In this document: positions 1 to 64,000 of the stretch, one piece after another
Layout: each line of letters starts with the position of its first letter
How positions within the stretch are numbered: the first letter of the stretch is position 1
IMG/VR virus record: IMGVR_UViG_3300044911_003339
Coordinates: 1 to 64,000 of that record
Direction: 5' to 3' (one strand)
DNA length: 64,000 nt
Origin: a virus
Made by a program: the position numbers and the translations under genes
Notes under the pieces: generated by a model
What the model was told of the DNA's origin: nothing
Database searches by the model: none
What the model saw: only the letters and a program-made list of their open reading frames with translations

Positions 1-618
1 AAGGAGCCCGCCAAGGCCCCCGAGAAGCCCGCCAAGCCCGCGAAGGCGGCCAAGGCTGCTCCGGCCCCGAAGAAGGCGGCCAAGGCCCCCGAGAAGCCCG
101 CGAAGGGCAAGGCCGAGGCCAAGCCCACGAAGCCCGCCAAGCCCGCGAAGAAGGCGAAGGGCAAGAAGGCAACGACGAACGGCAGCAAGGCGAAGCTCCC
201 CGCGAGCTACGACCTGACGCCGAATCCCAACGGCAAGGGCTCGGAGTTCGGCGGCAAGGGCTGGCCGACGGTCATCGCGGGCGGGAAGCTGAAGCCGCTC
301 CCGCGCCCGCGTGCTCTCTCGCCCGAGCAGATGAAGGAAGCGCTCGCTCGCGCGAAGATCGGCGCGCCCTTCGATCTGACGGTCGGGATGAAGGTCATCC
401 GTCACCGCCGCAGCGGCGAGGACGTGATCGTCGAGCTTCGGAAGGATGGATTCCACATGGACGGCGAGACCTACCCGTCGCTCACGGCGTGCGCGATGTG
501 GGCGGAGCGCCGCATGCGGTCGGGCAACGACTACTTCTCGGTCGAGGCGCACGACTGCGTGGAGATCAAGGGCAAGGGCGTGCCCGAGGGCAGCTACACG
601 CGCAAGAGCGCCGAGTGA
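1..618 (+). CDS. 5'-truncated histone H1-like (K/A/P-rich) protein with C-terminal DUF2924/RAMA-like domain
   Basis: Frame 1 is open from base 1: KEPAKAPEKPAKPAKAAK... repeats, then VELRKDGFHMDGETYPSLTACA..SGNDYF resembling the DUF2924/RAMA pattern (V..dGf...G..y.SLsa.A...nG..fF). Confidence 0.6.
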   Translation, partial: KEPAKAPEKPAKPAKAAKAAPAPKKAAKAPEKPAKGKAEAKPTKPAKPAKKAKGKKATTNGSKAKLPASYDLTPNPNGKGSEFGGKGWPTVIAGGKLKPLPRPRALSPEQMKEALARAKIGAPFDLTVGMKVIRHRRSGEDVIVELRKDGFHMDGETYPSLTACAMWAERRMRSGNDYFSVEAHDCVEIKGKGVPEGSYTRKSAE

Positions 619-633
619 TCGGCACGTGAACAG

Positions 634-666
634 GGCCACCTCGACTTCGGTCGGGGTGGCCTTTTT
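634..666 (+). terminator. Rho-independent terminator
   Basis: GGCCACCTCGAC-TTCG-GTCGGGGTGGCC stem with UUCG loop followed by TTTTT. Confidence 0.85.
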
Positions 667-680
667 CATTCCGTCCGCGT

Positions 681-690
681 AATCGGGTAA
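681..690 (+). promoter_or_regulatory. AATCGKGTAR motif copy (AATCGGGTAA)
   Basis: 9 nt before ATG 700, no SD; directly after a terminator. Confidence 0.75.
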
Positions 691-699
691 TGTCCTGGC

Positions 700-957
700 A
701 TGAAGGGCTGGAGCATCAACATCCACAGGCCAGACGACACGCGCGAGGTCGAGCGCGAGCAGCCCCCCGTGCTCGTGCTCGACGGCGGCGAGATCGTGTT
801 CGAGGTGTGGTTCTGGCACGCGCGCAGCGCTCGCTGGTTCGTGATGACGTGGCAGGACGACCCGAGCTTCGCAGCGCGAGGCATCGTCGCCTTCCGGCCC
901 ACGGACGTACCGTCGGCGCTTCGTGAACGCGTGGCCGCTCTCAGGAGCGCGGCGTAG
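700..957 (+). CDS. hypothetical protein
   Basis: ORF between motif and polymerase; stop overlaps polymerase start. Confidence 0.7.
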   Translation: MKGWSINIHRPDDTREVEREQPPVLVLDGGEIVFEVWFWHARSARWFVMTWQDDPSFAARGIVAFRPTDVPSALRERVAALRSAA

Positions 958-3185
958 TGGCCGAGCAAATGATCTTCGGAGGTGCGGACTTCGATCCGCA
1001 CCCGTGGCGCGACTCCGAGGAGATCCGCCTTCGTTCAGGCAGAGTGATTACGCTGCGCATGGTGCTCGTCCAGGACGAGAGCGCGCTGCGTGCGATGGAG
1101 ACCATCGCGTCCGTGCTTCCGTGGATCGCCTACGACTCGGAGACCAGCGGGCTCTTCCCGTGGCTCGGAGCGCGAATCTGCGGTCACGCGCTGGCCGGAT
1201 GGATCGACGCGAGGACGATGATCGCGTGGTACGTGCCCGTGCGTCACGTGGGGGCGATCAACTCGCAAGAGCGCCAGCTTGATCCGGCTGTCGTTGCTCC
1301 GGTGATCGATCGGATTCTGCGAAGCCCCGGACGCTGCGCGCTGCACCACGCGAAGTTCGACTGGTCCCAGCTTCGCGCCGATGGCGTCTCGTGGTCGAGC
1401 ATGCTCGTGCATGAGCGGGGTGGAATCGACTGCCGCGACTTCGACGACATCTCGCTCATGGCGTGCATCGCCGACGAGAACGAGCGCAGCTTCGCGCTGA
1501 AGACGCTGGGTCAGAAGTACATCACCGATCACGCTGCTGACGAGCAACACGTGGTCGTGGACTGGATGAAGGCCGACGCGAAATCGCTCGGCATGAAGTA
1601 CAAGCAGCGTGGCCGATCGGCGAAGGCCGACGAGGGAACGCTCGACGAAGCAGACGAGTCCGAAGAGGTCACCTACCTTCAGCGCTACGGGCACTCGCGC
1701 GTACCGCTGAAGCTGGAGGGGCGCTACGCGTGCCACGACGTGTTCCTCACGCTCGCGCTTCAGGAGCACTACCAATGGATTCGCTCTCGGTACGGACGCG
1801 TCTACGATCGCGAGCGCGCCATCGAGTGCGAGCTACACGAAATGGAGTGGAACGGGCTGCTCGCGGTGCCCGAGGAGATCCACAAGACGCACGACCTCAT
1901 GAAGCGCGAGGTCGCGCACTGGATCACGCGTGTGCGCTCGCTGATCGGAATCGACGATTGGAGCGCGACCGACGAGGAGATGCGCAAGCTCTTCTATGAG
2001 ACGTGGGGCTGTGAGGTCCCGAAGGAGAGCGAGGGCGGCAAGAAGAGCGTGGACAAGGAGACGCGCGCGGTGCTCGCGAGGAAGCACCCCGAGCGCGCGC
2101 CCGTGCTCATCGCGATCGATCGTCTCGCGAAGGCGCGCAAGCTGCGCTCGACCTACGCGAGCGGATTCCTGCGCTACGTCACGCCGTCGAATCGCATTCA
2201 CCCGACCTACAACCAACTGGAGGGGCGAGACGAGGGAGGATTCCCAGTCACCGGCCGCCTCTCGTCGTCGGACCCGAACATCCAGAACGTCGCGAAGAAG
2301 CCCTTCCACACGTTCGAGTGCGGCTGCAAGGCGTGCGTCGAGGAGTTCGGCAACGCGCCCGGTCCGAAGAAGACGATCAGCATCCGCCGCTACTTCGCGG
2401 TGCCGAAGGGATTCGTCCGCGCGTACATCGACTACTCGCAGATCGAGCTTCGCATCCTCGCGTGGTACTCCCAGGACCCGAAGCTCCTGGAGTGCTACGC
2501 GCAGAATCTCGACGTGCACGCGATGGTCGCCGACAACGTGACCGACGGCGATCGCGACATCGCGAAGCAGGTCAACTTCGGCAACTCGTATGGCATGACC
2601 GCGATCGGCCTCGCGCGCCGCGTCGTGTGGACCGACCCCGTGACGGGGAAGAAGAAGCGCTACTACGACGACCCCGAAGAGGCGATTCGTCGCGCCGAGA
2701 AGATCCTGGAGGCGTACTTCCAGTGGCTCACCGGAATCCCGATCTTCCGCGCGAACATGTCGATGGGCATGCGGAAGAACGGCTGCATGTTCGAGAACCC
2801 CTTCGGTCGTCCGCGGCGCATCCCCGAGATCGCGTGGAGCGGCGGAGCGAGGAATCGCGCCGAGCGGCAGATGATGTCGAGCATCATCTCCGGGACCGCG
2901 GCCGACTTGATGAAGGAGGGCCTCCTTCGCGTCGCTCGCTACCTCCGGCAGACGGGCGCGGGCATCCTTCGGCAGTCGATCCACGACGAGCTTGTGATCG
3001 ACCTCGTGATGAGGCCGGGCTGGGCGCAGCACCTCCGCAAGCTGCGTGACCTCATGATCGATTTCCCCATGTTCCCCCGCGGCGGAGTCCCCGTGCTCGC
3101 TTCAGCGGCGATCACGACGACGACGTGGGAGGAAAAGCGCGAGATCGAGCTTCTGGACGACGGTTCGTTCAAGCTCGCCGCGTAA
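957..3185 (+). CDS. polA: DNA polymerase family A with 3'-5' exonuclease
   Basis: ExoI YDSETSG, ExoII HHAKFD, ExoIII YACHD; TGRLSSSDPNIQN; motif A DYSQIELR; motif B KQVNFGNSYG; motif C IHDEL. Confidence 0.97.
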   Translation: MAEQMIFGGADFDPHPWRDSEEIRLRSGRVITLRMVLVQDESALRAMETIASVLPWIAYDSETSGLFPWLGARICGHALAGWIDARTMIAWYVPVRHVGAINSQERQLDPAVVAPVIDRILRSPGRCALHHAKFDWSQLRADGVSWSSMLVHERGGIDCRDFDDISLMACIADENERSFALKTLGQKYITDHAADEQHVVVDWMKADAKSLGMKYKQRGRSAKADEGTLDEADESEEVTYLQRYGHSRVPLKLEGRYACHDVFLTLALQEHYQWIRSRYGRVYDRERAIECELHEMEWNGLLAVPEEIHKTHDLMKREVAHWITRVRSLIGIDDWSATDEEMRKLFYETWGCEVPKESEGGKKSVDKETRAVLARKHPERAPVLIAIDRLAKARKLRSTYASGFLRYVTPSNRIHPTYNQLEGRDEGGFPVTGRLSSSDPNIQNVAKKPFHTFECGCKACVEEFGNAPGPKKTISIRRYFAVPKGFVRAYIDYSQIELRILAWYSQDPKLLECYAQNLDVHAMVADNVTDGDRDIAKQVNFGNSYGMTAIGLARRVVWTDPVTGKKKRYYDDPEEAIRRAEKILEAYFQWLTGIPIFRANMSMGMRKNGCMFENPFGRPRRIPEIAWSGGARNRAERQMMSSIISGTAADLMKEGLLRVARYLRQTGAGILRQSIHDELVIDLVMRPGWAQHLRKLRDLMIDFPMFPRGGVPVLASAAITTTTWEEKREIELLDDGSFKLAA

Positions 3186-3193
3186 TCGTGTAA
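3184..3193 (+). promoter_or_regulatory. AATCGTGTAA motif copy
   Basis: Overlaps polA TAA stop; 10 nt before AGGAGG SD of gene at 3217. Confidence 0.75.
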
Positions 3194-3216
3194 GAGAGGG
3201 TCTAGGAGGTCGCAGA

Positions 3217-3861
3217 ATGAGCAACCACGTCCGTGCGGCGGAGATCGTCCGTCGCCTGAAGCTGTCCATGCCGGTGCATCTCACGATGTCCGATCCGTTC
3301 ACGGGACAGCCCTACACGCTCGCGAAGGAGAACCTGCTCTCGCTGCTCGCGCTCGACGTGACCCGGCTCACGTTCGAGGGGCAGGTGGTGCCGGCGCTCC
3401 ACGCGGAGATCGCCCGAGCGCAGCGCGCGTGCGAGGGCGAAGCGATCAAGGCCGAGGTCGCCTACCGCAAGTGGAAGGCGCAGATCGCAGCGCAGACCCG
3501 CGCGCAGGACGGCCGCGTGACCGAGAAGATGGTCGAGGAATCGTACCGTCAGCGCGCGGAGTACGAGACCATGAGCGAAGCGCCCGAGCGCTGGAACCTT
3601 CTCGCTCGCCTCTTCGGCGACCTGAAGGATTCGGTGCGTCTGAAGGGCGAGATGATCAAGGCGCAGGAGCGCTCGCTCGACGCCGCGGCTCGCACCGAGC
3701 CGAGTGAGACGCTCGACCGCCTGGAGGAGTACGCACGCGAGAGCCTCGCGAGCGCCGCGCCGTCCTGGCAGCACATCGTCCCGAAGGACCCGCCCACACC
3801 CCCGCCCGCAGTCGTCGAAGAGCAGAAGTCGCGCGGTCGCAAGCCGCGAAAGGAGACGTGA
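3217..3861 (+). CDS. UvsY-like recombination mediator (putative)
   Basis: Helical coiled coil with RVTEKMVEESY...EY pattern; located between polymerase, SSB and RecA. Confidence 0.5.
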   Translation: MSNHVRAAEIVRRLKLSMPVHLTMSDPFTGQPYTLAKENLLSLLALDVTRLTFEGQVVPALHAEIARAQRACEGEAIKAEVAYRKWKAQIAAQTRAQDGRVTEKMVEESYRQRAEYETMSEAPERWNLLARLFGDLKDSVRLKGEMIKAQERSLDAAARTEPSETLDRLEEYARESLASAAPSWQHIVPKDPPTPPPAVVEEQKSRGRKPRKET

Positions 3862-3865
3862 AGAG

Positions 3866-5470
3866 ATGATTCCCGCAGGATGGCTTCCGAACCCGAACGC
3901 GCCCGGTTGGTTCTACAACCCGGCGAACCCCTCCCAGCAGATGCAGGGACCTCCGCCCGCCCCGACGGGCTACGCGCCGCAGCCCGGAGCCGTCGCGCCC
4001 GGCACGTACCAGCCTCCCGCTGTGGACCTCGCGAGCCTCGCGGGGCTCTACAACGTCCCGACGCAGGAGGCCGCGGAGCGCGAGCGCGAGCGCGCGGAAT
4101 CCGCAGCGTACGGCGGCGGCACGGACGACTACATCTTCATCGACTTCGAAGAGAAGCTGAACAAGGTGGGCGAGGAGACCTCGCTTCTGCTTCGGCTGCT
4201 CCCCGCGCCCGCGATCATCGACCCCGCGACGGGACGCACGAAGGACGCGTGGTGCCCCGTGCTGCGTCATCGCGTCTACGCGAATCTTCTCCCCAACCCG
4301 CCGCAGGGGAAGGAAGTCGTGTGGATCGACTGCTTCGAGAACGAGGGCGGCCCGAAGGACTGCCCGCTCGACGCGCTGCTCGCAGAGGCGTCGGCGTCGA
4401 GCAACGAGGAGGCGCAGAAGTTCTGCTCGACGATGAAGCCTCGTCAGCGAATCTACTACCAGGCGCTCAACCTGAACGACATCGCGAGCCACTGGGTCCA
4501 GGAGAAGGACACCGCGGGCAACCCGGTGATCGATCCCCTGACGGGGCAGCCGAAGTGGAAGATGATTCCCGGCATCGTCGCCGTCGGCCCGACCGCACAC
4601 ACCGACGTGCTCGGTCTCTTCCGCCACAAGGGCAACCCCTTCAATCCGCTCGCGGAGGGATTCCCGATCAAGCTCGTCAAGACGAAGACGGGCACGAACC
4701 AGATGGACGTGGAGTACAAGGTCTACGACATGGAGCGCTCCGCGATCTCCGGCCAGGACGCGCACGTGTTCAAGTCGCTGATCGACTTCCACAAGTCGGG
4801 CGTCGTCTTCTTCCGCAAGCGTGAGGAACTGGAGGCGATCGCGGACAAGGTGCGCTCACGCTTCGGGCTGCGTCGCGGAGCCCCCGCGCCGACGGCCCCG
4901 ACCTACCCCGCGCCGACGGGTCACGGCGGTCCTCCGCCCGCCCCCTACACGGCCGCGCGCCCCGAGCCCGCGCTTCCGCCTCCCGCGCCCGCGTCGGCCG
5001 GTCTCCAGCCCGGATGGGAGCCGCATCCCAACTACCCGACGCACGCGTGGAATCGCACCACGAACGCCGTGGTGCCCATCGAGCAGGTGCGCGCCGCGCC
5101 CCCGCCTCCCCCGCCGCAGGCAGCGCCCCCGCCGCCTCCCCCGCAGGCAGCGCCGCCCCCGCCCCCGCAGCAGGCCGCGCTGCCCGCGGGCTACGGACTG
5201 CCGCCCGCCGTGGCTCCTGGGCTGCCCCAGGGCGCTCCTCCCCCGCCTCCGGGGTACGGCGCGCCCCCGCCGCCTCCGGGCCACGCAGCCCCGCCCGCGC
5301 CCCAGGGAGCGCCCCCGCCGCCTCCGGGCCACGGCGCTCCCCCGCCGCCTCCGGGCATGCCGCCCGGTCTCGCACCGAACCTCGCAGCGCCCGCGGGCGG
5401 TGCGGTCATGACGCCCGAGCAGTTGGAGGCGATGCTCGCCTCCGGCCGCATCCCCGGCGTCCCGTTCTGA
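3866..5470 (+). CDS. gp32-like ssDNA-binding protein with long Pro-rich tail
   Basis: LRLLP, CPLD, KPRQRIYYQAL, GFPIKLVKTKTG..VEYKV core; context beside RecA; C-terminal PF; start reassigned to ATG 3866. Confidence 0.7.
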   Translation: MIPAGWLPNPNAPGWFYNPANPSQQMQGPPPAPTGYAPQPGAVAPGTYQPPAVDLASLAGLYNVPTQEAAERERERAESAAYGGGTDDYIFIDFEEKLNKVGEETSLLLRLLPAPAIIDPATGRTKDAWCPVLRHRVYANLLPNPPQGKEVVWIDCFENEGGPKDCPLDALLAEASASSNEEAQKFCSTMKPRQRIYYQALNLNDIASHWVQEKDTAGNPVIDPLTGQPKWKMIPGIVAVGPTAHTDVLGLFRHKGNPFNPLAEGFPIKLVKTKTGTNQMDVEYKVYDMERSAISGQDAHVFKSLIDFHKSGVVFFRKREELEAIADKVRSRFGLRRGAPAPTAPTYPAPTGHGGPPPAPYTAARPEPALPPPAPASAGLQPGWEPHPNYPTHAWNRTTNAVVPIEQVRAAPPPPPPQAAPPPPPPQAAPPPPPQQAALPAGYGLPPAVAPGLPQGAPPPPPGYGAPPPPPGHAAPPAPQGAPPPPPGHGAPPPPPGMPPGLAPNLAAPAGGAVMTPEQLEAMLASGRIPGVPF

Positions 5471-5479
5471 TCTTCACGG

Positions 5480-5697
5480 TCCAGCCCTCGGGGTGTGAAA
5501 GCCCCTCGATCCCGTGGTCACACGGCTGGAAAGCGACCCCCTGATTGCGCTGGGGTAAGCGGGCAACGTCAAGCCCGTAGCGCAAGAGACGTGACAGCCG
5601 GGAGAGACCGGCACTTCTCCTCGTTCGTGTGCTGCGCTCGTTCACCGGAGACGCCTCGGCCGATGCCAGTGGGCGAGCACAGCACAGGGCCGAGGAG
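5480..5697 (+). ncRNA. candidate structured RNA / recA leader
   Basis: About 240-nt gap in otherwise gapless DNA, filled by successive stems (5480-5486/5524-5530; 5545-5551/5579-5585; 5597-5601/5608-5612; 5617-5697). Confidence 0.45.
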
Positions 5698-5712
5698 CCC
5701 GCTGGAGGAATC

Positions 5713-6846
5713 GTGAAGCAACGCAAGCCGCGCAAGGTCGAGGACGAGAAGGCACCGAAGCCTCCGAAGAAGGAGGTCGATCGCAAGAAGTCGTCGGTCG
5801 ATACGAGCGATTACCTGAAGCTGCTCAACGACGTGGACGAGAGCGACTTCCTCACGCTCGCCGATCCTGGAATCGACGCGACCGTCACCGACTTCATCCC
5901 GACCGGCTCGATCGCCATCGACCGCTTGATCGGTGGAGGCTGGCCGGTCGGTCGCATCTCCGAGGTCGCCGCGTGGGAGGCCGTCGGGAAGAGCACGCTG
6001 CTCGATCAGTCGCTCGCGCAGTGCCAGCGCATCGGCGGAATCTGCGGTCTCGTGGACACCGAGAAGGCACGCGACACGAGCTACACGAGCACGCTCGGCG
6101 TGGACCCCTCGCAGGTGCTCTCTCCCGATCTCGGAGACGACATCACGATCGAGGGTGCGTTCAACGCGATCGATCGACTGCTCGACGTGCAAGCGAAGAT
6201 CGCCGCGCAGATGAAGAAGGGCATGCCGCCCCCGCCCATGCTCATCGTGTGGGATTCGGTCGCGGGCTGCCCCACGCGCGCGGAGCGCGATGGTTCGTCC
6301 GATTCCAAGCACGTCATGGCCGCGGCGCGAACGATCAAGATGAACCTGCGTCGCATGACCGCGCGCCTCCCGATCCTCCGCACGGCGCTCGTGTTCTCGA
6401 ATCACTTCTACGAGGCTCCGCAGGCGCTCGCGCACGGCCCCTCGCTGAAGACCTACGGCGGCAGCGGCATCCGCTACTTCTCCTCGCTCCGTCTCTGGCT
6501 CACGCGCATCGGCAACCTCACCGCTGGCGATTCGATCGTCGGTCACATCGTCGAGGCGAAGCTGAAGAAGACGCGAATCCAAAGGCCGCGTCCGCCAGCA
6601 CACACCGGCCTCGTGTACGGCGCGGGCTTCGACAACTCCTACACGCTGTTCGAGTGGGGCAAGACCCACGGCGTCGGCGGCGAACACAAGTGGATCGCGC
6701 AGCGTGGCTCGTGGAGCTACCTCATGATGCCCGACGGAGAGTACAAGGCGTTCCAGTCTGGATTCCGTGGCTTCGGAGAGCACCTCCGAGAGAATCCTGC
6801 TCTCTACGAGCAGATGGCCGCGCAGTATCTCTCGGAGGCAACGTGA
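5713..6846 (+). CDS. recA: RecA/UvsX recombinase
   Basis: IPTGSIAIDRLIGGGWPVGRISE, Walker A AWEAVGKST, DTEKA, Walker B LIVWDSVA, YGGSGIRYFSSLRL; GGAGG before GTG 5713. Confidence 0.95.
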   Translation: MKQRKPRKVEDEKAPKPPKKEVDRKKSSVDTSDYLKLLNDVDESDFLTLADPGIDATVTDFIPTGSIAIDRLIGGGWPVGRISEVAAWEAVGKSTLLDQSLAQCQRIGGICGLVDTEKARDTSYTSTLGVDPSQVLSPDLGDDITIEGAFNAIDRLLDVQAKIAAQMKKGMPPPPMLIVWDSVAGCPTRAERDGSSDSKHVMAAARTIKMNLRRMTARLPILRTALVFSNHFYEAPQALAHGPSLKTYGGSGIRYFSSLRLWLTRIGNLTAGDSIVGHIVEAKLKKTRIQRPRPPAHTGLVYGAGFDNSYTLFEWGKTHGVGGEHKWIAQRGSWSYLMMPDGEYKAFQSGFRGFGEHLRENPALYEQMAAQYLSEAT

Positions 6847-9842
6847 GCAGGACCCGCAAGCCCCGCGCGCTCTTCGCAGCGCCGGCACCGATCGAAGCAG
6901 CCGCGCCGTTCCGCTTCGTCGCGTTCGGCGATCTCCACGTCAGCGCGAAGACGCTCGACCGAGCGATCGATCTCCTCACGCGTGTCGGCGAGGTCGCCGA
7001 CGAGCACGGCGCGGAGATCGTGTGTCTCGGCGACTTCTGGGATCTCCGCAACGTGCTCCACGTGCGGCACGTCGATGCCGTGCTGAGCGTGATCGAGTCG
7101 TGGAAGGCTACCGCGTGGTTCATCCCCGGTAATCACGATCAGGTCACCATCGACGGCAGCGTGCACGGTGTGCGCATCTTCGGTCCGCTCCCGCGCGTGA
7201 AGGTCGCGACCGACCTCATGCTCGACGAAGCGCGCAAGCTCGCGTTCGTGCCGTGGCGCGAGGCCGAGGGCGAGCAGGAGGCCATCTTCCAGCGCGTGCC
7301 CGACGGCTACACCGTCTTCGCTCACGCGGAGCTTCAGGGCGCGACCGCGAACAACGGCAAGCCCGCAGCGGGCAAGCTCGCGCTGCACAGCGCGGAGCGA
7401 TTCCGCGCGCTCTACATGGGCCACTACCACGCGCGACAGAAGCTCGGCACGCGCTCGTGGTACATCGGGTCGCCGTTCGAGATGGATTTCGGCGAGCGAG
7501 GAGAGCCGCACGGGCTCGCGCTCCTGACGAGCGACACCATCGACCCGGCCTTCCTCGACCTCGACCACTACCCCAAGCACTACGTGATCGAGCCTCCCTT
7601 CGACGGCAGGAATCCACTGCCGCCGATTCGTGAGAGCGACATCGTGGAGTTTCGAGGGCCGCGCGAGATGCTCTCGGGAGGGCTCGTCCAGGGCATCATC
7701 GAGAGGCTGCCCACGAAGGACGTGCGCACGGTGCCGGTCGCCGCGCCCGACAAGGCAGGCCCTCCGCAGTTCGCGCTCACGCTCGCCGACGCGCTGGAGA
7801 AGTACGTCGAGCAGGAATCCGAAGCCGCACAGGACCACGGCGCGGACCTCGCGCTCGTGTCGAAGGAGGATCTCCTTCGTGCGGGCCGTGACCTGCTCGC
7901 CCAGGTCCCCGACGCGCGTCTCATCGCACCGGCCGGCGCTCGCGTGCGGGTGCTCGGCGCGTTCGTGATGGACTTCATGCGCGTCCGCGGCGCGGTGAAT
8001 CTCGGGCTGGAGAACCGAGGCACGACGCTGCTGCGCGGTCGCATGGGAGCGGGCAAGACCTCGCTCGTGGATGCGATCACGTGGTGCATCTACGGCGTGA
8101 CGACTCCGCGCAAGGCAGGCGCGGCAGGCGCGTCTCTGCGCGCCGATGACGTGATCAACGACGAGGCCGAGCAGTGCTGCGTCTCGGTCGCTCTGGAGAT
8201 CGACGGCAAGGCCGCGAAGATTTCGCGCACCAAGCGTCGCGGCAAGACCGCGGTGATCGAGATCGACTACGACGGCGTTCCGCCCGCGGGCATCTCCGAT
8301 CAACAGGCGATCGTTCAGCATCTCGTGGGGCTGCCCTACGATCTCTGGCGCTCGTGCGTCTACCTCGGGCAAGGGGCCGTCGCGAACTTCATCACGGACG
8401 CGGACAAGCGCAGGAAGGAGATGCTCTCGACCGCGTTCTCGCTCGGCGCGTGCGTCGATGCGCAGAAGCTCGTTCGCTCACAACTGAAGACCGTCGTCTT
8501 CCAGTGCGAGCGCCTGCGTCTGGAGATTTCGAGCAACACGCGCGCGCTCTCCGAGGTGCAGGCGTTCGACTACGCGAAGCAGATCGCGGATTTCGAGGCA
8601 CGCCGCGAGGCTGCGAAGCAGGCTGCTCGCGACGAGGGCGACGCGGCGAAGCAGGCCATCGCGCAGTGCGAGGAATCGCTCGGCGCAGAGGCGCAGTGGG
8701 TCGAGGCCCGCGCGCAGTACGACGAGCAACTCGCCAAGCTCATGAAGAGCTACGGCGAGGCGTTCGCAGGTCCGAGCGCTGCGTCGCGAGAGCGGCTCGG
8801 AGGGCTCCGCACTGAACTCGGAATCAACCAGCGCGACCGCGCTCGCGTCGAGACGCAGATCGCACACCTGAAGTCCGAGCGCGCATCCGGCCTCGGCGCG
8901 TGCCCCGCGTGCAAGCGTCCGCTCGACGCCTCGGGGCTGGAGACGCAGATCATCGAGGCGGAGGTGAAGCTGCGGCAGTACGACGTGTCGATCCAGGAGA
9001 TCGAGGCGCGCCTCTCGCAGCTTCTCACCGAGCAAGTCGAGGCCGAGGAAGGCGTCGCCGCTCGCCGCGCTGCGATCGAGGAGGACATCGCGAAGGTGCG
9101 CAAGCACATCGACTCGTGCGCTTCAGCGCAGGTCACCTTCGCGCGTCTTCGCGACAACCGAGCCGCGGCCGAGCATCGCCTGAAGAGCGCCCGCGCGCTC
9201 TGGCAGCACCACGAGAGCGAACTGAATCCGTGGAAGGCGAAGCAGGCCGAGCAGGAGGCTCGCGTGTCCGCGCTCCGCGCTGCGATCGAGCGCGACGACG
9301 CGGAGCTTCGCAGCCTCATGCTCACGCGCTCGACGCTGGAGTTCTGGGAGACGGGATTCGGTCAGAACGGGATTCCCGTGCTCGTGCTTCGGCTCGCGCT
9401 CTTCGACCTGGAGGAGCACGCGAATCGCTTCATCGCTGCGCTCACTGAGGGCTCCATCACGTCGCAGCTTTCGATCGAGGGCGACGACCTCATGGTGCGA
9501 TTCTTCAAGCACGAGAACGGGCAGACGCGCGAGCGCACCTACCTGCAACTCTCGGGTGGCGAGAAGCGCTGCGTCGAGATGGCGTTCTCGCCCTTCGCGC
9601 TCTCGGAGATGATCTTCTCGCGCTGCGGCGTGCGCGTGGGGCTGCTCGTGATCGACGAACTGACGACGCACCTCGGGGCCGAGGAGAAGCCCATCGTGTG
9701 CCGGCTCCTGCGCTCGCTCGACCGCGAGACGGTGCTCGTGATCGACCACGACGAGAGCGTGCGCGGCGCGTTCGATCGCTCCATCCTGTGCAGTCGTGAT
9801 TCCGGTGTGCTCGTGCTGACCGAGGGAGGAGTCGAGGGATGA
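6843..9842 (+). CDS. Fused SbcD(Mre11)-SbcC(Rad50) nuclease-ATPase
   Basis: Phosphoesterase motifs GDLH, GDFWD, GNHD, GHYH, then Walker A GRMGAGKTS, coiled coil with CPAC zinc hook, LSGGE, LLVIDE, IDHD, all in one frame. Confidence 0.93.
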   Translation: MSRTRKPRALFAAPAPIEAAAPFRFVAFGDLHVSAKTLDRAIDLLTRVGEVADEHGAEIVCLGDFWDLRNVLHVRHVDAVLSVIESWKATAWFIPGNHDQVTIDGSVHGVRIFGPLPRVKVATDLMLDEARKLAFVPWREAEGEQEAIFQRVPDGYTVFAHAELQGATANNGKPAAGKLALHSAERFRALYMGHYHARQKLGTRSWYIGSPFEMDFGERGEPHGLALLTSDTIDPAFLDLDHYPKHYVIEPPFDGRNPLPPIRESDIVEFRGPREMLSGGLVQGIIERLPTKDVRTVPVAAPDKAGPPQFALTLADALEKYVEQESEAAQDHGADLALVSKEDLLRAGRDLLAQVPDARLIAPAGARVRVLGAFVMDFMRVRGAVNLGLENRGTTLLRGRMGAGKTSLVDAITWCIYGVTTPRKAGAAGASLRADDVINDEAEQCCVSVALEIDGKAAKISRTKRRGKTAVIEIDYDGVPPAGISDQQAIVQHLVGLPYDLWRSCVYLGQGAVANFITDADKRRKEMLSTAFSLGACVDAQKLVRSQLKTVVFQCERLRLEISSNTRALSEVQAFDYAKQIADFEARREAAKQAARDEGDAAKQAIAQCEESLGAEAQWVEARAQYDEQLAKLMKSYGEAFAGPSAASRERLGGLRTELGINQRDRARVETQIAHLKSERASGLGACPACKRPLDASGLETQIIEAEVKLRQYDVSIQEIEARLSQLLTEQVEAEEGVAARRAAIEEDIAKVRKHIDSCASAQVTFARLRDNRAAAEHRLKSARALWQHHESELNPWKAKQAEQEARVSALRAAIERDDAELRSLMLTRSTLEFWETGFGQNGIPVLVLRLALFDLEEHANRFIAALTEGSITSQLSIEGDDLMVRFFKHENGQTRERTYLQLSGGEKRCVEMAFSPFALSEMIFSRCGVRVGLLVIDELTTHLGAEEKPIVCRLLRSLDRETVLVIDHDESVRGAFDRSILCSRDSGVLVLTEGGVEG

Positions 9843-10351
9843 AGACCGCGAAGTACAAGCCCCGGCTCATGCCGGGCGAGCAGTGGTTCGAGGTCGTGTC
9901 GTGCTTCGATCCCGCGCGCATCGAGCACTTCCCCTACGGGCCCAACGGCGAGCGCGCGTTCGTGCTCGGCGCTCTCGACAAGCTGCTCGTGGTCGAGGTG
10001 CCACGCACGATGGACGGCGAGTCGATCGGAGCGCTCGGGCGGCACCTGTCGGAATCGGGTAAGGAAGCACTCATCGTGAGCGAAGGCATCCGGTTCCTCC
10101 GGCTGCGCGCGCTCTCTGTGAGCGAGGAACGAGACATCGAGCGGCAGATCAAGGAGGCCGAAGATGCGCAGCGTGCGAGAGAGGGAGAGCGGCTGGACGC
10201 CCCCGAAGTTGCTGGGGGCGGATCCGGGGTTGGCGAACTTCGGCATGGCGGTTCTGGAGGTGACTCCGGGCCGCGCGCCGATGCTGCTGCACCTCTCGAC
10301 GACGCGAACGTCGGGCGAGCCGAAGAAGAAGCGGACGATCCATCTCGCTGA
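9839..10351 (+). CDS. hypothetical protein (3' end overlaps ruvC)
   Basis: ATGA coupling and SD; typical codon usage. Confidence 0.65.
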   Translation: MKTAKYKPRLMPGEQWFEVVSCFDPARIEHFPYGPNGERAFVLGALDKLLVVEVPRTMDGESIGALGRHLSESGKEALIVSEGIRFLRLRALSVSEERDIERQIKEAEDAQRAREGERLDAPEVAGGGSGVGELRHGGSGGDSGPRADAAAPLDDANVGRAEEEADDPSR

Positions 10352-10772
10352 CGAGAACTTCATCCGCACGCGTGCCATCGGGCGCGCGCTCGACCACGTG
10401 CTCGTCCAGTACAACCCGGCCGCCATCGCCGCGGAATCTTTCGCGTGGGTCCGAGACGCCTCGTCTGCGGCGAAGACCGCGATGACGTGGGGCGTGCTCG
10501 CGCTCGCGTGCGAGCGTGCATCGCTGCCCCTCGCGTCGCTCGGTTCTCAGGACGTGAAGAAGGCCCTGTGCGGGAAGCGAGACGCGTCGAAGGAATCTGT
10601 CGAGCAGGCCGCGCGCAAGCGTCTCGCTCGTGGGAGCGAGCACGTGATCGCGGCGTTCGAGCAGACGACTTCCGCGACGCATCGAGAGCATGCATGGGAT
10701 GCCCTCGCGACTGCTCTCGTGGCACTCGAACAGAGCGAGGTGATCCGTGCTGTCGTCCGCGCTGCCCCCTGA
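10164..10772 (+). CDS. ruvC: RuvC Holliday junction resolvase
   Basis: LLGADPGLANFGMAV, AESF, VKKALCGKRDASKESV, HAWDALATA. Confidence 0.9.
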   Translation: MRSVRERESGWTPPKLLGADPGLANFGMAVLEVTPGRAPMLLHLSTTRTSGEPKKKRTIHLADENFIRTRAIGRALDHVLVQYNPAAIAAESFAWVRDASSAAKTAMTWGVLALACERASLPLASLGSQDVKKALCGKRDASKESVEQAARKRLARGSEHVIAAFEQTTSATHREHAWDALATALVALEQSEVIRAVVRAAP

Positions 10773-11199
10773 CACCAAGAAGCGGTTCACCGAAGCCGTC
10801 GCGTGGATCAAGAAGAGCGTTGCGCAGCGCATGCGCACGCGCCCCGATCGCGTGCGCGTGAAGCTCTTCTACGAAGAGGCCAAGATCACGCTCCGCGTCA
10901 GCATCCCGGCCACGCTCGAAGTGAGCGTGTCTCACGCGGAGGTCTACAAGCACGCGACTGCGATCTGGAACGACTGGCTCAGGACGAATCCCGATCTCGA
11001 ATACCTCACGACCGAAATGGTGGAGCCGGGGAAGGACACGCGCGCTCTCAACAGCGCCGACTTCGCGCAACGCATGCGCGCTCTCAGGGAGAAGAATCGT
11101 GGCAGTGAAGAAGCTGAAGAAGCCCGCACCGAAGAAGCCGCTGGTGATTCCAACTGCGTCTGGATCTGGAACGACTACCACGGTGGTGCGCAGTTCTGA
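10747..11199 (+). CDS. hypothetical protein
   Basis: GAGG SD before GTG; typical codon usage. Confidence 0.6.
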   Translation: MLSSALPPDTKKRFTEAVAWIKKSVAQRMRTRPDRVRVKLFYEEAKITLRVSIPATLEVSVSHAEVYKHATAIWNDWLRTNPDLEYLTTEMVEPGKDTRALNSADFAQRMRALREKNRGSEEAEEARTEEAAGDSNCVWIWNDYHGGAQF

Positions 11200-11866
11200 G
11201 ATCGCGAAGAAGGCGATTGCTCTTCCCGAGCACATGCCTCTTCGCGAAGAGGCGCGTCTTCGCTTCATCATGGACGCCGATGCGAACCCCGTGATCTGGC
11301 ACTGGGAGCGCTACGGCAAGCACCACGGAATCCCTTACAAGACGTGGGACAAGTGGGCCGAGCGTGACGGCTGGCTCGACGCTCGCGGGCAGTTCTGGGA
11401 AGAGGCCCGCGCGAGGCTTCACGCCGAAGCGCAGAAGAGGCTCGCCGCGCACAACGCGCGATTCCTGGAGAAGATGTTCTCCATCGCCGACCCTCTGCTC
11501 GAACGCCTCATGCCGGTCACCGACGAGGACGGCAACGTGGTGCTGGACGAGAACCGCAAGCCCAAGTTCGCGATTCCCTTCCGCTCGTACGAGGGCGCGA
11601 TGTCGGCGCTCGGAGGCTTCCTCGATCGCATCGCGACTCGCACGGGTGACGTGTCGAGACGCGTCGCGACCGTGAACGAGTCGAGCGAGGAGAAGCAGCG
11701 GAGCACGCTGCTCGACCCCGTGACGCAGCGCCGCGCTCTCAGCCCGGCCGACTACCGAGCGCTCGCAGTGACGATGATGCGCCTGCGAGAGCAGAATCCC
11801 GGCGACGACGAGGACGTGCTCGACGCACTGCCCGAAGAAGAACCCGAACAGAAGGAACGCACATGA
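11099..11866 (+). CDS. HTH protein, possible terminase small subunit
   Basis: HGIPYKTWDKWAERDGWLDAR HTH-like segment followed by helical oligomerisation-like region and acidic tail. Confidence 0.45.
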   Translation: MAVKKLKKPAPKKPLVIPTASGSGTTTTVVRSSEIAKKAIALPEHMPLREEARLRFIMDADANPVIWHWERYGKHHGIPYKTWDKWAERDGWLDARGQFWEEARARLHAEAQKRLAAHNARFLEKMFSIADPLLERLMPVTDEDGNVVLDENRKPKFAIPFRSYEGAMSALGGFLDRIATRTGDVSRRVATVNESSEEKQRSTLLDPVTQRRALSPADYRALAVTMMRLREQNPGDDEDVLDALPEEEPEQKERT

Positions 11867-12069
11867 GCAGCAAGTTGCCGATCGTCGGCACCATCTACAC
11901 GAACGACCGCGCGGGATTCCTGAAGCTCATCGCCGACGCGAACGAGCACAGCGACTCCCACGTGATCGTGAACGCCTTCCCGCTCGGGGGAGACAAGATC
12001 GCCGCCATCTTCAGGCGGCGCGAACGAGAAGAGGCCAAGGGCTCCTTCTTCGACCCGCTGGACGGATGA
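11863..12069 (+). CDS. hypothetical protein
   Basis: ATGA overlap. Confidence 0.6.
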   Translation: MSSKLPIVGTIYTNDRAGFLKLIADANEHSDSHVIVNAFPLGGDKIAAIFRRREREEAKGSFFDPLDG

Positions 12070-12072
12070 ACC

Positions 12073-12696
12073 ATGCGCAAGATTCTCACTCTGCTGCTCG
12101 TGCTCCTGCCCGCGACCGCCATCGCGCAGGACAGCCCTTCGATCGAGCGCGTCGAGCACACGCTGCTCGATCTCATCTCGATCGGCCGCCCTGGGCACGA
12201 GCGACCGAACCCCGCGTGTGCTCGTGCTCGCGGAGGATGCGATGCCCGGCTCCACGCGTTCGCCACCTACTTCGTCGAGGCCGGCGCGCGACACGGTGTC
12301 GATCCTCTGCTGCTGGGCGCGATGGCGTTCCGCGAGTCGAGCCTGAATCCGTTCGCGACGGGCGCGACTCGCGCGGAGGGCGGCATCATGCAGATCAACC
12401 CGTGTCGCTCGGACATCCCTCCCGAGGTCCGCATCTTCGTGGGCCCGTGCCCGACGAGCACGCAGGATCGCGAGAGGCGCGACGCTCGCGCTCGTGCGTT
12501 CCGTGAGCGATGCGAGCGCGAGATCGGCGCGTGTCAGCAGCCCATCGTCGATTACGCCGCGCAGCATCTCGCGGCGTGCATCTCGCGGTGCGGCTCGATC
12601 GAGTCCGGCCTCACGGCCTACAACGGCGGCGGGTGCGGAGAGAGCGATTACGCTGCTCGCGTTCTCCGCACGCGCTCCGAGATGGAACCCGAGTGA
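12073..12696 (+). CDS. Secreted SLT-type lytic transglycosylase
   Basis: Signal peptide MRKILTLLLVLLPATAIA; GVDPLLLGAMAFRESSLNP, GIMQI, AYNGG motifs; many Cys. Confidence 0.88.
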   Translation: MRKILTLLLVLLPATAIAQDSPSIERVEHTLLDLISIGRPGHERPNPACARARGGCDARLHAFATYFVEAGARHGVDPLLLGAMAFRESSLNPFATGATRAEGGIMQINPCRSDIPPEVRIFVGPCPTSTQDRERRDARARAFRERCEREIGACQQPIVDYAAQHLAACISRCGSIESGLTAYNGGGCGESDYAARVLRTRSEMEPE

Positions 12697-12956
12697 GCTT
12701 CGGTCGCGTACGACGCGTGCTCTCGCGCCTCCGAAGCTCCGGCGTGTCGCCCGAGACCGAGGCGCAACTGCGCGTGATCGAGCAGGCTCTTCTCGACGCG
12801 CCCATCGCGGTACGACGCGCGAGCCCGCCGCGTGTGACCCGCATCATGACGCCCGAGCAGATGGATGAGATTCTCTATTCGCTGCTCGGAGAGGTGATCG
12901 TTTCGCAGCTTGTCTCGATCGTTCGGGATGAGCGAGATAGGAGGAATCGGGTATGA
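12693..12956 (+). CDS. hypothetical protein
   Basis: GTGA and ATGA overlaps at both ends. Confidence 0.55.
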   Translation: MSFGRVRRVLSRLRSSGVSPETEAQLRVIEQALLDAPIAVRRASPPRVTRIMTPEQMDEILYSLLGEVIVSQLVSIVRDERDRRNRV

Positions 12957-13267
12957 GTGACTGGAAGCCCAACATGTTCGTTCGACGTGGATACACCGTT
13001 CGCGACGACCGGCTCGACAAGGCCAAGCGTGTCGAGATCATCGTGCGCGTGGACGGGCAGACGATGGCGCAGGTGCAGGCGCGAGAGCCCGGTCTCGTCG
13101 CGTTCGTCTCGCGCCCCGACGAGCCCGGCTTCGACATCGAGATCGTCGAGGCGAGCGGCGCGCGCTTCACGGACATGAAGCTGCCGCCCGCGAAGGGCAC
13201 GCCGCTCTCGTGGCAGCAGGACGCGCTCTTCGGGCCCGTCGAGCCGAAGGAAGGAGACGAGGGATGA
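12953..13267 (+). CDS. hypothetical protein
   Basis: AGGAGG SD, coupled ORF. Confidence 0.65.
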   Translation: MSDWKPNMFVRRGYTVRDDRLDKAKRVEIIVRVDGQTMAQVQAREPGLVAFVSRPDEPGFDIEIVEASGARFTDMKLPPAKGTPLSWQQDALFGPVEPKEGDEG

Positions 13268-14238
13268 TCGACCTGCGCCACTGCCGGAACGACGATGCCG
13301 TTCGCGGCCTCGCCACGCTGCCGGACAAGTCGGTGGATCACATCATGACGGATCCGCCATACGACGCCGACACGCACGGCAGTGGTGCGATGATGCGCGT
13401 GAGCAGCACCAAGCTCACGCGCGAGTTGAAGGGAATCGACGGAGAGGGGCCGAAGCAGTTCGGCCTCGGCTTCGCGGCTCTCGCGGAGGGACAGATCGAG
13501 TGGTGCGCGAAGCAGTTCGTGCGCCTCTCGCGCGGATGGATTCTTGTCTTCTGTGCGACCGAAGACGTGGGCGAGTGGAAGCGTGCGCTCCTCGCCGCTG
13601 GCGCGCGCTACCGCGGCTCGCACCTCTGGCACAAGACGCGAGCGGCCCCGAAGATCCAGGGCAACGGACCAGCGAAGGGATTCGAGAACTTCGTCCTGTG
13701 CTGGGCTGGCGAAGGCGATTCGAAGTGGAACGGCGGAGGGCGTGTCGGCAACTACAGCTACCCGCCCGACAACTGGCAGGTCGAGGGACAGAAGCCTCAC
13801 GCGCTCATGCGCCAGTTGGTGCTCGACTTCACGCTGCCCGACACGATCATCCTCGACCCGTTCATGGGCCGCGGCACGACCGGCTGCGCAGCGAAGGCGC
13901 TCGGTCGCTCGTTCATCGGCTACGAGGTCGGCGATCGTCAGTTCGGAATCGCCGAGAAGAACATCGCCGACACGAGCGAGATGCGGCAGACGACGATGTT
14001 CGCGGTGCATCGCGAGGTGAAGGCTCGCGCGTACGGCATCGAAGCGACGAAGGTGCTGAAGGCCGAGCAGTACGGCGTGATCGATTACATCGATCGCAAG
14101 CTCGACGAAGAGAGCGGCGCGAACCCTCACGTCGAGACGCTCACGCAACACGAAGAGGCGCACCTGATCCCCGTGACGGTGGATTACGATGCGGTGTGGT
14201 TGGAAGGCTCCGAAGAGGAAGAAGAGGCGGCGGCATGA
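13264..14238 (+). CDS. DNA N6-adenine/N4-cytosine methyltransferase, beta class
   Basis: Catalytic TDPPY precedes QKP and SAM-binding ILDPFMGRGTTG, FIGYE; no cognate REase adjacent. Confidence 0.93.
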   Translation: MIDLRHCRNDDAVRGLATLPDKSVDHIMTDPPYDADTHGSGAMMRVSSTKLTRELKGIDGEGPKQFGLGFAALAEGQIEWCAKQFVRLSRGWILVFCATEDVGEWKRALLAAGARYRGSHLWHKTRAAPKIQGNGPAKGFENFVLCWAGEGDSKWNGGGRVGNYSYPPDNWQVEGQKPHALMRQLVLDFTLPDTIILDPFMGRGTTGCAAKALGRSFIGYEVGDRQFGIAEKNIADTSEMRQTTMFAVHREVKARAYGIEATKVLKAEQYGVIDYIDRKLDEESGANPHVETLTQHEEAHLIPVTVDYDAVWLEGSEEEEEAAA

Positions 14239-14417
14239 GCATCGAGGAACGAGAGGACCCCAACGCGGTTTCGGGCTGGACGCTGATCTTCGTGCTGCTC
14301 GCGATCGCAGCGCTCTCGTCGTTGATCAGTCGGCACGCGGCCCCAGACTGCCGGCCGTCGCCCGCGTGCGTCTGCCGTGACCGCGAGGCGCGATGCTGGG
14401 ATGATCCGAGGCCATGA
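14235..14417 (+). CDS. small membrane protein with Cys-rich tail
   Basis: One hydrophobic helix WTLIFVLLAIAALSSLI. Confidence 0.55.
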   Translation: MSIEEREDPNAVSGWTLIFVLLAIAALSSLISRHAAPDCRPSPACVCRDREARCWDDPRP

Positions 14418-14845
14418 GCTACCTCGCGACGAAGCAGACACCTCCCGACCTCGCAGCCGCGGGCTTCCCGTGGCGCATCACGACCGCCGAGTCGTGGACC
14501 GACGCAGAGTTCCGCGCGCCCATCATCGCGTTCCTGCGAGAGTTCCAGCGCACGCCCGGCCGCAACTGGGTCGCGCGCATCGAGGACGTGACCGAGCACA
14601 TCCTCTCGGGCGCGAACATGAACAAGCCGCTGCCGCGCACCCCGCGCTGGCCCGCCGACGTGCCCGACCCCGTGCGTGTCGGGCTCGCGTCTCTCGTGTT
14701 CCGCGTTCGTAATCGACTCACGGGCAGCGTGTACGAGTACGGCATCCCGTTCGTGGATCGCCTCGAATCGGACCCCGCGCAGACGCGCGACTGGTTGCAG
14801 ACGATGGGCGACACGTTCGACGCACGCGCCCGCGCGAGCGAGTGA
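14414..14845 (+). CDS. hypothetical protein
   Basis: Coupled ORF. Confidence 0.65.
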   Translation: MSYLATKQTPPDLAAAGFPWRITTAESWTDAEFRAPIIAFLREFQRTPGRNWVARIEDVTEHILSGANMNKPLPRTPRWPADVPDPVRVGLASLVFRVRNRLTGSVYEYGIPFVDRLESDPAQTRDWLQTMGDTFDARARASE

Positions 14846-15444
14846 TGGGAATCAGGTTGCGGCCCAAGGCCGAAGTGCTCGCGATGAGGCGCGCACTGAA
14901 GGAGACCACGATGCAGATCGAGAACCGGAATCTTCCTCTCCACGACTGGGCCAAGAAGGTCGCGGAGGTCTCTGCGAGCAAGGGCTTCGTGCTCGCGACG
15001 TGGGAGACGCTCCCCATGAAGCTCATGCTCATGGTGACCGAGGTGCAGGAGGCGATCGACGCCGCGCCCGGTCGCCGCGAGGACTTCGCGATGGAGCTTG
15101 CGGACATCGCGATTCGCATGCTCGAATCTCTCGACTCGATCTGGCGAGGCCAGTGGAGCGCGGGGCGCGTGACGCGAAGGCAGCGCATCGACGACACCTC
15201 CGGCCTCGTGTGGCGCTCGCCGCCTGAGACGTTCGCTCCCGTGCTCCGCATGCTCGTGCTCGCGTGCGAGGCGTGGCGAAAGGACAACCGGCCGGACGCG
15301 ATGAACGCGCTGGAGATCGCGCTCGTGTACGTGTTCCGCGTGGCGGACTCGACGAACATCAACCTCATGGAAGCCATCGCGGAGAAGACCGCGCGCAACG
15401 AGTTGCGCCCGCACCTCCACGGGAAGGCGAAGGCCAACGCATGA
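14842..15444 (+). CDS. MazG-like NTP pyrophosphohydrolase (apparent tandem repeat)
   Basis: KLMLMVTEVQEAIDA...ELADIAIR (ExxE...ExxD) and C-terminal INLMEAIAEKTARNELRPHLHGK. Confidence 0.8.
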   Translation: MMGIRLRPKAEVLAMRRALKETTMQIENRNLPLHDWAKKVAEVSASKGFVLATWETLPMKLMLMVTEVQEAIDAAPGRREDFAMELADIAIRMLESLDSIWRGQWSAGRVTRRQRIDDTSGLVWRSPPETFAPVLRMLVLACEAWRKDNRPDAMNALEIALVYVFRVADSTNINLMEAIAEKTARNELRPHLHGKAKANA

Positions 15445-15980
15445 CGACGATTCCGAAGTTCGGCGATCCGCAGCTACTCCCCAAGCCCGATCTCGTGCGC
15501 CCCTCGCGCGAGCGCAGCCCTTGGGACAGCGGCGGCAATCTGAAGTCGGGTGGAGCCGGGCCGTACCCGGAGGGCTTCCTCGACGCACCCGATCTCCAGC
15601 CTCTCGGAGACCCGCACAACCCGCACTCACGCTACGTGCGCCGACGAGGCGACGAGTGGAGCACGAGCACCATCCGCGCGCAGGTGCTCTCCTGGGTCGC
15701 CACGTTCGCCCGAGACCGCGCGTGGGTCGCAGGGTGGCAGGTGGTGGAGCGCTGGGCTCCGCAGCGCTCGCAGGAGCTTGGAACGAGGCACCTCGTGGTC
15801 CGCGTGTCGCGCCGCACGCCTCCCTCGCCATGCGCACGCACGACGCGGCAGCCGCAGGTCACGCAGATCGAAAGCTCGGCGATGGTCCCGCGAGGGGCCG
15901 ACACGAGCACGACCGAGCTTGCGAGCATCCTCGCGAGCATCGCCACGGCGCTCGACGCCGAGCATGTGAGGCAGCCGTGA
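15441..15980 (+). CDS. hypothetical protein
   Basis: Coupled ORF starting MTTIPKFG. Confidence 0.55.
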   Translation: MTTIPKFGDPQLLPKPDLVRPSRERSPWDSGGNLKSGGAGPYPEGFLDAPDLQPLGDPHNPHSRYVRRRGDEWSTSTIRAQVLSWVATFARDRAWVAGWQVVERWAPQRSQELGTRHLVVRVSRRTPPSPCARTTRQPQVTQIESSAMVPRGADTSTTELASILASIATALDAEHVRQP

Positions 15981-16108
15981 GCGAAGAGCGAACCGTCGTG
16001 AACCACAACCACGTTGCTGATTACACGGGCTGCGGTTGCTTCGTGTTCCTCAGCGTGTGCGTGATCTGCCTGACCCTCATCGTGCTCGCGGAGGGCGGAC
16101 ACCTGTAA
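15977..16108 (+). CDS. small membrane protein
   Basis: Single TM; TAA stop overlaps motif. Confidence 0.5.
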   Translation: MSEERTVVNHNHVADYTGCGCFVFLSVCVICLTLIVLAEGGHL

Positions 16109-16116
16109 TCGTGTAA
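16107..16116 (+). promoter_or_regulatory. AATCGTGTAA motif copy
   Basis: 9 nt before ATG 16126. Confidence 0.75.
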
Positions 16117-16125
16117 GAGGCTCTC

Positions 16126-16434
16126 ATGCCGATCTTCACGAAGAGCTACACGCACGTCTGGGACGAGAACGCTCCGCGCTGCGGTCTCGCCACGCCCGGA
16201 GGCGAGTGCAACTGGGCCCGCGAGCCCGGCCTGCCATGGTGCAACGCGCACCTCTGCGCGTTCTACTGCAAGCTCTACACGCGCGGGCTCCGCACGGAAT
16301 CGCTCCCTCAGATCCCGCTTCCCGCGGGGCTGACCATGGAGCGATTCCGTGAGGCGTTCGGGCAGTACATCACGCACGTCGAGGAGATGCACCGAAGGCA
16401 GTCCGCGCCCGGCGCGAAGGAATCCAGGAGGTGA
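16126..16434 (+). CDS. hypothetical Cys/His protein
   Basis: C-x7-C...WCNAH possible Zn site. Confidence 0.6.
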   Translation: MPIFTKSYTHVWDENAPRCGLATPGGECNWAREPGLPWCNAHLCAFYCKLYTRGLRTESLPQIPLPAGLTMERFREAFGQYITHVEEMHRRQSAPGAKESRR

Positions 16435-16685
16435 CCGTGGAGAAGTTGAGATTGCATCCTTTCACGTTCCTCGCCGTGTTCGCTCTCGCGATGCTCGCGG
16501 GTGGACTGATCGGCTACGCCGCGCGAGCACAGCCCGACCGCTTCGACAACGAGGCGTTCGCGGAGGGCTTCGATTACGGCTACCGCGCCGCGCAGGACGA
16601 CGACACGATTCGCGAGGTCTGCCCGGTCTGGTACTGCGAGGGCGAGATGGCGATCGAGCGCGACGACGATGCAGGCGCGCCATGA
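16431..16685 (+). CDS. small membrane-anchored protein
   Basis: N-terminal TM, acidic C-terminus. Confidence 0.6.
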   Translation: MTVEKLRLHPFTFLAVFALAMLAGGLIGYAARAQPDRFDNEAFAEGFDYGYRAAQDDDTIREVCPVWYCEGEMAIERDDDAGAP

Positions 16686-16864
16686 AGTGCCCCAACTGCG
16701 AGGGCGAGATGGAGCGCGACGAAGTGGACAACGGCGTGTGCATGCAACCCGTTGGTCCGTGGGGCTGCCCCGCCTGTCACTACGTCGAGCCCCGCGACAC
16801 GTGGGAAGTGATCTCGTGGGAGCCGATGACGGTGCCCGACCTCTACCCGAAGAAGGAATCGTGA
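16682..16864 (+). CDS. zinc-ribbon protein
   Basis: MKCPNC...CPAC. Confidence 0.65.
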   Translation: MKCPNCEGEMERDEVDNGVCMQPVGPWGCPACHYVEPRDTWEVISWEPMTVPDLYPKKES

Positions 16865-17081
16865 CCTGCCACGAATGCGGCGAGACGCTTCGTCAGTGCG
16901 CGCCGAGGACACGAAGCGACTCTGCGAGGCACACGAAGCGGCGATCAAGCGTGAGCGTGCGAGGACCGCGAAGTGGCGTCGTATCGCCCGCGCGTTGCAG
17001 CGCGAGGCCGACGCCTACACCGAACGACAGATGCGCGAAGCCGAAGCCGTGAAGGGGTACAGGACCGATGACGAACGCTGA
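16861..17081 (+). pseudogene. small Zn-finger/coiled-coil gene with apparent 1-nt frameshift
   Basis: VTCHECGETLRQCA continues as EDTKRLCEAH if one base is added at 16903-16904. Confidence 0.4.
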
Positions 17082-17325
17082 AGCCATCGCAGAGGCCACG
17101 CGCCTCGCGAGCAAGCTGGAATCTCTCATCGCCGAAGGCGTCATCCCGCCGCGGCCCAACTACATCCACGACCACACCGGCTACCAGCGCTGGTACGACG
17201 AGCACGTGCGTTGCGCGACACCCGCGCATCGTCACATCCAGCGCGAGCACCCGAGCCCGTACTGCAAGCTGTGCACGACCCCAACCGAAGAGCCGCGACG
17301 CGTGCGTCGTGTGCGAGCCGCGTGA
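17068..17325 (+). CDS. hypothetical protein
   Basis: ORF with His/Cys tail. Confidence 0.55.
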   Translation: MTNAEAIAEATRLASKLESLIAEGVIPPRPNYIHDHTGYQRWYDEHVRCATPAHRHIQREHPSPYCKLCTTPTEEPRRVRRVRAA

Positions 17326-17341
17326 GCGGAAGGAGACGACC

Positions 17342-17824
17342 ATGAAGATTCCCGAAGAGCCCCAGCGTCCCCCGTTCGCGTCGAAGGTGGTGGAGGAGTG
17401 GTTCGACGCTCACCCGCTGCTTCACGTCGCGCCGTGGGCAGACGTGCTCGCGTTCATCCGCGCCGACTCTCCGCCCGAGGTGCGCGCGTGGGCCGATGCA
17501 CACGAGGAGTGGAAGCTCGCACACGAGGAGTGGCGCAAGAAGCTGCCCGTCGATTACGACATGTTCCGCGCGCACGGCAAGGTGCGATTCTACGGCGGAG
17601 ACTGGATCGACATCTTCGCGTTCCCCGGCACCGTGATCGAGGGCACCGTCGGAGACCAGCGCTGCACCGTGCTCCTCTACGACGCGATCAAGGCCGCGCA
17701 CGAGCGCATGGAGGAGCCCGAGTTCGTCGCGTTCGTCGCGACCGTCTACGAGCACATCCGCATGCGCGAGGCCGCGCACAACGCGCTCGTGGCGCACCTG
17801 CTCACCGGCCAGGGGCGAACGTGA
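17342..17824 (+). CDS. hypothetical protein
   Basis: AAGGAG SD before ATG 17342. Confidence 0.7.
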   Translation: MKIPEEPQRPPFASKVVEEWFDAHPLLHVAPWADVLAFIRADSPPEVRAWADAHEEWKLAHEEWRKKLPVDYDMFRAHGKVRFYGGDWIDIFAFPGTVIEGTVGDQRCTVLLYDAIKAAHERMEEPEFVAFVATVYEHIRMREAAHNALVAHLLTGQGRT

Positions 17825-18393
17825 GGGCCCTCGCTCTCCTCGTCGTGACGCTCGTGGGCGCATGCTCGCCCACGGTCGTCTACGTCTACCCCGACGCTCC
17901 CTCCGAGGACGCTGGTGTCCAGGCGCTCCCCGATGCCGTCGTGCTCGCCGACGATGCCACGTGGGACGCGTCGTGGGACGAGCACGCGTGTCTGCCCGAT
18001 CGCGTCGATGGTGGCGTGTCGAGCGCGGACTGCCACCGATTCCCCGATCGGCCGGTGTGCGACGGGCTCGTCACCAACACGTGCGTGCCCGAGCCGACGA
18101 CGTACTGCGGTGCGTGCGAGACCGACGAGCAGTGCCATCGAGGCGTCGATCTCCGAGCCGATTGCGTGTTCATCCCCTACTACGCCGATCGCTCGGGAAT
18201 CAACTACAACGATCAGGCGTGCCTCTCGCGATGCGCGACGGACAGCGATTGCGACTTCCTGCCTCGCCCCACGTGGGCCGGTGCGAGGTGCATGCGATTC
18301 TCTCGCGGCTCGTACTGCATCGTTCCGCACGCTTCCGACCCGCCCGTCGGAACGTGCTCGGACTTCATGGGCGGACGAAGGGGATCACCATGA
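17821..18393 (+). CDS. Cys-rich lipoprotein, myxobacterial style
   Basis: Lipobox LVGA-C; DAP/DAG/DAT low-complexity linker; C-x-x-D-x-x-C repeats (CETDEQC, CATDSDC). Confidence 0.7.
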   Translation: MRALALLVVTLVGACSPTVVYVYPDAPSEDAGVQALPDAVVLADDATWDASWDEHACLPDRVDGGVSSADCHRFPDRPVCDGLVTNTCVPEPTTYCGACETDEQCHRGVDLRADCVFIPYYADRSGINYNDQACLSRCATDSDCDFLPRPTWAGARCMRFSRGSYCIVPHASDPPVGTCSDFMGGRRGSP

Positions 18394-19049
18394 CCGTCGA
18401 TGAAATCGTCGAGACGCTCTCGTGGGGCCTCTGCCCGCCCAAGGCGCACAAGGAGAAGGGCTGCACCACGTGCGACCGCAAGCTGGCCGCCATCGCAGCC
18501 GTGCGCGCCCTGGAGAAGCGCGCCACGGACGCGGAGCACAAGCTCGCGAAGCTCCGAGAGGAAGCCGGGGCCAGCATCGAGCGCTACCTCGCACAAGCCA
18601 CCCCTGGCACGTGGCAGCCGACGATGGACGGGCTGCATCAGGCGAGCGTCCGCCAGGGAGGAATCACCGGGCCGGTCATCTTCGCGCACACGGAAGAGGC
18701 GGTCTGGGACAGTCGGGCAATCGCTGACACGTGCATCGTTGCGGCAGGAATCCGCGTGCTGCGCGCGCTCGTCGCCACACCGGCCGTCGAGCCCGCTCCC
18801 CCAACCTCCCCCCACGTGAAGGTCGCCGTCTCCCAACTGGCTCCCGGCGACTGGATCATCCTGCCGGAAGGAGTCGGCCCCAACGCAGGGCAGAGGGTGC
18901 TCGTCGTGAACGCGAGCCCCATGCTGGAGGGAGGCCCGGTGTGGGGTGTGGGCTACGAGCCCGCCAACCCGACGGCATCGCTGCACCTGTGGTGCGCGCT
19001 CGCGACTCGCGAGGTCGAGAGAATCTCTTCAGCCGCCGACGGGAAGTGA
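18390..19049 (+). CDS. hypothetical protein
   Basis: Coupled ORF. Confidence 0.6.
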   Translation: MTVDEIVETLSWGLCPPKAHKEKGCTTCDRKLAAIAAVRALEKRATDAEHKLAKLREEAGASIERYLAQATPGTWQPTMDGLHQASVRQGGITGPVIFAHTEEAVWDSRAIADTCIVAAGIRVLRALVATPAVEPAPPTSPHVKVAVSQLAPGDWIILPEGVGPNAGQRVLVVNASPMLEGGPVWGVGYEPANPTASLHLWCALATREVERISSAADGK

Positions 19050-19052
19050 GCG

Positions 19053-19751
19053 ATGGCGAGTCGGAAATCGGCGGAGCACGTCGGGCTCGCTGACCTGACC
19101 GGAACAACGGTGCATCGGCTCGACGGGAGACTCGTGTCGCTCGGGCCCGTGGTCGGGTTCAGCGTCTCGGCCAGCGTGAGCGAGGAAGGCGTGAATGCGG
19201 CGAGCCCGGAGGCCAGAAGTGCCGCAGAAGCCGTCAGAGACCGGCTCCACGCGCTGCTGACTGTCACGCGCGCGCAGGAGGCCCGGACCTTCGCGTCGGT
19301 GCGCGACTGGGCGTGGCGTGCACCTGCGATGCGATGCTCGCACTGCGGTCAGAGGATTCCCGACCACGAACGCAAGACGGTGCTGGGCTCGGTCGAGGAT
19401 GTCGTCGTGGACCTGCACCTCGTGCGCGCCGCGCTCGCAGCGATGCCCGAGACCCACGCGCTCCGAGTGACACCGGCCGAGCGACGACTCGTGATCTCGT
19501 GCGCGCCCTTCAGCATCGTAATCGCCGCGCGCATCCCGAGGCCTGAGGAGAAGATTCACCCGCTGCCCATGGTGCCCGCGCCGCTGCTGCGAAGGCAGGA
19601 CAAGCCCGCGAGGAAGGGCACGGACTACGGCTTCAACGCGTGGCCGCGCAAGTGGCCGAGCAAGGCTCGTAATCGTGTAAGCCCTGGGCAGGAGGTGAAT
19701 CGTGAGAGTGAGCGCAGCGAAGGAGACGAAGAAACGGATCCGCGACAGTGA
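19053..19751 (+). CDS. hypothetical protein (3' end uncertain)
   Basis: Contains CSHC; overlaps motif and next gene. Confidence 0.55.
   Translation: MASRKSAEHVGLADLTGTTVHRLDGRLVSLGPVVGFSVSASVSEEGVNAASPEARSAAEAVRDRLHALLTVTRAQEARTFASVRDWAWRAPAMRCSHCGQRIPDHERKTVLGSVEDVVVDLHLVRAALAAMPETHALRVTPAERRLVISCAPFSIVIAARIPRPEEKIHPLPMVPAPLLRRQDKPARKGTDYGFNAWPRKWPSKARNRVSPGQEVNRESERSEGDEETDPRQ
19671..19680 (+). promoter_or_regulatory. AATCGTGTAA motif copy
   Basis: 9 nt before AGGAGG SD of gene at 19702. Confidence 0.75.
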
Positions 19752-20298
19752 CGTGATCGAGGCCGTGCGCCTCGTGCTCGCCGTCGCGAGTGAGAAGCTC
19801 TCGTTCCCCGCCGACCGCGAGATCGTCGTCAACGTGTGGCTCGTGCGCACGCGCATCGGCCTCGTCCGGCAAACCAAGACGAGCAACGTGTTCACGGCGT
19901 TCATCAACCCGAAGGGCACGCGCGCCGAGTGGGCCGAGGAAGCGCTTCGCACGCTGCTCGGGACCTATGCGATGCGCGAAGTGATCCGTGCTCGCGTCGA
20001 GGCCAAGGGCATCCAGACGCGCTGGCCTTCGCGTGCACCTCGCGTCGTGCGTGAAGCGACGAAGGTCGAGAAGCTCGCGGAGGTCGAGTCGCGCATCGCA
20101 GAGTGGGAATCCAAGCTGAAGGATGCGACTCGCGCGCAGCGTCTCGCACGCACGAAGCTGAAGGGCTACCGCGCCTCGGCTCGCAGGCTTCGCTCTGAGG
20201 TCGCGAAGCAACCCACCACCGAGATGAACGCGCTCGACTTCTCCGAGGTCATGCGCATGAAGCGCGAGCGCGGAGAGATGCGAGAGGTGCTCGCATGA
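19702..20298 (+). CDS. basic coiled-coil protein
   Basis: AGGAGG SD plus GTG. Confidence 0.65.
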   Translation: MRVSAAKETKKRIRDSDVIEAVRLVLAVASEKLSFPADREIVVNVWLVRTRIGLVRQTKTSNVFTAFINPKGTRAEWAEEALRTLLGTYAMREVIRARVEAKGIQTRWPSRAPRVVREATKVEKLAEVESRIAEWESKLKDATRAQRLARTKLKGYRASARRLRSEVAKQPTTEMNALDFSEVMRMKRERGEMREVLA

Positions 20299-20693
20299 AG
20301 CGCGAAGCCAAGACCTACACGATCGGCGATCGCACGCTGACCGTGAGGCAATGGGCCACGGAGATGAAGATTCCCCCTGGCTACATCCACAACCGACTCG
20401 CGCTCGGGTGGGGCATCGAACGCGCGGTCATGACACCCGTGCTCACGCATGGAGGCCGGCGCGCGTTGCTTCACGAGCGCAAGCCACGCGAGAACGAGAC
20501 CCACCGCGTGTTCCCCGAGCGCGAAGGCAGCGGCTACGTGCCACTGCCGAAGAGCGAGAAGCAACTTCGCGAGGAAGCGGCGGACGCGCGCATCGAGGAA
20601 GAGATTCGCAAGCTCCGAGCACTCGTGCTCGTGGTGCCCGATCAACGTCACGTGGACTGCGACTGCTCCGCGTGCCTTCCCCCGACCTACTGA
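20295..20693 (+). CDS. HTH DNA-binding protein (HNH-endonuclease C-terminal-like domain, no nuclease)
   Basis: GDRTLTVRQWATEMKIPPGYIHNRLALGWGIERAVMTP. Confidence 0.6.
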   Translation: MKREAKTYTIGDRTLTVRQWATEMKIPPGYIHNRLALGWGIERAVMTPVLTHGGRRALLHERKPRENETHRVFPEREGSGYVPLPKSEKQLREEAADARIEEEIRKLRALVLVVPDQRHVDCDCSACLPPTY

Positions 20694-20700
20694 GGACATC

Positions 20701-20889
20701 ATGAAGATTCCCAGACTCACGACGAAGGCTCTCGACGCAATCGCGGACGCACTCGCCGCAGCGCTCGCGGGTGAGGAAGGCGAGGGAGACATGGCAGGAA
20801 CCTCGTTCGCGGATCTAGAGCAAGCGCAGCGCTGGGTCCGCGCCGAGAAGGCCCGACGCGCATCGCGTAAACGCGCGAGGACGCCATGA
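20701..20889 (+). CDS. hypothetical protein
   Basis: GAGGA SD. Confidence 0.6.
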   Translation: MKIPRLTTKALDAIADALAAALAGEEGEGDMAGTSFADLEQAQRWVRAEKARRASRKRARTP

Positions 20890-21077
20890 AGCGCGACCTG
20901 AAAGAGATCCTCGCGAAGCTCACACGCGCCGGCTGGGAAGCTCGCGTGACCGGCTCGGGACACTGGCGGCTACGCGCTCCCTCGGGCGCTCTCATCTTCA
21001 CGGCCTCGACGCCCAGCGATTACCGCGGGCTCGCGAACCTGAGAGCACGCCTGCGACGTGCGGGAGCGCCGGTATGA
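20886..21077 (+). CDS. HicA-like dsRBD-fold protein
   Basis: 63 aa; LTRAGWEARVTGSGHWRLRAPSG...TPSD pattern. Confidence 0.65.
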   Translation: MKRDLKEILAKLTRAGWEARVTGSGHWRLRAPSGALIFTASTPSDYRGLANLRARLRRAGAPV

Positions 21078-21514
21078 CGATTCCGTACGTGCGAGGTTCC
21101 GACACGAGTCGAGCCGCTGCCGAGTCCATGGTGGAGAATCGTCTCAACGAACTACAGCGACACGTGCTCGCGTTCCTGCGAAGCCGCGGTGCTCGCGGCG
21201 CATCGGACGAGGAGATGCAGGAAGCGCTCGGCATGGCCGCGAGCACGCAGCGCCCGAGACGCGTCGAGCTTATGCGCAAGGGCCTCGTCGTTGCGTCCGG
21301 CACGACGAGCATGACGCGCTCGGGCAGGCAGGCCGAGGTCTGGCTCGCGGCCGAGCCGGGGAGCGCCGTGGACGCGAGCGATGACACGCGCGCTCCGACG
21401 AAGGCGCAGATCGCGAAGGCCGTTGCAGCGATGCGCGCTGCGTGGCGCGCGGGTGTCGCGATGGACGACGACGTAATCGCTGTCATGCGCTGGCTCGCGA
21501 AGAAGAGCGCGTAA
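21074..21514 (+). CDS. winged-helix DNA-binding protein
   Basis: SDTSRAAA...GASDEE...RPRRVELMRKGLV...TRSGRQAEVW, a common phage wHTH pattern. Confidence 0.75.
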   Translation: MTIPYVRGSDTSRAAAESMVENRLNELQRHVLAFLRSRGARGASDEEMQEALGMAASTQRPRRVELMRKGLVVASGTTSMTRSGRQAEVWLAAEPGSAVDASDDTRAPTKAQIAKAVAAMRAAWRAGVAMDDDVIAVMRWLAKKSA

Positions 21515-21522
21515 TCGTGTAA
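21513..21522 (+). promoter_or_regulatory. AATCGTGTAA motif copy
   Basis: Overlaps TAA stop; 10 nt before AGGAGG. Confidence 0.75.
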
Positions 21523-21543
21523 GGCAGGACGTAGGAGGACCCG

Positions 21544-21800
21544 ATGAAGAAGCGCAACGAGGAAGACACGAGGCCGCAGGTCGAGCGAGACATCGACACG
21601 ATCAAGCATGAGCTTCTCCTGTTTCGGGAGAGGGAGCACGCTTGGGCCAAAGCGCGCGCCGACCTGGAGCGCGCAGTTGCCGCAGAGCAGGCAGCCGCCG
21701 CAAAGGAGCGAGAGCGCTCCGCCTCCTGGAGCGGGATCTGCGCAGAGCAACGCACGCCCTGCTCTCGCTCATCGGCACGGCCGGGATGTTGAAGCCGTGA
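21544..21800 (+). CDS. coiled-coil protein, probable 1-nt frameshift near 21749
   Basis: Shifted frame reads THALLSLIGTAGMLKP* and ends in a GTGA overlap typical of this genome. Confidence 0.45.
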
Positions 21801-22036
21801 CCGGCCGCGTACGACTCGGAAAGGGCCGACTGCCGTCTGCGGAGGTGTGCTTCGCGCGGTACCTGGCGGCGTGCGACGCGCTGCATGCGATTCGCGCGCG
21901 TGCTGACGCTGCTGCGCGAGAGCATGCGAGCATGCGAGGCACGCCGAACGAGATCGCGAAGGTGGGCGGCGAGGCCGATGGGCTGCGTGAAGCGGCCGAC
22001 GTGCTCGAATCGGCTCTCAGGAAGGCGAAGCCGTGA
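21797..22036 (+). CDS. hypothetical protein
   Basis: GTGA coupling at 3' end. Confidence 0.5.
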   Translation: MTGRVRLGKGRLPSAEVCFARYLAACDALHAIRARADAAAREHASMRGTPNEIAKVGGEADGLREAADVLESALRKAKP

Positions 22037-22284
22037 CCGATTACCAGTGCGCGCTGACCGCCGACGGACAGTGGCACACGACGCAAGAGCAAGCGGCACC
22101 TCCGGCGATCACGCGCGGAGGTGCCTTCTCGACGTGCGCGGTGTGGCTCGACTTCAAGCGAGGATTCGAGCGCCGCCGCCCGACGTGCCCCGAGTGCCTT
22201 CGCGCATGCGAGCACGACGAGCAACGCAGGAATCGTGTAGAACCAGCGCGGGTGCGAAGGCCGCGCCCAATGGAGGCAGCATGA
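22033..22284 (+). CDS. hypothetical Cys-containing protein
   Basis: CPEC; coupled. Confidence 0.55.
   Translation: MTDYQCALTADGQWHTTQEQAAPPAITRGGAFSTCAVWLDFKRGFERRRPTCPECLRACEHDEQRRNRVEPARVRRPRPMEAA
22231..22240 (+). promoter_or_regulatory. motif variant AATCGTGTAG (intragenic, upstream of tad2)
   Basis: 40 nt upstream of ATG 22281. Confidence 0.5.
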
Positions 22285-22523
22285 CGTTCGGAGATGCGAT
22301 CGAGGCGATGAAGCGGGGAGAGCGCGTGTCGCGCAAGGGCTGGAACGGCAAGGGCATGTGGCTCGTGCTGATCATGCCGGGCAACGCGATGCACGTGTCG
22401 AGCGCGGGAGGATTCGAGATGCAGCCGTGCATCGGCATGAAGACGGCGCAGGGCACGATGCAGCCCGGATGGCTCGCGTCGCAGGCGGACATGCTGGCCT
22501 CCGACTGGGAGGTCGTGTCGTGA
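22281..22523 (+). CDS. tad2: DUF2829 / Tad2-family anti-Thoeris sponge protein
   Basis: MTFGDAIEAMKRGERVSRKGWNGKGMWL...MKTAQG...WLASQADMLASDW matches the DUF2829 signature end to end. Confidence 0.88.
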   Translation: MTFGDAIEAMKRGERVSRKGWNGKGMWLVLIMPGNAMHVSSAGGFEMQPCIGMKTAQGTMQPGWLASQADMLASDWEVVS

Positions 22524-23251
22524 CGATGCGAGGCTGGGAGAACTACCTCGTGCGGCTCGGGATCGACGCGCTCGACGCCACGATGCGAGAGAGCACGCCG
22601 ACGAGCCGCGTGCGGTTCGAGAATCACCTTCGCGAGCGCATGCAGAACGCGGCGAAGGTGATCCACATGGAGGTCGAGAAGAAGAGCGAGCCCGTTCGCG
22701 ACATGCAGGTCGAGGTGATGATTCGCGACCTGCTGTCCGAGGTGCCCGTCGGGCGAAGGCCCGAGGCGCTTCGCAAGATCGAGGGCATGTGTCGCGCCGT
22801 GCGGCAGGTCGCCGACACCGGGCTGCTCGCGCGCAACGAGGCGGTGCAGGAGTTCATCCAGCGCATCGACGCAGCGGTCGTCCGGCACTCGGGCGACGAG
22901 GGGCGCTACGAGCCGTCGATCAAGTGGCTCGCGGGCTACGTCGAGAAGCTGTGCGAGGAGAGCGCTGCGCTGCGCTCTGTCGCGGAGGGCCGCTCGCCTG
23001 ACCCGGAGATGGCCGCGGACCTCGACGTGACTCGGCGGAACGCGGAGGTGGCGGAGAAGGCCGCCGACGACGCAGAGGCGAAGCTGAAGCGCGTGCTCGA
23101 CGCGTGGTCGCGCGTCGATGTCGGCGACCTCGCCTCGGGCATCTACGCGGCAGCGGGAAGCGGCGACGAGGGACGCGAGCGGTACAAGGCCGCAGCGCTC
23201 GCCATCGACGAGATGAACGAGATCGTCGCGAAGCTCGCGGAGGGCAAGTGA
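22520..23251 (+). CDS. hypothetical helical protein
   Basis: Coupled ORF. Confidence 0.65.
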   Translation: MTMRGWENYLVRLGIDALDATMRESTPTSRVRFENHLRERMQNAAKVIHMEVEKKSEPVRDMQVEVMIRDLLSEVPVGRRPEALRKIEGMCRAVRQVADTGLLARNEAVQEFIQRIDAAVVRHSGDEGRYEPSIKWLAGYVEKLCEESAALRSVAEGRSPDPEMAADLDVTRRNAEVAEKAADDAEAKLKRVLDAWSRVDVGDLASGIYAAAGSGDEGRERYKAAALAIDEMNEIVAKLAEGK

Positions 23252-23805
23252 ACCCTCTCGCGCAAGCGCTGCTCACGGGGCTCATGCTCCGCTTCGGATT
23301 CCTCTCGCGTGCGGAGATCGACGCGGTGTGGGCTTCGATGGTCGAGCGGCTCGGAACGGACCGCGCCATCGCGCACGTCCAGGGCGTCATCGACACGACG
23401 CTGGAGGCGCTCCCCGAGGGCTGCCCCAACGACCTCGCGGGGCGAGCAATCGCAGGTGCGGTCAAGGCCATCGTCGCGGAGTGGATGCCGCGCGTCGCCA
23501 CGCTGAAGGAGATCGAGGGTGGCGAGTTCAACCCGCTGCTGACGCATCTCATCGTCTCGTGGCGCGCACGCACGAGCGACCTGCTGACCGACGAGAACGA
23601 AGCCGAGTGGTGGAATCTGCTCGTGGAGGCGCACGGGGTGGCCGGTGCGAGCGAGCAGATCGAGCGCACCATGACGCACGCGGCGAGCAGCACGATCCGC
23701 ACGGAGAGCGACGACATGAAGCACGCGATGGCCGTCGGGCACGAGGCGGTGCGCGCGCTTCTCCGGCTCGTGGACGAGACACGCGCGAAGCTCACGCCTT
23801 CGTGA
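23248..23805 (+). CDS. hypothetical protein
   Basis: Coupled ORF. Confidence 0.65.
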   Translation: MNPLAQALLTGLMLRFGFLSRAEIDAVWASMVERLGTDRAIAHVQGVIDTTLEALPEGCPNDLAGRAIAGAVKAIVAEWMPRVATLKEIEGGEFNPLLTHLIVSWRARTSDLLTDENEAEWWNLLVEAHGVAGASEQIERTMTHAASSTIRTESDDMKHAMAVGHEAVRALLRLVDETRAKLTPS

Positions 23806-23821
23806 GAGACGCGAGAGTCGG

Positions 23822-23831
23822 AATCGTGTAA
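23822..23831 (+). promoter_or_regulatory. AATCGTGTAA motif copy
   Basis: Intergenic exact copy. Confidence 0.7.
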
Positions 23832-23878
23832 GAGGGGCTGTCGCGCGGGCGCAGGGCTCGCGCTGTAGGAGGAGCGAC

Positions 23879-23941
23879 ATCAAGAAGGCGACCGCAGCCT
23901 TCGCGAAGGTCGCGAAGAAGAAGGCCGCGAAGAAGGGCTGA
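23879..23941 (+). CDS. putative 20-aa Lys-rich micropeptide with ATC start
   Basis: AGGAGG at 23867-23872, 6 nt spacer, ATC-AAG-AAG... IKKATAAFAKVAKKKAAKKG*. Confidence 0.4.
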   Translation: MKKATAAFAKVAKKKAAKKG

Positions 23942-23966
23942 ACCACACACGTTGATCGCGAGGATT

Positions 23967-23996
23967 CGGGGCGGACTGATTCGTCGGTCCGCCCCG
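23967..23996 (+). terminator. strong UUCG hairpin (terminator-like)
   Basis: CGGGGCGGACTGA-TTCG-TCGGTCCGCCCCG; weak U tract. Confidence 0.6.
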
Positions 23997-23997
23997 T

Positions 23998-24007
23998 AAT
24001 CGTGTAA
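23998..24007 (+). promoter_or_regulatory. AATCGTGTAA motif copy
   Basis: 9 nt before ATG 24017. Confidence 0.75.
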
Positions 24008-24016
24008 GGGGTGAGC

Positions 24017-25903
24017 ATGAAGATCCAGATCACCAAGCAGTTGTCGCAAGAACTGAGTCGTCTCAGCAAGAAGGGCGCGGACTACGTGCCCGAGCACGGC
24101 GAGGCGGTTCGCATTCTGTTGCAGACGTTCAACTTCGAAGTGGACGAATACCGCTGGAGTCGTGACCGCGAGATCGACATCACGCGCACGCCGCACGACA
24201 AGCTCCAAGCGCTGCTCGCGAGCTTCCGCAAGCTGAAGGGAATCCGCGGCTACAAGTCCGCGTCGCTCGACATCGAGACGTGGCTCGACTCCCGCGACAA
24301 GACCGGCACGAAGAAGGCCCGCAACGTGAAGCACTACTGGCTTCTCGCTCGCGACTTCTTCGCGCACCAGAAGCACCAGCGGCTCTACGAGCAGGACGAG
24401 AGCGGAGCGCAGCGCGCGTACCATCTCGCCGCGCTCGATTACGAGCCGCAACGCACCTACAGCTACGGCACCTCGCCTGCTCGCGTCATCTTCACGCTCG
24501 CCTACCGCGAGTTCGGATTCGTCCGCACCACGAAGCGCTCGCACACGCTGGAGGAGTGCACCGTGGTCGAGGGTCTGCGCAAGGTCGGCCTCTTCCCGGA
24601 GAACGCATCGAACCGCGAGGAGTACCTGCTCGAATACGCGCGATGGCGCTCGCTCGCGGAGCGCATCGGCCTTCAGTGCTGGGCGCGCGGGCAGGCGAGC
24701 GACGACCTCGACGGGAATCCGAAGCGCACGGGATGGTGGTGGTCGCGCAACGTCGTGACGCTCGACCCGCAGGGCGAGGCCGGCAAGGTCGTGATCGACG
24801 TGTTCGAGGAAGAGAGCGACGTGAGGCAGGAGGATCGGTGGTACCGCACCGACAGCCGAAGCTCTTCGGACAAGATCGACAACGCGTACTGGGAGAAGCT
24901 CCGCGTCGCGAAGGACGAGGATGCGGACGAGGACGTGAAGGAAGAGCACGTGCACGAGGACGACGAGGACGAATCGTCTTCTCCTTCCGCTGAAGAGGGC
25001 GGCGAGGTCGGCGAGGGCCCGCTGGAGATTCCCGTCTACCCGATGCTCGCGGTGTTCGACATGAAGCGACACCTGCGACTGCGCGTGCACGTGTCGCAGT
25101 TGGAGGATTACGCCTTCGACCCGCGACTCGGCGAGCGTCTCATCCTGCCGCCCGACGTGCGCGACCTCGTGACCGTGCTCCTCTCGCACAAGGCGCAGTT
25201 CGCGGACGTGATCAACGGCAAGAGCGGCGGCGTCTGCATCCTGTGCGCGGGCCCGCCCGGCACGGGCAAGACGCTGACGGCGGAGGTCTACTCCGAGATC
25301 ATGCGGCGTCCGCTCTACGCGGTGCAGACGGCGCAACTCGGGACCTCGGCGGAGGAACTGGAGAACGAGCTTCGGCGCGTGTTCGCGCGAGCGCAGCGCT
25401 GGGGCGCGATTCTCCTGCTCGACGAAGCCGACGTGTACGTGCGCGCTCGCGGTGACGACCTCGACCAGAACGCGATCGTGGGCGTGTTCCTCCGTGTGCT
25501 GGAGTACTACCAGGGAATCATGTTCATGACGACGAACCGCGTGGACATGGTGGACGACGCGATCGCGAGCCGGTGCATCGCGCGCATCGACTACAAGATT
25601 CCGCACCCCAACGACCAGAAGCGGATCTGGCGCGTGCTCGCCGACTCGTCGGGCATCGAGCTTCCCGACGCGACCATCGAGGAGATCGTCGCCGCGTGGT
25701 CGGACCTCTCCGGCCGCGACATCAAGAACCTGCTGAAGCTCTCGCGCATGGTGACGAGCGCGAAGAGCGAGCCGATCACGAAGGCCACGATCGAGTTCGT
25801 GAAGCGCTTCAAGCCGACGGGCGCGCAGGAGGTCTACGACACGCGCGAGGGTGGCTCTCTCACGCTGCGTCAGAAGGGCGTGCGCTCTGTGAGGAACGCA
25901 TGA
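24017..25903 (+). CDS. AAA+ ATPase with large N-terminal domain
   Basis: GPPGTGKT, ILLLDEAD, FLRVLEYYQGIMFMTTNR, DDAIASR. Confidence 0.93.
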   Translation: MKIQITKQLSQELSRLSKKGADYVPEHGEAVRILLQTFNFEVDEYRWSRDREIDITRTPHDKLQALLASFRKLKGIRGYKSASLDIETWLDSRDKTGTKKARNVKHYWLLARDFFAHQKHQRLYEQDESGAQRAYHLAALDYEPQRTYSYGTSPARVIFTLAYREFGFVRTTKRSHTLEECTVVEGLRKVGLFPENASNREEYLLEYARWRSLAERIGLQCWARGQASDDLDGNPKRTGWWWSRNVVTLDPQGEAGKVVIDVFEEESDVRQEDRWYRTDSRSSSDKIDNAYWEKLRVAKDEDADEDVKEEHVHEDDEDESSSPSAEEGGEVGEGPLEIPVYPMLAVFDMKRHLRLRVHVSQLEDYAFDPRLGERLILPPDVRDLVTVLLSHKAQFADVINGKSGGVCILCAGPPGTGKTLTAEVYSEIMRRPLYAVQTAQLGTSAEELENELRRVFARAQRWGAILLLDEADVYVRARGDDLDQNAIVGVFLRVLEYYQGIMFMTTNRVDMVDDAIASRCIARIDYKIPHPNDQKRIWRVLADSSGIELPDATIEEIVAAWSDLSGRDIKNLLKLSRMVTSAKSEPITKATIEFVKRFKPTGAQEVYDTREGGSLTLRQKGVRSVRNA

Positions 25904-26115
25904 AGCTCTACGTCATCACGACTCGCACGAAGGACCACGGCGACAAGTACGTGCTCCGCGCACACCTCGTGACGCCCAGCGGTAGCTTCCCCGAGGCGAT
26001 TCCGATCGCCGTGGTGGACACGATCGAGGAAGCGCGCGAGCACGTGCCGTTCGGCTGCATGAACCTCGGACGCGACGAGCAGGATGATCCCGTCATCGTC
26101 GAGACGTGGCTCTGA
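25900..26115 (+). CDS. hypothetical protein
   Basis: Coupled; ends DDPVIVETWL. Confidence 0.65.
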   Translation: MKLYVITTRTKDHGDKYVLRAHLVTPSGSFPEAIPIAVVDTIEEAREHVPFGCMNLGRDEQDDPVIVETWL

Positions 26116-26118
26116 GGG

Positions 26119-26128
26119 AATCGGGTAG
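26119..26128 (+). promoter_or_regulatory. motif variant AATCGGGTAG
   Basis: 8 nt before ATG 26137. Confidence 0.65.
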
Positions 26129-26136
26129 AACCGCGC

Positions 26137-26895
26137 ATGCTGAAGTGTGATCACTGCGCGCAGCGGTTCGTGCTCACGGTCGTGATCGGGCCCGTCGCCG
26201 ATCCGACCGTGTGCGCGCGTTGCTGGCGAGAGAGGACGACCGTCGTGCTGCCTGCGAAGACCGAGCTTCGATTCCACCTCTACGCGCAGCCTCGCGGCTC
26301 GACCGGCCTCGTGAAGATCGGGCGCTGCGACCATCACGCGAGCGGCGGCTACTCGCTGGAGTTCGACAAGCCCGCGCTCGCCGACATGCAGCGCTGGATT
26401 CTCGCGAGCGCGCACGAGTGCTCGACGTGGGCCGACTTCGGCCTCTCGGCGCTCCCCGACACGCTCGACGACATCCACGTGTGGGCCGACTCGGTTCTCG
26501 TGATGAGCGGCTCGCGCCTGCCCTCGGGCTACTGCGAAGGCGTGGCCGAGAAGATGATTCTCTTCCCTCGGGCCGGTGCGACGACGTTGCCCGCGCGTGC
26601 CACGGCGTTCCATTCGCTCGCGTCCGTGACGCCGTGCCCCATCGAGGGCTGCCGCCTCATGGCGTGCCCTGGGAGGCCGCTCTGCGTCTCGCACTGGGCG
26701 ACCCTGCCCGAGCCCGAGCGGGAGGCCGTCTGGCGAACGCCTGAGGGCCCTGCGCGCGATGCGCGGTTGCGGGAGGCGGTCGAGAAGGCGAAGCTCGGGA
26801 CGTGCCGCCCCGCCGACGCCCCGCCGCCCGTGCCGCCTCCGGTCCCCGAGACTCCCGTGGCCGCTTCGCGCGTGCGCCGGCCGAGGCTCGCGTGA
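26137..26895 (+). CDS. hypothetical Zn-binding protein
   Basis: CDHC...CARC; CPIEGC...LCVSHW. Confidence 0.6.
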   Translation: MLKCDHCAQRFVLTVVIGPVADPTVCARCWRERTTVVLPAKTELRFHLYAQPRGSTGLVKIGRCDHHASGGYSLEFDKPALADMQRWILASAHECSTWADFGLSALPDTLDDIHVWADSVLVMSGSRLPSGYCEGVAEKMILFPRAGATTLPARATAFHSLASVTPCPIEGCRLMACPGRPLCVSHWATLPEPEREAVWRTPEGPARDARLREAVEKAKLGTCRPADAPPPVPPPVPETPVAASRVRRPRLA

Positions 26896-27209
26896 CGCCG
26901 CTCTCGCCGCTGTTCTACGTCGAGTGCGCCGCGTGCGGTGCAGAGGAGCCTGCCGTGCGCCGCGAGGGCCGCATCGAGCCTCCCGACGGCTGGGCCATCC
27001 TCACGCCCGAGTGCTGCGGAGCGAAGCGCGATCTCTTCGCGTGCGAGACGCACGGCTGCCCGACGAAGACCGTCGAGCGGATGTTCGACGGGCACCCGGA
27101 GACCACGCGCCTCTTCGTGATCATCCTCGGGAAGCCTCGCGACGACGGCACGCCCTCGCGATTCTTCTACGTGCGTGAGGGCAAGCGAGTCCGCCTCGTG
27201 CCCGCGTAA
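26892..27209 (+). CDS. hypothetical Zn-binding protein
   Basis: CAAC...PDGW...CETHGC. Confidence 0.6.
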   Translation: MTPLSPLFYVECAACGAEEPAVRREGRIEPPDGWAILTPECCGAKRDLFACETHGCPTKTVERMFDGHPETTRLFVIILGKPRDDGTPSRFFYVREGKRVRLVPA

Positions 27210-27217
27210 TCGTGTAA
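27208..27217 (+). promoter_or_regulatory. AATCGTGTAA motif copy
   Basis: Overlaps TAA stop; 8 nt before ATG 27226. Confidence 0.75.
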
Positions 27218-27225
27218 GCCCTCGC

Positions 27226-27939
27226 ATGGCCGACACGAGACACATGACCGAGGACGAGTTTCGTCAGCACCTCCGCAGGCTGCGCGGCGAGCCTGTCCTC
27301 TCGCCGCCCACGCTGCCCTGCTTCGGCCCTCGCGATTCCGTGCTCGCGTTGCTGGCGAGCATGGACAGGGCGCTGCGCTCTGCCTCGTTCGGGCATCGCC
27401 TCTACTGGGGTCGCTGGGCTCGTGAGCACCTCGCTCCTCACGCGAAGCACGCACACGCGACGGACTGCGATTTCGACACGGACATCAAGGGCGCGCCGCT
27501 CGTCCGGTTCTCCGGCCTGATCTCTGGGCACGACTCGGACGATCTCATCAAGTGGCAACTGCACAACGCGGACGGGTCGTCGCTCTACCTCTCGCTGAAG
27601 CACTACGAAGCCGCGCTCGCGCCCGGAGGCATGGAATCCGTTTGGGCGGTGCTTCGCGAGCTTGCGGAGTTCAGGGTCGGTCCGGTTTCGTCGATCATCG
27701 CGACGAGCGTGTTCCGCACGCAGGGCGTGCGTCTGCTCGTGAGCGAGATTCAGACCGAGGACGCGGATCGCAGGCTCGCTCTCCGCCAGTGGTGGGGCGA
27801 GCAGGCGGCACTCACCCTGGGTCCGCAACCGCTCATCGTCGCGCCCGGCACGCGCGACGACATCGACCGGACGACCATCATCATCGAAGCAACGACGAGC
27901 AGCGGCGAAGAGTTCGAGTTCGCATTGGAGGTACCGTGA
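27226..27939 (+). CDS. hypothetical protein
   Basis: Leaderless-type start after motif. Confidence 0.6.
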   Translation: MADTRHMTEDEFRQHLRRLRGEPVLSPPTLPCFGPRDSVLALLASMDRALRSASFGHRLYWGRWAREHLAPHAKHAHATDCDFDTDIKGAPLVRFSGLISGHDSDDLIKWQLHNADGSSLYLSLKHYEAALAPGGMESVWAVLRELAEFRVGPVSSIIATSVFRTQGVRLLVSEIQTEDADRRLALRQWWGEQAALTLGPQPLIVAPGTRDDIDRTTIIIEATTSSGEEFEFALEVP

Positions 27940-28388
27940 GAATCTACGTTTCGACACGAGGCGACACGCTCGGGATGTCGCAGGCAAAGCGCGCAGCCGA
28001 GCTTCTGGAGGCGCACGGGCACGAGATCACCTACCGATGGTGGGAGACCATCGAGGCCCAGCACGCGGGAGGCACGACGAACGACGCGGACCTCACGCCC
28101 GAGCAGCGCGAGATGTTCGCTGAGGCCAACTTCGACGGCGTGCTGACCGCGCAGGTGCTCGTCTACATCGAGCCGCACGAGAAGAGCGAGGGCGCGGCGT
28201 GGGAGCTTGGCGTGGCGTGGGGCCTTCGCTACATGCTCCGCCGCGAGGACATCACCGCGCTGCCCGTGATCGTCGTCGGCGCTCGTCGGGGATTCATGTT
28301 CTCCGAGTTGAGCGATTTCCGCGTGCCCGAGATCGCGCTCGTGCCCAAGCTCCTCGACACGATGATGCTGCGCGCGAGGCGGCGATGA
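27936..28388 (+). CDS. nucleoside 2-deoxyribosyltransferase-like protein
   Basis: RIYVS...GHEITYRWW...DGVLTAQVLV...SEGAAWELGVAWG...PVIVVG. Confidence 0.75.
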   Translation: MRIYVSTRGDTLGMSQAKRAAELLEAHGHEITYRWWETIEAQHAGGTTNDADLTPEQREMFAEANFDGVLTAQVLVYIEPHEKSEGAAWELGVAWGLRYMLRREDITALPVIVVGARRGFMFSELSDFRVPEIALVPKLLDTMMLRARRR

Positions 28389-28789
28389 CGATGCTCTCCG
28401 AGATCGTTCGCAAGCAGCGCTGGCTCGCCGAAGAGCTTCCGCGCCTTCGTCGCCAGATCGAGGAAGAGGTGCGCGCGCAGACGCACGCCGAGCACGGGCT
28501 CGACGCCGTGATCGCGGCTGCGTTCGCGGAGCCCTACGACCGCACGACCGGCAAGACGATCGGCCTGCGCATCCCCGACGAGCTTCGGCTGCGTCTGGAG
28601 GCACAGGTGGGGCGAGGCGCGGATTCCTACTCGCACCTCGTGATGGTCGCGATTCGCGTCGGCGTCGCGGCGATGGAGAACGCGCCGATGCCCGTCGAGA
28701 GCGAGGACGTGGAACCCGAGCAGGAGCCCGTGCATCATGACGCAGATGAACCCGCCGAAGAGGATGCCAGTGACCCCGATCTCGACTGA
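28385..28789 (+). CDS. ribbon-helix-helix-like regulator
   Basis: KTIGLRIPDELRLRLEA...SYSHLVMVAI. Confidence 0.5.
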   Translation: MTMLSEIVRKQRWLAEELPRLRRQIEEEVRAQTHAEHGLDAVIAAAFAEPYDRTTGKTIGLRIPDELRLRLEAQVGRGADSYSHLVMVAIRVGVAAMENAPMPVESEDVEPEQEPVHHDADEPAEEDASDPDLD

Positions 28790-29219
28790 GTTCCTGGAGG
28801 AGATTCGCGCGTTCCTGCGCGCGAACGAGAGCCTCGTCCCGTCGGCCGGCGCTCTCGCCGATCGCCTCGACGCCGTGCTCGGCGCGGAGCCCACCGTGAC
28901 GCGTGCGTGGCTCCTCGCGTGCCTCGCTGCCGTCGAGGCAGAGATGCCGCCTCCCCCGCCTTCCGAGGCAGAGGCGAAGCTCGACGGCTGGGACGACACG
29001 ACGCGACCGCTCGCGCTCTACGTCCAGCGCATCACCGGCCGACAGCCGATCGTCGTGGGCCGCGTGATGACCTTCTGGCTTCGCGACTCGTACGGCGAGG
29101 TCTGCGAGCGGGAGTACGACCTCTCGCAGCATCATCCGCGCGAGGACGTGCTGCTCGGGCTGCGAGCAGTGCAGCGCATCGTTCGGCTCGACCACAACGG
29201 CGGGCCGCTGGAGGACTGA
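28737..29219 (+). CDS. hypothetical protein
   Basis: AGGAG SD. Confidence 0.6.
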   Translation: MTQMNPPKRMPVTPISTEFLEEIRAFLRANESLVPSAGALADRLDAVLGAEPTVTRAWLLACLAAVEAEMPPPPPSEAEAKLDGWDDTTRPLALYVQRITGRQPIVVGRVMTFWLRDSYGEVCEREYDLSQHHPREDVLLGLRAVQRIVRLDHNGGPLED

Positions 29220-29221
29220 AC

Positions 29222-29626
29222 ATGGCGAAGGACAGGGGACGGGTGCCGCTTCAGGCGGCACTGCTGGAGAAGGAGATTCGGCGGCTGACGCTCGCGGGAC
29301 AGCGTGTGCAGGACGAAGCGAACATGCGTCGCTTCTTCATGGCCGCGGTGCTCCGCAAGGTCGGTCGCGTCGTCGAGTTGACCTCGGCGGACATCGAGGA
29401 GACGAAGCGAATCCTCGCTGCGCACGAGGCCGACCTTCGCGTCGAGCCGCTCGACGACAGCGATGGCGGCGTGCGGCTCTCGTTCGTGCTCTCGCACGAG
29501 CCCACGAAGCCGACCGCGCAGACGGTGCTGACTCACGCGCTCGCGAAGCCGGTGCCGTGGTGGCGTCGTGCGATCGCGAGGGCGAAGCTGTGGTGGTGGG
29601 GCGTGAAGCTCGAAAGGGGCGAGTGA
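29222..29626 (+). CDS. hypothetical protein
   Basis: GGAGG SD; amphipathic Trp-rich C-terminus. Confidence 0.6.
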   Translation: MAKDRGRVPLQAALLEKEIRRLTLAGQRVQDEANMRRFFMAAVLRKVGRVVELTSADIEETKRILAAHEADLRVEPLDDSDGGVRLSFVLSHEPTKPTAQTVLTHALAKPVPWWRRAIARAKLWWWGVKLERGE

Positions 29627-29629
29627 GAG

Positions 29630-30565
29630 ATGACGACGGCGAAGTACATCACCTATCACGATTACGCGGGCTTCCTCGTGCGAGGGGACTACCCGATCGC
29701 GATCGTCCCGACCGAGACGCGGCACATGCACGTTGCCGCGTACCTCACCGCGCAGATGGAATCGGCGCGCTGGGGTACGGTGCAGAGCTACGACGGCGCG
29801 GGCATGAGCGCGGGCCTGCTGCACAACATCGCGGTGCAGCCGCGCGACCTCGCGCAAGGCTCGCTCTGGGCGCTGCTCGACGCGATTCGCGATGCGGTCG
29901 CGCTGCCGAACAATCTTCTGCCGCCCTTCCGCGCTCTGGAGGAGATCCTCGCGCGCCTCGACGCCGCGGGGCTCGTGCTCTCCGAGGACGGCAAGCTGCG
30001 CGAGAAGCGCGCCGGCTCACTGGCGACCGGCCAGACCATCCGCAACCTGCTGAACGGCAGCGTGAACGGCAAGACGCCTCCGAAGGGGCCCGAGCACGAG
30101 AACGCGAAGCGCTGGGCCCTGCTCTTCTCGGAGGTGTTCTCCGACCCGCGCACGCACGACGCGCAGGTGCGCTACGCCGTGCGCTGGCTCTGCCAGGGGC
30201 GCGCCGCGGAGGAACTGGAGGTCTACCGCGCGTTCGTGCACGAGTCGGTGGACAGCCCCATCGCGCTGAACCGCTCGGACCTCCCGATGGAGGTCGATCT
30301 CGCGATGTGCGTCTACCACTCGTTCTCCGCGAACGGGCCGACGCCTGCCGCGAAGATTCTGAGCGACACGCTGCGCGCGTTCCCGAAGGTGCCCGAGACC
30401 TTCGCGAAGCGGCTGATCCGCAAGCTGGGCACGAGCGACTTCGGCCGGTGGAAGGACGACCCTGACGACAAGACGGGGCGCTACGACCACACGCGCAAGG
30501 CGGTCGAGGCGAGCGGTCTCTGGCCGAAGGCGATGGTGGCCGATCTCATGCCGAGGAATCTGTGA
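29630..30565 (+). CDS. putative lysozyme-like glycoside hydrolase (candidate endolysin)
   Basis: MES.....VQSYDGAGMSAGLLH resembles the E..v.sYD...S.G..Q motif of lysozyme-like muramidases. Confidence 0.45.
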   Translation: MTTAKYITYHDYAGFLVRGDYPIAIVPTETRHMHVAAYLTAQMESARWGTVQSYDGAGMSAGLLHNIAVQPRDLAQGSLWALLDAIRDAVALPNNLLPPFRALEEILARLDAAGLVLSEDGKLREKRAGSLATGQTIRNLLNGSVNGKTPPKGPEHENAKRWALLFSEVFSDPRTHDAQVRYAVRWLCQGRAAEELEVYRAFVHESVDSPIALNRSDLPMEVDLAMCVYHSFSANGPTPAAKILSDTLRAFPKVPETFAKRLIRKLGTSDFGRWKDDPDDKTGRYDHTRKAVEASGLWPKAMVADLMPRNL

Positions 30566-30831
30566 TGGCGCGTCTGCCGCCGCGCGTGGGAGACCAGATC
30601 CTCGTTCGGCTGCCGGGCGACTTCGACACACACGGCTATCCGGCCATCGTGATTCGGGTGTGGCGCGTCAACGGCGTGCTGCACCTGAACGCCGCGGTCT
30701 TCGTCGATTCCGTGGCGAAGAGCGCACAGGCCATCGGACCCGTCGTGACCGCCGAGGACGTGCTCGCGCTCGACCGCGCGAACGCCGCTCGGGGAGGTTG
30801 GTACTGGCGCGAGGACAGTGGCGGGGGCTAA
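30562..30831 (+). CDS. hypothetical protein (P.VG..V...AIV..V family)
   Basis: PRVGDQILV...PAIVIRVW...LNAAVF. Confidence 0.6.
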   Translation: MMARLPPRVGDQILVRLPGDFDTHGYPAIVIRVWRVNGVLHLNAAVFVDSVAKSAQAIGPVVTAEDVLALDRANAARGGWYWREDSGGG

Positions 30832-30879
30832 GCTGATCACTCCCTTCCCGCGATTGCGGGCTCCCGGAGGAATCAGAAC

Positions 30880-31131
30880 ATGCCGATCGCCGACACCAAC
30901 CAGCGTCATCGAGCCCGCATCCGACGCGGGCGCACCGTCCGCTACAACCCGACCACGGCGCAGGCCGCGGCAAACGGAGCGGGCCCGTGGCTCGCGTCCA
31001 TCACCAACATCGACGCCTCCGTGCGCTTCCCCGCGCAGATCGACGGCTTCGTGCTCCGAGCCGACGGCACGACGGCCGCGCTCTCCAACGTGCGCATCGG
31101 CGGAGGGAGCGGTCAGGCCAGCCTGATCTGA
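30880..31131 (+). CDS. hypothetical protein, possible paralog of upstream gene
   Basis: GGAGG SD; RGRTVRYNP...ASIT...GFVL. Confidence 0.55.
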   Translation: MPIADTNQRHRARIRRGRTVRYNPTTAQAAANGAGPWLASITNIDASVRFPAQIDGFVLRADGTTAALSNVRIGGGSGQASLI

Positions 31132-31138
31132 GGCAGCC

Positions 31139-32872
31139 GTGACCACCACTACAGGGGAGTCCACGCACCGGGCCCGGAAGCCACGAATCGTCTCAGACGA
31201 TCGCGCGCTTCCGGGCTCTGTCGTTTTCTCGGCTGCATCGCCCGACCCGAGCATCGAGGTCTCGGCGGAGTTCGATCCGTCGGACCCGTACTGGCGCACC
31301 GTCTACGACGGCATGCTGCGCTCGTCGCTCGCGTTCTTCTCGAAAGAGATTCTCGGGCTGCACATCGGTCCGCACATGCACGCGTGGGACCGGATGATCG
31401 GGGAGCATCGGCGTCTCGCGGTCAACGCAGCGCGCGACCATTCGAAGAGCACGTTCTTCAGCTACGCGTTCCCGATCTGGCGCGCGTGGTCCGAGCCCGG
31501 AGTCGAAATCTACATCTTCTCGGCGACCATGGAGCAGGCCGTCGAGTTCATCGACATCATCATCTACGGCCGCGCGAACCTGCGCGGGATGATCGACATC
31601 CCCGAGCTTCAGCACCTCGTGCCGGACCTCGACGAAGTGCGCCGCAATCCGAAGGTGCGTCTCAACCGCGCCGACGTTCGATTCCGCAACGGCTCCCGCA
31701 TCCGCGCAGTCGGCTACGGCAAGGCGATTCGTGGCCGTCACCCGAAGTACATCATCCTCGACGATCCGCTGAACGACGAGGACATGTGGAGCGAGACGGT
31801 CCGTCGGAAGAACATCGAGTACTTCAAGAGCGCCATCGTGAACATGGCGACGCCCGAGGGTCAGGTGTGCGTCGTCGGGACGCCCTACCACGCGGCCGAC
31901 CTCTACGGCTGGCTCCGCAAGAATCCCGTCTACAAGTTCCGCCGCTTCCCTGGTCTCTTCCGCGACCGCCGCACGGGCGAGGAGCGCGCGCTCTTCCCGT
32001 GGCGATGGACCGTCCCCGCGCTGAAGGGGAAGCGCGACGAGATCGGCTCGGTCGCGTTCGCTCGCGAGATTCTCTGCGAGCCGGTCACGGACGACCTCTC
32101 GATCTTCCCGTCGCATCTCTTCCCGCCGCTGCGCGACGAGACCCTGCGACTCCGGCCGACGCTGGCCGAGCTTCGCGCACGCAGGATCACGACCTTCATG
32201 GGCGTGGACATCGCGCGCTCTGCGAGCGTGGGCGCGGACTACTTCGTGATCTTCGTGCTCGGCCGTGACCCTGCCGGCCAGCGCTACATCGTAGACATCA
32301 TCCGCAGCCGCGGCCTCACGTTCCGCAAGCAGTTGGAATCCATCGCGCTCGCCGCGCAGAAGTACGATCCTGCGCTGATCTACATCGAGAGCAACGCGAT
32401 GCAGCAGGTCTACACGGACGAGATGCGGCGAGCGACGGACCTGCCCGTGCGCGAGTTCGTGACGCTGGCGCAGAACAAGTACCCGCTCGACCGTGGCGTG
32501 CCTTCGCTGCGCATCATCCTGGAGAACGAGAAGCTCACGATTCCGTATGCGAACGACGTGTACACGCGCACGACGATCGACACGTGGGTCAGCGAGGCGA
32601 CGCAGTTCGGATTCGTCGATGGCAAGCTCCAAGGCATCGGCGAGCACGACGACACCGTGATGGCGTGGTGGTTCGCCGAAGAGGCCGCACGCTCGGGTGG
32701 CTTCTCGTTCGCGTTCGGCGACGAGGACGAGGCAGCCGACGAGGACGAGAACGAGACCGGAGAATCCTGGGAAGACGTGTTCCTCGGGGGCGAAGAGGAG
32801 CGCGAGGATTCGGGCGAAGATCGCGCGAAGGGTCCCGACGACCCTGGCGGGCTCTCAGCGTTCAACGAGTGA
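31139..32872 (+). CDS. terL: terminase large subunit
   Basis: AARDHSKST, IRGRHPKYIILDDP, VGTP, nuclease GVDIA and HDDTVMA; start uncertain. Confidence 0.95.
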   Translation: MTTTTGESTHRARKPRIVSDDRALPGSVVFSAASPDPSIEVSAEFDPSDPYWRTVYDGMLRSSLAFFSKEILGLHIGPHMHAWDRMIGEHRRLAVNAARDHSKSTFFSYAFPIWRAWSEPGVEIYIFSATMEQAVEFIDIIIYGRANLRGMIDIPELQHLVPDLDEVRRNPKVRLNRADVRFRNGSRIRAVGYGKAIRGRHPKYIILDDPLNDEDMWSETVRRKNIEYFKSAIVNMATPEGQVCVVGTPYHAADLYGWLRKNPVYKFRRFPGLFRDRRTGEERALFPWRWTVPALKGKRDEIGSVAFAREILCEPVTDDLSIFPSHLFPPLRDETLRLRPTLAELRARRITTFMGVDIARSASVGADYFVIFVLGRDPAGQRYIVDIIRSRGLTFRKQLESIALAAQKYDPALIYIESNAMQQVYTDEMRRATDLPVREFVTLAQNKYPLDRGVPSLRIILENEKLTIPYANDVYTRTTIDTWVSEATQFGFVDGKLQGIGEHDDTVMAWWFAEEAARSGGFSFAFGDEDEAADEDENETGESWEDVFLGGEEEREDSGEDRAKGPDDPGGLSAFNE

Positions 32873-32885
32873 TCCGGCCGATTCG

Positions 32886-32914
32886 TTGACCTCGCGCGTG
32901 CTCTGGCGCACTCT
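32886..32914 (+). promoter_or_regulatory. possible sigma70-type promoter
   Basis: TTGACC-N17-CACTCT in an intergenic gap. Confidence 0.3.
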
Positions 32915-32968
32915 CTCGGCTGACCCGCCGTGCGAGACACGGCCAAGCCCTCACACGGAGAAAGCACC

Positions 32969-33382
32969 ATGCCGCGCGAATCCTACGCCCAGTCCCAGTT
33001 GCCCGCTCGCGGGCGAGATGCCGTCCCCTACCCGGACTACAAGACGCTCGTCGATGGTCTGCTGCTTCGCACGAGTGAAGCGCGCTCGGGCGGCGTCACC
33101 GGCACGGGTGCGGCGATCGACGTGACGCTCGACTTCGACCCCGCGGTCGTCATCCTCATCAACCGCACGGCACCGTGCCTCGTCATCAAGCTGCCGGGCA
33201 TGGCGACCTCCTCGTCGCTGAAGGCCGTCACCGCGGGCACGCTCTCGTTCGCAGCCTCGACGTGCACGCTCGGCGCGGTCGGCGAGAACAAGTTCACCAT
33301 CGGCACCGACGCCGACATCAACACGGTCGCCGAGGAGATCGAGTGGGTCGCGTTCGGCTTCTCGCCGAAGGACGGCGACTGA
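32969..33382 (+). CDS. putative virion structural protein
   Basis: GGAG SD; beta-rich T/A/G/V composition; followed by terminator. Confidence 0.55.
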   Translation: MPRESYAQSQLPARGRDAVPYPDYKTLVDGLLLRTSEARSGGVTGTGAAIDVTLDFDPAVVILINRTAPCLVIKLPGMATSSSLKAVTAGTLSFAASTCTLGAVGENKFTIGTDADINTVAEEIEWVAFGFSPKDGD

Positions 33383-33403
33383 TCGCTGATCAGCCTCTCG
33401 GGG

Positions 33404-33435
33404 AAGGGCTCTGGCGTGCTGCGCCAGAGCCCTTT
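33404..33435 (+). terminator. 13-bp perfect hairpin, terminator-like
   Basis: AAGGGCTCTGGCG-TGCTG-CGCCAGAGCCCTT. Confidence 0.65.
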
Positions 33436-33454
33436 CGCGATTGTGGAGGGTGCG

Positions 33455-33463
33455 TGCTAGGCT
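33455..33463 (+). promoter_or_regulatory. extended -10 promoter, leaderless
   Basis: TG-C-TAGGCT 7 nt before ATG 33471. Confidence 0.4.
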
Positions 33464-33470
33464 CGTCCGC

Positions 33471-33890
33471 ATGAGCACCAGCGTCGATTCCGCCAACTCG
33501 ATTCTGAACCTGATCTACCGAGCGGCAGCGTGGGCCGACGTTGCGGAGAACGACGCCTCGTCTCCTGCGACCGTGCTCGACATCGCGCTGCACACCGCCG
33601 CTCCCGCGACGAGCGCGCAGACGAGCAACGAGGCCACGTTCACGAGCTACGCGCGCGTGTCGGTCGCGCGCTCGGGTGCGGGCTGGAGCTTGGCTTCTGG
33701 AGGCTCGCTTCAGAACGCCGCCTTGATCCAGTTCCCCGAGTGCACGGGCGGGTCGAACACCATCACGCACGTCAGCGTCGGCATCTCCGGCACCATCATC
33801 CACTACGGCGCGCTCTCTTCGTCGCGCGCCGTCTCTGCCGGCATCCAGCCGCAGTTCGCGGCCGGCGCGCTGGTCTCGACGATGACCTGA
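33471..33890 (+). CDS. minor tail/fibre-associated protein
   Basis: IALHTAAP...NEAT..SYARVSV...NAALIQFP...ITHVSVG...YGAL pattern common in phage minor tail proteins. Confidence 0.7.
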   Translation: MSTSVDSANSILNLIYRAAAWADVAENDASSPATVLDIALHTAAPATSAQTSNEATFTSYARVSVARSGAGWSLASGGSLQNAALIQFPECTGGSNTITHVSVGISGTIIHYGALSSSRAVSAGIQPQFAAGALVSTMT

Positions 33891-33900
33891 GAGGGGAATC

Positions 33901-34077
33901 ATGAACCACGACACCAAGAACACCGGCTACGCGTGCTCGGTCTGCAAGGCGTCTGCTCTCGTGGTGAACGGGAAGCTGATTCGCTCGTGTGAGCACTCGG
34001 CTCCAGTCCTCGCCGACATGACCGCGACCGTCTCGCAGCACGGTGGGGTCTCCCTCCCGCAGCCGCAGCGGGTGTGA
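33901..34077 (+). CDS. small hypothetical protein
   Basis: MNHDTKNTGYACSVC...CEH; absent from ORF track (58 aa). Confidence 0.55.
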   Translation: MNHDTKNTGYACSVCKASALVVNGKLIRSCEHSAPVLADMTATVSQHGGVSLPQPQRV

Positions 34078-34078
34078 C

Positions 34079-34927
34079 GTGGGCTTCAGCAACTTCGGGT
34101 CGCTGAAGGAGGCTGCGGACTCGGGTCAGGTCCACACAGCGCATCTCCGCAAGGTGCCGTCACAGGCATCCGTTGCGGGCGGCTGGGTCGATCTCTCGAT
34201 GGCGGCTGGGAATCCTCTGCCCAACTACTACGCGAGCAGCCCCTTGGAGGCCGCGGTGCTGAACGGCTTCCGCGGCATCTTCCACGGCGACGCGAAGGCA
34301 CCGGCCACCAAGCACATCCTCGACATCGCGCTCTGCACTCCGACTGCGGCTCTCGTCGGCAACTACCAGCTTCTCGATTACCTGCTCTACTACCCCTTCG
34401 TCGATCTCGACGACCCGGCCGCGCAGGCGATGACGAATCTCGTCACCCTGCCTCGGTACGCAGACGGCGAGGGCGTGCGCGCGATGCTCGTCGCTCTCGC
34501 GCCTACGATCGGTGGAGGCAGCTTCACCTACAGCTACGTGAACTCGCAGGGGCAGGCGAAGTCCTCTCCCGTGATCTCGTGCAACACGTCGGCCGACAGC
34601 ATCGCCACGCTCGTCACGTCGCAGCAGGGCACCGTAGCGGGCGGGACGGTCTTCCTGCCGCTGGCGACCGGCGACACGGGCATCCGTCAGATCACCGGAG
34701 TGCAGATGCTCGTGCCCAACGGCGGGCTCGGTGCGCTCGTGCTCGTGAAGCCGCTCGCAGGCGCGACGGTGCGCGAGATCAACGTGCCCGACGAACGGAA
34801 CTACATGAACGAGATTCCGTGCGCTCCGCAGATCGAGGACGGCGCGTACCTGAATCTCATCGTCAACTGCGCAGGGTCCGTCGCCGCAGGCACGGTGGCG
34901 GGTCGCGCGACCTTCGTCTGGCGGTAG
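34079..34927 (+). CDS. putative virion structural protein
   Basis: FLPLATGDTGIRQI, LVKPLA, PQIEDGAYL; paralogous to the next gene. Confidence 0.65.
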   Translation: MGFSNFGSLKEAADSGQVHTAHLRKVPSQASVAGGWVDLSMAAGNPLPNYYASSPLEAAVLNGFRGIFHGDAKAPATKHILDIALCTPTAALVGNYQLLDYLLYYPFVDLDDPAAQAMTNLVTLPRYADGEGVRAMLVALAPTIGGGSFTYSYVNSQGQAKSSPVISCNTSADSIATLVTSQQGTVAGGTVFLPLATGDTGIRQITGVQMLVPNGGLGALVLVKPLAGATVREINVPDERNYMNEIPCAPQIEDGAYLNLIVNCAGSVAAGTVAGRATFVWR

Positions 34928-34936
34928 AGGTCACAC

Positions 34937-36097
34937 ATGGGATTCACGTCGCAGGATGCGCTCATCAACGCGATTACGACGCTCGGGCAGTACGTGCGTC
35001 GTGAGGGCCAGAAGATCACCTCGCCAGCGCACACCGCGGGCGGCTGGCACATGCTCTTCGGCGGCGCGGGCTACCCGAACGCGACCACCTACCCAGCAGC
35101 CGCGGACCTCGTGTTCCAGGCGTGCACCGAGACCGGAGGCGACGCGGCCGGCGCGACGATTCTGGGGATGCAGCACGGAGGAGTTGTCGAGAGCGGCAGC
35201 GTCACGAAGCACCTTCTCAGCATGGCGGCCCTCGTCGTCGCGGCGGCCGGCGCGCCGTGGCAACTGAAGCTCGTGGACCTTCAGGGCTACTACCGCATCG
35301 CGACGACGAACCTCACAGGCACTGGCTCGCGCACGCTGATCAACACGAACACGTTCACCGCCGACGCGGGCACCGACCTCATCACGTACACGAACGACTG
35401 GTCGAACTTCACGAAGGTGAGGTTTACGACCACGACGACGCTTCCCGCAGGTCTCTCGCTCAACACGGATTACTGGCTCATCCGGCAGAGCACGACGACT
35501 GCGCGTGTCGCTTCGTCGCTCGCAGACGCCATCGCGGGCACGTACATCGACATCACCGACGCAGGCACGGGCACGCACACGCTCACCATCCAGATGCGCG
35601 AGCCGGACGGCGTGGGCTGCGAAGCTGCGTTCGTGATCCAGACGGCTCCTGCGACGGGAGGCCCGAACCTCACGGCGTCGAGCTACACGAACGCGGCCGG
35701 CGCGACCGGGCGTGCGTTCCAGGGCTCGCCGACCTTCGGCGCGGCAGCCGACGCCTACGCGACCCGCATCCCGCACTCGGGCAACGCTGCGGGCCGCTAC
35801 GGACCGTTCCTGCCGAAGCAGGGCGGCGACACGGGCATCCGATCGATCCAGAGCTTCACGCTGAGCGGCGGCACCGCCTACACCGGCACGGGTGTCGCTG
35901 CGCTCACGATCGTCAAGCCGCTCGCCGATATCATGGTGCCCGTCAGCGGTGCGTACTCCGAGCGCGATCTCGTGAATCAGGTGATGTCCCTACCGAGGAT
36001 TCGCGATGGCGCATGCCTTGGCTGGATGATGTTCTCGACGGGCGCGACGACGAGCAACTCGCCTGTGAACACGGTAATCGACGCCGCGTGGGGGTGA
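34937..36097 (+). CDS. putative virion structural protein
   Basis: FLPKQGGDTGIRSI, IVKPLA, PRIRDGACL; has an inserted TTTLPAGLS domain. Confidence 0.65.
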   Translation: MGFTSQDALINAITTLGQYVRREGQKITSPAHTAGGWHMLFGGAGYPNATTYPAAADLVFQACTETGGDAAGATILGMQHGGVVESGSVTKHLLSMAALVVAAAGAPWQLKLVDLQGYYRIATTNLTGTGSRTLINTNTFTADAGTDLITYTNDWSNFTKVRFTTTTTLPAGLSLNTDYWLIRQSTTTARVASSLADAIAGTYIDITDAGTGTHTLTIQMREPDGVGCEAAFVIQTAPATGGPNLTASSYTNAAGATGRAFQGSPTFGAAADAYATRIPHSGNAAGRYGPFLPKQGGDTGIRSIQSFTLSGGTAYTGTGVAALTIVKPLADIMVPVSGAYSERDLVNQVMSLPRIRDGACLGWMMFSTGATTSNSPVNTVIDAAWG

Positions 36098-36100
36098 ACC

Positions 36101-37255
36101 GTGGCGCTCATCCGCAACGGCGTGTCGCTCAACTCGAATCCGATGCGCGTCGGGGGAGGACCGAACGTCAACTCGATCAACCGACCCATCGGGCCGGGCG
36201 CGCAGCGTGGCTTCTACGCAGGCGAGGGCACGGTCGTCAGCGGAGCATCGATCGCCGACACGGCGGCGTTCCCCAACGGCTACGAGGGCGGGACAGCGTG
36301 GCTTCTCGCGCCCCGAGGCGGCGGTCTCTCCGCCTACACGACGTTCACGCACCCGAACGTCGTCACCGCGGCGCTCGCCTCGGGCATCAACATCGGGGCG
36401 ACGCTCACGTCAGACGGCACGATCACGACCGCTGCGATTCAGGCGCTCGCGAATCTCGTCTCTACGCTCACGGCGAACGGCGCGGTCACGACCGCGGCGA
36501 TCACGACTCTCTCGAATCTCGTCGCGTCGCTGACGGCGACGACCACAGTCACCGCTGCGATTCAGGCGCTCGCGAACCTCGCAGCAACACTCACGGCTGA
36601 CGGCTCGATCTCGAACGCAGAGCTTTCACTCGTCGTCGGGCTCGCGTGCTCGATGGTCTCCGACGGTTCGATCTCGACGGCGAACCTGAAGCTCGTCGTC
36701 GGAATCGTATGCGCCATGCTCTCCGACTGCGGCGTGAGCGGCACCCTCACCGCTCCGGCCAACCTCGCGGCGACGCTGCTCGCATCCAACAACGTGACGG
36801 GTGCGCTCTCTGCTCTGAGTAATCTGATCTGCGAGATGACCGCGAACGGATCGCTCGTCGCGTCGCTGCGAGGCACTCTGAGCATGAGCGCTGTGCTCAC
36901 GACTGCCGGAAGCTCGACGGACGCTCCCACGCCAGCGGAGATTGCTGTTGCCGTCTGGCAGTACGTCCTGAGCGGTGTGACGGCAGGCGACCGCTTGTCG
37001 GAGGTCACCGCGGCCCGGATGTCGCTGCTCTCGACCGAACTCGACCCCTCGCTGTCCGGCAGCACGGCGGCGCAGATGGTGCTCGCGCGGAAGATCCTGC
37101 ACAATCGCCTGGAAGTGGACATCGGCTCGCAACGGCTGGTGCTCTACGACGACGACAACACGACCGTGCTGAAGCGCTGGCCGCTCCAGACCACCGGAGG
37201 CGAGCCGGTCACCACCTCGCCTGGTGTGCAGACGAAGAGAAGGGCTCCGACGTGA
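36101..37255 (+). CDS. putative fibre-like structural protein
   Basis: About 23-aa repeats (TAAIQALANL..TLTA.G); TPAEIAVAVW; LYDDDNTTVL. Confidence 0.6.
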   Translation: MALIRNGVSLNSNPMRVGGGPNVNSINRPIGPGAQRGFYAGEGTVVSGASIADTAAFPNGYEGGTAWLLAPRGGGLSAYTTFTHPNVVTAALASGINIGATLTSDGTITTAAIQALANLVSTLTANGAVTTAAITTLSNLVASLTATTTVTAAIQALANLAATLTADGSISNAELSLVVGLACSMVSDGSISTANLKLVVGIVCAMLSDCGVSGTLTAPANLAATLLASNNVTGALSALSNLICEMTANGSLVASLRGTLSMSAVLTTAGSSTDAPTPAEIAVAVWQYVLSGVTAGDRLSEVTAARMSLLSTELDPSLSGSTAAQMVLARKILHNRLEVDIGSQRLVLYDDDNTTVLKRWPLQTTGGEPVTTSPGVQTKRRAPT

Positions 37256-39552
37256 AGATTCGCAAGTCGATCACACAGGGGCTCAACGAGGTCGGCGGGC
37301 AGGTCTCTCAGGGCCTCAACGTCGGTGGCGCGGTCCCCGCCTCAGAACCGGCAAGCACGGGCTTCGTGCTGATCCAGGAACCGGCGCGGCACCCGAGTCG
37401 CCGGTTCCCGCACATGCAGACCGAGAGGCTTCGTCGCCTCGCGGAAGCAGGACTCGGCGAGACGCAGCGCTTCGTGCGCAGAATCTCGCAGACGGAGGAA
37501 GAGGGCACGCGCCCCGCTCCTCACGTCCTCTCGCCCGAGGACGTGACGCGACAACTGGGAGTGCCGCTCGACCTCGAACAGAAGATTCACGCCATCGTGC
37601 GTGAATCGATTCCTCCGAGCGACGGATCGAAGATCGTGGACGTGAAGCGCTTCGGCAGCGCTCGAACGCGACTCCTCGACTTCATGCGGAGACAGAAGGT
37701 CACCCTCGACTCGGACCTTCGCGCAGAGATCATGCGTCGCGCCCTTCACTACTGGCGAGCAAACTTCCGCGTCGATTACGGACGCACCCCGGAGATGCGC
37801 ATGGGCAAGGCACTGGTGATCCCCAAGCAGCGCTTCGTGCTCATGAAGGGCCCGAAGGTAGAAGCCCCTGGCGCGAGCCCGACGGGTCGAGTCTCGATGC
37901 ACCCGATGCACGTGGACGCGTCGTCGGGGAAGGTCGGCCACAAGTACATCGCGCGCAAGCCCGATGGGCATGGCGGCTGGCTCTACAAGTACCCCGGCGA
38001 CACCGAGTTCCGCCCCGGCGCGGGAATCGAAGAGGGGCACACGCAGGCCCCCGAGGGCGCGCACCTCGGCGTGCACGAGAGCGGATTCCGCCCGACGCAC
38101 GAGCGCCACGCGGACGGTGGGCACACGTTCCACTTCGGAGAGGACGTGTCCGCCCACATCCCGGCCAACGCGGACCGCGAGCACCACCGGAAGGAGCACG
38201 CGAAGCACGGGGCCGCCTACAAGAAGGCGATGGCCGAGGGCAACGAGGAGAAGGCCAAGGGGCACCTGCGCGCCTACCAGATGCACGCCGAGGCCCACAA
38301 CCGCGCCCTCTCGGCCGAGCGCAAGGCCGCGAAGACGGGCATGGCTCCGCCAGGGCACGGGCTGCCTCCTGACGTGGGCAGTCAGGTCGAGGGCAAGCCC
38401 CAGAAGCAGCCCCCCGGAGCAGGCGGTCCTGCTACGATGCCCGGTGCCCCTGGCGGCTCTCCAGGCCAGCGACCTCCTACGCAGGGCGGGATGGCCGCTG
38501 GGGGCGCTCCGATGACTCCTGGGGGCGCAGGGGAGCCCCCGCAGGGCTTCGCAGCCCGCACGCCTCCCGGAGCCGACGTGGGGCAGTACCGCCAGCATCT
38601 CCAGGCCGCGAGCGACGCGATGTCGAACCTCGCGGCGACGCATGCGCACGTCGCGGACCTCGACGCCCGCATCAAGACCGTGAAGGCGGATCGCTCGCTG
38701 CACCCGCGCATGAAGAAGCAACTCGCGGCGCAGCTACAGGCGGAGAAGGCGCAGGCGGAGCTTGACCGATTCCAGCACGAGGACGCGCACGACGCGGCCA
38801 TGGAGCAACTGAAGTCGATTCACTCCGCGCTCCGAAAGGAGAAGCTGAAGCACCACCCGATCGTGAAGATGATCGACGGGCTGCTGAAGCTCATGCAGAG
38901 CTTCGCGTCGAAGATGGGCCACGGGCCGAACCCGAAGGGCGAAGAGGGCGCGAGCCCCAACGAGCGCCAGCGGGTCGTGGACTTCTACAGCGCCCGTTCC
39001 GACGCAGCCGGCGAGGCGAAGGCCGGCGCAGGCGGCGAGGAGTTCAAGCCACGCGAGCGTACGCTCTCGCTGCGCGCTCCCACCGACACGGGCGGAGCCA
39101 AGCCCGTCGGAGAGAATCCCGCTGCGAGCCCCGCGACCCTCGCACAGAAGCGCGAGGCTCCGAAGACGGCGGCGAGCGACAGCACGTGGGACGCGGACCT
39201 CGCGAGCGCGAAGGCGAAGCGTGACGAGACCGAGCGTGCTGCGAGTCAGGCTGGCGACACGTGGCGGAATCGCCAGATCGCGCAGGGCAAGGACACGCAG
39301 GGCATGCTGCGTGAGCAGCTTCGCGCTCCCACGGAGACCTCGGAGGCCAAGACGGCAGCGCCGAAGCGCCCGACTGCGGCGGGCACGGTCGCGCCGCGGA
39401 AGCGGGCCGCGAAGTCGGCGACCGAGGCGGACCTCATCGATCTCCGCAAGGCGCTCGCGCTCGCGCACGAGGGCCTGCGTGAGACCGCGCTGACCGACAA
39501 GCGAATCGTCTTCACGCCCCCGACCGAGCGCCGCGTGCGCCTGGAGTGGTGA
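37252..39552 (+). CDS. large low-complexity putative internal head protein
   Basis: HKYIARKPDGHGGWLYKYP tag; K-[SAG] sites; His-rich and Pro/Gly-rich segments. Confidence 0.6.
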   Translation: MKIRKSITQGLNEVGGQVSQGLNVGGAVPASEPASTGFVLIQEPARHPSRRFPHMQTERLRRLAEAGLGETQRFVRRISQTEEEGTRPAPHVLSPEDVTRQLGVPLDLEQKIHAIVRESIPPSDGSKIVDVKRFGSARTRLLDFMRRQKVTLDSDLRAEIMRRALHYWRANFRVDYGRTPEMRMGKALVIPKQRFVLMKGPKVEAPGASPTGRVSMHPMHVDASSGKVGHKYIARKPDGHGGWLYKYPGDTEFRPGAGIEEGHTQAPEGAHLGVHESGFRPTHERHADGGHTFHFGEDVSAHIPANADREHHRKEHAKHGAAYKKAMAEGNEEKAKGHLRAYQMHAEAHNRALSAERKAAKTGMAPPGHGLPPDVGSQVEGKPQKQPPGAGGPATMPGAPGGSPGQRPPTQGGMAAGGAPMTPGGAGEPPQGFAARTPPGADVGQYRQHLQAASDAMSNLAATHAHVADLDARIKTVKADRSLHPRMKKQLAAQLQAEKAQAELDRFQHEDAHDAAMEQLKSIHSALRKEKLKHHPIVKMIDGLLKLMQSFASKMGHGPNPKGEEGASPNERQRVVDFYSARSDAAGEAKAGAGGEEFKPRERTLSLRAPTDTGGAKPVGENPAASPATLAQKREAPKTAASDSTWDADLASAKAKRDETERAASQAGDTWRNRQIAQGKDTQGMLREQLRAPTETSEAKTAAPKRPTAAGTVAPRKRAAKSATEADLIDLRKALALAHEGLRETALTDKRIVFTPPTERRVRLEW

Positions 39553-40262
39553 TGTCCAGCAAGGCCGAAGCCGTCGTCGTCGCGAAGGCGCTCGCGCTCA
39601 TGGGCAAGCGAGGTCGCCGAGGTCCCGTCGAGGACGAGGTGGCTCCGCGTCGCGCGAGCACGAAGCTCCATCGAGGCCGGAAGATGCCGGCCGAGCCTGC
39701 GTCTCGCTGGCCTCACAGCGCGAAGCGGCCGAAGGCCGTCGTCCAGCCCGACCTCACAGAGCCCGGTGTGCAAGGTCGCCCGCCGAAGTCGAGCGAGACG
39801 CCCGTCTACGGCAAGGGCTCGACCATCGGACCCGGACCAGGCGGCGGAGGGATTCTCGGCAAGCGGAAGGGGAAGCGCCCCTACGCACGCTCGCCGAAGT
39901 ACACGACGCTCGACATGATGGCGGCCGATCTCCACGGCAAGGTCGTCGGCCCGATGGGGTCGAAGGAGAACTCAGGCACCAGCTACGGGCCCGGCCCTGG
40001 ATGGAACTCGAACCCGATGCCGGACTTCGGCGACATGTTCCCCGGCCGAGACCCGAAGGGGTCGGAACGCGAGGAGACGAAGGCGCAAGCGAATCGCATG
40101 GTCTCGAATCGCAAGCGCAACGAGGGTACGATGGGGTTTCACGGAACCCCTCCCAAGCCGACGCTTCGGGCTGAAGCGAAGGAGCAGTTCTTCATCACCG
40201 CGACGCGCGAGAGCGAGAACAAGCCTCGCCTCTACGCGCGCGTCGGCTACAAGAGGTCGTGA
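39552..40262 (+). CDS. basic Pro/Gly-rich putative internal head protein
   Basis: Very K/R-rich, disordered; VVAKA site near N-terminus. Confidence 0.55.
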   Translation: MSSKAEAVVVAKALALMGKRGRRGPVEDEVAPRRASTKLHRGRKMPAEPASRWPHSAKRPKAVVQPDLTEPGVQGRPPKSSETPVYGKGSTIGPGPGGGGILGKRKGKRPYARSPKYTTLDMMAADLHGKVVGPMGSKENSGTSYGPGPGWNSNPMPDFGDMFPGRDPKGSEREETKAQANRMVSNRKRNEGTMGFHGTPPKPTLRAEAKEQFFITATRESENKPRLYARVGYKRS

Positions 40263-43200
40263 TGCCGCTCGGTCACAAGTACATCTCGCGCAAGCGCAAC
40301 GCTTCTGGCGGTTACGATTACGTCTACCCGCATCCCACGACGGGTGAACGCGTTCGCATCCGCACTTCCCTGCGTCTCGACGGCGAGCATCGCTCGGTCA
40401 CGGCCGAGAATCCCGAAGACCGCACGATGTCGGCGACAGCCTGGTCGCGTCGCGGGGCAGACGGCAAGACGCTGACCGAGGCTCACTCTGCGCTCGACGA
40501 GGCCGAAGCTCCGATTCATCGCGCCGCGGTCGCTGACACGATGAACCGGAAGAAGACGATCACGCGCCTCTCGCACAAGACCTCCAGCTACGGCGAGAAG
40601 CACGGCATCGGCCCTGACGACAAGGGAGGCTCTGCGGTTCGTGACGCCGCACGCAAGGCGGCGTGGGCTGCTTCCGAGCCGCCCACTGGAGGCCACACCC
40701 GCGAGACGCACGAGAAGGCCGCGAAGGCGCACGAACACGCCGCGAAGCTCGAACGCGAGGCCGGGCGACGTGATGGCTACGTGAGGCACGCTTCGATGGC
40801 CGAGCAGCATCGCAACGCGATGGAGCGGCTGGGCTCCTCAGAATCCGATTCACCAGTCTATCCGTTCTGGGTCCGCAACCAGAGGACCGGGGTCTCCGAG
40901 GGATTCAAGACGCGTGAGCAGGCCGACACGCACCTGCGGCACTACGTGAAGAATCCCGAGGACCACATCATCGAGCAGGTCGGCGCGAAGGGTCCGAAGG
41001 TCAACGTGGACCACCTGCTCTCCGGCAACATGGGAATCCCGCGCATCGAGATGCCGCAGATCCGTTCCTTCAAGCTGCCCGAGTTCCTCTCCAAGCTGGA
41101 GAAGAAGGGCATCAAGGCGACGAAGGGTGAGCGCGCAGTCGGCTCGCTGAAGCCGACGCAGAACGAGATCCACGGCGAGCGCGTCCAGGAGATCATCGAA
41201 GACCCGAAGGAGCGAGAGAATCTCGCGAAGCAGATCATCATCTCGAACGACGGCTTCATCCTCGATGGGCACCATCGCTGGGCAGCGCTCACGACGATCG
41301 ACCCGAAGGCGAAGATCAAGACGCTCCATGTGGACATGCCGATGCGCTCTCTGCTGAAGGAGGCGCACGCGTTCGAGGGTGTGGAGTACCAGAAGAGCGA
41401 ACAGGAGACGGACATGGGCGGCGACCTCATCGACAACCTCGAACTGCTCGCGAAGGGCGACACGCTCGTCGGCTTCTACTCGCCCGGTGTCGCTCGCGGC
41501 GGCAAGTACTACCGCCGAGTCCCGACCGGGAATCCGAAGCACCCGTGGAGGTACTTCTACACGGAGGCGGAGTACAAGGACGCGATGAAGGACGCTTCGC
41601 ACGTCGGCGGGACCGAGGCGAAGCGGGCGCGCGTGAAGAAGCGCGTCTTCGTGAGCGAGAAGGAGGCGCGCGAGAAGTACGGCCTTCCTGGTACGACGAA
41701 GGAGCTTCACGCGCCGGACGGGAACTACCCGCCCGAGCGGAAGAAGCTCCACGAGGAGATCATCTCGCACTTCCTCGACGGCAAGGGGAAGCCCCCCGCA
41801 GGCAAGAAGCCCGTCGCGCTGCTCACCGTCGGAGGTCCGGCCGCGGGCAAGTCCACGCTGCTGAAGCACCTCGGCGAGAACCTCGACGATTACGTGATGA
41901 TCGCCGCCGACGACGTGAAGGAGAAGCTCCCCGAGTTCCAGCGCGCGCTCAACCTCGGGAATCGCAAGGTGACGCAGCCCGACGGCTCGGTCACGAGCGT
42001 GCCAGTCACGGCGAGCCACTCGGGCTGGATGGCGCACGACGAGAGCACGGACATCTCCGACGAACTGGAGAAGCGCGTCATCGCCTCGGGCAAGTCGGCC
42101 ATCTTCGACGGCACGGGCAAGAACGTCCCGAAGATGCTCGCGAAGATCGCCGCGCTGAAGAAGGCCGGCTACCACGTGCGCGTGGTGATGCCGCACGTGC
42201 CGATGGGCGAAGCGATCAAGCGGCTGCACTCGCGCTCGGAGGACACGGGCCGCACGCTGCCCGTCGATGCGGCGATCGACATGCACCGGAAGATTCCGGG
42301 CAACTTCGAAGCCATCGCTCGCGCTGCCGACGACTTCTCGCTCTTCAAGTCGGGCAACCCGCCGAAGCCGATCTGGACGGGCGGCGCGGGTCAGGAGGAC
42401 AAGATCCACGACCACGAGGAGATGTCGAAGTTCAACCTCGCGCGAGGACTGCACCAGGACATCGGCGCAGAGGAGAAGGCGGGCGGAATCTACAAGAAGA
42501 GCGAGGACCCCGAAGCGCTCGACGCGACCGGCCCGAAGCAGCCGCACCACACCATGAACGAGTTCATGGAGATCCTCTCGCGCTGGAACGGCTCCATCGA
42601 CAACCACGAGGACGGCCGGAGCAAGGTGCCGCACGACGGCGACATCGAGGACGGCCTCGCGGACGTGATTCCCGACGCGGAGGACGAGACCGTCAAGCAC
42701 CTGAAGCGTCGTGCTCCGAAGGCCAAGAAGGCGAAGGGCGCTCGCTTCATGGAGCGAGGCGAGGTCGAGAAGAGCGGCGACCTCATCGACTCGCTGGAAG
42801 CTCTCGTGAAGGGCGGCGAGGCTGCGGGGCACAAGCTGGTGCACTCGGAGAATCCGCGTGCGCACGGAGGAGACGTGACGAAGAGCGACCGCTCGCGTCG
42901 CCTGGAGGAGAAGATCATGAGCGACGAGATGCAGAAGGGCCTCTACCAGTTCCAAGGTCTCGGCTCGGGCGAGGTCCCGGACCAGTACCTCTACGATTAC
43001 CTCTGCGCGTTCGTCGAAGAGGCGTACGAGCACGAGCGGCAGGAGAAGGTGCACCAGAACACGCTCGTGCCGCCGTCGAGCACGGGGGCGAGCATCGAGG
43101 ACGTGTGGGCGACCGCCGTCTTCAACGAACTCGTCAGCATGATGGGCTCGAACGCGAACCTGAAGCGCGCGGCGGTGAAGTACAACGTCACGAAGGACGT

Positions 43201-43624
43201 GATCGCGCACATCCTCCGCAGCAAGGGCCTCGTGCGCCCCTTCTCCGACGCCGGCACGTGGACGAGCGACTACGACTCGATGCGCGCGATGGACGGCGAG
43301 GGCGTCACGCGCCCGCTCGTGCTCTCCGAGTCGGCCCGCGCGCAGTACCGCGACATCGTGCCGGATCCGTTCGGGCACAACGTCGGAGTCGCGCTCGCGA
43401 AGGCCGAGCCCGCGCCGACCGCGCCGCTCTTCATCGACGATTCCCACGACCCGCACGGGAATCTCGCGAAGGCCGAGCGTGCTCGCCTCGCACTCGTGGA
43501 CTACCGGCAGAACGCCGAGTGGCGGCCGAACGTCTCGCCGACGTGTATGATCCACGGCAGCGCGGATCTCACGAAGTCGATGAATCTCTCGAACCCGCAC
43601 GCTCGCTGCACCTGCCCGCGCTGA
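40262..43624 (+). CDS. polyvalent protein: ParB-like domain plus zeta-toxin-like P-loop kinase plus unknown C-terminal domain
   Basis: LKPTQ...IIISNDGFILDGHHRWAA; GGPAAGKST, IAADDVKEKLP, IFDGTG. Confidence 0.85.
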   Translation: MPLGHKYISRKRNASGGYDYVYPHPTTGERVRIRTSLRLDGEHRSVTAENPEDRTMSATAWSRRGADGKTLTEAHSALDEAEAPIHRAAVADTMNRKKTITRLSHKTSSYGEKHGIGPDDKGGSAVRDAARKAAWAASEPPTGGHTRETHEKAAKAHEHAAKLEREAGRRDGYVRHASMAEQHRNAMERLGSSESDSPVYPFWVRNQRTGVSEGFKTREQADTHLRHYVKNPEDHIIEQVGAKGPKVNVDHLLSGNMGIPRIEMPQIRSFKLPEFLSKLEKKGIKATKGERAVGSLKPTQNEIHGERVQEIIEDPKERENLAKQIIISNDGFILDGHHRWAALTTIDPKAKIKTLHVDMPMRSLLKEAHAFEGVEYQKSEQETDMGGDLIDNLELLAKGDTLVGFYSPGVARGGKYYRRVPTGNPKHPWRYFYTEAEYKDAMKDASHVGGTEAKRARVKKRVFVSEKEAREKYGLPGTTKELHAPDGNYPPERKKLHEEIISHFLDGKGKPPAGKKPVALLTVGGPAAGKSTLLKHLGENLDDYVMIAADDVKEKLPEFQRALNLGNRKVTQPDGSVTSVPVTASHSGWMAHDESTDISDELEKRVIASGKSAIFDGTGKNVPKMLAKIAALKKAGYHVRVVMPHVPMGEAIKRLHSRSEDTGRTLPVDAAIDMHRKIPGNFEAIARAADDFSLFKSGNPPKPIWTGGAGQEDKIHDHEEMSKFNLARGLHQDIGAEEKAGGIYKKSEDPEALDATGPKQPHHTMNEFMEILSRWNGSIDNHEDGRSKVPHDGDIEDGLADVIPDAEDETVKHLKRRAPKAKKAKGARFMERGEVEKSGDLIDSLEALVKGGEAAGHKLVHSENPRAHGGDVTKSDRSRRLEEKIMSDEMQKGLYQFQGLGSGEVPDQYLYDYLCAFVEEAYEHERQEKVHQNTLVPPSSTGASIEDVWATAVFNELVSMMGSNANLKRAAVKYNVTKDVIAHILRSKGLVRPFSDAGTWTSDYDSMRAMDGEGVTRPLVLSESARAQYRDIVPDPFGHNVGVALAKAEPAPTAPLFIDDSHDPHGNLAKAERARLALVDYRQNAEWRPNVSPTCMIHGSADLTKSMNLSNPHARCTCPR

Positions 43625-43660
43625 ACGCGCAGGAGTCGCCCCGAGGCGTAGAGGAGACGC

Positions 43661-45460
43661 ATGGGCCTGTTCGACAAGTTCAAGGATGGATTCGAAGCGC
43701 TCGCGAAGGCGCTCGGCGAATCCGAGGAAGACGGCGAGGACATCCCCTTCGACAAGATGCGGGATGCCCTCGTGCGTTCAGGTCTCGCGGAACCGACGGA
43801 GGAGAAGCCGCGCGCGCTCTTCCACGATCCCTACGCGGTCACGGACTGGGGAGGCTGGCGAGAGCGACCGTCGTCGATGACGTACGAGACGCTTCGCATG
43901 ATGAGCGTGAAGAACACGGTCATCGCCTCCATCATCCAGATCCGGTGTAATCAGGTCGCGCAGTTCGGTCGGCCTCAGCAGGGCCCGTACGACAAGGGCT
44001 ACCGGATCATCCCGCGCGACAGGCGGGACAAGAAGAAGGTGCTCACGCCCGCGGAGAAGAAGCAGGCCGCGGAGATCGAGCGGATGCTGGAGACGACGGG
44101 CTTCCTCCTGCCCGGCGAGAAGCCCGCGGATCGCGACAGCTTCCGCACCTTCTTGCGGAAGGCCACGCGCGACATCCTCACCTACGACCAGTGGGCGTTC
44201 GAGAAGATTCGCGACCGCAAGGGTCGCGTCTCGCGCTTCATCGCGCTCCCCTCAGAGAGCATCCGGCCGGCGAGCGCGGACATCGAGCACATGGACGTGA
44301 AGTCCCTGCGCGAGCGCGTCTCGCACGTCCAGGTCTACGAGGACACGCCGATCGCCGAGTTCAGCCCCGAGGACATCGCGTGGTGCGTGATGAATCCTCG
44401 CTCCGACCTGCGCGCGAACGGCTTCGGCTTCTCGTACATCGAGATGCTCGTCTCGCTCGTGACCGCGTGGCTCTACGGGTTCGAGTACAACCAGCGATTC
44501 TTCATGCAGGGCAGCGCCATCAAGGGCATCCTGAACGTGAAGGGCGCGATTCCCGATCGTCAGCTTCGTGCGTTCCGACGCATGTGGTATTCGATGGTCT
44601 CGGGCGTGAGCAACGCGTGGAAGACGCCGATCCTCAACAGCGAGGATCTCCAGTGGGTCCCGCTCCACGTGAACAACCGCGAGATGGAGTACGGGCAGTG
44701 GATGGACTGGCTCACGAAGCTCACGTGCGCCGTGTTCGGAATCGATCCCGTCGAGATCAACTTCATCTTCGGCAACAGCGGGCAGTCGTCGTCGCTGAAC
44801 CAGTCGCGCCCGAACGCGGCGGAGGTCCAGGAGTCGAAGGACAAGGGCCTCGTGCCTCTCATGGACCACATCGCCGACAACCTGAACATGCACATCATCT
44901 GGGAACTCGCACCAGATTTCGAGTTCGCCTTCACGGGCTTCGACGCGCAGGCCGAGGAGAAGGAGCAGGAGGGTCGCATCAAGGCGGTCACGAACTACAA
45001 GATGATCGACGAGGTGCGCGCGCTCTACGAAGACGATCCGCTGCCGAACGGCATGGGCCAACTGATTCTGAATCCGACCTACATGCAGTGGGCGATGCAG
45101 AAGGAGCAGGCCGCGATGGGCGGACCTCCCGGTGGAGGTGAGGGCGACATGGGCATGGGCGATCCCGACGCGCTGCCCTCCACAGCACCGGGCAACGACG
45201 AGGAAGACCTCGCAGGGCCTCCCCAGAAGGGCCCGCCCAAGCCCGGCCAGCCCCCGAAGGGTCCGCAGGGCCCGCAACCCCCGAAGGGCGCGCAGAAGCC
45301 CCCAGGGAAGCCCTTCGGCTCCCCCGGTGAGGAAGCGCTCCAGGCGTCAGCCTTCGTCGAGCGCACGGCGCGTGGCATCCTCCGCAAGTCCCGCGTACAC
45401 ACGCGCACCGAAGGCGGGCGGGAAATCATCGACATCGAACTGCCGGAGGATCCGACATGA
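43661..45460 (+). CDS. portal protein
   Basis: NPRSD...GFSYIE...YNQRFFMQG...KGILN...EMEYGQW...FGIDPVEINF...SKDKGLVPL; SPO1/Twort-like. Confidence 0.92.
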   Translation: MGLFDKFKDGFEALAKALGESEEDGEDIPFDKMRDALVRSGLAEPTEEKPRALFHDPYAVTDWGGWRERPSSMTYETLRMMSVKNTVIASIIQIRCNQVAQFGRPQQGPYDKGYRIIPRDRRDKKKVLTPAEKKQAAEIERMLETTGFLLPGEKPADRDSFRTFLRKATRDILTYDQWAFEKIRDRKGRVSRFIALPSESIRPASADIEHMDVKSLRERVSHVQVYEDTPIAEFSPEDIAWCVMNPRSDLRANGFGFSYIEMLVSLVTAWLYGFEYNQRFFMQGSAIKGILNVKGAIPDRQLRAFRRMWYSMVSGVSNAWKTPILNSEDLQWVPLHVNNREMEYGQWMDWLTKLTCAVFGIDPVEINFIFGNSGQSSSLNQSRPNAAEVQESKDKGLVPLMDHIADNLNMHIIWELAPDFEFAFTGFDAQAEEKEQEGRIKAVTNYKMIDEVRALYEDDPLPNGMGQLILNPTYMQWAMQKEQAAMGGPPGGGEGDMGMGDPDALPSTAPGNDEEDLAGPPQKGPPKPGQPPKGPQGPQPPKGAQKPPGKPFGSPGEEALQASAFVERTARGILRKSRVHTRTEGGREIIDIELPEDPT

Positions 45461-46221
45461 GCGTCCGCACCTTCCTCGACATGAGCTTCCAGATCGGACT
45501 GGAGAACAGTCTCGACGATTCGCTGTTCGAGCGCACGAACTCGCAGCTTCTCGACACGCTTGACCACGCAACCGGAGGTGTCGTGTCGCTCGCGGCGCTT
45601 CAGACGAACGTCACGCTGCCCTTCGGCGACGTGACCGAGGCGCGAATCCTCTACATCGAGGCCGAGGACGGCGACGTGCGCTTCACGCTCGGCGGCGGGC
45701 TCGCGACCTCGGGGCGTATCGACGCCGTGGGCGCGGCCTACCCGACGGGCTTCGTCGGCGCAGAGACGCTCGACTTCGAAGTGGACGCCACGGCGATCGC
45801 CGTGACCTTCACGTCGGGAGACCAGACGATCACGCAGGTCATCAACCGTATCAACGCGGCGTGCGCGCTCGCGGGATTCGCCACGCCGATCGCGAAGGTG
45901 AGCGCGGGGCAGCTTCGCCTCGAAAGCCCGACGACGGGCACGTCTTCGTCGATCGAGATCATCGGAGGCACAGGCCGCGCGACGCTCGGCCTCCCCGCTC
46001 CCTCCACCATCAACTCAGGTGCGAACTCGACGCCCGGCACGAGCCCCGTGGAGCTTCGTCGTCCCGCGGACCCCGCGGGCGCGAGCGCCGCGGCAGGCGT
46101 GAAGGCGATCTTCTTCGGCACCGTGAAGACGAGCAGCATCGTCATGGAGAATCTCTCCGACAACGTGACGAAGGTGCGCTGGGCGATCGCGGGAGACCTC
46201 ACGACCGACGACGCGTGCTGA
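45457..46221 (+). CDS. putative structural protein
   Basis: Beta-rich; INRINAA...LRLESPTTGTSSSI domain seen in sheath-like insertions. Confidence 0.5.
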   Translation: MSVRTFLDMSFQIGLENSLDDSLFERTNSQLLDTLDHATGGVVSLAALQTNVTLPFGDVTEARILYIEAEDGDVRFTLGGGLATSGRIDAVGAAYPTGFVGAETLDFEVDATAIAVTFTSGDQTITQVINRINAACALAGFATPIAKVSAGQLRLESPTTGTSSSIEIIGGTGRATLGLPAPSTINSGANSTPGTSPVELRRPADPAGASAAAGVKAIFFGTVKTSSIVMENLSDNVTKVRWAIAGDLTTDDAC

Positions 46222-46231
46222 CGGAGGTCCC

Positions 46232-48046
46232 GTGGCTCGCGTACGCATCGAAGCCCCCGAGGGACTGGACCGACTGACGCTCGCGCAGATCGTCGTCGGT
46301 CCTCACCTGCTTCTGAAGTCCCAGCACGTCCGGCATGCCGGCGAGCGGACGTTCTCGCGCTACGTCGCGCTCCAGGAGTTGAACGAGCACGTCGTGAAGT
46401 CGTTCGAGGAGACGCTGAAGCAAGCGCTGAAGCGCGCGGACGATTACATGCAGCGCACGGTGCTGCTCGCCGACGTGGGGCTGCGGAAGGCGGACGAGCA
46501 CCTCCCCGCGTTCCCTCCGCTCTTCACGCCCGAGCAGATGGAGGCGGTGCGCCGCATCCTCACCGATCACGTGCACGGCTTCATCGCGACGACCGTGGAT
46601 CCGAATCTTCTCTCGCAGCACGAGGTCGCGCGCCTGATCGCCGAGGGAGTGATTCCCGCGTCGATGAGCTACGTGTTCCAGGCCGAGCCGGGGCAGGAGG
46701 CTCCTCTCGCCGAGGACTGGATCGGAGCGGCCTACACCTACGGCGCGATGCTCGGCTCGATGCGAGAGGGCGATGACGCCGCCTACGTGAAGTCGCTGTC
46801 GTGGCCGACGTTCGCCAAGAAGCAGAAGGCACAGCCGCTCGTGCTGACCCCGCACGAGCAGGCCGCGCTCGACGTGGCGAAGCACAGCGCGGGCATCCAC
46901 TGCCGCGGGCTCGGGAACGAAGTCGCCGACGACTTCTCGACGATCGCCATCGACACGGACCGCGCGCTGCGGAAGCGATTCGAGCACGAGATCCAGACCT
47001 CGACCGAGGCGAACATCGCGCGCCGCGACGCGTGGCGGAAGCTCGCGAGCGACCTCGGGCACAAGACCGGGGACTGGGCGCGAGGCTTCGGGCGCATCGC
47101 CGCGACCGAGAAGCAGCGCGCGTTCCAGGAGGGATTCTCCACGACGCTGAAGAAGCGCGAGAAGAAGCGCCCCGAGGACGTGCGCGTCGCCAAGCTCCCG
47201 GCACCCGACGCGTGCCCCGACTGCGTGCGCCTGCACCTCACCGCAGGTCCCGGTTCCAAGCCGCGCATCTTCTCGCTCGCAGACCTGGAGGCCAACGGCT
47301 CGAACATCGGCGTGAAGCGCGCCTCGTGGAAGGCCGTCGTCGGGCCGGTGCATCCGTGGTGCGGGTGCGAACTCGTGCACGTGCCCGACGGCTGGGATTT
47401 CGACGACGAGAACAAGCTCATGCCCACGAAGCTCGAACGCAGCGCACGCCTGGAGGCGGACCTGCGGAAGAGCGCGGACAAGCAGCGACACCTGACCTAC
47501 AGGGAATCGGTTCCCGAGAAGGGCATCGTCGTTCGCGTCGGCGACCCGCTCACGCGAGCGGAGATCGACAAGGTGATCGCGCGCACGCCCGAAGTGCTGT
47601 TCGACCACAAGGTCGGCGTCACGCTCATCACGACCGATCTGCCGACGGTGCAGAACGTGCTCGACCCGCACGATCTCGCCTACTGGACGGGCAACGAGAT
47701 TCGCCTCTCGCAGACTCTCGCGCCCGAGCGCGTGAACCTCGTGCTCATGCACGAGTTCGGTCACGCGCTGAACGTGTTCCTCTACCAGAAGTTCGACGAG
47801 AACACGGACCGCGTGCGCGCGTGGCACGACGCCCTGTTCGCCATCGCGAAGGTCGAGGGCTTCGTCTCCGATTACGCGACCCGCGAGCCGATCGAGAACG
47901 CAGCCGAGGTGACCCGGCTCTACCTCTACGACCGGCCGAAGCTCATGCGGGAGTTCCCGCGGCAGTTCGCCTTCTGCCAGAAGGACTACCGCGACATCCT
48001 CCCGCCCTGGAAGTGGAGGAACGATGGCGATTCTAAAGATCGCTGA
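46232..48046 (+). CDS. MuF/SPP1 gp7-like head morphogenesis protein fused to HEXXH metallopeptidase
   Basis: RIAATE...CPDC...GPVHPWCGC; then MHEFGHA...VSDYA...ENAAE. Confidence 0.85.
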   Translation: MARVRIEAPEGLDRLTLAQIVVGPHLLLKSQHVRHAGERTFSRYVALQELNEHVVKSFEETLKQALKRADDYMQRTVLLADVGLRKADEHLPAFPPLFTPEQMEAVRRILTDHVHGFIATTVDPNLLSQHEVARLIAEGVIPASMSYVFQAEPGQEAPLAEDWIGAAYTYGAMLGSMREGDDAAYVKSLSWPTFAKKQKAQPLVLTPHEQAALDVAKHSAGIHCRGLGNEVADDFSTIAIDTDRALRKRFEHEIQTSTEANIARRDAWRKLASDLGHKTGDWARGFGRIAATEKQRAFQEGFSTTLKKREKKRPEDVRVAKLPAPDACPDCVRLHLTAGPGSKPRIFSLADLEANGSNIGVKRASWKAVVGPVHPWCGCELVHVPDGWDFDDENKLMPTKLERSARLEADLRKSADKQRHLTYRESVPEKGIVVRVGDPLTRAEIDKVIARTPEVLFDHKVGVTLITTDLPTVQNVLDPHDLAYWTGNEIRLSQTLAPERVNLVLMHEFGHALNVFLYQKFDENTDRVRAWHDALFAIAKVEGFVSDYATREPIENAAEVTRLYLYDRPKLMREFPRQFAFCQKDYRDILPPWKWRNDGDSKDR

Positions 48047-51000
48047 TCTCGTGAAGAGCGGAGGTCCGTACATCGGGCCGAAGGGCGGTGTGTGGGCCGA
48101 CCCGCAGCACACGGTGCCGTGGAAATCGGATCATGAGGACACCACCTCTCACTTGTTCCACTCCACGCCCGCGTACGCGATGAGCCGGATCAAGCGGGAA
48201 GGTCTTGCTCCGCGCAAGGGCGCAGGTCTCTTCCAGCACGGCGGCTACGATCTGCACTCGCAAGGCAAGGTGTTCCTCTCGAACAACCTCTACGCGGCGA
48301 AGCAGTGGCACAGCAAGGTCGAGGCTCAACTCGAACACCACCACGATAATCCGAAGCACCACGTTGCAGTCATGCTTCGTGTGAAGCCTCGGGAGACGCA
48401 TCTCGACGATGTTGGAGACCGCGATGTGAGCGGCTCTCGCTTCGTGCGCGACGTTGTGCCTGCAACCGACATCGAGTTCTTCCACGAAGGTACGAAGCGC
48501 TGGAAGCCGGTGAAGGATTACAAGCACGGCACGCACGGTATCCCGGACGACCACTACGAAGCTCACGCGCCGCGCGACGAAGAGGCAGACGCCGCCGAGA
48601 AGGCCGCAGCGAAAGAGGCACGACGCGCGAAGCGCGAAGCCGAGGAGCAGGCGACTCGCGCGCGGCTCGCGGCGCTCCAGGAGGAGCGCGCGAAGCGCGA
48701 GGCTGCGGAAGCGCAGGTTCACTTCAGGGATTCTGACGAAGGCAAGGCAATCCTCACGCGCTGGAAGGGCCTCTCCCCCGAAGAGCGTCAGGCGAAGGCG
48801 AAGCGCATCCTCGACGCGCCCCGCCCTTTCCCCGGCGCTCCCTCGATGCTGTCGCTCGGGCAGCGAGGCGAGGTGTGGCGCGAAGCTCTCGGAGTCGATG
48901 AGAAAGGGAATCTCGTGAAGTCGCGATTCATCATCAAGGCAGGCCCCTCAGGTGGGGGTTGGATGCCGATCCCCGGAGGCCACCACGGAGGGCTTCGGCG
49001 ACGACACGGCGCGGGCTGGGAGTACTGGTACCCGAACGGAGCCCCGCACTTCGTGCTCCGCGAGCAGAAGCACCCCGAGGAGCAGCACGGGCACGAGCAG
49101 ATCGACCCGGAGCCCTCGCACTGGGCCCTCGTCACGCCCGGCCCCGGCCTGCCCCCGGTCGGGTGGACCGCGGGCGGCGTGAACCCGCACGACACGAAGA
49201 CCCCCGTGAAGGAGGCCGGTGTCTCGGGGAAGCTCTACCGCATCAAGAATCCGCACATCCGAGAAGGCTGGGCGCTGCTCACCGACGTGCGCTCGGGCGA
49301 GGACCACATGGTCCAGCACGACCGCGTGATGCCCGTTCGGTGGCTTTCGCCCGAAGAGAGGGCTCTCCAGGGCTCTACAGAGCCTCAGGAGCCGTTTTCG
49401 ACCTGGAAGCCAGGGGTGGGTCCCTCCAAGCGCCCGAGCGGCGGAGGGGCGTCTGAGGGCAAGCGGATGCCCTCCTTCCCCGACTCCCGAGCGCTGCCCG
49501 GAACCGAGACGCACAAGCTGGAGAACGGCGCGTACGTCTGGCGCAAGGTCACGCGGTACGAAGCCGACGAGGACGGCACCACTCGCAAGGTCGAGCGGCT
49601 CGCGCCTGGAATCCCCGACTCCGACAAGATCGCGCTCATCGCAGAGTACGAGGGCCTCGTCGCCAAGACGGCGAAGCGCGTGCGCAGCGCGTTCGGGCTC
49701 AGCGCCCGCCTCTCCACCGGCCCCGGTCAGCGCACGGTGGACGACACGCTCGTCGAGCTTCGGCAGGCCGGCGTGGAGGGTCTGCTCCACGCCATCGACA
49801 GCTATCGCCCCGTGGGCCCGTTTGCAGCGCACGCCCAGCAGTACGTTCGCGATTACGCGCGTCTCCACGCCGCACGGGAGTTCGCGGGAGGCATCGCGAT
49901 CCCGCGGCGGCATGCGCGCCTGCTCTCGTCCTACATCGCGGCCCGCGCAGAGGCCGCGCGCGTGAGCGGAAGCCACGACCCGAGCCCCGAGGTGGTCGCG
50001 GAGTTCTGGAAGCCGAAGAAGCGGGACCTGCACTCGGGCCTCTCGCCCGAGGAAGGCGGAGGAACGATTCCTCTCGCTGGCTACACGCTGAAGCGCAAGA
50101 CGACCTCGACCGATCCCGAGACGGGCAAGAAGAAGACGACCGTCGAGGGCGAGGACGTGGTGCAGCAGCCCGGCCGCCTGGAGTGGGCGCAGCAGTTCCA
50201 CGCGTTCCTCGTCGGGCAGGGAGGCATGGCGGACATCGACGAGCAGGCCGCGCTGTTCCCCGGCCTCGGCGTCGGCACGGGGCTCGGCGCGGACGAGCGC
50301 ATCGCCGTGCGCGAGGCGATGATGCGCGCGCTCCCTCCCGACGGGACGATCGTCACGGTCCAGGCGGGCCCGCAGGCCCAGTTCCGCGGCGAGACCTGGA
50401 AGGCGATCGACCTCGCCCTCGGGCTCTCGTCGGGCGATCCGCTGCCTCTCGACGAAGTGGTCCGTCGCGTGCCCGTCGAGGGATCGCGCGGAGGTGAGTG
50501 GAAGCGTCTCGGAAGCTCGCGAGCGCGCGCCGCGATCGAGGCGCTCATCCGCGACGGCCTGAACACGGTCGCGCGTCACCTGCGAGGCGACGAGGACCGA
50601 GCAGCGTCGCTCGCGCAGGCCCTCGTGACGAAGCTCGTGCCGACCGAGGCTCCGAAGGAGCGGCTCCCCACGATGCGAGAGCGAATCCGCGCTGCGATGG
50701 CCCGCATCACCCCGGCCGAGGTGCAGCGCTGGCGCGAGGAGACGCGAGCGCGCTACCCCGAGCGGCCCGACATCGGCCGACGGATGTCTCGTGTCACCGA
50801 TTCCGAAGCGAAGCGCCGCATCGTCGAGGAGCGCATCGCCGCAGCCCCGCTCACGCCCGAGATGCACGAGGCGATGCTCCGCACGATGACGGCGATTCGC
50901 CAGGGCGTCTCGGCCTCGGGCCAGAACGTCTTCGGCGTCGTGGACCCGAAGGGGTCGAAGAAGAGCCTGCGCGTGCACTCGCTCTCCAAGGCCGGCGACC

Positions 51001-51137
51001 ACGGCGCGTCCGATTCGGCTATGGTCGGGGAGTGGCTCCGGTTCCCGGAGCTTTCGCGACTTCGCTGGGCGAGCGAAGATCCGCTCGTGCACGCTCCGAC
51101 GATCGCTCGCGCACGGTTCGATTCCATCATCGGGTGA
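48024..51137 (+). CDS. polyvalent protein: ART/Tpt1-fold domain plus sigma70-like domain
   Basis: LFHSTP...IKREGLAP...VFLS...VMLRV; LIAEYEGLVAKTAKR...ELRQAGVEGLLHAIDSY...FAAHAQQYVR...IAIP...PSPEVVAE...LALGL...PLPLDEV. Confidence 0.8.
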   Translation: MAILKIADLVKSGGPYIGPKGGVWADPQHTVPWKSDHEDTTSHLFHSTPAYAMSRIKREGLAPRKGAGLFQHGGYDLHSQGKVFLSNNLYAAKQWHSKVEAQLEHHHDNPKHHVAVMLRVKPRETHLDDVGDRDVSGSRFVRDVVPATDIEFFHEGTKRWKPVKDYKHGTHGIPDDHYEAHAPRDEEADAAEKAAAKEARRAKREAEEQATRARLAALQEERAKREAAEAQVHFRDSDEGKAILTRWKGLSPEERQAKAKRILDAPRPFPGAPSMLSLGQRGEVWREALGVDEKGNLVKSRFIIKAGPSGGGWMPIPGGHHGGLRRRHGAGWEYWYPNGAPHFVLREQKHPEEQHGHEQIDPEPSHWALVTPGPGLPPVGWTAGGVNPHDTKTPVKEAGVSGKLYRIKNPHIREGWALLTDVRSGEDHMVQHDRVMPVRWLSPEERALQGSTEPQEPFSTWKPGVGPSKRPSGGGASEGKRMPSFPDSRALPGTETHKLENGAYVWRKVTRYEADEDGTTRKVERLAPGIPDSDKIALIAEYEGLVAKTAKRVRSAFGLSARLSTGPGQRTVDDTLVELRQAGVEGLLHAIDSYRPVGPFAAHAQQYVRDYARLHAAREFAGGIAIPRRHARLLSSYIAARAEAARVSGSHDPSPEVVAEFWKPKKRDLHSGLSPEEGGGTIPLAGYTLKRKTTSTDPETGKKKTTVEGEDVVQQPGRLEWAQQFHAFLVGQGGMADIDEQAALFPGLGVGTGLGADERIAVREAMMRALPPDGTIVTVQAGPQAQFRGETWKAIDLALGLSSGDPLPLDEVVRRVPVEGSRGGEWKRLGSSRARAAIEALIRDGLNTVARHLRGDEDRAASLAQALVTKLVPTEAPKERLPTMRERIRAAMARITPAEVQRWREETRARYPERPDIGRRMSRVTDSEAKRRIVEERIAAAPLTPEMHEAMLRTMTAIRQGVSASGQNVFGVVDPKGSKKSLRVHSLSKAGDHGASDSAMVGEWLRFPELSRLRWASEDPLVHAPTIARARFDSIIG

Positions 51138-51145
51138 GGTTCTCC

Positions 51146-51490
51146 ATGAAGAGGTTCTCCATCGACCCCGCCACGCTGCCGACCACATGGCGGGTCGGGC
51201 GGCGTGTCGGCAATAGCGGGCTGGAGCACGCCTTCGATCTCCGCCGTCGGGATGACGGCGGAATCTCCATCTCGAACGTCGAGCACCCGCTCACGGAGAC
51301 CGAGCGCACCATGCTGCTCTCGCACTTCGGCAAGGCGCGCGTCGTGACGATCGGAGGCGAGGCCGACAACGGCGCGCTCGTGACGACGATGCAGCGCCAC
51401 GAGCCGGGGGAGATCGAGAACTTCGTGGAGGCGGTCTACTCGCTGCCCTCACCCTTCATGGTGATGCCGAACGCTCGGAGGGAGACATGA
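51146..51490 (+). CDS. hypothetical protein
   Basis: GAGGT SD; coupled to the giant gene. Confidence 0.65.
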   Translation: MKRFSIDPATLPTTWRVGRRVGNSGLEHAFDLRRRDDGGISISNVEHPLTETERTMLLSHFGKARVVTIGGEADNGALVTTMQRHEPGEIENFVEAVYSLPSPFMVMPNARRET

Positions 51491-54400
51491 GCCGGTTCGT
51501 GATTCCTGCGCTCCGCGCCGCACTGCCGGACGCCCTGGCGAAGTCGTTCCAGCGAGGCCCGCTCGCGCAGCACAAGTACCTGAAGCGAGAGCCCTACTTC
51601 GTCGGGGGCAAGCTGCGCTGGAGGTACTGGTACGCGAGCGACGAGCTTCGCAAGCAGGGCATGGTCGAGCACGACCCCGCGGGCGAGCACGAGCACCACC
51701 TGCTCGCGAACATCGCGGACATCTACGAGCACTTCAAGTCCGTGATCCGCTCGACTGCTGCGACCCCGACGACGGCGATCGAGGGAATCTTCCAGGCCGC
51801 GGTCGATGACCCGAAGGCGCAGCGCGTGCCACAGGTCGCGATGTCTCCGGCGTTCCAGGCGCAGCACGTTCAGCCGTTCATCGACGCAGAGGCGAAGGGA
51901 GCACCTCCCGAGGCGAGCCCGATCGTGCGCGTGCACGACGCGCTGGAGATGGTGCCCGACTACCTCCTGAAGCTCGTGATGGGCGGGACGAAGAACACGA
52001 AGCACCCCGGCTACAAGGGGCTCGGCCCGTACCCCGGTCTCTCCGCGCTCGTGATGAATCGCCAGGAGGACGAGGGAGCGGATTACGCGAACACCGCAGG
52101 TTGGGCGCATCCGAAGACGGGCGAGCTTCACCTGCTTGGCGGCGGCTCGGGCAAGCACGGCAGCGATTCGAGCTACTCCTTCCTCGACGGCGGCGACCCT
52201 GCCACGGCTCCCACGCCGACGGACTTCAACGACGCGAAGGTGCATCTCGAAAAGGTCGTCTGGCACGAGCTTGGGCACCACGTGCACTTCACGCTGGAGA
52301 CCGAGCAGCCGGACGTGATGGATTCGTGGAGGGACCTCTCGACGGGTCCGGGTCCGAAGCCGACGGCCTACGCGCACACGGCATGGTGGGAGGACTTCGC
52401 AGAATCCTTCTCGGGCTGCTTCGCGCTCCCGAAGGTGATGGCGATGCGCTGCCCCGAGCGATACGACTGGATGCGACAGCACGTCCTGAAGTCGCTGCCC
52501 GAGAGGTCCGCGCTCCTGAAGATGTCGGACGAGGAACTCGCGTGGTGGAACAAGAAGAAGACCACGCCGCCCGGCAAGCTGCTGATGCACCTGAAGTCGA
52601 ACGCGCCCGCGCGTCGCTTCGGTGCCTACTACAGCGACAAGGACCAGTTCTTCACGGTCGGCAAGGGAGGGCGCACGGTCTACCTGCGCTTCGGTCCGTC
52701 CGAGCCTGATCAGGAGGACGGCTGGACGCAGGTCCCCTCGACCATCGACCCGGAGACCGGGCTGCCGGTCTACGACGCCGCCTACGGTCCGCGCTTCAAG
52801 GTGCAGGGCAACCTGAAGGAGATGTACGACGAGCGCGGGAATCCGCTCGACGACTTCCAGGCGTTCCTCTACCTCGGACAAGACGACCCCGAGGTGCAGA
52901 AGTTCGTCGCCGACACGATGGAGAAGTACGTCGCGACGTTGCCTCCGAACTCGCCGCAGCCGACGGAGTACGACGCGGTGCAGTGGCTCGCCGCGAAGGG
53001 CGGCGACGAGGCGAAGGCTCTGGAGACGCGTCTGCTCTCGTACAAGATGTACACGTCGCTCGGCTACAAGCGGGAGTCGGAGAAGATTTCCGCGAAGGAA
53101 GCCCACACGACGGAGAAGGAGCGCAAGCGAGTCGAGAAGGAGCGCGCGAAGGGCGGCACGGGCTACCTCGATCGCCACGACTGGGTTCCGGTCGAGATTC
53201 CTCGCTCGGAGTTCGTTCAGAAGTCGGGCACCTTCAAGTTCGACAACGTGCGACCCGCGGAGTACCAGCCGTGGCAGGCCCGCGAGTGGGATCCCGTCAC
53301 GAAGACCTCGCGTGTGAAGACCGTCTACGACCCTGCGGCCGGCAAGGTGGTGCCCGTGCGCACGGCGACGGTCTACGAGCAGGAGAACCCCGACGGCACG
53401 ACGTTCCGTGTGACGGTCGCGGAGGGCGAGCCCTTCTCGATCGGACAGACCATCCTCGCGCCGGTCAGCGTGAAGCTGCCCGACGGTCGCATCTCGCAGG
53501 ACTGGCAGCCCTACAAGCTGTCCGTCGAAGACGGCGAGATGACCGTCACGAACCTCGCGAAGAAGTTCCGCGTCGATCCTGAGGCGCTCCTTCGTCAGAA
53601 TCACCGCTACATGCGCGGGCAGATCACGGACCCGATGCTCGCCGCGCTCCTCAACCCGAGCGGCGAGGTGATTCGCGATCAGTTCGATCTCATGCGCCTC
53701 ATGAAGCTCGCGGCCGAGCAGCCCACGCCGCCGACCGCGTGGGTCAGCGTCCGGGGCAAGACGGGCTCGATCGCTCACTTCAAGGTGAGCTTCGACGGCT
53801 CGGGCCCGCCGCGCGTCGAGGGTCGTCAGTGGGCCGCGAAGCTCGGGAAGGACCCGACCGAACCCATCCGCCTCGATCAGATTCTCGGGAAGGACGACGA
53901 ACTCATCGGCGTCGAGACCGTGCGCGAGCGGAAGGCGAAGGAGGTCAAGATCAAGCCGGGCGGCCTGGTGTGGGTCACCGTCAAGAATCACCTCGGCGAC
54001 GCGAAGCGCGTGATGGCGCGCTACATCGAGAAGAAGTCGTTCGAGGAGAAGGGCAAGAAGAAGAACGCCCACGTCGTCCAGGTGCTCCCCGGTCAGGGCA
54101 CGGGTCTGCCGAAGGACCGCGTGATCGTCACGCGCGTGAACAAGAGCGACGAGAGCCAGATCCCCGGCAAGCCGGAGATTCGTCGGCGCTTCGTCGAGCC
54201 GATGCAGAAGGACGTGCTGCTCTACGCCGACGAGGTGCGGGTCGGCTCGGGCGACCGAGACACGAGCGGCGTGATCAAGATCCTCCCGCCGAAGAACGGC
54301 TCGGTCACGAAGGCGCAACTCGCTGCGATTCCTGGCGTGCGCATCATCGGACTGGAGAAGGCACGGAACAAGAAGGGCGGAGCAGTCACGGAGGAGCTTC

Positions 54401-57400
54401 CCGAGGGCGTCGAGCTTGCCATCTCGCCCCGTGACCTCCCGGCCTTCCGGGAGTACCTCGGCGGCTTCGTGATGGACGAGCGCGTCTCGTCCATGATGGA
54501 CGAGCAGGCTGCCATCATCCGAGAGCGCGCGCTCCAGGTGACCGGAGAGGACTGGCCTCCCGCAGACCAGATCGTCGATGCGGACGGCAACGTGAATCCC
54601 AACGGAGTGCTGCGCGGCATGGTGACGGGCGCGATGGGCATGCAGCCCGGCGCGCATCGCATCGAGGCGCTTCAGCGCGTCGCGATGAACAACGGTCGCC
54701 TCATCGCTGCGCACTTCATGGGCACGGGCAAGACCGCGTTCTCGATCGCAGCCGCGCAGATGATGCGGAACCTCGAATCCCGCGAGCAGCCCGGCAAGCC
54801 GCACCCGAATCAGGTGAAGAAGAAGGTGCTCGCGCTCGTGCCGCTCAACACCGCGAACAACTACGCCGACGAGGTGGAGGTGTTCACCGGAAGGCCCGCA
54901 ACGATCATCGGCTCGGGCTCGCTCGCGGGCAGCGTGCGGATGTTCCGCATGCCGAAGGACCAGGGCCAGAAGAAGAACGAGACGCGCGAGGCGTTCATCG
55001 CGCGCTCGCTCGCCGCATGGAAGGCGGCGGTCAAGACCGACCCGACGCTGTGGAACCCGTGGGCAGACGATTCCCAGATGTGCGTCTGCCCCTACGAGTA
55101 CTTCCGCGACAACGAGGAGTTGATGCGGGCCACGGAGATGTTCGACGGGCTCGTCGTGGACGAGGCGCACAACATCGCACGTGAGAACGAACTCTCACGT
55201 GCGGTCGAGCGCTGGAATCCGAACATGAACATGTTCCTCATGCTCACCGGCACGCCCGTGACGAACACGCTCGACGTGCTCCCGCGTATGGCGAGCCTCG
55301 TGAGCGCGGGCAAGGTGAACCTCGGCACGAAGCAGGAGTTCACGGAGCGCTACCTCGTCGGCTCGGCTGTCGCGAAGGGCGAGGGCGCGAAGAATCCTCC
55401 GAAGACGGACCTCAACCCGCAGCGTGCCGGCGAACTGGCGGCGATCATGCGTCCGCTCATGCACATCGCGACGACGCAGGACGTGAAGGGCAAGACGATG
55501 CCCGCGGTGCTGCTCGACGAGAACAAGCCCGCGCACATGATCGGTCAGCAGGCGCGCATGTACCGACTCTCGATGGCGAAGTTCACGCCCGAGGAGAAGG
55601 CGGCGATCATCGAGAGCGGTGCGGTCGGCACCGACGAGTCGTACGCGCTCGATGACGAGGGTCGCCGCAAGATCGGTGTCGCTCGCTCGATCGCGAACTG
55701 CCTCGCCTACAAGGCACCCGACCAGCGTGAGAATCTCACGTACGAGTCGAAGAGCACCGAGGAGAAGAAGGGCAAGGTCATCGAGAAGACCGTCACCCGC
55801 GTCTTCTCGCTGCCCACGCACGCGATGATGACGACGAAGCGCCCCGAGGGCTGGGGCGGGAAGTGGCCGACGTTCTCGGAGGTCGAGAAGGGAATCGTCG
55901 AGCCGGGCTACTACAACGTGCTCTCGGAGTACTACGAGCGCCTCTTCGGCGTGACGTACGACTCCGTGGAGGGCAAGCCCATCGCGAAGGAGATCCTGGA
56001 CGGCGTGAAGCGCGGCGACTACGTGACGCCGAGCGGCGCGCCGTGGGGTACGGTCGTGAATCCCGATTACGGCCCAGAGGGCATGATCTGTCGCGGCACG
56101 CTCGACCCGGTGACGGGCAAGATCGAGCCGCTGCGGAAGGAGATCGTCGAGAACGGGCAGAAGCGCGTCGTCGAGGTCAAGCCGGGCACGCGCTTCATCC
56201 GCGATCCGAACTCCAAGGCGGCGGGCCTCTTCTACCACGAGGATGACTGGAACTTCACCGGCCGCTTCATCGACTCGGGCGAGGGAGGCGGCGGCGAGGG
56301 TGGAGGCGAGGACGATCCGTCCGACCCGAAGCCCGCGTCTGCCGGCAAGCAGGCCCCGAAGGACCCCTCGCTCTCCATCCAGCGTTCGACGAAGCGCCGG
56401 AAGGAGCGAGAGATGTTCGACCTCGCGGTCACGGCGGGCAACGCGAAGAGCGACGAACTGGAGCAGTACATCCACAACGCGCTTCGCGACGACAACCTCG
56501 GGCCCGATCAGCAGTTCATCCTCTTCGGGAATCGCATCGGCTCTTCCTTCCGCACGATGGAGAGCAAGCTCCGCACGATGGGATTCCAGGACGTGAACGA
56601 AGCGCTCGGGCACCCCGAGTGGAGCACGGCCGAGGACAAGGCGATGATGCCTCGGAAGTTCTTCGTGACGTACGCGGGCAAGGGAGCAACGCTCGGCGAC
56701 CGCGACATCAACTCGGAAATCTTCCGACAGAAGCTCGACCAGTTCGGCCACAAGACCGGGCAGTCGATGTTCGTCTTCCGCACGCTCAACGGCGGCACGA
56801 AGAAGCCACCCAAGGTCGGCGAGATGCGCGAGGGCTGGAGCCGTGGCCAGCGGAAGCGCATCGCCGACGCTCTCGCGGAGCCCACGCGCAAGACGGCCGA
56901 GGGCAAGCCTGCGGGCCTGGAGGTGCCGATGCGCGTGACGAGCGTCGAGGTCGATGGTCGCATCGAGCAGCGGTACCTCTACGAGTCGGACATGAAGCCG
57001 AAGGATCGCGCAGAGTTCCTCCGGCTGGAGAAGGAGCGCCGCGGCGCGGACAAGGCGCGCAAGCAGGCGATCGACGGCGAGATGCGCGCGCTCGCCGACC
57101 GCTACTGGAGCGACCGGATTCCTCTGTCCGATCACTACCAGTACGTGCTGAACAACACGCAGATCATGGTGGCGACCGACGCCGCGAACGTCGGCCTCAA
57201 CTGGCCTGCTCCCAAGCTCGTCATGTACGACTCGCTCTTCTCGCCGATGGACGAGTGGCAGCGCATGACGCGTGCGGCCCGCATGCTCGACGCAGCGGTC
57301 ACCGGACCCGCGAAGAAGTACGTCGAGAAGATCGACGCGAAGCTCTCCGAGATGGAGAAGCAGACCGGGCTGAAGGAGTACGGACCAGAATCTTCCCTTC

Positions 57401-58122
57401 AGGCGGTGCAGGACGCGATCGAGTCGCTCCCCGAGGACGAGCGCGCCGAGCTTCTGAACCTGGAGGGAGGAGGCCCCGATCAGATCGTCGAGGCCATCTT
57501 CAGCCGTCGCGCCATGGACAAGATCGCGAAGCTCCGCCCCGAGGTCGGCGCGCATCTCCGGCAGGCCGGCGCTGCGCCTGATCCCGATCGCCCCGAGATC
57601 CGCATCCGTCCATCGGCCATCCAGGAATCCGACGTGACGAACGAGATCATCCGCAAGCACCTCACGCCCTTCGAGCAGCGCGTGCTCCGAGGACGCATGT
57701 ACCTCGTGGACGTGAAGCGGCTCACGACCTCGTGCGACGTGCCCGAGATGAAGTCGATTCGCATCGAAGACCCGATGACGGGCAAGAAGACCACGGTTCA
57801 GGTCCCGACCGGCAAGTGGTCGGTCGAGGCTCCGACGCAGGCCGAGCGAAGCCAACTCACGCAGGGCCGCATGAAGATGGTGCCCTACGAGAAGGCGATG
57901 AAGGCGTTCCAGAACGCGCAGCCGGTGAAGACCGACTACGACTTCCTCGTGACGCCTCGCGGGAGCGTGCGTAGCTTCTCGATCATGCCTGAGGAGATCG
58001 AGCGCGAGAAGGCGAGTCGCGCGAAGCGCGAGGTCGCGAAGCCGAAGCCCACGAAGACGAAGAAGTCGGAGAGCTACAGCCGATTCTTCATTCCAGCGCG
58101 AACCGCGCGCGGGGAGGCGTGA
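51487..58122 (+). CDS. 2211-aa polyvalent protein: HEXXH metallopeptidase plus SNF2/DarB-like helicase
   Basis: WHELGH...TAYA...EDFAESF; AHFMGTGKT, LVVDEAH, LTGTP, ATDAANVGLN, QRMTRAAR. Confidence 0.88.
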   Translation: MSRFVIPALRAALPDALAKSFQRGPLAQHKYLKREPYFVGGKLRWRYWYASDELRKQGMVEHDPAGEHEHHLLANIADIYEHFKSVIRSTAATPTTAIEGIFQAAVDDPKAQRVPQVAMSPAFQAQHVQPFIDAEAKGAPPEASPIVRVHDALEMVPDYLLKLVMGGTKNTKHPGYKGLGPYPGLSALVMNRQEDEGADYANTAGWAHPKTGELHLLGGGSGKHGSDSSYSFLDGGDPATAPTPTDFNDAKVHLEKVVWHELGHHVHFTLETEQPDVMDSWRDLSTGPGPKPTAYAHTAWWEDFAESFSGCFALPKVMAMRCPERYDWMRQHVLKSLPERSALLKMSDEELAWWNKKKTTPPGKLLMHLKSNAPARRFGAYYSDKDQFFTVGKGGRTVYLRFGPSEPDQEDGWTQVPSTIDPETGLPVYDAAYGPRFKVQGNLKEMYDERGNPLDDFQAFLYLGQDDPEVQKFVADTMEKYVATLPPNSPQPTEYDAVQWLAAKGGDEAKALETRLLSYKMYTSLGYKRESEKISAKEAHTTEKERKRVEKERAKGGTGYLDRHDWVPVEIPRSEFVQKSGTFKFDNVRPAEYQPWQAREWDPVTKTSRVKTVYDPAAGKVVPVRTATVYEQENPDGTTFRVTVAEGEPFSIGQTILAPVSVKLPDGRISQDWQPYKLSVEDGEMTVTNLAKKFRVDPEALLRQNHRYMRGQITDPMLAALLNPSGEVIRDQFDLMRLMKLAAEQPTPPTAWVSVRGKTGSIAHFKVSFDGSGPPRVEGRQWAAKLGKDPTEPIRLDQILGKDDELIGVETVRERKAKEVKIKPGGLVWVTVKNHLGDAKRVMARYIEKKSFEEKGKKKNAHVVQVLPGQGTGLPKDRVIVTRVNKSDESQIPGKPEIRRRFVEPMQKDVLLYADEVRVGSGDRDTSGVIKILPPKNGSVTKAQLAAIPGVRIIGLEKARNKKGGAVTEELPEGVELAISPRDLPAFREYLGGFVMDERVSSMMDEQAAIIRERALQVTGEDWPPADQIVDADGNVNPNGVLRGMVTGAMGMQPGAHRIEALQRVAMNNGRLIAAHFMGTGKTAFSIAAAQMMRNLESREQPGKPHPNQVKKKVLALVPLNTANNYADEVEVFTGRPATIIGSGSLAGSVRMFRMPKDQGQKKNETREAFIARSLAAWKAAVKTDPTLWNPWADDSQMCVCPYEYFRDNEELMRATEMFDGLVVDEAHNIARENELSRAVERWNPNMNMFLMLTGTPVTNTLDVLPRMASLVSAGKVNLGTKQEFTERYLVGSAVAKGEGAKNPPKTDLNPQRAGELAAIMRPLMHIATTQDVKGKTMPAVLLDENKPAHMIGQQARMYRLSMAKFTPEEKAAIIESGAVGTDESYALDDEGRRKIGVARSIANCLAYKAPDQRENLTYESKSTEEKKGKVIEKTVTRVFSLPTHAMMTTKRPEGWGGKWPTFSEVEKGIVEPGYYNVLSEYYERLFGVTYDSVEGKPIAKEILDGVKRGDYVTPSGAPWGTVVNPDYGPEGMICRGTLDPVTGKIEPLRKEIVENGQKRVVEVKPGTRFIRDPNSKAAGLFYHEDDWNFTGRFIDSGEGGGGEGGGEDDPSDPKPASAGKQAPKDPSLSIQRSTKRRKEREMFDLAVTAGNAKSDELEQYIHNALRDDNLGPDQQFILFGNRIGSSFRTMESKLRTMGFQDVNEALGHPEWSTAEDKAMMPRKFFVTYAGKGATLGDRDINSEIFRQKLDQFGHKTGQSMFVFRTLNGGTKKPPKVGEMREGWSRGQRKRIADALAEPTRKTAEGKPAGLEVPMRVTSVEVDGRIEQRYLYESDMKPKDRAEFLRLEKERRGADKARKQAIDGEMRALADRYWSDRIPLSDHYQYVLNNTQIMVATDAANVGLNWPAPKLVMYDSLFSPMDEWQRMTRAARMLDAAVTGPAKKYVEKIDAKLSEMEKQTGLKEYGPESSLQAVQDAIESLPEDERAELLNLEGGGPDQIVEAIFSRRAMDKIAKLRPEVGAHLRQAGAAPDPDRPEIRIRPSAIQESDVTNEIIRKHLTPFEQRVLRGRMYLVDVKRLTTSCDVPEMKSIRIEDPMTGKKTTVQVPTGKWSVEAPTQAERSQLTQGRMKMVPYEKAMKAFQNAQPVKTDYDFLVTPRGSVRSFSIMPEEIEREKASRAKREVAKPKPTKTKKSESYSRFFIPARTARGEA

Positions 58123-58123
58123 G

Positions 58124-58429
58124 ATGCCGTTGCTCGGGAAGCAGATCGACCCCATCTCGATGTTCCAGGGAGGCCCCTTCGGCGGGGCCCCTCAGGGCGC
58201 GATCGACCTGGAGGCGTTCGAGAAGATCACCAGCGCGGACCTCGCCTTCAAGCGGCTGAACTGGCTCCGCAACTACGACGTGGTGCTGCGCGGCTTTCAC
58301 GCGCCGTCCGACATGCAGCGCATGTGGCGCGCGGTCTTCCGCTCCTCACTCGCCTACGGCTCGCCCATCCCAACCGACATGATTCCGTACGCACGCGCGC
58401 TCGGCGTCGTGATCCCGTCGAGTTCGTGA
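58124..58429 (+). CDS. hypothetical protein
   Basis: GGAGG SD. Confidence 0.65.
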   Translation: MPLLGKQIDPISMFQGGPFGGAPQGAIDLEAFEKITSADLAFKRLNWLRNYDVVLRGFHAPSDMQRMWRAVFRSSLAYGSPIPTDMIPYARALGVVIPSSS

Positions 58430-58656
58430 TGCTGTGTCCTCACTGCGGATCGGCTGTCTTCAAGTCGAGCGGCGACGCCCGGCTGAAGGCGCGCGTCACG
58501 GTGCTCGTGCTCCGCAAGGGCACGGGAGGCGAGGTGCAGGTCGAGACGAACTGCGATTCGTGCAAGGGAGCAATCCTTCTTCCTCTCGTGCTCGCAGCCG
58601 GTCCGTTCGAGATTCGAAAGTCGGACCAGCCGCGACTCGTCGTGAGGCGGACTTGA
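58429..58656 (+). CDS. zinc-ribbon protein
   Basis: CPHC...CDSC; C-terminal IRKS..PRLVV. Confidence 0.65.
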   Translation: MLCPHCGSAVFKSSGDARLKARVTVLVLRKGTGGEVQVETNCDSCKGAILLPLVLAAGPFEIRKSDQPRLVVRRT

Positions 58657-58716
58657 CGCTGCTGCCGGATTCGTGACACACCATGGACCGTGGCCTGCTC
58701 CCGTGTGGAGCACGAG

Positions 58717-58752
58717 AGGCGACCGAAGGAGAAATCCATCGGTCGCCTTTTT
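58717..58752 (+). terminator. terminator-like hairpin upstream of protease gene
   Basis: AGGCGACCGA-A-GGA-GAAA-TCC-A-TCGGTCGCCT followed by TTTT. Confidence 0.7.
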
Positions 58753-58782
58753 CGTTCTCGGGTCGCAGATCGCGCGGACGCG

Positions 58783-59538
58783 ATGAAGACCTCTCCCCAG
58801 CGCAAGTTCAGCTTCGACTTCGATGTCGAGGTGTTCGAGAAGGCGAGCCCCGAAGGAACGGAGCGCCGCATCGGCGGAATCGTGTCCACCGATCACCTCG
58901 ATCGTCAGAGCGAGGTGCTGCTTCAGGAGGGCCTGGACTTCTCGCCCTTCCTGAAGGGCGGGTGGTTCAACGACAACCACGAGTCCACGACGGACAGCGT
59001 GATCGGCTACCCGACGGCGGCCGAGCTTCGTCACCTGCCGGACGGCAGGAAGGGCTGGTACGTCGAGGGCTACCTCCTGAAGACCGACCGCGCGAATCGG
59101 ATCTGGGACCTCGCGACCGAGCTTCAGCGCTCGGGCTCGGGGCGCAAGCTCGGATTCTCGGTCGAGGGCTCGATCGCCGAGCGCGACCCGGACGACCCGA
59201 AGAAGGTCCGCAAGGCCGTCGTGCGCGAGGTCGCGATCACGAAGTGCCCGGTCAACACGAACACCGCGCTGCACGTGCTGGCGAAGTCGCTGGCCGTTGG
59301 TGCGGGTGGGCCGCCCTCAGGGCCGACGGGTGACGCGAGCGTGCTCGCGCCCGAGGCTCTGGAGGGCGTGAGTCCCGCGCGCCCGAGTCCGAAGGACCCG
59401 AAGAAGCGCCGCAAGGTCAAGCAGCGGATGAACAAGTCCGAGGCTGTGGATTTCTTGCTGTCGGTTCGGCCTGGGATGTCTCGGGCGCTCGCAGAGCGCG
59501 TGGTCGAGTACGCGATTCGGTGGCACCCGGCCGCCTGA
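58783..59538 (+). CDS. prohead protease (HK97/herpes-like fold)
   Basis: IGGIVST...DRQSE...GLDF...GWFNDNH...IGYP...LGFSVEG...VAITKCPVN. Confidence 0.92.
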   Translation: MKTSPQRKFSFDFDVEVFEKASPEGTERRIGGIVSTDHLDRQSEVLLQEGLDFSPFLKGGWFNDNHESTTDSVIGYPTAAELRHLPDGRKGWYVEGYLLKTDRANRIWDLATELQRSGSGRKLGFSVEGSIAERDPDDPKKVRKAVVREVAITKCPVNTNTALHVLAKSLAVGAGGPPSGPTGDASVLAPEALEGVSPARPSPKDPKKRRKVKQRMNKSEAVDFLLSVRPGMSRALAERVVEYAIRWHPAA

Positions 59539-59553
59539 AGAGGAGAAGAGGAC

Positions 59554-60588
59554 ATGAGCGGAAGCAACGTCGAAGTGGACGTGAGCGGTCTGGAGGCCAG
59601 CCTGAACGATCTCGTGAAGGCAGCCGACGCGACCGATCTCGTCAAGGGCAAGGGCGCAGGCGGTTCGGTGAACCGGGACTACTCGGGTCACATGGACGAG
59701 CGCGGCAAGGTCGGCGGAGGTGCCGCGGGCAGCGGCGACATCGGCGGCATCGACGACATGATGATCGGCAAGATGGGCGAGACCGCGATGTCGGCCCTCG
59801 CGTCGGCGGGCTTCAGCGCGCCGCAGATCGCCGCCTTCATGTCGGGCAAGGCCGCGGACGAGGACGAGGACGAGAGCGACGACGAGGACGAGAGCGACGA
59901 CGAGGACATGAGCGGTCAGGCCGACGGCTCGTTCGTCTCGCACAACCGCCCCGAGCCGACCGGCAAGATGGCTCCTCCGATGCCGCCCTTCCGCGGCAAG
60001 GCGAAGAAGAGCGGCGCGGGCGAGGGCGAGCCCCTCAACAAGTCGCTCGACATGCTCCGGCAGGACCCGGACATCGGCGACGCGATCGACGTGTCGGCGT
60101 ACCTGGAGGCCATGACCGCGCGTGTCGCCGAGCAGATCGACGGGCTCGCGAAGGGCGTCCACGGCGCGCGCACGGAGCAGGCGCAGGTCAACCGCGCGAT
60201 GGCCGCGGCACTCTGGCAGACCGGCAAGCTGGTGAAGAGCCAGCAGGCGATCATCCAGGCGCTCGGCGAGCGTCTCGGAATCGTCGAGGCGACGCCGGTC
60301 CCGCCGAAGGGCGTCCAGGACCCGCGTCGGGCTGCCGCGCTCGCGAAGGGATTCGCGGGCGAGGCGGGCGGGCCGGGCTCGCGTCAGATGAAGAAGAGCG
60401 AGATCCTCGGAGCGCTCTCCTACATGACGCTGGAGAAGGGCATCCGCGAGATCAACGGCCAGAAGACCTCCGAGGTCATCTCGCTGTTCGAGGGCGGCAA
60501 CGTGATCGCCCCCGAGACCATCCAGGCGGTCGAGAGCTTCCTCCGCCAGAACCCGAGCGACGCCGCGAAGGCGCTCTCGTACCGCTGA
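59554..60588 (+). CDS. capsid scaffold-like protein
   Basis: Between protease and capsid; acidic DE tract; multiple LVKA/LVKG/LNKS/LAKG/LVKS sites. Confidence 0.7.
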   Translation: MSGSNVEVDVSGLEASLNDLVKAADATDLVKGKGAGGSVNRDYSGHMDERGKVGGGAAGSGDIGGIDDMMIGKMGETAMSALASAGFSAPQIAAFMSGKAADEDEDESDDEDESDDEDMSGQADGSFVSHNRPEPTGKMAPPMPPFRGKAKKSGAGEGEPLNKSLDMLRQDPDIGDAIDVSAYLEAMTARVAEQIDGLAKGVHGARTEQAQVNRAMAAALWQTGKLVKSQQAIIQALGERLGIVEATPVPPKGVQDPRRAAALAKGFAGEAGGPGSRQMKKSEILGALSYMTLEKGIREINGQKTSEVISLFEGGNVIAPETIQAVESFLRQNPSDAAKALSYR

Positions 60589-60658
60589 ACAACGTCTGGG
60601 CTCGCTCGGAAGTGATTCCGAGTGAATCCACCGAACCGAAGAGAGAAAGACCAGGATC

Positions 60659-62083
60659 ATGAACACCACCCCGTTCGTCAGCGCACGCGACTACGGCGGC
60701 TTCGGGTCGAGCAGCCCCGACGAGATCGCCGCACTCAGGAAGGCCCTCTACGCGGGCCAGGACGTGAACGCCCCCGCGGTCGTTCCCGGCGAGGGCTTCC
60801 CGCTCCGCACCGAATCTCTGGAGGCGAGCTTGAAGGTGCTCACCTACGAGATGGACGAGATCAAGCTGTTCAAGACGATCAGCAAGATTCCCGCGACGAA
60901 CACCGTCGAGGAGTTCAACCGTCTCCTGAGCTACGGCCGCGGCGGCAGCCGACGCTTCAACCTCGGCTGGATGACCGAGGGCGATCTTCCCGAGGAGGAG
61001 GACTCGACCTACGAGCGCATCACGATGCAGATCAAGTTCCTCGGCGTGGTCGGCCGCGTGACCCACGTCGCGAACACGATCCGCGCCGCGCACGGCAACG
61101 TGATCGCGATGGAGACGCAGAACAAGACGATGGAACTGCTGAAGCAGTTGGAGAACGCGCTGTTCTTCGGCGATTCCTCGCTCATCCCCGAGCAGATCGA
61201 CGGCCTCGAACGCCTCATCACCGCGGGTGCTCCGAACAACGTCATCGACCTCCGCGGTGGACCGATCACCGAGGAGATCATGAACGACTCGCTGCTCCAG
61301 ATCCGCGACAACTTCGGCATGGCGACCGACTGCTACCTCGGCACGGGCCCGTTCGCGGACCTCGCGAAGCAGGTCTACGACCGTCAGCGCTTCGGCGTCG
61401 CTCCGGCTCCGGGCGTGCTCGGCGCGCAGGTGACGGCGTTCCAGGGCCAGCACGGCAAGGTGTCGATGCACGACCACGTGTTCATCACGGAGGGTCAGAC
61501 GGCGCTCGCTGCGGGCCTCGGCTCGACCACGAAGCGCGCGGCGGCTCCGACCATCACCGTCGCTCCCGCGGCCGGTGCGGCGGCGGGCTCGCTCTTCACC
61601 GCGGCCGACGCGGGCACCTACATCTACCGCGTGGTGGCGGGCAATCGCTTCGGCCTCAGCGTCCCCGTGAACTCGGCGGGCGTGGCGGTCGTCGCGGGCG
61701 ACGGCGTGACCTTCACGGTCGCGGACGGCGGCCCCCCGAGCGCGACCTTCTACGAAATCTACCGCACGACCCCCGGAGGCTCGGCGGCAGATGCTCGTCT
61801 CATGACGCGCGTCGCGCGCACGGGTGCCACGCAGGTCATCACCGACCTCAACGCGGACATCCCCGGCACGTCGAAGGGCTTCATGCTCATGCAGAACGCG
61901 CGCTCGTTCTCGTGGGCGCAGCTTCTCCCGATGACGCGCATCCCGCTCGCCGCGATCGACACGTCGATCCGCTGGGCGCAGGTGCTCTACGGCGGCGTGA
62001 AGATGTACACGCCCGCGAAGAACATCGTGTTCAAGAACATCGGTCGCCTGCCCGGCTCGCTCCCGTCGTCGGTCGTCCCCTGA
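60659..62083 (+). CDS. major capsid protein (SPO1/Twort-like) with FN3-like insertion
   Basis: LRKALYAG, LRTESLE..LK, IPATNTVEEF, EGDLP...STYER...KFLG, LENALFFGDS, NVIDLRG, QLLPMTRIPLA. Confidence 0.93.
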   Translation: MNTTPFVSARDYGGFGSSSPDEIAALRKALYAGQDVNAPAVVPGEGFPLRTESLEASLKVLTYEMDEIKLFKTISKIPATNTVEEFNRLLSYGRGGSRRFNLGWMTEGDLPEEEDSTYERITMQIKFLGVVGRVTHVANTIRAAHGNVIAMETQNKTMELLKQLENALFFGDSSLIPEQIDGLERLITAGAPNNVIDLRGGPITEEIMNDSLLQIRDNFGMATDCYLGTGPFADLAKQVYDRQRFGVAPAPGVLGAQVTAFQGQHGKVSMHDHVFITEGQTALAAGLGSTTKRAAAPTITVAPAAGAAAGSLFTAADAGTYIYRVVAGNRFGLSVPVNSAGVAVVAGDGVTFTVADGGPPSATFYEIYRTTPGGSAADARLMTRVARTGATQVITDLNADIPGTSKGFMLMQNARSFSWAQLLPMTRIPLAAIDTSIRWAQVLYGGVKMYTPAKNIVFKNIGRLPGSLPSSVVP

Positions 62084-62110
62084 CGTGAGCGCCGTGAGCG
62101 TGTAGGCTCG

Positions 62111-62149
62111 GAAGGCGAGCGGGCTACGGCTCGCTCGCCTTTCACGTTT
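62111..62149 (+). terminator. terminator after capsid gene
   Basis: AAGGCGAGCGGGC-TACG-GCTCGCTCGCCTT followed by TCACGTTT. Confidence 0.75.
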
Positions 62150-62165
62150 GTAGGAGGATTTCCCC

Positions 62166-62621
62166 ATGGCCCGAATCCAGAACAAGAATCTCCCGTGGAC
62201 CCAGCTTCGCCTGCGGAGCGGCAAGGTCGTCCAGACCGACGGCGACGGCGTGCTCTCGGACATCTCCGACGAGGACGCGAAGATGCTCGGCGCGACCCCC
62301 GGCTGGCGCGTGGCAGGCGCGATCGGCGAGGTCCGGTCCGACGGCATCGCCACGGTCTCCAGGCGGGCTCCCGTGCCCCCGAAGGTCGAGGAGGAGCCTC
62401 CCGCCGCCAAGGTCGAGCCGAAGGCTCCCGAGAGCCCGGAGCAGGCCGCGAGCGAGACCGAGGAGAGCGAGGAGGCCGAAGGGCCGGACATCGACGGGCT
62501 CCGGTCGAAGGCCGAGGCTCTGCGCATCGCCGAGGAGTACGGCGTGGAGGGGCTGACCGAGGACATGAAGCTCGCCGACATGAAGGCGAAGCTGAACGCG
62601 GCCCTCTACCCCGAGGGCTGA
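62166..62621 (+). CDS. post-capsid hypothetical protein with helix-extended-helix-like C-terminus
   Basis: AGGAGG SD; SKAEALRIAEEYGVEG...KLADM. Confidence 0.6.
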   Translation: MARIQNKNLPWTQLRLRSGKVVQTDGDGVLSDISDEDAKMLGATPGWRVAGAIGEVRSDGIATVSRRAPVPPKVEEEPPAAKVEPKAPESPEQAASETEESEEAEGPDIDGLRSKAEALRIAEEYGVEGLTEDMKLADMKAKLNAALYPEG

Positions 62622-62662
62622 ACTCGCCGCAGAACTGATCTGCGCGGAAACGGAGGATTCTC

Positions 62663-63016
62663 ATGGCGGCTCGTGGCGACGATCTCCTCGACTTCTACAG
62701 GCGGGATCCCGACAAGGCGATCGTGCTCGCGCTGACGAACGTCTCCGCGCAGATCCCCGCGCCCCTGCCTCCCGGCAGGTACTTGCTCATCCTGCGGGCA
62801 GTCGCAGGCGTGTGGGCCTGGTTCCGGGCGGAGCCCTACGAGGACGGAAGCACCGTGACCGTGGTGGCCGCGCAGGGAATCCCACTTTCCATCGACGGTC
62901 TTCAGACCATCGAGATCAACGTGAGGAAGGGTCACAACGACCGCATCGCCGCCATCACCGAGGCCGGTGTCGGCACGCTCTACATCGTGCCTCTCGCGCG
63001 GCCCGCGCGCCGCTGA
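62663..63016 (+). CDS. putative structural protein
   Basis: GGAGG SD; beta-rich. Confidence 0.55.
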   Translation: MAARGDDLLDFYRRDPDKAIVLALTNVSAQIPAPLPPGRYLLILRAVAGVWAWFRAEPYEDGSTVTVVAAQGIPLSIDGLQTIEINVRKGHNDRIAAITEAGVGTLYIVPLARPARR

Positions 63017-63026
63017 AGGAGTCCCC

Positions 63027-63680
63027 ATGCCGCTCCCGCGCATGCGCACTGACGGTGCGCAGCCCATCACGAACGATGGCACCGTGCCGATGGCGGCTCC
63101 GCTGTCTCTCGGCGGGAATCGTATCGAGCGCCTGGGGCCTCCGACGCAGCCCGACGATGCGGCTCGACTGGCGGACGTGAGCGGGGGCGGGGCTGCGGAT
63201 GAGGTGACCTACGACGATTCCGCGGTCTCGCCTCCACTGGGAGCGGCCGATGTGCAGGGCGCGCTCGACGCCGTGAAGGGAGACCTCGCAGATCGCGCAA
63301 CGAGCAGCGCGAGCACCTACGCACCAACCATCACGCCCGTCACGCCCGGCACGCTGGTCGCTGCTGCGGCAGCGAACTTCAGGTACTTCCGAATCGGCTC
63401 GATGGTTCACGTCATGGGCACGCTCAACGTGACCCCTGCCTCGCTGGCGGGCAACAACCAGATCGACATCTCGCTGCCTGTCGCAACCGCGAGCGTCGCT
63501 GACCTCACGGGCGTCGCAGCAGGCTCGTCTCTCCCCGGATCGAGCTTCGACGTGATGTTCGTCCACGGGCCTGTGGTCGGCTCGGGAGGCAACGCTCGCG
63601 TCTACTTCTCGCTCGCCATCGCGAACGCTCCGGGCACGCAGTTCAAGCTGCCCGTGAGCTTCTCCTACACCGTCTCGTGA
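63027..63680 (+). CDS. fibre-like structural protein
   Basis: DGTVPMAAPLSLGGNRI..LG.PT..DDAA; DVQGALD; YFRIGSMVHV...ISLPV. Confidence 0.65.
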   Translation: MPLPRMRTDGAQPITNDGTVPMAAPLSLGGNRIERLGPPTQPDDAARLADVSGGGAADEVTYDDSAVSPPLGAADVQGALDAVKGDLADRATSSASTYAPTITPVTPGTLVAAAAANFRYFRIGSMVHVMGTLNVTPASLAGNNQIDISLPVATASVADLTGVAAGSSLPGSSFDVMFVHGPVVGSGGNARVYFSLAIANAPGTQFKLPVSFSYTVS

Positions 63681-63705
63681 TCAACCCTCTTGCCGTGAGG
63701 TTTCA

Positions 63706-64000
63706 GTGGACGCAGCGACGAGCACGCTCATCACACAAGGTGGAATCTTCGGAGCGTTCTTCGTCTTCGTCACCATCCCTCTCGCGCTCTACGCGCGCAC
63801 GCTCGCTCAACGTCTCAACGAGGTGCAGGCCCAGCGCGTAGCAGATGCCCGTGAGGTGCGAGACACGCTTCTCGCCGTCACGGCTGAGTTCTCTGGGGCC
63901 TTGCGAGAGCAGGTCCGCACTTCGACTGAAGTGAAGGGGGTCTACGAGCGCACCGTAGCGACCCTCGAACGCGTGGAGAAGAGAATCGAGACGCTGGAAG
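63706..64000 (+). CDS. 3'-truncated holin-like membrane protein
   Basis: LITQGGIFGAFFVFVTIPLALY TM followed by coiled coil (BhlA-like layout). Confidence 0.5.
   Translation, partial: MDAATSTLITQGGIFGAFFVFVTIPLALYARTLAQRLNEVQAQRVADAREVRDTLLAVTAEFSGALREQVRTSTEVKGVYERTVATLERVEKRIETLE

Follow-up and report, generated by a model that had tools for sequence, protein, structure and literature searches.

A dense, evenly spaced and conserved array of GAWTC in an uncultured high-GC phage genome: a possible selected tag on duplex DNA

The genome of an uncultured, high-GC phage (105,161 bp) carries 461 copies of the short palindrome GAWTC, about one per 230 bases, in balanced numbers of its two forms, GAATC (230) and GATTC (231). 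With a probability that we put somewhat short of even, positive selection maintains the word in this lineage as a tag on duplex DNA, N6-adenine methylation being its likeliest chemistry. Table 1 presents the relevant features of the window, which is the whole stretch of 64,000 bp that was analysed (G+C 66.9%).

Table 1. Coordinates of the array and of genes discussed in the text (window positions)
Feature	Position	Strand	Details
GAWTC array	1..64000	.	288 sites (GAATC 143, GATTC 145), ~ one per 222 bp; part of the genome-wide array of 461 sites
3' end of a ~ 617-aa ORF running across the contig ends from its start at genome position 103734	1..618	+	L001 bridges contig end to start
DUF2924-like C-terminal domain, 141 aa, weakly RAMA-like fold	193..615	+	DUF2924 (PF11149) 23 bits, under the cut-off of 31.2
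Orphan beta-class N6-adenine-type DNA methyltransferase, 324 aa	13264..14238	+	PF01555 70.1 bits vs cut-off 26.7
Two genes with the genome's highest GC3 (0.92)	59554..62083	+	GAWTC 1.9-2.1 per kb vs median 4.3

Base composition predicts 106 GAWTC sites per genome and dinucleotide frequencies predict 232, which the observed number exceeds 4.3 and 2.0 times, respectively. The sister word GASTC occurs 158 times in the genome and 91 times in the window. The preliminary description of this DNA had counted 15 GAWTC sites in segment 1-3200 and about 15 in 51500-54600, had set them against about three per 3.2 kb expected from mononucleotides, and had pointed to the scarcity of GASTC. Recounting gave the same numbers of GAWTC and the same mononucleotide expectation, and found GASTC four times in the first segment and twice in the second.

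Three kinds of codon-aware null, 200 shuffles each, were applied to the genome, with ranking over the 512 strand-symmetric 5-mers. Against the 461 observed sites, synonymous shuffling within genes left 174 ± 10 (z 28), synonymous shuffling that preserves every dinucleotide left 303 ± 9 (z 18), and codon permutation left 150 ± 9.5 (z 33). GAWTC ranked first of the 512 words under all three nulls, and the excess was upheld when genes were re-called. Sites of the window alone compare with 102.5 ± 7.9 (z 23) and 187 ± 7.9 (z 13). Codon- or dicodon-aware null models had been proposed beforehand as the test under which the enrichment might vanish; it persists in the genome at z 18-33 and, judged by the counts and the three nulls together, is real and stronger than first claimed.

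Codon usage, dinucleotide bias or avoidance of neighbour words might also have produced the array as an artefact. High-GC phages often reach 1.3-3x GAWTC over mononucleotide expectation, and a Markov model of maximal order (order 3) returns an observed-to-expected ratio of 1.01. The Markov result is circular because AATC/GATT and GAAT/ATTC occur almost only inside the site, and relatives of equal G+C are without the excess. The artefact reading deserves hardly any credence and was rejected on the three nulls together with the per-phase tests, site conservation and spacing detailed below, which instead uphold the selection on GAWTC that had been suspected initially.

The excess extends through every codon phase (89 sites observed vs 31 expected, 131 vs 60, and 196 vs 37). 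Intergenic DNA, 6.2% of the genome, carries 40 sites, at a density at least that of coding DNA. Site flanks are unconserved, and no longer motif or repeat element was found behind GAWTC. Among coding positions where the word is synonymously attainable, 418 of 1210 (35%) are realised, compared with ~ 11% under the synonymous null, and the filled fraction is about one third in each frame class despite very unlike baseline codon frequencies. Neighbouring words show the complementary change: GASTC is depleted in phase 0 (76 vs 134) and GATCC in phase 2 (79 vs 139), with no depletion of GATCC in phase 0. Because depletion is confined to phases in which a synonymous switch gives GAWTC, these neighbours are drained by GAWTC and not themselves avoided. 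Classical avoidance of the restriction type is seen in the same genome for GTCGAC, GAGCTC, CTCGAG, GGCGCC, AATT, and TTAA.

Genes are on one strand in 112 of 113 cases, and this strand is richer in A than in T. The equal use of GAATC and GATTC despite such one-sidedness suggests that a dimeric protein of restriction-modification type recognises the word as a symmetric site in duplex DNA. The same gene arrangement places each site also in mRNA, so GAWUC in long same-strand transcripts might be a signal at the RNA level, such as a place of cleavage or processing by an RNase E-like enzyme; the enterobacterial RNase E prefers RN↓WUU, which GA↓WU resembles. This explanation is scarcely plausible: it requires GAAUC and GAUUC to be selected equally on a strand with A > T, it turns palindromic symmetry into a coincidence, and it is at odds with the density of intergenic sites.

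According to the preliminary description, many sites are built from otherwise rare codons, and context counts for AAT, ATT, GGA, GAA, and GAT bear this out. AAT codons lie inside G-AAT-C in 92 of 117 cases and ATT codons inside G-ATT-C in 104 of 123. In site context AAT makes up 58% of Asn and ATT 57% of Ile codons, while in most other contexts their shares are ~ 1% or less. The share of GGA among Gly codons is 45% before ATC and 36% before TTC, compared with 13% elsewhere; before TCN, GAA reaches 56% and GAT 53%, compared with 15% and 18% elsewhere. Among large genes, the two of highest GC3 rank second and third from the bottom in GAWTC density. Their products are probably major virion proteins, and that of 60659-62083 is the most conserved protein (70-75% identity to relatives). 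Such low densities are consistent with a compromise in which gaining sites costs codon optimality.

Conservation of sites was assessed by Fisher tests on 86 kb aligned to the relatives G001 and G002 (~ 95% identity). Third-position A diverges in 6.2% of cases in sites and 32.4% outside (P 3e-13), and the corresponding values are 15.1% vs 33.1% for T (P 1e-7), 0% vs 6.0% for G (P 2e-4), and 1.8% vs 6.7% for C (P 0.04). Between close relatives, substitution is suppressed at all five positions of GAWTC.

Among relatives, the trait is common only to G001 and G002, which derive from the same metagenome. Enrichment is absent from G003-G009 (terminase 58-71% identical), where GAWTC is at 0.56-1.6x base-composition expectation and its spacing has a coefficient of variation (CV) of 0.94-1.72. 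Sites are few in G004 (0.45 per kb) and in G009 (0.72 per kb), the latter being even depleted. Only a single recent phage lineage, at the species level, shows the trait. Depletion specific to GAWTC was observed in other phage contigs, L047 and L079 (1 GAWTC vs 33 GASTC) and a stretch of L092 (1 vs 30), and GAWTC is depleted also in Rhizobium and Sinorhizobium phages that have the closest cultured homologues of the phage methylase.

Spacing of GAWTC is more even than expected by chance, with a CV of 0.78 in the genome and 0.79 in the window. Random placement gives 0.99 ± 0.045, and the lowest value in 5000 trials was 0.807. When sites are counted in 2-kb bins, their dispersion (0.43) is the lowest among 140 control 5-mers (median 1.21). 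With random subsets of attainable positions as the reference, CV is 0.96 vs 1.14 ± 0.055 and close site pairs number 46 vs 77 ± 6.6 (P < 2e-4 for each). The realised fraction of potential sites increases from 20% for those with another within 25 bp to 62% for those with none within 400 bp. Under the tag reading, the genome would be kept covered in this way, with one GAWTC copy in nearly every 200-400 bp.

Regular coverage might also serve an enzyme of replication or recombination that needs GAWTC as its recognition site (primase start, nicking or recombination hotspot) at intervals on both strands of a genome otherwise very poor in A/T words. A palindrome works for both strands alike, the phage has genes for a primase, a DnaB-like helicase, RecA, an SbcCD-like protein, and RuvC, and phage primases, e.g. 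that of T7, read words of 3-5 nt. However, 40-52% identical orthologues are present in the GAWTC-poor G004 and G009, so the specificity would have to be new, and we consider this explanation improbable.

The spacing speaks as well against a neutral by-product, in which methylase-linked short-patch repair would turn near-cognate words into GAWTC with no benefit to the phage. The Elhai model, proposed for the cyanobacterial HIP1 palindrome, is of this kind (PMC4390886), and the uniform filling of attainable positions in all frame classes is in agreement with it. Yet the changes needed affect word positions 1, 2, 3, and 4 and comprise transitions and transversions, which excludes any single lesion or repair bias, and negative interference and under-dispersion are unexpected from a site-autonomous drive. 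The lowest density in genes of highest GC3, presumably the most codon-optimised, resembles instead a cost-benefit balance. A scan of ~ 55 phage proteins turned up no Vsr- or MutH-like gene. Overall, a neutral origin appears highly improbable.

A candidate writer of the mark is the methylase listed in Table 1. The preliminary description had assigned this ORF to beta-class DNA methylases, and indeed it is an N6/N4 enzyme of this class with a DPPY motif, for which CcrM (specific for GANTC) is the nearest solved relative both by sequence (6pbd, E 1e-16, phmmer) and by fold (6pbd_A as the Foldseek top match of an AF2 model with pLDDT 81, E 2.4e-19, 23% identity). It also matches PHROG 67, ‘DNA methyltransferase’, with E 6e-33. 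DPPY at residues 30-33 and LDPFMGRGTTG (FxGxG-type) at 197-207 are both kept in homologues, and their order follows the circular permutation of the beta class, in which motif IV (D/S-PP-Y) is N-terminal to SAM motif I. DPPY points to adenine as the target base. The enzyme scores below the cut-off of the NCBIfam CcrM equivalog NF050803 (71.3 vs 830 bits). Its C-terminal ~ 75 residues (250-324) are of low confidence or disordered in the model, and the ~ 80-aa DNA-binding domain of CcrM is missing. ORFs flanking the methylase gave no match to any nuclease family. Homologues with 38-45% identity exist in G006 and G009, and cellular relatives of the family are mostly alphaproteobacterial.

If GAWTC is such a tag, its adenine would most likely be N6-methylated by the phage's orphan CcrM-like methylase or by a host enzyme of CcrM type, and a dense regular mark could then act as self-label or protection, or as a set of nucleation points for a DNA-binding protein, much as an orphan methylase is paired with HIP1 in cyanobacteria. 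Several observations weaken the methylation part. The enzyme is distant from CcrM and without its C-terminal domain, its homologues in G006 and G009 come without enrichment, and ~ 50 lineage-specific ORFs without assigned function could encode another reader. In addition, a plain methyl mark alone leaves the benefit of regular coverage unexplained. GANTC/GAWTC methylation normally goes with under-representation of the word, at log2 O/E of about -1.1 to -1.7 in the methylating genomes (PMC8919816), and the depletion in the Rhizobium and Sinorhizobium phages points the same way. In favour of a methylation link, homologues of CcrM that are truly GAWTC-specific have been described in SAR11 and Rhizobiales; changing the single pocket residue thought to separate GANTC from GAWTC left specificity unshifted (PMC8919816).

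Alternatively, the array could titrate or recruit a host factor, acting as its sponge or landing pad; such a factor might be a GANTC/GAWTC-binding methylase of CcrM type, a methyl-reader of GcrA type, or a defence nuclease. The alphaproteobacterial affinities of the methylase family are consistent with this, and the GAWTC-specific depletion in L047, L079, and L092 shows that systems reading GAWTC exist in such hosts. On the other hand, a sponge does not need even spacing, and unenriched GASTC is a poor fit for a GANTC reader such as canonical CcrM or GcrA. We give this proposal little weight.

The ORF at 1-618 had been taken for a free-standing H1-like protein. This does not hold, since it is the tail of a ~ 617-aa fusion composed of a sigma-70 region-2-like N-terminus, a Cys-rich segment, a long (~ 200 aa) H1-like Lys/Ala/Pro repeat, and a C-terminal globular domain; in the relative G001 the fusion is a single open frame of 623 aa. 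The Sigma70_r2 score (21.8 bits) is under the cut-off of 24, with matches in 13 of 48 homologues (best 2e-10), and sigma-70 region 4 was not detected in the fusion. DUF2924 matches 40 of the 48 homologues at E <= 0.01 (best 1e-9), and we know of no DNA-binding specificity for DUF2924. An orthologue of the DUF2924-domain protein is present in G004, which is without enrichment. The preliminary description had proposed this protein as the reader of a GAWTC mark written by the phage methylase or a host enzyme; of its interpretation, selection on the word and the class of the methylase are borne out, but a tie of either protein to GAWTC found no support.

The AF2 model of the C-terminal domain (pLDDT 87) was compared with 48,161 chains in VIA-align. 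Its best match is CcrM 273-348 (Z 4.1, rmsd 4.2, 71 residues aligned) and the second is mouse MPND, 7YDT (Z 3.4, rmsd 3.5, 64 aligned); both are weak, and they are the two RAMA-type structures. A Foldseek search with this domain returned nothing at E <= 0.001. Pfam RAMA (PF18755) had no match at E <= 1 in six frames of the genome, while the Caulobacter control does match, and none of the 48 homologues of the domain matches RAMA. The reading of m6A by RAMA is itself disputed (PMC11037411).

These features bear on a binding array that does not depend on methylation, in which a phage protein, the fusion or a product of a lineage-specific ORF, would nucleate every ~ 230 bp for compaction, protection or recruitment of RNA polymerase. 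Interference over 100-400 bp suits proteins that spread from nucleation points; the fusion has its Lys/Ala/Pro repeat, and the best structural match of its C-terminal domain is the DNA-contacting domain of CcrM. Promoter-like copies could be added to this list. They were said to contain GAATC in some cases, which is correct for 5 of 13, the other eight starting with TAATC in place of the initial GAATC, although the link to promoters is only marginal. Conservation of the fusion in relatives without enrichment, the low Z of ~ 4 and the lack of a known specificity for DUF2924 count against this explanation, which seems unlikely although not negligible.

A more elaborate proposal, a ‘chromatin code’, combines the two: GAWTC every ~ 230 bp, probably m6A-marked by the phage methylase, would be bound by the sigma-region-2/H1-like/RAMA-like fusion, which would coat and compact phage DNA only and bring in host RNA polymerase. 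We regard it as a long shot. If true, it would be a virus-encoded system of self-DNA identity and transcription capture, derived from a CcrM-like module whose catalytic core and RAMA-like DNA-binding domain are carried by separate proteins.

Phages normally purge short palindromes that restriction enzymes can read, a textbook case. The phage studied here purges at least six palindromes yet keeps GAWTC at the cost of rare codons, spaced apart and conserved. Such a pattern is what a genome-wide tag would leave. Tags of this kind have so far been known from cellular genomes (HIP1, uptake sequences), and their functions are still debated. With its genome of 105 kb, few candidate readers and a single clonable methylase, a phage offers a much simpler system in which to study tag function. 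Should GAWTC prove to carry a methyl mark, selection could favour methylation motifs and not only remove them, which would bear on the motif statistics used for inferring restriction pressure and phage-host links.

Compared with known systems, GAWTC is of the same word class as sites under restriction avoidance, being a short palindrome and a target of TfiI and HinfI, but with the opposite sign. Uptake sequences (USS/DUS) of Pasteurellaceae and Neisseriaceae are non-palindromic words of 9-12 nt and Campylobacter uses a RAATTY methyl mark, all read by the competence machinery. They share with GAWTC the abundance and even spread of short words, so that any DNA fragment bears a ‘self’ label, whereas no benefit of uptake is known for a lytic-type phage. 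With CcrM and its GAWTC-specific homologues the phage has in common the word itself and an orphan beta-class DPPY enzyme, nearest in structure to 6PBD, for which no partner nuclease turned up. Differences are the ~ 23% identity, the 71 bits against a cut-off of 830, the lack of a C-terminal RAMA-type domain, and over-representation of the word in the phage as opposed to under-representation in GANTC/GAWTC-methylating genomes. RAMA domains (PF18755; MPND 7YDT; C-terminal domain of CcrM) are the best structural matches of the C-terminal domain of the fusion, but with Z of only 3.4-4.1 and no sequence match.

The closest analogue of the phage array appears to be HIP1 (GCGATCGC) of cyanobacteria, an abundant, conserved, and non-randomly spaced palindrome that accompanies the orphan methylases DmtA and DmtC and for which roles in nucleoid structure or in methylation-dependent DNA uptake have been proposed (PMC4390886, PMC5861425, PMC13756078). 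The phage word differs in having five letters, the middle one degenerate, and in belonging to a virus and not to a cell. Its excess over the codon-aware null is ~ 3x compared with 15-300x for HIP1, its regularity is local (interference below ~ 400 bp) compared with a period of 10-90 kb, and the trait goes back no further than one species-level lineage. Common to both are a restriction-type palindrome beyond codon-aware expectation in all frames and in intergenic DNA, sites that related genomes retain more often than neutral change would allow, a spacing that is not random, and the presence of an orphan DNA methylase, the phage enzyme being only a candidate for GAWTC.

The GAWTC sequence (GAATC and GATTC together) occurs 461 times in the genome, where base composition predicts 106 copies and dinucleotides predict 232, and GASTC (GACTC and GAGTC) occurs 158 times. 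All counts of these two words in the preliminary description were correct on recount. The excess, which was to vanish under codon-aware null models if it were an artefact, persisted in all three shuffles applied. Shuffling of synonymous codons within genes yielded 174 ± 10 copies (z 28), synonymous shuffling that keeps every dinucleotide 303 ± 9 (z 18), and permutation of whole codons 150 ± 9.5 (z 33). Under each shuffle, GAWTC has the top z-score of the 512 strand-symmetric 5-mers, and the outcome was reproduced with independently re-called genes and in the window alone. Each codon phase is in excess (89 observed vs. 31 expected, 131 vs. 60, and 196 vs. 37), and intergenic DNA is likewise enriched. 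The maximal-order Markov test gave an observed/expected ratio of 1.01, which is uninformative because the component 4-mers occur almost only inside GAWTC. Compositional artefact is excluded as the cause of the excess. A longer motif or a repeat family was ruled out as well, flanks being unconserved and the top 6-mers and 7-mers being only NGAWTC variants.

In most contexts, AAT and ATT account for at most ~ 1% of the codons for Asn and Ile, compared with 58% of Asn and 57% of Ile codons, respectively, between a preceding G and a following C. Inside GAWTC lie 196 of the 240 AAT and ATT codons of the genome, and GGA, CGA, GAA, and GAT are also recruited where they complete the sequence. Synonymous choice can create GAWTC at 1210 coding positions, and 418 of them carry it. 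The one-letter neighbours GASTC, GATCC, and GAACC are depleted only in the phase in which a synonymous switch gives GAWTC. Because this depletion is phase-specific and not general, the neighbouring words are drained by selection for GAWTC; their avoidance as the driver of the excess was ruled out by per-phase counts.

Purifying selection acts on the GAWTC sites. Of 370 sites in 86 kb of alignment with two ~ 95% identical contigs, 326 are shared. Third-position A diverged in 6% of cases inside sites and in 32% at third positions elsewhere, with corresponding values of 15% and 33% for T, 0% and 6% for G, and 2% and 7% for C. Protection covers all five positions of GAWTC and extends beyond the adenine that a methylase would modify. 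Compensatory turnover, i.e. gain of a site near a lost one, was not detected in a comparison of low power (10 of 44 within 200 bp vs. 6.5 expected, P 0.12).

The sites are also more evenly spaced than chance. Spacing CV is 0.78, compared with 0.99 ± 0.045 for random placement, and none of 5000 simulations fell below 0.807. In 2 kb bins, the variance-to-mean ratio of GAWTC (0.43) was the lowest when set against 140 control 5-mers of similar abundance (median 1.21). Sites are likewise more regular than randomly drawn subsets of the attainable coding positions, a more demanding control (P < 2e-4). The fraction of attainable positions that are realised rises steadily from 20% with another site at a distance of up to 25 bp to 62% with none within 400 bp. 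Neutral biased repair as the source of the sites is very improbable, given this interference between neighbours and the range of different base changes that new sites require. All genes of 250 aa or more contain GAWTC. The two genes of highest GC3, one of which also encodes the most conserved protein, are among those with the lowest GAWTC densities, as expected if sites cost codon optimality. GAATC and GATTC occur at equal frequency although A outnumbers T on the strand, and this symmetry speaks against an RNA-level signal, which is very improbable. The results establish GAWTC as a selected tag with regular genome coverage, and suggest that it acts at the duplex level.

Alongside the GAWTC excess, both the window and the genome show classical avoidance of palindromes. 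AATT and TTAA are absent from 105 kb, with 35 and about 3 copies, respectively, expected under an order-2 Markov model. Compared with synonymous-shuffle means, counts are 0 vs. 67 for GTCGAC, 0 vs. 60 for GAGCTC, 0 vs. 79 for CTCGAG, 1 vs. 100 for GGCGCC, and 0 vs. 59 for the non-palindromic CTCAAG/CTTGAG; CTAG has 5 copies in the genome. A promoter-like word, [G/T]AATCGKGTAR, was found in 13 copies, mostly just upstream of gene starts, with 0.09 copies expected in the window. Its presence explains a separate excess of TAATC (73 vs. 42–52).

The record is a single-contig virus of 105,161 bp and 67% G+C, with the window as its first 64 kb. Our own codon-model caller placed 113 genes, 112 of them in + orientation, which together cover 94% of the genome, and the results are independent of exact gene starts. 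Functions recognised in family searches are phage-like, and their coordinates, where available, are tabulated with those of other features. Database searches with the phage sequence found no close cultured phage. The terminase family includes many uncultured relatives with genomes of ~ 100–118 kb, and the terminase is ~ 31% identical to those of Bacteroides phages and of human-gut phage contigs of ~ 100 kb. A 107,317 bp Logan contig is an intermediate relative (terminase 73% and methylase 53% identical; P0123, P0005). Closer methylases are P0002 (79% identical) and P0004 (67%). Because a near-identical IMG/VR contig spans from the record end to its start, the record represents a complete permuted or terminally redundant genome. 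Its ends overlap by ~ 192 bp and meet within the Lys/Ala/Pro repeat of a sigma-like ORF, so part of this “terminal repeat” may belong to a repeat internal to that gene. Genome-wide, Leu is encoded more often by CTC (1616) than by CTG (731), and NCG is preferred for Ala, Pro, Thr, and Ser, an unusual combination at 67% G+C that may aid a search for the host. A 137-aa ORF matches nucleoside 2-deoxyribosyltransferase below the threshold (27.7 bits, cut-off 28.8), has a homologue only in the non-enriched relative G009 (53% identical), and could bear on nucleotide or base metabolism. Hypermodification genes were not recognised among ~ 55 larger proteins searched against Pfam, NCBIfam, and PHROGs, and many ORFs belong to no family.

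Features of the phage genome and their positions
Feature	Position	Strand
Replication and repair genes: family-A DNA polymerase, RecA, fused SbcD/SbcC-like protein, RuvC		
Lysis gene: SLT lysozyme		
Large terminase	31139-32872	
Further genes: helicases, a primase, CobS/CobT-like pair		
Methylase	13264-14238	+
137-aa ORF	27975-28388	
Overlapping contig ends	1-192 and 104970-105161	
Sigma-like ORF, Cys-rich segment in its middle	103734-105161 (L004:8734-10161)	
[G/T]AATCGKGTAR, window	681, 3184, 10053, 16107, 19671, 21513, 22231, 23822, 23998, 26119, 27208	+
[G/T]AATCGKGTAR, rest of genome	88624, 100087	+

This phage shares the GAWTC excess only with two near-identical contigs from the same metagenome. 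In five complete or nearly complete relatives (terminases 58–65% identical, G+C 59–70%), GAWTC is at 0.56–1.6 times the base-composition expectation, with spacing CV of 0.94–1.72. The enrichment was acquired recently and is specific to this lineage. GAWTC, though not GASTC, is depleted in the relative G004, which also comes from that metagenome, and in several contigs of unrelated phages; therefore, GAWTC-reading restriction or methylation systems exist in these habitats. The 37 GAWTC copies in G004 (L165-L169) form clusters (CV 1.72) and leave the stretch from 56.9 to 78.8 kb empty. The same genome has the non-palindromic CAGCTC/GAGCTG at twice the expectation (255 vs. 131, z 17.5) and no GAGCTC (76 expected). 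Enrichment was absent in all 80 examined IMG/VR contigs with methylase homologues, which are mostly GANTC-depleted, often more so for GASTC; two Rhizobium/Sinorhizobium phages show the same pattern, without GAWTC enrichment. Among unrelated phages with distant methylase homologues, L047 and L079 each have 1 GAWTC and 33 GASTC, L014 has neither in 15.9 kb, and L005, L006, and L046 lost GASTC selectively. Depletion specific to one sub-motif indicates that both GAWTC- and GASTC-specific pressures act on phages.

The methylase is a beta-class enzyme with a DPPY motif. Among solved structures, CcrM stands closest to it in both sequence and fold. The phage enzyme scores far below the CcrM equivalog threshold and lacks the CcrM C-terminal domain. 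No partner nuclease was found in family searches or in flanking ORFs. The closest cellular homologues, mostly from Alphaproteobacteria, are at most 43% identical. Homologues 38–45% identical are present in the relatives G006 and G009, both without enrichment, and none was found in G004, G007, and G008. GAWTC specificity has been shown experimentally for some CcrM homologues, GAWTC and GANTC enzymes cannot be told apart by any sequence rule, and the word is under-represented in genomes using such enzymes (PMC8919816). The methylase is a reasonable candidate for a GAWTC writer.

The proposed reader, described as an H1-like DUF2924 protein, is the last third of an ORF of ~ 617 aa. This ORF matches sigma-70 region 2 weakly and also contains a Cys-rich stretch, a long Lys/Ala/Pro repeat, and a C-terminal domain of 140 aa, an architecture conserved across the phage family, including the non-enriched G004. 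The conserved Cys-rich segment (consensus P-x-C-H ... C-x-x-C-x-D-K-F-x-C-L) resembles WhiB7 weakly in a profile comparison (E 0.27) and may bind a metal or an Fe-S cluster. The DUF2924-like domain (193-615) was modelled confidently (pLDDT 87), with no Foldseek match. In an exhaustive structural scan, its best two matches, both weak, were the CcrM C-terminal DNA-binding domain (Z 4.1) and mouse MPND RAMA (Z 3.4). The suggested RAMA likeness is thus backed by low-scoring structural matches, but not by Pfam RAMA, which gave no match. PDB sequences searched with a profile of the DUF2924 alignment gave low-complexity noise only. Reading of m6A by RAMA is itself unconfirmed (PMC11037411). The predicted complex of the methylase and this domain scored 0.01, which counts neither for nor against contact.

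In open-access literature, we found no earlier description of a phage with a restriction-type palindrome that is both positively selected and evenly spaced. As for the role of the GAWTC tag, it is improbable either that it is a site for replication or recombination or that the phage exploits a host factor through it, and a methylation-independent protein-binding array, next in rank after the preferred reading, is rather unlikely. Ranked first, and put forward tentatively, is a methylation-type self tag, because the known phenomenon closest to the GAWTC array is cyanobacterial HIP1. This palindrome is abundant, is conserved through selection, has non-random spacing, and is accompanied by orphan methylases; its proposed functions are nucleoid organisation and methylation-dependent recognition of DNA (PMC4390886, PMC5861425, PMC13756078).

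Follow-up and report, generated by a model that had tools for sequence, protein, structure and literature searches.

A contiguous motif without a -35 box is probably a lineage-specific promoter in an uncultivated 105-kb phage

We analysed a window of 64,000 nt from the uncultivated phage IMGVR_UViG_3300044911_003339, whose whole genome (G000) comprises 105 kb. A short motif, AATCG[T/G]GTA[A/G] (AATCGKGTAR), recurs in this window immediately ahead of genes. Judged from sequence, this motif is probably a promoter specific to the phage lineage, consisting of one contiguous element with no -35 box and read by a phage sigma-like protein. It is very probably the phage's own promoter, and it adds a well-supported case to a kind of system already known from T4 gp55 and phiEco32 gp36.

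The motif occurred 11 times in the window, always on the + strand, where 0.09 copies were expected. In 100 shuffles of the window we obtained a mean of 0.09 copies and a maximum of one, and none of the 100 reached 11. The 11 coordinates reported by an earlier, sequence-only reading were all exact, as were its assignment of every copy to the + strand and its failure to see any beyond 28 kb. That reading had proposed a check of strand and position bias across the full genome, which we ran. The whole genome contains 14 copies, the three outside the window lying at 87773 (- strand), 88624 and 100087. The lone minus-strand copy (87773) sits 9 nt upstream of the ATG of the genome's lone minus-strand gene, and all 14 copies are co-oriented with genes. 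Their distribution is non-random and confined to the non-structural half, which runs from about 87 kb through the record end to 28 kb of this circularly permuted genome and carries genes for replication, recombination and nucleotide metabolism. In a position-weight scan, the 14 sites scored 17.5-28.5 bits, which left only 90601 and 12945, both weak candidates, unseparated from them; the same scan found no copy in the 58-kb late/structural region after copy 11. A search of the 1-kb ORF-free region beside the divergent motif pair revealed no tRNA, tmRNA or Rfam family. The features in window coordinates, with the predicted leaderless starts, are as follows.

1-618, + strand: C-terminal part of the sigma-I fusion ORF (AKP-rich linker and DUF2924-like domain)
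634-666, + strand: terminator (GC hairpin and TTTTT) closing the unit of the sigma-I fusion ORF, immediately ahead of copy 1
678-692, + strand: motif copy 1 (core 681-690), behind terminator 634-666; leaderless ATG at 700
3181-3195, + strand: motif copy 2; its GTAA gives the TAA stop of PolA (957-3185); AGGAGG at 3204-3209, ATG at 3217
10050-10064, + strand: motif copy 3, within ORF 9839-10351; RuvC-like gene (ATG at 10164) 101 nt downstream
16104-16118, + strand: motif copy 4; gives the TAA stop at 16106-16108; leaderless ATG at 16126
19668-19682, + strand: motif copy 5, read as codons N-R-V within the 3' end of ORF 19053-19751; AGGAGG at 19690-19695, GTG at 19702
21510-21524, + strand: motif copy 6; gives the TAA stop at 21512-21514; AGGAGG at 21533-21538, ATG at 21544
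22228-22242, + strand: motif copy 7, GTAG variant; 40-nt leader with a hairpin, then ATG at 22281
23819-23833, + strand: motif copy 8, first element of a roughly 170-nt unit closed by hairpin 23968-23995
23968-23995, + strand: terminator-like GC hairpin, directly upstream of copy 9
23995-24009, + strand: motif copy 9; leaderless ATG at 24017 of a 628-aa AAA ATPase
26116-26130, + strand: motif copy 10, GTAG variant; leaderless ATG at 26137, product of 252 aa
27205-27219, + strand: motif copy 11, final copy ahead of the structural genes; gives the TAA stop at 27207-27209; leaderless ATG at 27226
48024-51137, + strand: 1037-aa head-module protein, of which residues 500-830 (window 49521-50513) form a sigma2-3-4 module (sigma-II)

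The sole content of the unit headed by copy 8 is a 20-codon Lys/Ala-rich frame that follows an AGGAGG (23867-23872) and has no canonical start codon.

Alignment of the G000 sites showed a conserved block of about 14 nt, cG[T/G]AATCG[T/G]GTAAG. The lack of a shared -35, claimed previously, held: upstream of about -20 the information content was zero in the 14 G000 sites and in 35 pooled sites. Dyad symmetry and conserved flanks were likewise absent around the copies, which argues against an operator and against a repeat cassette.

The distance from the motif to the start of the downstream gene was fixed. As had been reported, an ATG follows the 10-mer after 9, 9, 9, 8 and 8 nt (at 700, 16126, 24017, 26137 and 27226, respectively), and AGGAGG follows the copies at 3184, 19671 and 21513 after 10, 9 and 10 nt, respectively. 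Counted from the T of GTA, the start codon or AGGAGG lies 11-13 nt away in G000; among the 35 pooled sites, start codons fall at offsets of 11-14 nt in at least 14 and Shine-Dalgarno sequences at 11-13 nt in seven. Because the spacing to AGGAGG equals that to ATG, the motif appears to define one start point and not a translation signal. Two copies were said to follow terminator hairpins directly, and we found this for 681 (hairpin 634-666, with a T-run) and 23998 (hairpin 23968-23995), with three copies behind terminators in all. Dominance of TGA stops was borne out by 115 gene calls, of which 107 end in TGA, six in TAA and two in TAG. The TAA of cGTAATCG is the stop of the upstream gene at 3185, 16108, 21514 and 27209; the four TAA stops inside the motif thus stood, whereas the total had to be raised from five to six. 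The copy at 10053 is intragenic, as described, and a second one (19671) also lies in an ORF, at its 3' end.

The motif recurs in relatives. The genomes G001 and G002/G003 are syntenic with G000 at 30-70% amino-acid identity, and the top enriched word in each was CATCG[G/T]GTA, with 15 and six co-oriented copies, respectively. In both relatives these copies lie only in the non-structural half, some at orthologous junctions, and have the same spacing as in G000. The core common to the lineage is ATCG[G/T]GTA, extended as AATCG..GTAAG in G000 and as CATCG..GTA[T/G] in the relatives. A close relative, G005, keeps all six copies over the part of the genome covered, with the strand arrangement of G000. 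In G001 and G003, the junction orthologous to that of copy 1 has the same terminator-motif-ATG layout and a copy also follows PolA, and the last G001 copy (51276) likewise lies about 1 kb upstream of the terminase gene. In three lineages, the leaderless Met coincides exactly with the start of N-terminal protein conservation.

Wider searches added little. An exact 14-mer scan of IMG/VR returned mostly chance single matches, with all true relatives near-identical, and profile scans of metagenome and genome contigs with the sigma-I alignment returned zero relatives. A 7-copy word in L121 (AAGTCTGCAAG) was dropped as a variant motif, being a tandem coding repeat, as was a word in L123 (GGCGTCATGA), which is a start/stop-overlap junction; G004 and L125-L127 were set aside as unrelated phages with weak sigma matches. 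The motif string matched only unrelated primers in the literature.

The earlier reading had suggested a phage sigma factor as one possible reader, and profile and fold matches revealed two sigma-like proteins encoded by the phage: sigma-I, which is divergent and ECF-like, and sigma-II. Sigma-I is a fusion ORF of 618 aa in which an ECF-like sigma domain, beginning at genome position 103737 (the record ends overlap by 192 bp), is joined to a Cys-rich/DUF2924-like tail. It scored 25-26.5 bits against Pfam Sigma70_r2 (cut-off 24) and an E value of 3e-4 against TIGR02937, and it has the ECF-type region 2 signature. The N-terminal domain of its AF2 model matched sigma2 with a Z of about 10 and 2.3 A over 69 residues. 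The sigma4 HTH segment varies among 20 sigma-I homologues and is shortened in many of them. Profile-library scores of sigma-I were weak. A PDB sequence search with sigma-I returned nothing, and no sequence similarity to phiEco32 gp36 was detectable.

Sigma-II is a complete sigma2-3-4 module. All 50 of the 50 Foldseek matches listed were sigma-factor chains or models, nearly all aligned over about 290-300 columns. The multidomain protein that contains it has its gene flanked by the portal/MuF genes on one side and the prohead protease on the other, beside DarB-like and SNF2 giants; a solved phage portal carries at its C-terminus the domain that orthologues of this protein have at the N-terminus. 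Neither sigma-I nor sigma-II had a match among cultured phages or in PHROGs; the homologues numbered 49 for sigma-I and 12 for sigma-II.

The motif and the sigma genes co-occur in the three lineages for which there is DNA; since sigma-II is present in all three as well, this does not separate the two proteins. Nor do five fragments with sigma-II homologues (G006-G010), because they consist mostly of structural regions, where motif counts were at background. The sigma-I operon lies downstream of motif copies in G000 (100087) and G001 (8170). The fused sigma-I homologues, about 33 in number, have a linker that is otherwise unconserved; in 11 of them the residues [Y/H/N/D]-R-V stand there, 8-13 residues ahead of an internal Met. 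At the codon level these residues correspond to NAY-CGN-GTN, which reads ATCGTGTA when written as NAT-CGT-GTA. In G001 and G003 DNA this string is an embedded copy of the motif, with GGAGG and ATG behind it.

Comparison with known promoter classes placed the motif with the single-element promoters of phage sigma factors (T4 gp55, phiEco32 gp36): one element near -10, no -35, many co-oriented copies, a sigma-family protein in the phage, and motif and sigma together in relatives. The middle/late promoters of phiEco32 have a single AATGTA element centred at -11.5 and no conserved -35, and they are read by gp36, an ECF-like, very divergent two-domain sigma acting on host core polymerase (PMC12276001). 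Both systems thus have a single short element around -10 without a conserved -35. The element described here spans more sequence (about 14 nt, from roughly -20 to -8), is of other sequence, and serves replication-module genes, whereas that of phiEco32 serves middle/late genes in general. The sigma here is also fused to a Cys-rich/DUF2924-like tail, and we identified no partner resembling gp79, with which gp36 acts.

T4 late promoters carry TATAAATA at -10, are read by gp55, need gp33 and the sliding clamp, and serve late genes. They resemble the motif as one-element, -35-less promoters, in that case for a truncated phage sigma, with many copies co-oriented with genes; by contrast, non-structural genes are served here and many starts would be leaderless. 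A canonical ECF (group 4) promoter, such as that of Bacillus subtilis SigW (TGAAAC-N16-CGTA), is bipartite. Sigma-I shares with this class the sigma2 fold, the region 2 signature and an operon of its own behind a presumed promoter, and CGT is present inside the motif, although only when K is T; however, the -35 AAC box that should lie 16-17 bp from the -10 CGT was absent in 35 of 35 sites. The extended -10 promoters of group 1-3 sigmas (TGnTATAAT) are similar in that a contiguous element including the -10 makes a -35 dispensable, which would fit sigma-II with its sigma3 domain. The motif nevertheless differs from TGn-TAnnnT, since T-7 is missing and its upstream half is ATCGKG.

In the reading that we prefer, host core RNA polymerase with a phage sigma-like protein would bind the motif and start about 11-13 nt past the T of GTA. 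With promoters packed so closely against genes, transcripts would begin at or near ATG or AGGAGG: the predicted 5' end coincides with the A of ATG (6 of 14 units) or the first A of AGGAGG (3 of 14), or lies no more than a few nt away, and the other units would have leaders of 28-125 nt. The TA would then lie at about -12, as previously proposed, a placement that depends on the A of ATG being the start; an ECF-type reading of CGKGTA as the -10 could move the start 4-5 nt further upstream, giving very short leaders instead of none. In the replication, recombination and nucleotide-metabolism half, every one of the short operons would begin with a motif promoter, the last of these promoters facing the 58-kb structural region. 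Every sequence-level prediction of the promoter reading held, including co-orientation, terminators, lack of a dyad, fixed spacing and conservation.

As the reader of the motif we favour sigma-I over sigma-II by a modest margin. Its degenerate sigma4 HTH fits the missing -35 box, and its own operon lies behind a motif copy, the self-regulated arrangement commonly seen with ECF sigmas. Sigmas of this type normally depend on a -35 box and lack a region 3 that could read an extended -10, and the contiguous -20 to -8 element fits sigma-II, which has a sigma3 domain, at least as well. Two further observations also speak against the preferred reading: the sigma-I operon itself lies behind motif copies, and consensus scanning and inspection found no host-type promoter able to start its expression; and phage sigmas usually drive middle or late genes, structural ones included, whereas the structural region has no internal copies.

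A possible but clearly less probable explanation is that sigma-II reads the motif and, if its protein is packaged and ejected with the DNA, that the phage brings its own sigma into the cell. Ahead of all phage gene expression, host core polymerase would then be redirected to some 15 promoters private to the phage, and sigma-I, made from motif promoters, would take over a later class. Phage N4 injects a whole RNA polymerase from the virion, which reads hairpin early promoters. If sigma-II were capsid-carried, both phages would have early transcription independent of host promoter recognition, except that the cargo here would be a sigma module borrowing the host core enzyme rather than a whole polymerase. 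We found no paper on a virion-carried sigma.

It is unlikely that a host factor, either an alternative sigma or holoenzyme with a phage activator, reads these promoters as an early class while the phage sigmas serve others. This would remove the puzzle of initial sigma-I expression, as the motif heads genes expected early, including the sigma-I operon, and the CGT in the motif may resemble the ECF-type -10 of cellular sigmas. A search for a late-region motif common to three genomes, which found nothing past Shine-Dalgarno and stop-codon contexts, had little power against a second motif for the phage sigmas. However, the core is lineage-specific, differs between relatives and travels with the phage sigma genes. 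The primary sigma is an improbable reader because the -10-like part has no T-7. Its T-A is invariant, but its sixth base is T at only one of 14 sites in G000 and one of 15 in G001, so that the hexamers TAAGNN and TA[T/G]NNN, respectively, lack T-7 in 13/14 and 14/15 and do not match the group 1 TAnnnT with A-11 and T-7. A TTGACA-like -35 16-18 bp upstream was absent in the 35 pooled sites, as was any conserved activator-type upstream box, and a consensus housekeeping promoter scan found zero sites in genome 86-96 kb. A lytic programme hanging on a stress-induced host ECF sigma would also be unusual.

Still less probable is a role other than promoter, as an endoribonuclease cleavage site that trims messages to leaderless form or as an operator for a phage regulator. 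Ruler-like RNA cleavage would also give a fixed distance to start codons, and two copies lie inside ORFs. However, copies are found right behind strong terminators and before the lone minus-strand gene, where no upstream transcript is expected and some promoter is required, and the equal spacing to AGGAGG and ATG fits a single start point. A dimeric-repressor operator is further opposed by a core that is not self-complementary, has no dyad and is strictly strand-specific, with no other promoter element nearby. We consider very improbable a promoter for an unrecognised, non-T7-type phage RNA polymerase starting at or just after the conserved block: the contiguous, strand-specific element of about 14 nt without a -35 resembles single-subunit polymerase promoters, and several large proteins, such as that of 37252-39552, match no family. 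Conservation stops 9-10 nt before the functional start, though, whereas in T7-type promoters it extends through +1; the presence of two sigma-like proteins implies that the host core polymerase is used; and PF00940 had no match, in a search whose control was uninformative, the family being absent from every control genome.

A lineage-specific promoter of this kind would provide a transcription map for an uncultivated group of high-GC phages of about 100 kb that has no cultured representative. The map would name about 15 promoters, their operons and several terminators, and would point to true leaderless start codons missed by gene callers, such as those at 26137 and 27226. It offers a clean comparative case in which a divergent phage sigma is paired with a promoter lacking a -35 and shows how tightly stop codon, promoter and start codon can be fused in phages. 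The 14-nt element and a small sigma are a candidate orthogonal expression part for high-GC hosts. Finally, the presence of two sigma-like proteins, one of them in a likely capsid-cargo protein, raises phage delivery of a sigma with the DNA as a testable question.

We counted 11 copies of AATCGKGTAR in the window, all on the plus strand and exactly at the coordinates of the sequence-only reading, against 0.09 expected from shuffled sequences. The whole genome contains 14 copies (13 plus, 1 minus), and nearly all genes are likewise on the plus strand; the sole minus-strand copy, at 87773, ends 9 nt before ATG 87754, the start of the sole minus-strand gene. A weight-matrix scan of the genome set these 14 sites (17.5-28.5 bits) apart from the remainder and yielded only two weak extra candidates, at 90601 (18.2 bits) and 12945 (16.1 bits). 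The aligned sites gave the consensus cG[T/G]AATCG[T/G]GTAAG[A/G], with conservation limited to about 14-15 nt; the unconserved flanks beyond rule out a repeat cassette. The motif lacks dyad symmetry, and the hexamer starting at its TA (TAAGNN, TAGAAC) had T at the sixth position in 1 of the 14 sites. The earlier impression that no -35 element is shared held: the alignment of the 14 sites contained no -35-like box, and information in 35 pooled sites was confined to about -20 to -8.

The virus record (105,161 bp, 67% G+C, the window being its first 64 kb) has ends that overlap by 192 bp (window 1-192, genome 104970-105161) at 99.5% identity with one mismatch, within an Ala/Lys/Pro-coding repeat. 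A contig from a close relative (95-97% identical) spans this junction without a break, which makes the genome circular or circularly permuted; the 'linear' record is such an assembly, with its junction inside a gene for a fused sigma-like protein (sigma-I). Motif copies occupy the stretch from about 87 kb across the record end to 28 kb, where the genes specify SNF2/DEAD and DnaB-like helicases, primase, MoxR/CobS- and CobT-like proteins, PolA, an SSB-like protein, RecA, an SbcCD-like fusion, a RuvC-like protein and an AAA ATPase. The other 58 kb (28-86 kb) carry terminase, portal, MuF-like, protease, scaffold, capsid and tail genes, the capsid protein being related to those of SPO1-like phages. 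Scanned genome-wide for strand and position bias, the copies were co-oriented with the genes, with none in this 58 kb; the remark that none was noticed after 28 kb thus holds through 86 kb, but three further copies lie beyond genome 87 kb. Copy 27208, the last before the structural genes, faces them. An ORF-free stretch of 994 nt (genome 87755-88748, beyond the window) separates divergent copies 87773 (minus) and 88624 (plus); it includes a perfect 14-bp inverted repeat bearing GANTC sites (87889-87926), has no tRNA or Rfam match and lacks a counterpart in the diverged relative G001.

Fixed spacing from the motif to ATG (five sites) or AGGAGG (three sites) had been proposed, and it was borne out. 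Counted from the T of GTA, ATG begins at offset 11-12 at six sites (681, 16107, 23998, 26119, 27208 and, on the minus strand, 87773), and the ORFs opened there are long, with high GC3; AGGAGG begins at offset 12-13 at three others (3184, 19671 and 21513). The remaining five precede leaders of 28-125 nt or, at 23822, a short hairpin-ended unit. Gene calls here and in relatives are our own; Shine-Dalgarno-based calling picked starts 26245 and 27244, downstream of leaderless ATGs 26137 and 27226, and from motif spacing and coding signal we favour the latter two as the true starts, which lengthens both proteins. Among 115 called genes, 107 stop at TGA and six at TAA, and the TAA of cGTAAtcg is the stop codon of four upstream genes (4 of the 6 TAA stops); the four motif-borne stops previously noticed, among five TAA stops seen then, were therefore right. 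Two copies lie in coding sequence: 10053, already described as intragenic, within ORF 9839-10351, and 19671, at the 3' end of ORF 19053-19751, where it is read as N-R-V. Terminator hairpins directly precede three copies, two in the window, as had been seen, and one beyond it:

634-666, terminator hairpin with T-run
23968-23995, terminator hairpin
genome 88576-88614, terminator hairpin

Copy 23822 heads a unit of about 170 nt (window 23834-23995) that closes at the second of these hairpins. The unit holds a perfect AGGAGG and, after 6 nt, a 20-codon Lys/Ala-rich frame whose first codon is ATC and which has none of ATG, GTG and TTG close by; the unit may specify a small RNA or a tiny protein with a non-canonical start.

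We found no cultured phage with DNA-level likeness to the genome. Two diverged IMG/VR lineages, G001 (100 kb, terminal repeats) and G002/G003 (about 74% nucleotide identity to G001), are syntenic with it at 30-70% amino-acid identity. The most over-represented 9-11-mers in G001 were CATCGGGTA(T)(A); CATCG[G/T]GTA occurs there 15 times, all on the plus strand and only in the non-structural half (4.6 to 51.3 kb), the final copy about 1 kb upstream of the terminase gene. G003 has six, and G002 mirrors them on its minus strand. The core ATCGKGTA is common to the lineages, with A versus C in the 5' flank and AAG versus [T/G][A/G] in the 3' flank, and start codons or GGAGG follow 11-14 nt past the T of GTA, the same spacing. 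Motif position is kept where flanking sequence diverges. In all three lineages, a stop, a terminator with T-run, the motif and 9-10 nt precede the ATG of the gene opening at 700 or of its orthologue, whose protein similarity starts at that leaderless Met, and a copy lies right after PolA; weak site 90601 and G001 copy 8170 are both upstream of a DnaB-like gene.

Taken together, the motif is probably the phage's private promoter, read by a phage sigma factor on host core polymerase. Transcription would start at one fixed point, lined up with the ATG or the first Shine-Dalgarno base. This reading is supported by the motif copy of the sole minus-strand gene, by copies directly following terminators, by one offset serving two different functional landmarks, by N-terminal conservation starting at the leaderless Met, and by retention of core, spacing and distribution in diverged relatives bearing sigma genes. 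The missing -35 and sixth-position T, a base typical of housekeeping sigma promoters, support it too. Reading by a host sigma, or by host holoenzyme with a phage activator, is unlikely. An RNA-processing site or operator is quite improbable. A promoter for an unrecognised phage polymerase is very hard to credit; no T7-type polymerase family match was found in the phage, in a search whose control gave no match in any genome.

The phage encodes two sigma-like proteins. The sigma-I ORF starts at genome 103737 and runs past 105161 into window 1-618; its profile matches are Pfam Sigma70_r2, above the cut-off, and TIGR02937 (ECF; E 3e-4). In the AF2 model (mean pLDDT 80.7), residues 1-70 superpose on domain 2 of many sigmas (Z about 10, 2.1-2.5 Å), including sigma2/-10 ssDNA complexes, and a three-helix C-terminal domain aligns with sigma4. 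The ORF continues without a stop into a Cys-rich segment, an Ala/Lys/Pro linker and a DUF2924-like domain; a near-identical copy in the close relative was called at 618 aa. An exhaustive profile search gave 49 cluster representatives: stand-alone proteins of about 180 aa in some cases, fusions of 500-630 aa in many. Region-2 signatures and a GRxPHD segment are conserved, and the sigma4 helix-turn-helix stretch is variable, often about 10 residues shorter, which would fit a sigma unable to read a -35 box. The Cys-rich consensus, C-x18-C-x2-C-x5-C, has WhiB-like Cys spacing, with no Whib match in Pfam.

The sigma-I linker of G001 and G003 itself contains a complete copy of the motif, read as H-R-V and followed by GGAGG and the Met opening the Cys-rich part. 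In 11 of about 33 fused representatives, the linker, elsewhere unconserved, carries [Y/H/N/D]-R-V 8-13 residues ahead of an internal Met. Since these four residues are the ones that NAY codons encode, the footprint is what one expects of a conserved DNA word, AT-CGT-GTA, and not of a protein motif. It links the core of the motif to the sigma-I family far outside the three lineages with readable DNA.

Sigma-II comprises residues 500-830 (window 49521-50513) of a 1037-aa head-module protein (48024-51137). G001 and G002 carry orthologues of this protein (alignment A3), and it has 11 or more other homologues. Its profile matches to sigma are marginal (SigF, E 0.018; FliA, E 0.57). With the model (pLDDT 76), every one of the 50 Foldseek matches listed was a sigma factor (chain or model). 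Group 1/2 sigmas (sigmaA, sigma70, sigmaS) from holoenzyme structures made up almost all of them, and the alignments covered about 290-300 columns in nearly every case (E down to 1e-4, probability 0.99-1.0); sigma-II is therefore a complete sigma2-3-4 module. The gene sits between portal/MuF genes and the protease and adjoins genes for a zeta-toxin-kinase protein with DarB-like matches (40262-43624, 1120 aa) and a SNF2 helicase (51487-58122, 2211 aa). These two giant head-module proteins recall the Dar anti-restriction proteins of phage P1, which are packaged in the capsid. The sigma-II orthologues carry an N-terminal InPase-like domain that has a match in the C-terminal portion of a solved phage portal chain. 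The 1037-aa protein is a plausible candidate for packaging into the capsid.

Provided that a phage sigma reads the motif, we lean modestly towards sigma-I. The family-wide codon footprint, the degenerate sigma4 and a self-regulated layout, with its own operon behind motif copies, support this choice, as does CGT inside the motif core, a feature of ECF -10 boxes. If the register is ECF-type (CGKGTA at -12 to -7), transcripts would start 4-5 nt upstream of the ATG, giving nearly leaderless messages. Sigma-II keeps a substantial share: with the sigma-I operon itself behind motif copies, we found no kick-start promoter, and a contiguous, extended-10-like element suits a sigma with a sigma3 domain. 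A precedent that favours sigma-I is phiEco32 gp36, whose promoter element is AATGTA at -11.5 (PMC12276001).

Intergenic sequences of the late part yielded no motif common to the three genomes. A few TAnnnT hexamers lie 5-8 nt before leaderless ATGs in late regions:

33471, TAnnnT directly after intrinsic terminator 33406-33439
portal gene of G001 and G002, TAnnnT
tail-region gene of G001 and G002, conserved TATACT before it

The housekeeping-type TAGGCT lies 5-7 nt before leaderless ATGs in window 33406-33473, at G001 59855 and at the G002 portal gene; this placement suggests that the host uses TAnnnT promoters and translates leaderless mRNAs. Late genes may be transcribed by readthrough from the final motif promoter, from host-type TAnnnT sites, or from both.

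One-element, -35-less promoters for a divergent phage sigma are already known from T4 gp55, and the phiEco32 gp36 promoters share this form with the motif described here, so the promoter type is not new in kind. What is unusual is how very tightly stop codon, promoter and start codon are packed; the predicted promoter inside the linker of a sigma fusion ORF, seen family-wide as a codon footprint; and the presence of two sigma-like proteins, of which one forms part of a probable capsid-cargo protein.

Follow-up and report, generated by a model that had tools for sequence, protein, structure and literature searches.

Why does the head-morphogenesis operon of a phage hold a series of giant ORFs, set between the terminase gene (TerL, 31139) and the major capsid protein gene (MCP, 60659) and on both sides of the portal gene? 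The phage is uncultured, with a genome of 105 kb, 67% GC and an SPO1-type head, and the window analysed here is the whole 64,000-nucleotide stretch at positions 1 to 64,000 of IMG/VR record IMGVR_UViG_3300044911_003339. An earlier note had proposed that the giants are polyproteins which the prohead protease dices at a hydrophobic-x-Lys-[Ser/Ala/Gly] motif and which are co-injected with the DNA. In our best explanation, to which as a whole we assign a probability of about 0.6, the stretch is a head-morphogenesis operon with about 19 kb of 'polyvalent' cargo polyproteins inserted, and the giants are loaded into the head, cut by the head-maturation protease into separate enzymes and co-delivered with the DNA. 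The motif that is likely cut in the capsid, scaffold, protease and portal proteins also stands at the module borders of the giants, so that their loading into the head and their cleavage are probable. We infer in this way the presence of the giants in the prohead, their cleavage, the prohead protease as the cutter and the injection of the pieces. The features on which the argument draws are the following.

37252..39552, plus strand: g766 (766 aa); predicted pieces 1-186, strand linker 187-199, HKY-tagged module 200-733 and a C-terminal 33 aa
39546..40262, plus strand: g238; low-complexity protein, very basic and rich in Gly/Pro; its one site is N-terminal, VVAK then ALAL (K14)
40259..43624, plus strand: g1121 polyprotein; alpha/beta domain, Zeta-type kinase, C-terminal helical/Cys-His module
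41396..41455, plus strand: helix linker 1 of g1121, candidate excisable; residues 380-399, S-EQETDMGGDLIDNLELLAK, between YQK-S and LAK-G
42773..42811, plus strand: helix linker 2 of g1121, candidate excisable; residues 839-851, SGDLIDSLEALVK, between VEK-S and LVK-G
43661..45460, plus strand: portal protein; Pfam Phage_portal, phrog_12
45457..46221, plus strand: g254; lysine-poor, conserved beside the portal, motif absent; part of the head module and not a predicted substrate
46232..48046, plus strand: g604; leader sites K29 and K86, MuF-like minor capsid domain at about 97-400, zincin domain
48024..51137, plus strand: g1037; 11-aa leader ..ADLVK then S (K11), T1-tagged module 12-299, GGW-tagged module 306-1037
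48069..48125, plus strand: example of a T1 tag, YIGPKGGVWADPQHTVPW, three residues past the K11 site of g1037
51487..58122, plus strand: g2211; 19-aa leader, HKY-tagged zincin module, SNF2 ATPase body, C-terminal strand linker
58783..59538, plus strand: prohead protease; phrog_1028 'head maturation protease', 4e-50
59554..60588, plus strand: scaffold protein; eight conserved [LM]-x-K then [SAG] sites (K22, 31, 163, 200, 228, 265, 281, 295)
60659..62083, plus strand: MCP (SPO1/Twort type); phrog_752, 4e-87
60734-60745, plus strand: P3-P1' at the end of the predicted 28-aa MCP propeptide, ..EIAALRK then A (K28), from alignment to relatives

Neighbouring genes of the operon overlap or abut. Neither plus-strand terminator-like sites (scanned 43000-62500) nor sigma-70-like promoters (scanned 43-62.5 kb) were found, and the window holds no tRNA genes. 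Portal, protease, scaffold and capsid protein are all distantly related to their counterparts in SPO1-like Herelleviridae, and SPO1-like phages are the nearest cultured relatives (35-37% identity). Megablast of 43-62 kb and tblastn of the T1 junction gave no match to cultured phages, and the cultured-phage collection searched contained no member of this clade.

The MCP aligns with SPO1 gp6.1 in the PDB (9vel; 2e-55, 35% identity), which has ALNK then AL at the place aligned with K28, and the K28 site is conserved in all relatives. The earlier note had named a Lys-Ser cleavage of the A511 capsid precursor; the mat_peptide annotation of the GenBank record agrees, since the mature Cps begins after ..ALK, at S. 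Capsid chains of phi812 are 463 aa (5lii) or 439 aa (9row) long, and our literature search found no open paper stating the A511 or SPO1 cleavage site. Alignment predicts that the capsid protein of the source phage is cut after Lys. In the scaffold the eight sites (LVKA, LVKG, LNKS, LAKG twice, LVKS, MKKS, LEKG) keep K[SAG] in 0.90-1.00 of 20 relatives vs 0.36 for the other lysines. The same scaffold enrichment (z 7-11) and the MCP site recur in 13 divergent lineages with MCPs 31-74% identical, and also in a relative of 41% GC, and the SPO1 scaffold gp3.3 has 11 [LIVMF]xK-S-type motifs where 1.4 are expected.

The protease, which probably starts at M32 of the 58690 ORF, has a core (52-199) bracketed by K51 and K199 and a C-terminal tail with K249 (motifs FEKA, LAKS and MNKS). 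H97, S157 (in GFSVEG), K51 and K199 are invariant in 29 protease sequences including SPO1 gp3.2 and A511, and H97 and S157 are the putative catalytic residues. The Pfam Peptidase_S78 match is weak (E 0.011; 16.3 bits, below the cut-off of 21), a sequence search of the protease against the PDB gave no match, and a complex prediction of the protease core with a g1121 linker (residues 368-412) scored 0.02, a value that speaks neither for nor against an interaction. The portal has predicted trim sites after K16 (FEALAK then A, LAKA) and K576 (ILRK then S, LRKS). Column-exact scoring fails at misaligned termini, and therefore these were assessed by window-tolerant conservation and inspection; sites lie near the same place in 7/13 (K16) and 10/11 (K576) relatives against a background of 11%. 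P2 varies freely at the conserved scaffold, MCP and protease sites, and the predicted cut consensus is (D/A/G)-L-x-K then (S/A/G).

All instances of the motif that the earlier note had quoted, in MCP, scaffold, protease, portal, g1121, g604, g1037 and g2211, were found where it had placed them. For the enrichment test we used the whole 105-kb genome with 400 composition-preserving residue shuffles per protein. The loose motif [LIVMFY]xK[SAG] occurs 38 times in the giants vs 24.8 expected (z 2.7) and 14 times in protease, scaffold and MCP vs 4.3 expected (z 5.1), and it is not enriched in early (17 observed, 20.1 expected) or late proteins (21 and 23.9). The stricter LxK[SAG] occurs 17 times vs 6.7 expected in the giants (z 4.1) and 9 vs 1.1 in the core of protease, scaffold and MCP (z 7.3), flat in early (4/6.4) and late, tail-side proteins (7/7.2), with an odds ratio per lysine of 2.7 for the giants vs the rest (p 0.016). 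Control motifs with R at P1, acidic or polar P1', or A/G at P3 stay near expectation in the giants and most groups; [LM]xK[DEQNT] is mildly up in the late (z 2.1) and core (z 2.3) proteins.

Could the excess in the giants be a product of chance or composition? The motif is short and was chosen post hoc, about 25 loose matches are expected in the 6,332 aa of the giants, and the excess is about 10 sites; roughly half of the 38 matches are chance. Since the motif had been picked after these proteins were seen, independent tests weigh more, namely conservation in relatives, divergent lineages, 148 distant proteins, and the cultured SPO1 and A511. Shuffles, control motifs, control proteins, conservation and the replication in distant proteins all speak against this explanation, which we regard as hardly credible; a chance or composition origin was tested and is not supported. 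A 12-position PWM trained only on core sites gave a score of at least 6 to 13/427 lysines of the giants vs about 8/678 control lysines. Its P' side is over-fitted and this separation is modest, and we therefore rely on the simple motif plus conservation. In these terms about 16-20 of the 38 sites are supported: K19, K29, K86, K299/305, K413, K579, K893 and K1071 recur in the majority of relatives, where the background rate is about 10%.

The supported sites fall in AF2 low-pLDDT linkers and at mosaic homology breakpoints, just upstream of short basic/aromatic module-head tags. The earlier note had often put the sites at domain boundaries; this holds for a subset, at module borders of every large giant. 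The unconserved K635 and K697 of g1121 lie inside the Zeta-kinase fold. Mean pLDDT is 54-56, and with such low overall confidence the 'linker' call partly reflects shallow alignments.

In g1121 an HKY tag at residue 6 is followed by the alpha/beta domain (266-377), linker 1, a GGKYYRR tag, the Zeta-type kinase (476-734), linker 2 and a conserved module (894-1121). The kinase is supported by Pfam Zeta_toxin (5e-20, above cut-off), Foldseek (2e-9) and VIA (Z 18.6/17.4 to AvrRxo1/zeta); in a wide VIA search with the g1121 model most matches went to the kinase, and nothing informative came back for 266-377. AF2 places low-pLDDT linkers on the flanks of the Zeta fold. The sites YQKS/LAKG (K379/K399) and VEKS/LVKG (K838/K851) enclose the two linkers, and homology breakpoints lie at 381, 411 and 818-871. 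Linker 1, with pLDDT below 50 and a short helix at 391-399, has the same junction in homologs P0003-P0005, and linker 2, in a low-pLDDT stretch (778-897), has the highest PWM score among the giants (13.3). K893 and K1071 are conserved in 10/13 and 9/13 relatives; YKKS (K747), which the earlier note had counted as a site after the kinase, is not conserved and drops out.

In g604 the DLRK-S site (K413, nt 47462-47473) separates the MuF-like domain from the zincin domain, which has HEFGH at 507 and weak zincin Pfam matches. Tblastn matches to the 'minor capsid protein' of Bacillus phages cover 97-417 only, and relatives swap a domain or insert a tagged module exactly at K413 (conserved 14/14; K86 10/12, K29 9/11). 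In g1037 the two modules are joined by the strand linker 300-305 (SRFIIK then A), whose flanking sites LVKS/IIKA (K299/K305) are conserved 3/3. The Foldseek top 50 of the C-terminal module (306-1037) are almost all sigma70-family chains (sigma A/S/B), with weak values (E 5e-3 to 9e-2, TM 0.2-0.3), which is consistent with a sigma-like fold; the N-terminal module (12-299) may be an ART, a weak lead, with pLDDT 22-30 from an alignment that contained no homologs. The g2211 leader (MSRFVIPA..ALAK then S; LAKS, K19) precedes a zincin module with HELGH at 260 that extends to about K579, an SNF2 body (Pfam SNF2-rel_dom, ResIII and Helicase_C; SNF2 above cut-off) and a strand linker ..SRFFIPA.. after KTKK then S. 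K19 (5/6) and K579 (4/7) are conserved and the other internal matches are not, and most of g2211 would persist as one piece of about 1,614 aa. In g766, where conservation is weak and homologs are few, the strand linker ends ..ALVIPKQRFVLMK, then G, a breakpoint cluster lies at residue 195, and the C-terminal 33 aa follow a helix linker ..ADLIDLRK then A (K733). The relatives' loci compared contained no homologs of g238. The leaders of g1037 (K11), g2211 (K19), g604 (K29/K86) and g238 (K14) end in (D/A)-L-x-K-(S/A/G), as do MCP K28 and the scaffold sites. Of the enzyme labels given in the earlier note, the kinase (Zeta type), SNF2 and the two peptidases (as zincin HExxH motifs) were confirmed, sigma is consistent but weak, ART is the weak lead mentioned, and ParB was unconfirmed; Pfam and PDB sequence searches of the window proteins confirmed no ART, ParB, LysM or sigma match.

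Two linker classes recur at the junctions, a helix type (S-x-D-x-I-D-x-L-E-x-L-x-K) and a strand type (S-x-R-F-V-I-P..K), both often with lysine sites on either side. At 22/81 junctions a second K[SAG] stands 13-14 residues upstream, so that the linker could be excised whole. Within the source genome the tags are confined to the giants; besides the T1 tag of g1037, they occur at residue 230 of g766, 6 and 414 of g1121, 311 of g1037 and 29 of g2211. The K-[SAG] before a T1 tag could be just part of one conserved structural unit. The motif lies at most 30 aa upstream of 81/86 unique tags from the window and its relatives vs 13% of random positions, and in distant proteins [LIVMF]xK[SAG] precedes 302/329 tags vs 7% in controls, with P1, P3 and P1' fixed and P2 free. 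Full-text literature searches for the tag strings gave no paper. We speculate that the linkers might serve capsid targeting and the tags retention or ejection.

The same regularity might instead mean that nothing is cut: linker and tag would form one repeated structural unit, e.g., capsid-interior-binding or DNA-binding, that joins the modules of giants acting intact, and the likeness to the maturation sites would come from a shared amphipathic-helix composition. The fixed distance of 2-4 residues between the lysine and the core of the T1 tag is what a single motif would give, and giant virion proteins of the N4 type are packaged whole (PMC5512222). However, K-[SAG] with a hydrophobic P3 stands in front of four types of tag and behind linkers of two unrelated types, and it also occurs where there is no tag (g604 K413, g1121 K893/K1071, portal ends). 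P2 varies, in contrast to the fixed P1, P3 and P1', and the linkers have K[SAG] on either side. We therefore consider intact giants unlikely and cleavage at the junctions the better reading.

If the junctions are cut, the protease need not be that of the prohead. The zincin (MPTase-like) domains of the giants themselves, marked by HExxH at g604 507 and g2211 260 and by the weak zincin Pfam matches, might do so before packaging, in the head or after injection, with the prohead protease limited to capsid, scaffold, portal and itself; PMC5512222 proposes embedded MPTase domains as autoproteolytic processing enzymes, e.g., in P1 DdrB. However, N4 vRNAP, ArdC and TraC1 have MPTase domains and are transferred uncut (PMC5512222). 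As shown here, the junctions carry the motif of the family's likely sites of capsid and protease maturation: it is that of the classical prohead-protease substrates (MCP, scaffold, protease termini), SPO1 included, and two unrelated proteases would need the same P3/P1/P1' preference. Self-processing by the zincins is thus quite unlikely, and we retain the prohead protease as the predicted cutter.

One tag profile retrieved 789 protein clusters from a clade of 32-71% GC, and, judged from sequence, the junction grammar is clade-wide. In nearly all of 77 IMG/VR loci, tagged proteins lie at most 10 kb from a homologous portal gene, homologs of the giants are fused to portal and MuF families, and InPase and ddrB-ParB domains occur in such homologs. 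The giants could still be late cytoplasmic proteins, in the head operon by chance and neither packaged nor delivered, with any processing unrelated to the capsid, and kinase, SNF2 and sigma-like functions could well act late in an infected cell. This is very unlikely, because a MuF-like minor capsid domain sits within one giant, because of the adjacency and fusions to portal and MuF genes, and because such prohead proteases act inside the prohead, so that conserved sites would imply co-location.

In the mechanism that we propose, the giants would be made late with the head proteins and built into the prohead, where an HK97/S78-like serine protease (His97, Ser157) would be activated and cut after Lys at (D/A/G)-L-x-K-(S/A/G). 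It would break the scaffold at eight sites, strip 28 aa off the capsid protein, shorten the portal at either end and process its own chain at K51 and K199, and the same cuts would release short helix-type and strand-type linker peptides from between the cargo modules. About a dozen separate proteins would result, most of them starting with a short basic/aromatic tag, among them a Zeta-type kinase, the MuF-like minor capsid domain, two zincins, a sigma-like module and a large SNF2 ATPase, and these would remain in the head and enter the host along with the DNA. A wider proposition is possible but on balance doubtful: that a large uncultured clade uses a modular cargo grammar, in which enzyme cassettes are strung in polyproteins with excisable spacers doubling as capsid-targeting signals, each cassette is headed by a tag for head retention and ejection, and the lysine-specific protease of the capsid dices them.

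Cut as predicted, the giants would give this phage and hundreds of relatives a set of separate enzymes to deliver with their DNA (kinase, sigma-like factor, SNF2 ATPase, peptidases), all stemming from a handful of polyproteins that the protease of the capsid itself processes. Such a scheme would offer a mechanism for the loading and release of 'polyvalent proteins', a question left open in 2017, and would extend the idea of processed internal proteins from T4 and phiKZ to polyproteins, a different protease family and Lys specificity. Sites, linkers and tags would be portable parts for packaging foreign proteins into SPO1-type capsids, and, were the cargo grammar true, it would amount to a natural plug-and-play loading of arbitrary proteins in capsids at fixed ratios. 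Standard trypsin-based virion proteomics would be blind to such Lys-specific maturation.

Among known systems the Herelleviridae (SPO1, A511, K/phi812) are closest, with homologous portal (37% identity), protease (phrog_1028) and MCP (35% identity) and an MCP propeptide that ends in Lys at the position aligned with the source phage. However, SPO1 and A511 have their portal, protease, scaffold and MCP genes side by side with no giant ORFs in between, whereas in the source phage about 19 kb of cargo is interleaved, and the GC content of these phages is about 35-40% vs 67%. A511 has Leu at P2, not P3, of its site and its scaffold candidate is not enriched, suggesting that specificity is not uniform within the family.

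The giants themselves resemble the polyvalent proteins of Iyer, Burroughs, Anand, de Souza and Aravind (2017), described there as giant multi-domain proteins beside portal/MuF genes which combine Zeta toxin, SNF2, zincin MPTase, InPase, ddrB-ParB and similar domains and for which packaging and injection are predicted (PMC5512222). At least two unrelated domains share one polypeptide in g1121, g2211 (zincin and SNF2) and g604 (MuF-like and zincin), the genes lie among portal, terminase and MuF head genes, as in the 77 IMG/VR loci, and two hallmark families, Zeta toxin and SNF2, exceed Pfam cut-offs in the window. A Lys motif common to the junctions, linkers of two classes and module-head tags are not described in the accessible sections of PMC5512222. 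There the P1 Dar/Ddr proteins are anti-restriction proteins built into the head during morphogenesis, DdrB being processed before packaging (PMC5512222). The P1 head genes belong to a family unrelated to that of the source phage, and the proposed processing enzyme is the protein's own MPTase domain. We know of no polyprotein grammar in P1.

The T4 prohead protease gp21 acts on packaged and ejected proteins, namely Alt and the internal proteins IPI-III, and removes their propeptides (the capsid-targeting sequence), which end at the consensus shared with the capsid and scaffold sites. In SPN3US the prohead protease likewise processes packaged, ejected proteins: the propeptides of phiKZ/SPN3US ejection proteins (gp175/gp245) end at the same consensus as capsid and scaffold and are removed by it, the portal and the protease itself are trimmed too, and in substrates other than the protease all cuts remove N-terminal propeptides of single proteins (PMC10052503). 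Proteases of the T4/phiKZ type belong to another family and cut after Glu (L/I-x-E; A-x-E), whereas Lys is predicted for the source phage. Unlike in T4 and SPN3US, its predicted cuts also fall between the enzyme modules of polyproteins, with excisable spacers and one tag per module.

The window covers positions 1-64,000 of an IMG/VR virus record of 105,161 bp that is rated complete; its GC content is 65-71%, its genes lie almost all on the plus strand, and a head-morphogenesis operon runs from 31 kb onward (ORF products are named by their length in aa; the large multi-enzyme ones are called giants).

Features of the head operon
31139-32872, TerL
32.9-37.2 kb, five small unknown genes
37252-39552, g766
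39546-40262, g238
40259-43624, g1121
43661-45460, portal
45457-46221, g254
46232-48046, g604
48024-51137, g1037
51487-58122, g2211
58124-58429, g101
58690/58783-59538, prohead protease (phrog_1028, 4e-50)
59554-60588, scaffold
60659-62083, major capsid protein, MCP (phrog_752, 4e-87)

The reading frame of the protease is that of the 58690 ORF and not that of the 58683-59333 ORF, and the previously proposed start at 58783 (M32) agrees with the start positions in relatives. The cultured-phage collection yielded no closer relative than SPO1-like Herelleviridae, which share 35-37% identity with the window in the portal and MCP. Two gaps of ~350 nt (51138-51486 and 58430-58782) lack a convincing ORF, and a scan revealed neither a sigma-70-like promoter nor a plus-strand terminator-like site in them; the remainder of the operon is tightly packed, with overlapping genes. 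Two layouts were found in the clade (window 48024-58429 versus L014, L016 and L018-L026): in the window's subgroup g604 and the protease are separated by g1037, g2211 and g101, and in the other g604 directly adjoins the protease, so that ~10 kb of cargo represents an insertion or deletion within the head operon. The product g238 (39546-40262; 238 aa, very basic with 19% K+R, Gly/Pro-rich and of low complexity) has no homologs among the loci fetched and may be an internal head protein that condenses DNA.

The reading we favor, with a probability of about 0.6 on sequence grounds, is that prohead assembly takes in the giants, and that the Lys-specific, HK97/S78-like protease, which would destroy the scaffold and trim the MCP, the portal and itself, would also cut the giants at their linkers, freeing about a dozen tagged modules (the tag being a short basic/aromatic motif at the module head) to travel with the DNA. 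The instances of [LIVMFY]-x-K-[SAG] (P3-P2-P1↓P1'; ↓ marks the predicted cut, K plus number the P1 lysine) quoted in the earlier note were all found in place. Compared with 400-500 residue shuffles per protein, the stricter L-x-K-[SAG] was in excess in protease, scaffold and MCP combined (9 observed, 1.1 expected, z 7.3) and in the giants (17 versus 6.7, z 4.1), and was not in excess in early proteins (4 versus 6.4) or in proteins encoded at 62-105 kb (7 versus 7.2), bearing out the suspected enrichment of the giants over early proteins. The broader [LIVMFY]xK[SAG] occurred 38 times in the giants (24.8 expected), and control motifs there (Arg at P1, polar P1', or small P3) were flat. The excess in the giants is real, its origin by chance being extremely improbable, yet it amounts to only about ten sites, so the list in the earlier note must contain chance matches.

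Conservation of the sites was followed in 33 related loci (38-99% identity), obtained from a viral-contig scan with the protease, and in the head modules of ten related genomes. In the scaffold, K-[SAG] is kept at all eight sites in 90-100% of 20 relatives (other lysines, 36%), even within the hypervariable acidic linker, with P2 varying freely and P3 remaining L/M/I/V/F. MCP K28 is invariant in relatives, as are protease K51 and K199 across 29 sequences, those of SPO1 and A511 among them; the two lysines enclose a 148-residue core with invariant H97 and S157. The portal sites appeared unconserved in a column-exact test, a misalignment artefact; under a 10-column tolerance they recur (K16 in 7/13 and K576 in 10/11 relatives; background 11%). 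A second portal N-terminal site of the relatives, ..DALMK↓GG, reads ..DALVR↓S in the window (43760-43790, residues ~34-40), with Arg instead of Lys at P1. Among the giants, sites recur in g604 (K29 in 9/11, K86 in 10/12, K413 in 14/14), g2211 (K19 in 5/6, K579 in 4/7), g1037 (K299/K305 in 3/3) and g1121 (K893 in 10/13, K1071 in 9/13), and the mosaic homologs of g1121 (P0003-P0005) share the junctions K379/K399 and K838/K851. Conservation in relatives does not support K635, K697 and K747 of g1121, nor most internal matches of g2211.

The motif had been said often to mark domain boundaries, and this is true of the supported sites, which lie in low-confidence linkers or at breakpoints, but not of the unconserved K635 and K697, which sit within the kinase fold of g1121 (AlphaFold2). 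In the g1121 model (mean pLDDT 54) three domains are confidently predicted, at ~266-377, 460-733 and 900-993, the middle one a Zeta/AvrRxo1-type kinase (476-734; Foldseek 2e-9, VIA Z 18.6), and K379, K399, K838, K851, K875 and K893 all fall in flanking stretches with pLDDT <50, where the linker motif is a short helix. Breakpoints relative to mosaic relatives (internal BLAST) cluster at 381, 411, 818-824 and 867-871 in g1121, at residue 195 in g766 and at residues 396-430 in g604. Residues 97-417 of g604 match 'minor capsid protein' (MuF-like) of Bacillus phages, ending at K413, with a zincin domain downstream (HEFGH at 507); the g604 homologs of several relatives carry a further tagged module, inserted after ..DLRK↓ and before the zincin, exactly at this border. 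The homolog in L037 (reverse strand, ORF 17031-19307, 759 aa; also L019, L025 and L026) has its additional module, which is YIGPRGGKW-tagged, precisely where the MuF-like domain (..DLRK↓A) meets the zincin (..LKK↓G), a natural cassette insertion with a lysine site on either side. In the g1037 model, the low-confidence stretch (260-311) before the folded region (~360-940) contains K299/K305. Of the earlier domain labels, the Zeta-type kinase, the SNF2 ATPase and two HExxH motifs were confirmed, ParB went unconfirmed for the window's own protein, and MuF is MuF-like by tblastn only; for the sigma-like module, the top-50 Foldseek matches are nearly all sigma-70-family chains, at E values of only 5e-3 to 9e-2, and ART stays a lead. 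Residues 894-1121 of g1121 (window 42938-43624), the last ~230 upstream of the portal, are kept in all relatives, terminate in a Cys/His motif (C-x-IHG..DLTK↓S......C-x-CPR) and possibly form a portal-proximal module whose role is structural, not enzymatic.

For polyvalent proteins another processing enzyme has been proposed, the embedded MPTase/zincin (Iyer et al. 2017; PMC5512222). Cutting by the zincins embedded in the giants is, in our view, quite unlikely; the prohead protease is favored chiefly because its classical substrates carry a motif identical to the one at the junctions of the giants. Cutting by the prohead protease would give the following pieces.

Predicted pieces of the giants (residues; small peptides in brackets)
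g1121: 379 / [20] / 439 / [13] / [24] / [18] / 178 / 50
g604: [29] / 57 / 327 / 191
g1037: [11] / 288 / [6] / 732
g2211: [19] / 560 / 1,614 / [18]

Tags, which in this genome are restricted to the giants, begin within 1-18 residues after supported junctions.

Tags and their positions
HKY-x-x-R...GG-x-x-Y-x-Y: g766 at 230, g1121 at 6, g2211 at 29
GGKYYRR: g1121 at 414
YIGPKGG-x-WAD..H: g1037 at 16
GGW-x-x-IP-x-G...RRR: g1037 at 311

In the window and relatives, [LIVMF]xK[SAG] lies ≤30 residues upstream of 81/86 unique tags (random positions, 13%), with Leu at P3 in 62/81 and G/A/S at P1', and the linkers are of a helix (S-x-D-x-I-D/E-x-L-E-x-L-x-K) or a strand class (S-x-R-F-V/I-I-P..K). Linker plus tag might form one structural repeat with uncut junctions, which we consider unlikely; 22/81 junctions have a second K-[SAG] 13-14 residues upstream, and cuts at both would release the linker as a small peptide. 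The pairs YQKS/LAKG and VEKS/LVKG of the earlier note are the sites on either side of such linkers. Linkers are likewise present at the very ends of proteins, at N-termini (g2211, MSRFVIPA..ALAK↓S; g1037, ..ADLVK↓S) and C-termini (g2211, ..KTKK↓SESYSRFFIPA..; g766, ..ADLIDLRK↓A plus 33 aa), which suggests a role beyond module separation; taking the T4 targeting sequence as a model, we speculate that they are capsid-targeting.

Among 1.84 billion representatives, a profile of the YIGPRGGKW junction matched 789 proteins at E ≤ 1e-3, of which 472 reached E ≤ 1e-10; they are mostly of 600-3,100 aa with 2-5 copies each, and some bear InPase and ddrB-ParB domains, as polyvalent proteins typically do. 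In 148 of the profile proteins, [LIVMF]xK[SAG], with P2 free, lies ≤12 residues before 302/329 unique tag cores (controls, 7%). This tag was borne by 133 IMG/VR loci; the 77 fetched range in GC content from 0.32 to 0.71, and nearly all have a portal ≤10 kb away that is 32-67% identical to the window's. That the giants are unpackaged seems very unlikely. In 13 divergent lineages the MCP retains (L/V)(R/N)K↓A, and 6-14 motifs (1-2 expected, z 7-11) occur in the ORF preceding it. A 41%-GC relative (G007) shows this pattern too, but its tag is a variant, and ..KFTI-x-K↓(S/A)-x-Y-x-RVRNGK-x-E-x-VH occurs four times in one 1,923-aa protein (L042, reverse strand, ORF 12746-18514). The RVRNGK tag has the spacing Y..R.GK....H in common with the YIGPRGGKWAD..H tag, and the tag types may therefore be homologous.

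HK97 gp5 is cut at K103↓S104, and in T4 packaged, ejected proteins are processed by the prohead protease. The same holds for SPN3US, where the cuts follow Glu and remove N-terminal propeptides in every substrate except the protease itself (PMC10052503). The literature searched contained no polyprotein grammar that is Lys-specific and clade-wide and includes excisable spacers as well as module-head tags. Right after the conserved ..VLAK↓S, the protease tail (window 59290-59440, residues 200-249) resembles the first ~25 residues of the mature MCP; this segment has diverged in the window's own protease and is clearer in L015:1566-2363, L070 4038-4988, L031:10076-10876, SPO1 (L125:5158-5928) and A511 (L127:7443-8237). 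The tail reads SAG-x-x-V-x-DPG-x-APGEGFPLRTESLE in relatives (MCP, ALxAGxDVNDPGVAPGVGFPLRTESLE), K↓SLEAGYEVDP in SPO1 (MCP, K↓ALEAGHTVNP) and FMK↓SWTTGHGTTPDT in A511 (MCP, ALK↓SFTTGYGITPDT); in appearance it is an N-arm mimic, which could serve for docking of the protease in the prohead. Capsid chains of staphylococcal phi812 in the PDB have 463 aa (5lii) and 439 aa (9row). Mature Cps of A511 starts at residue 24, after ..EDALK↓S (GenBank annotation), and its Leu at P2 indicates that subsite preference differs across the family. In SPO1 the genes of portal, protease, scaffold and MCP are contiguous, the scaffold has 11 motifs (1.4 expected, z 8.9) and the protease 8 (z 5.2), and the MCP reads ALNK↓AL where it aligns with K28 of the window's MCP.
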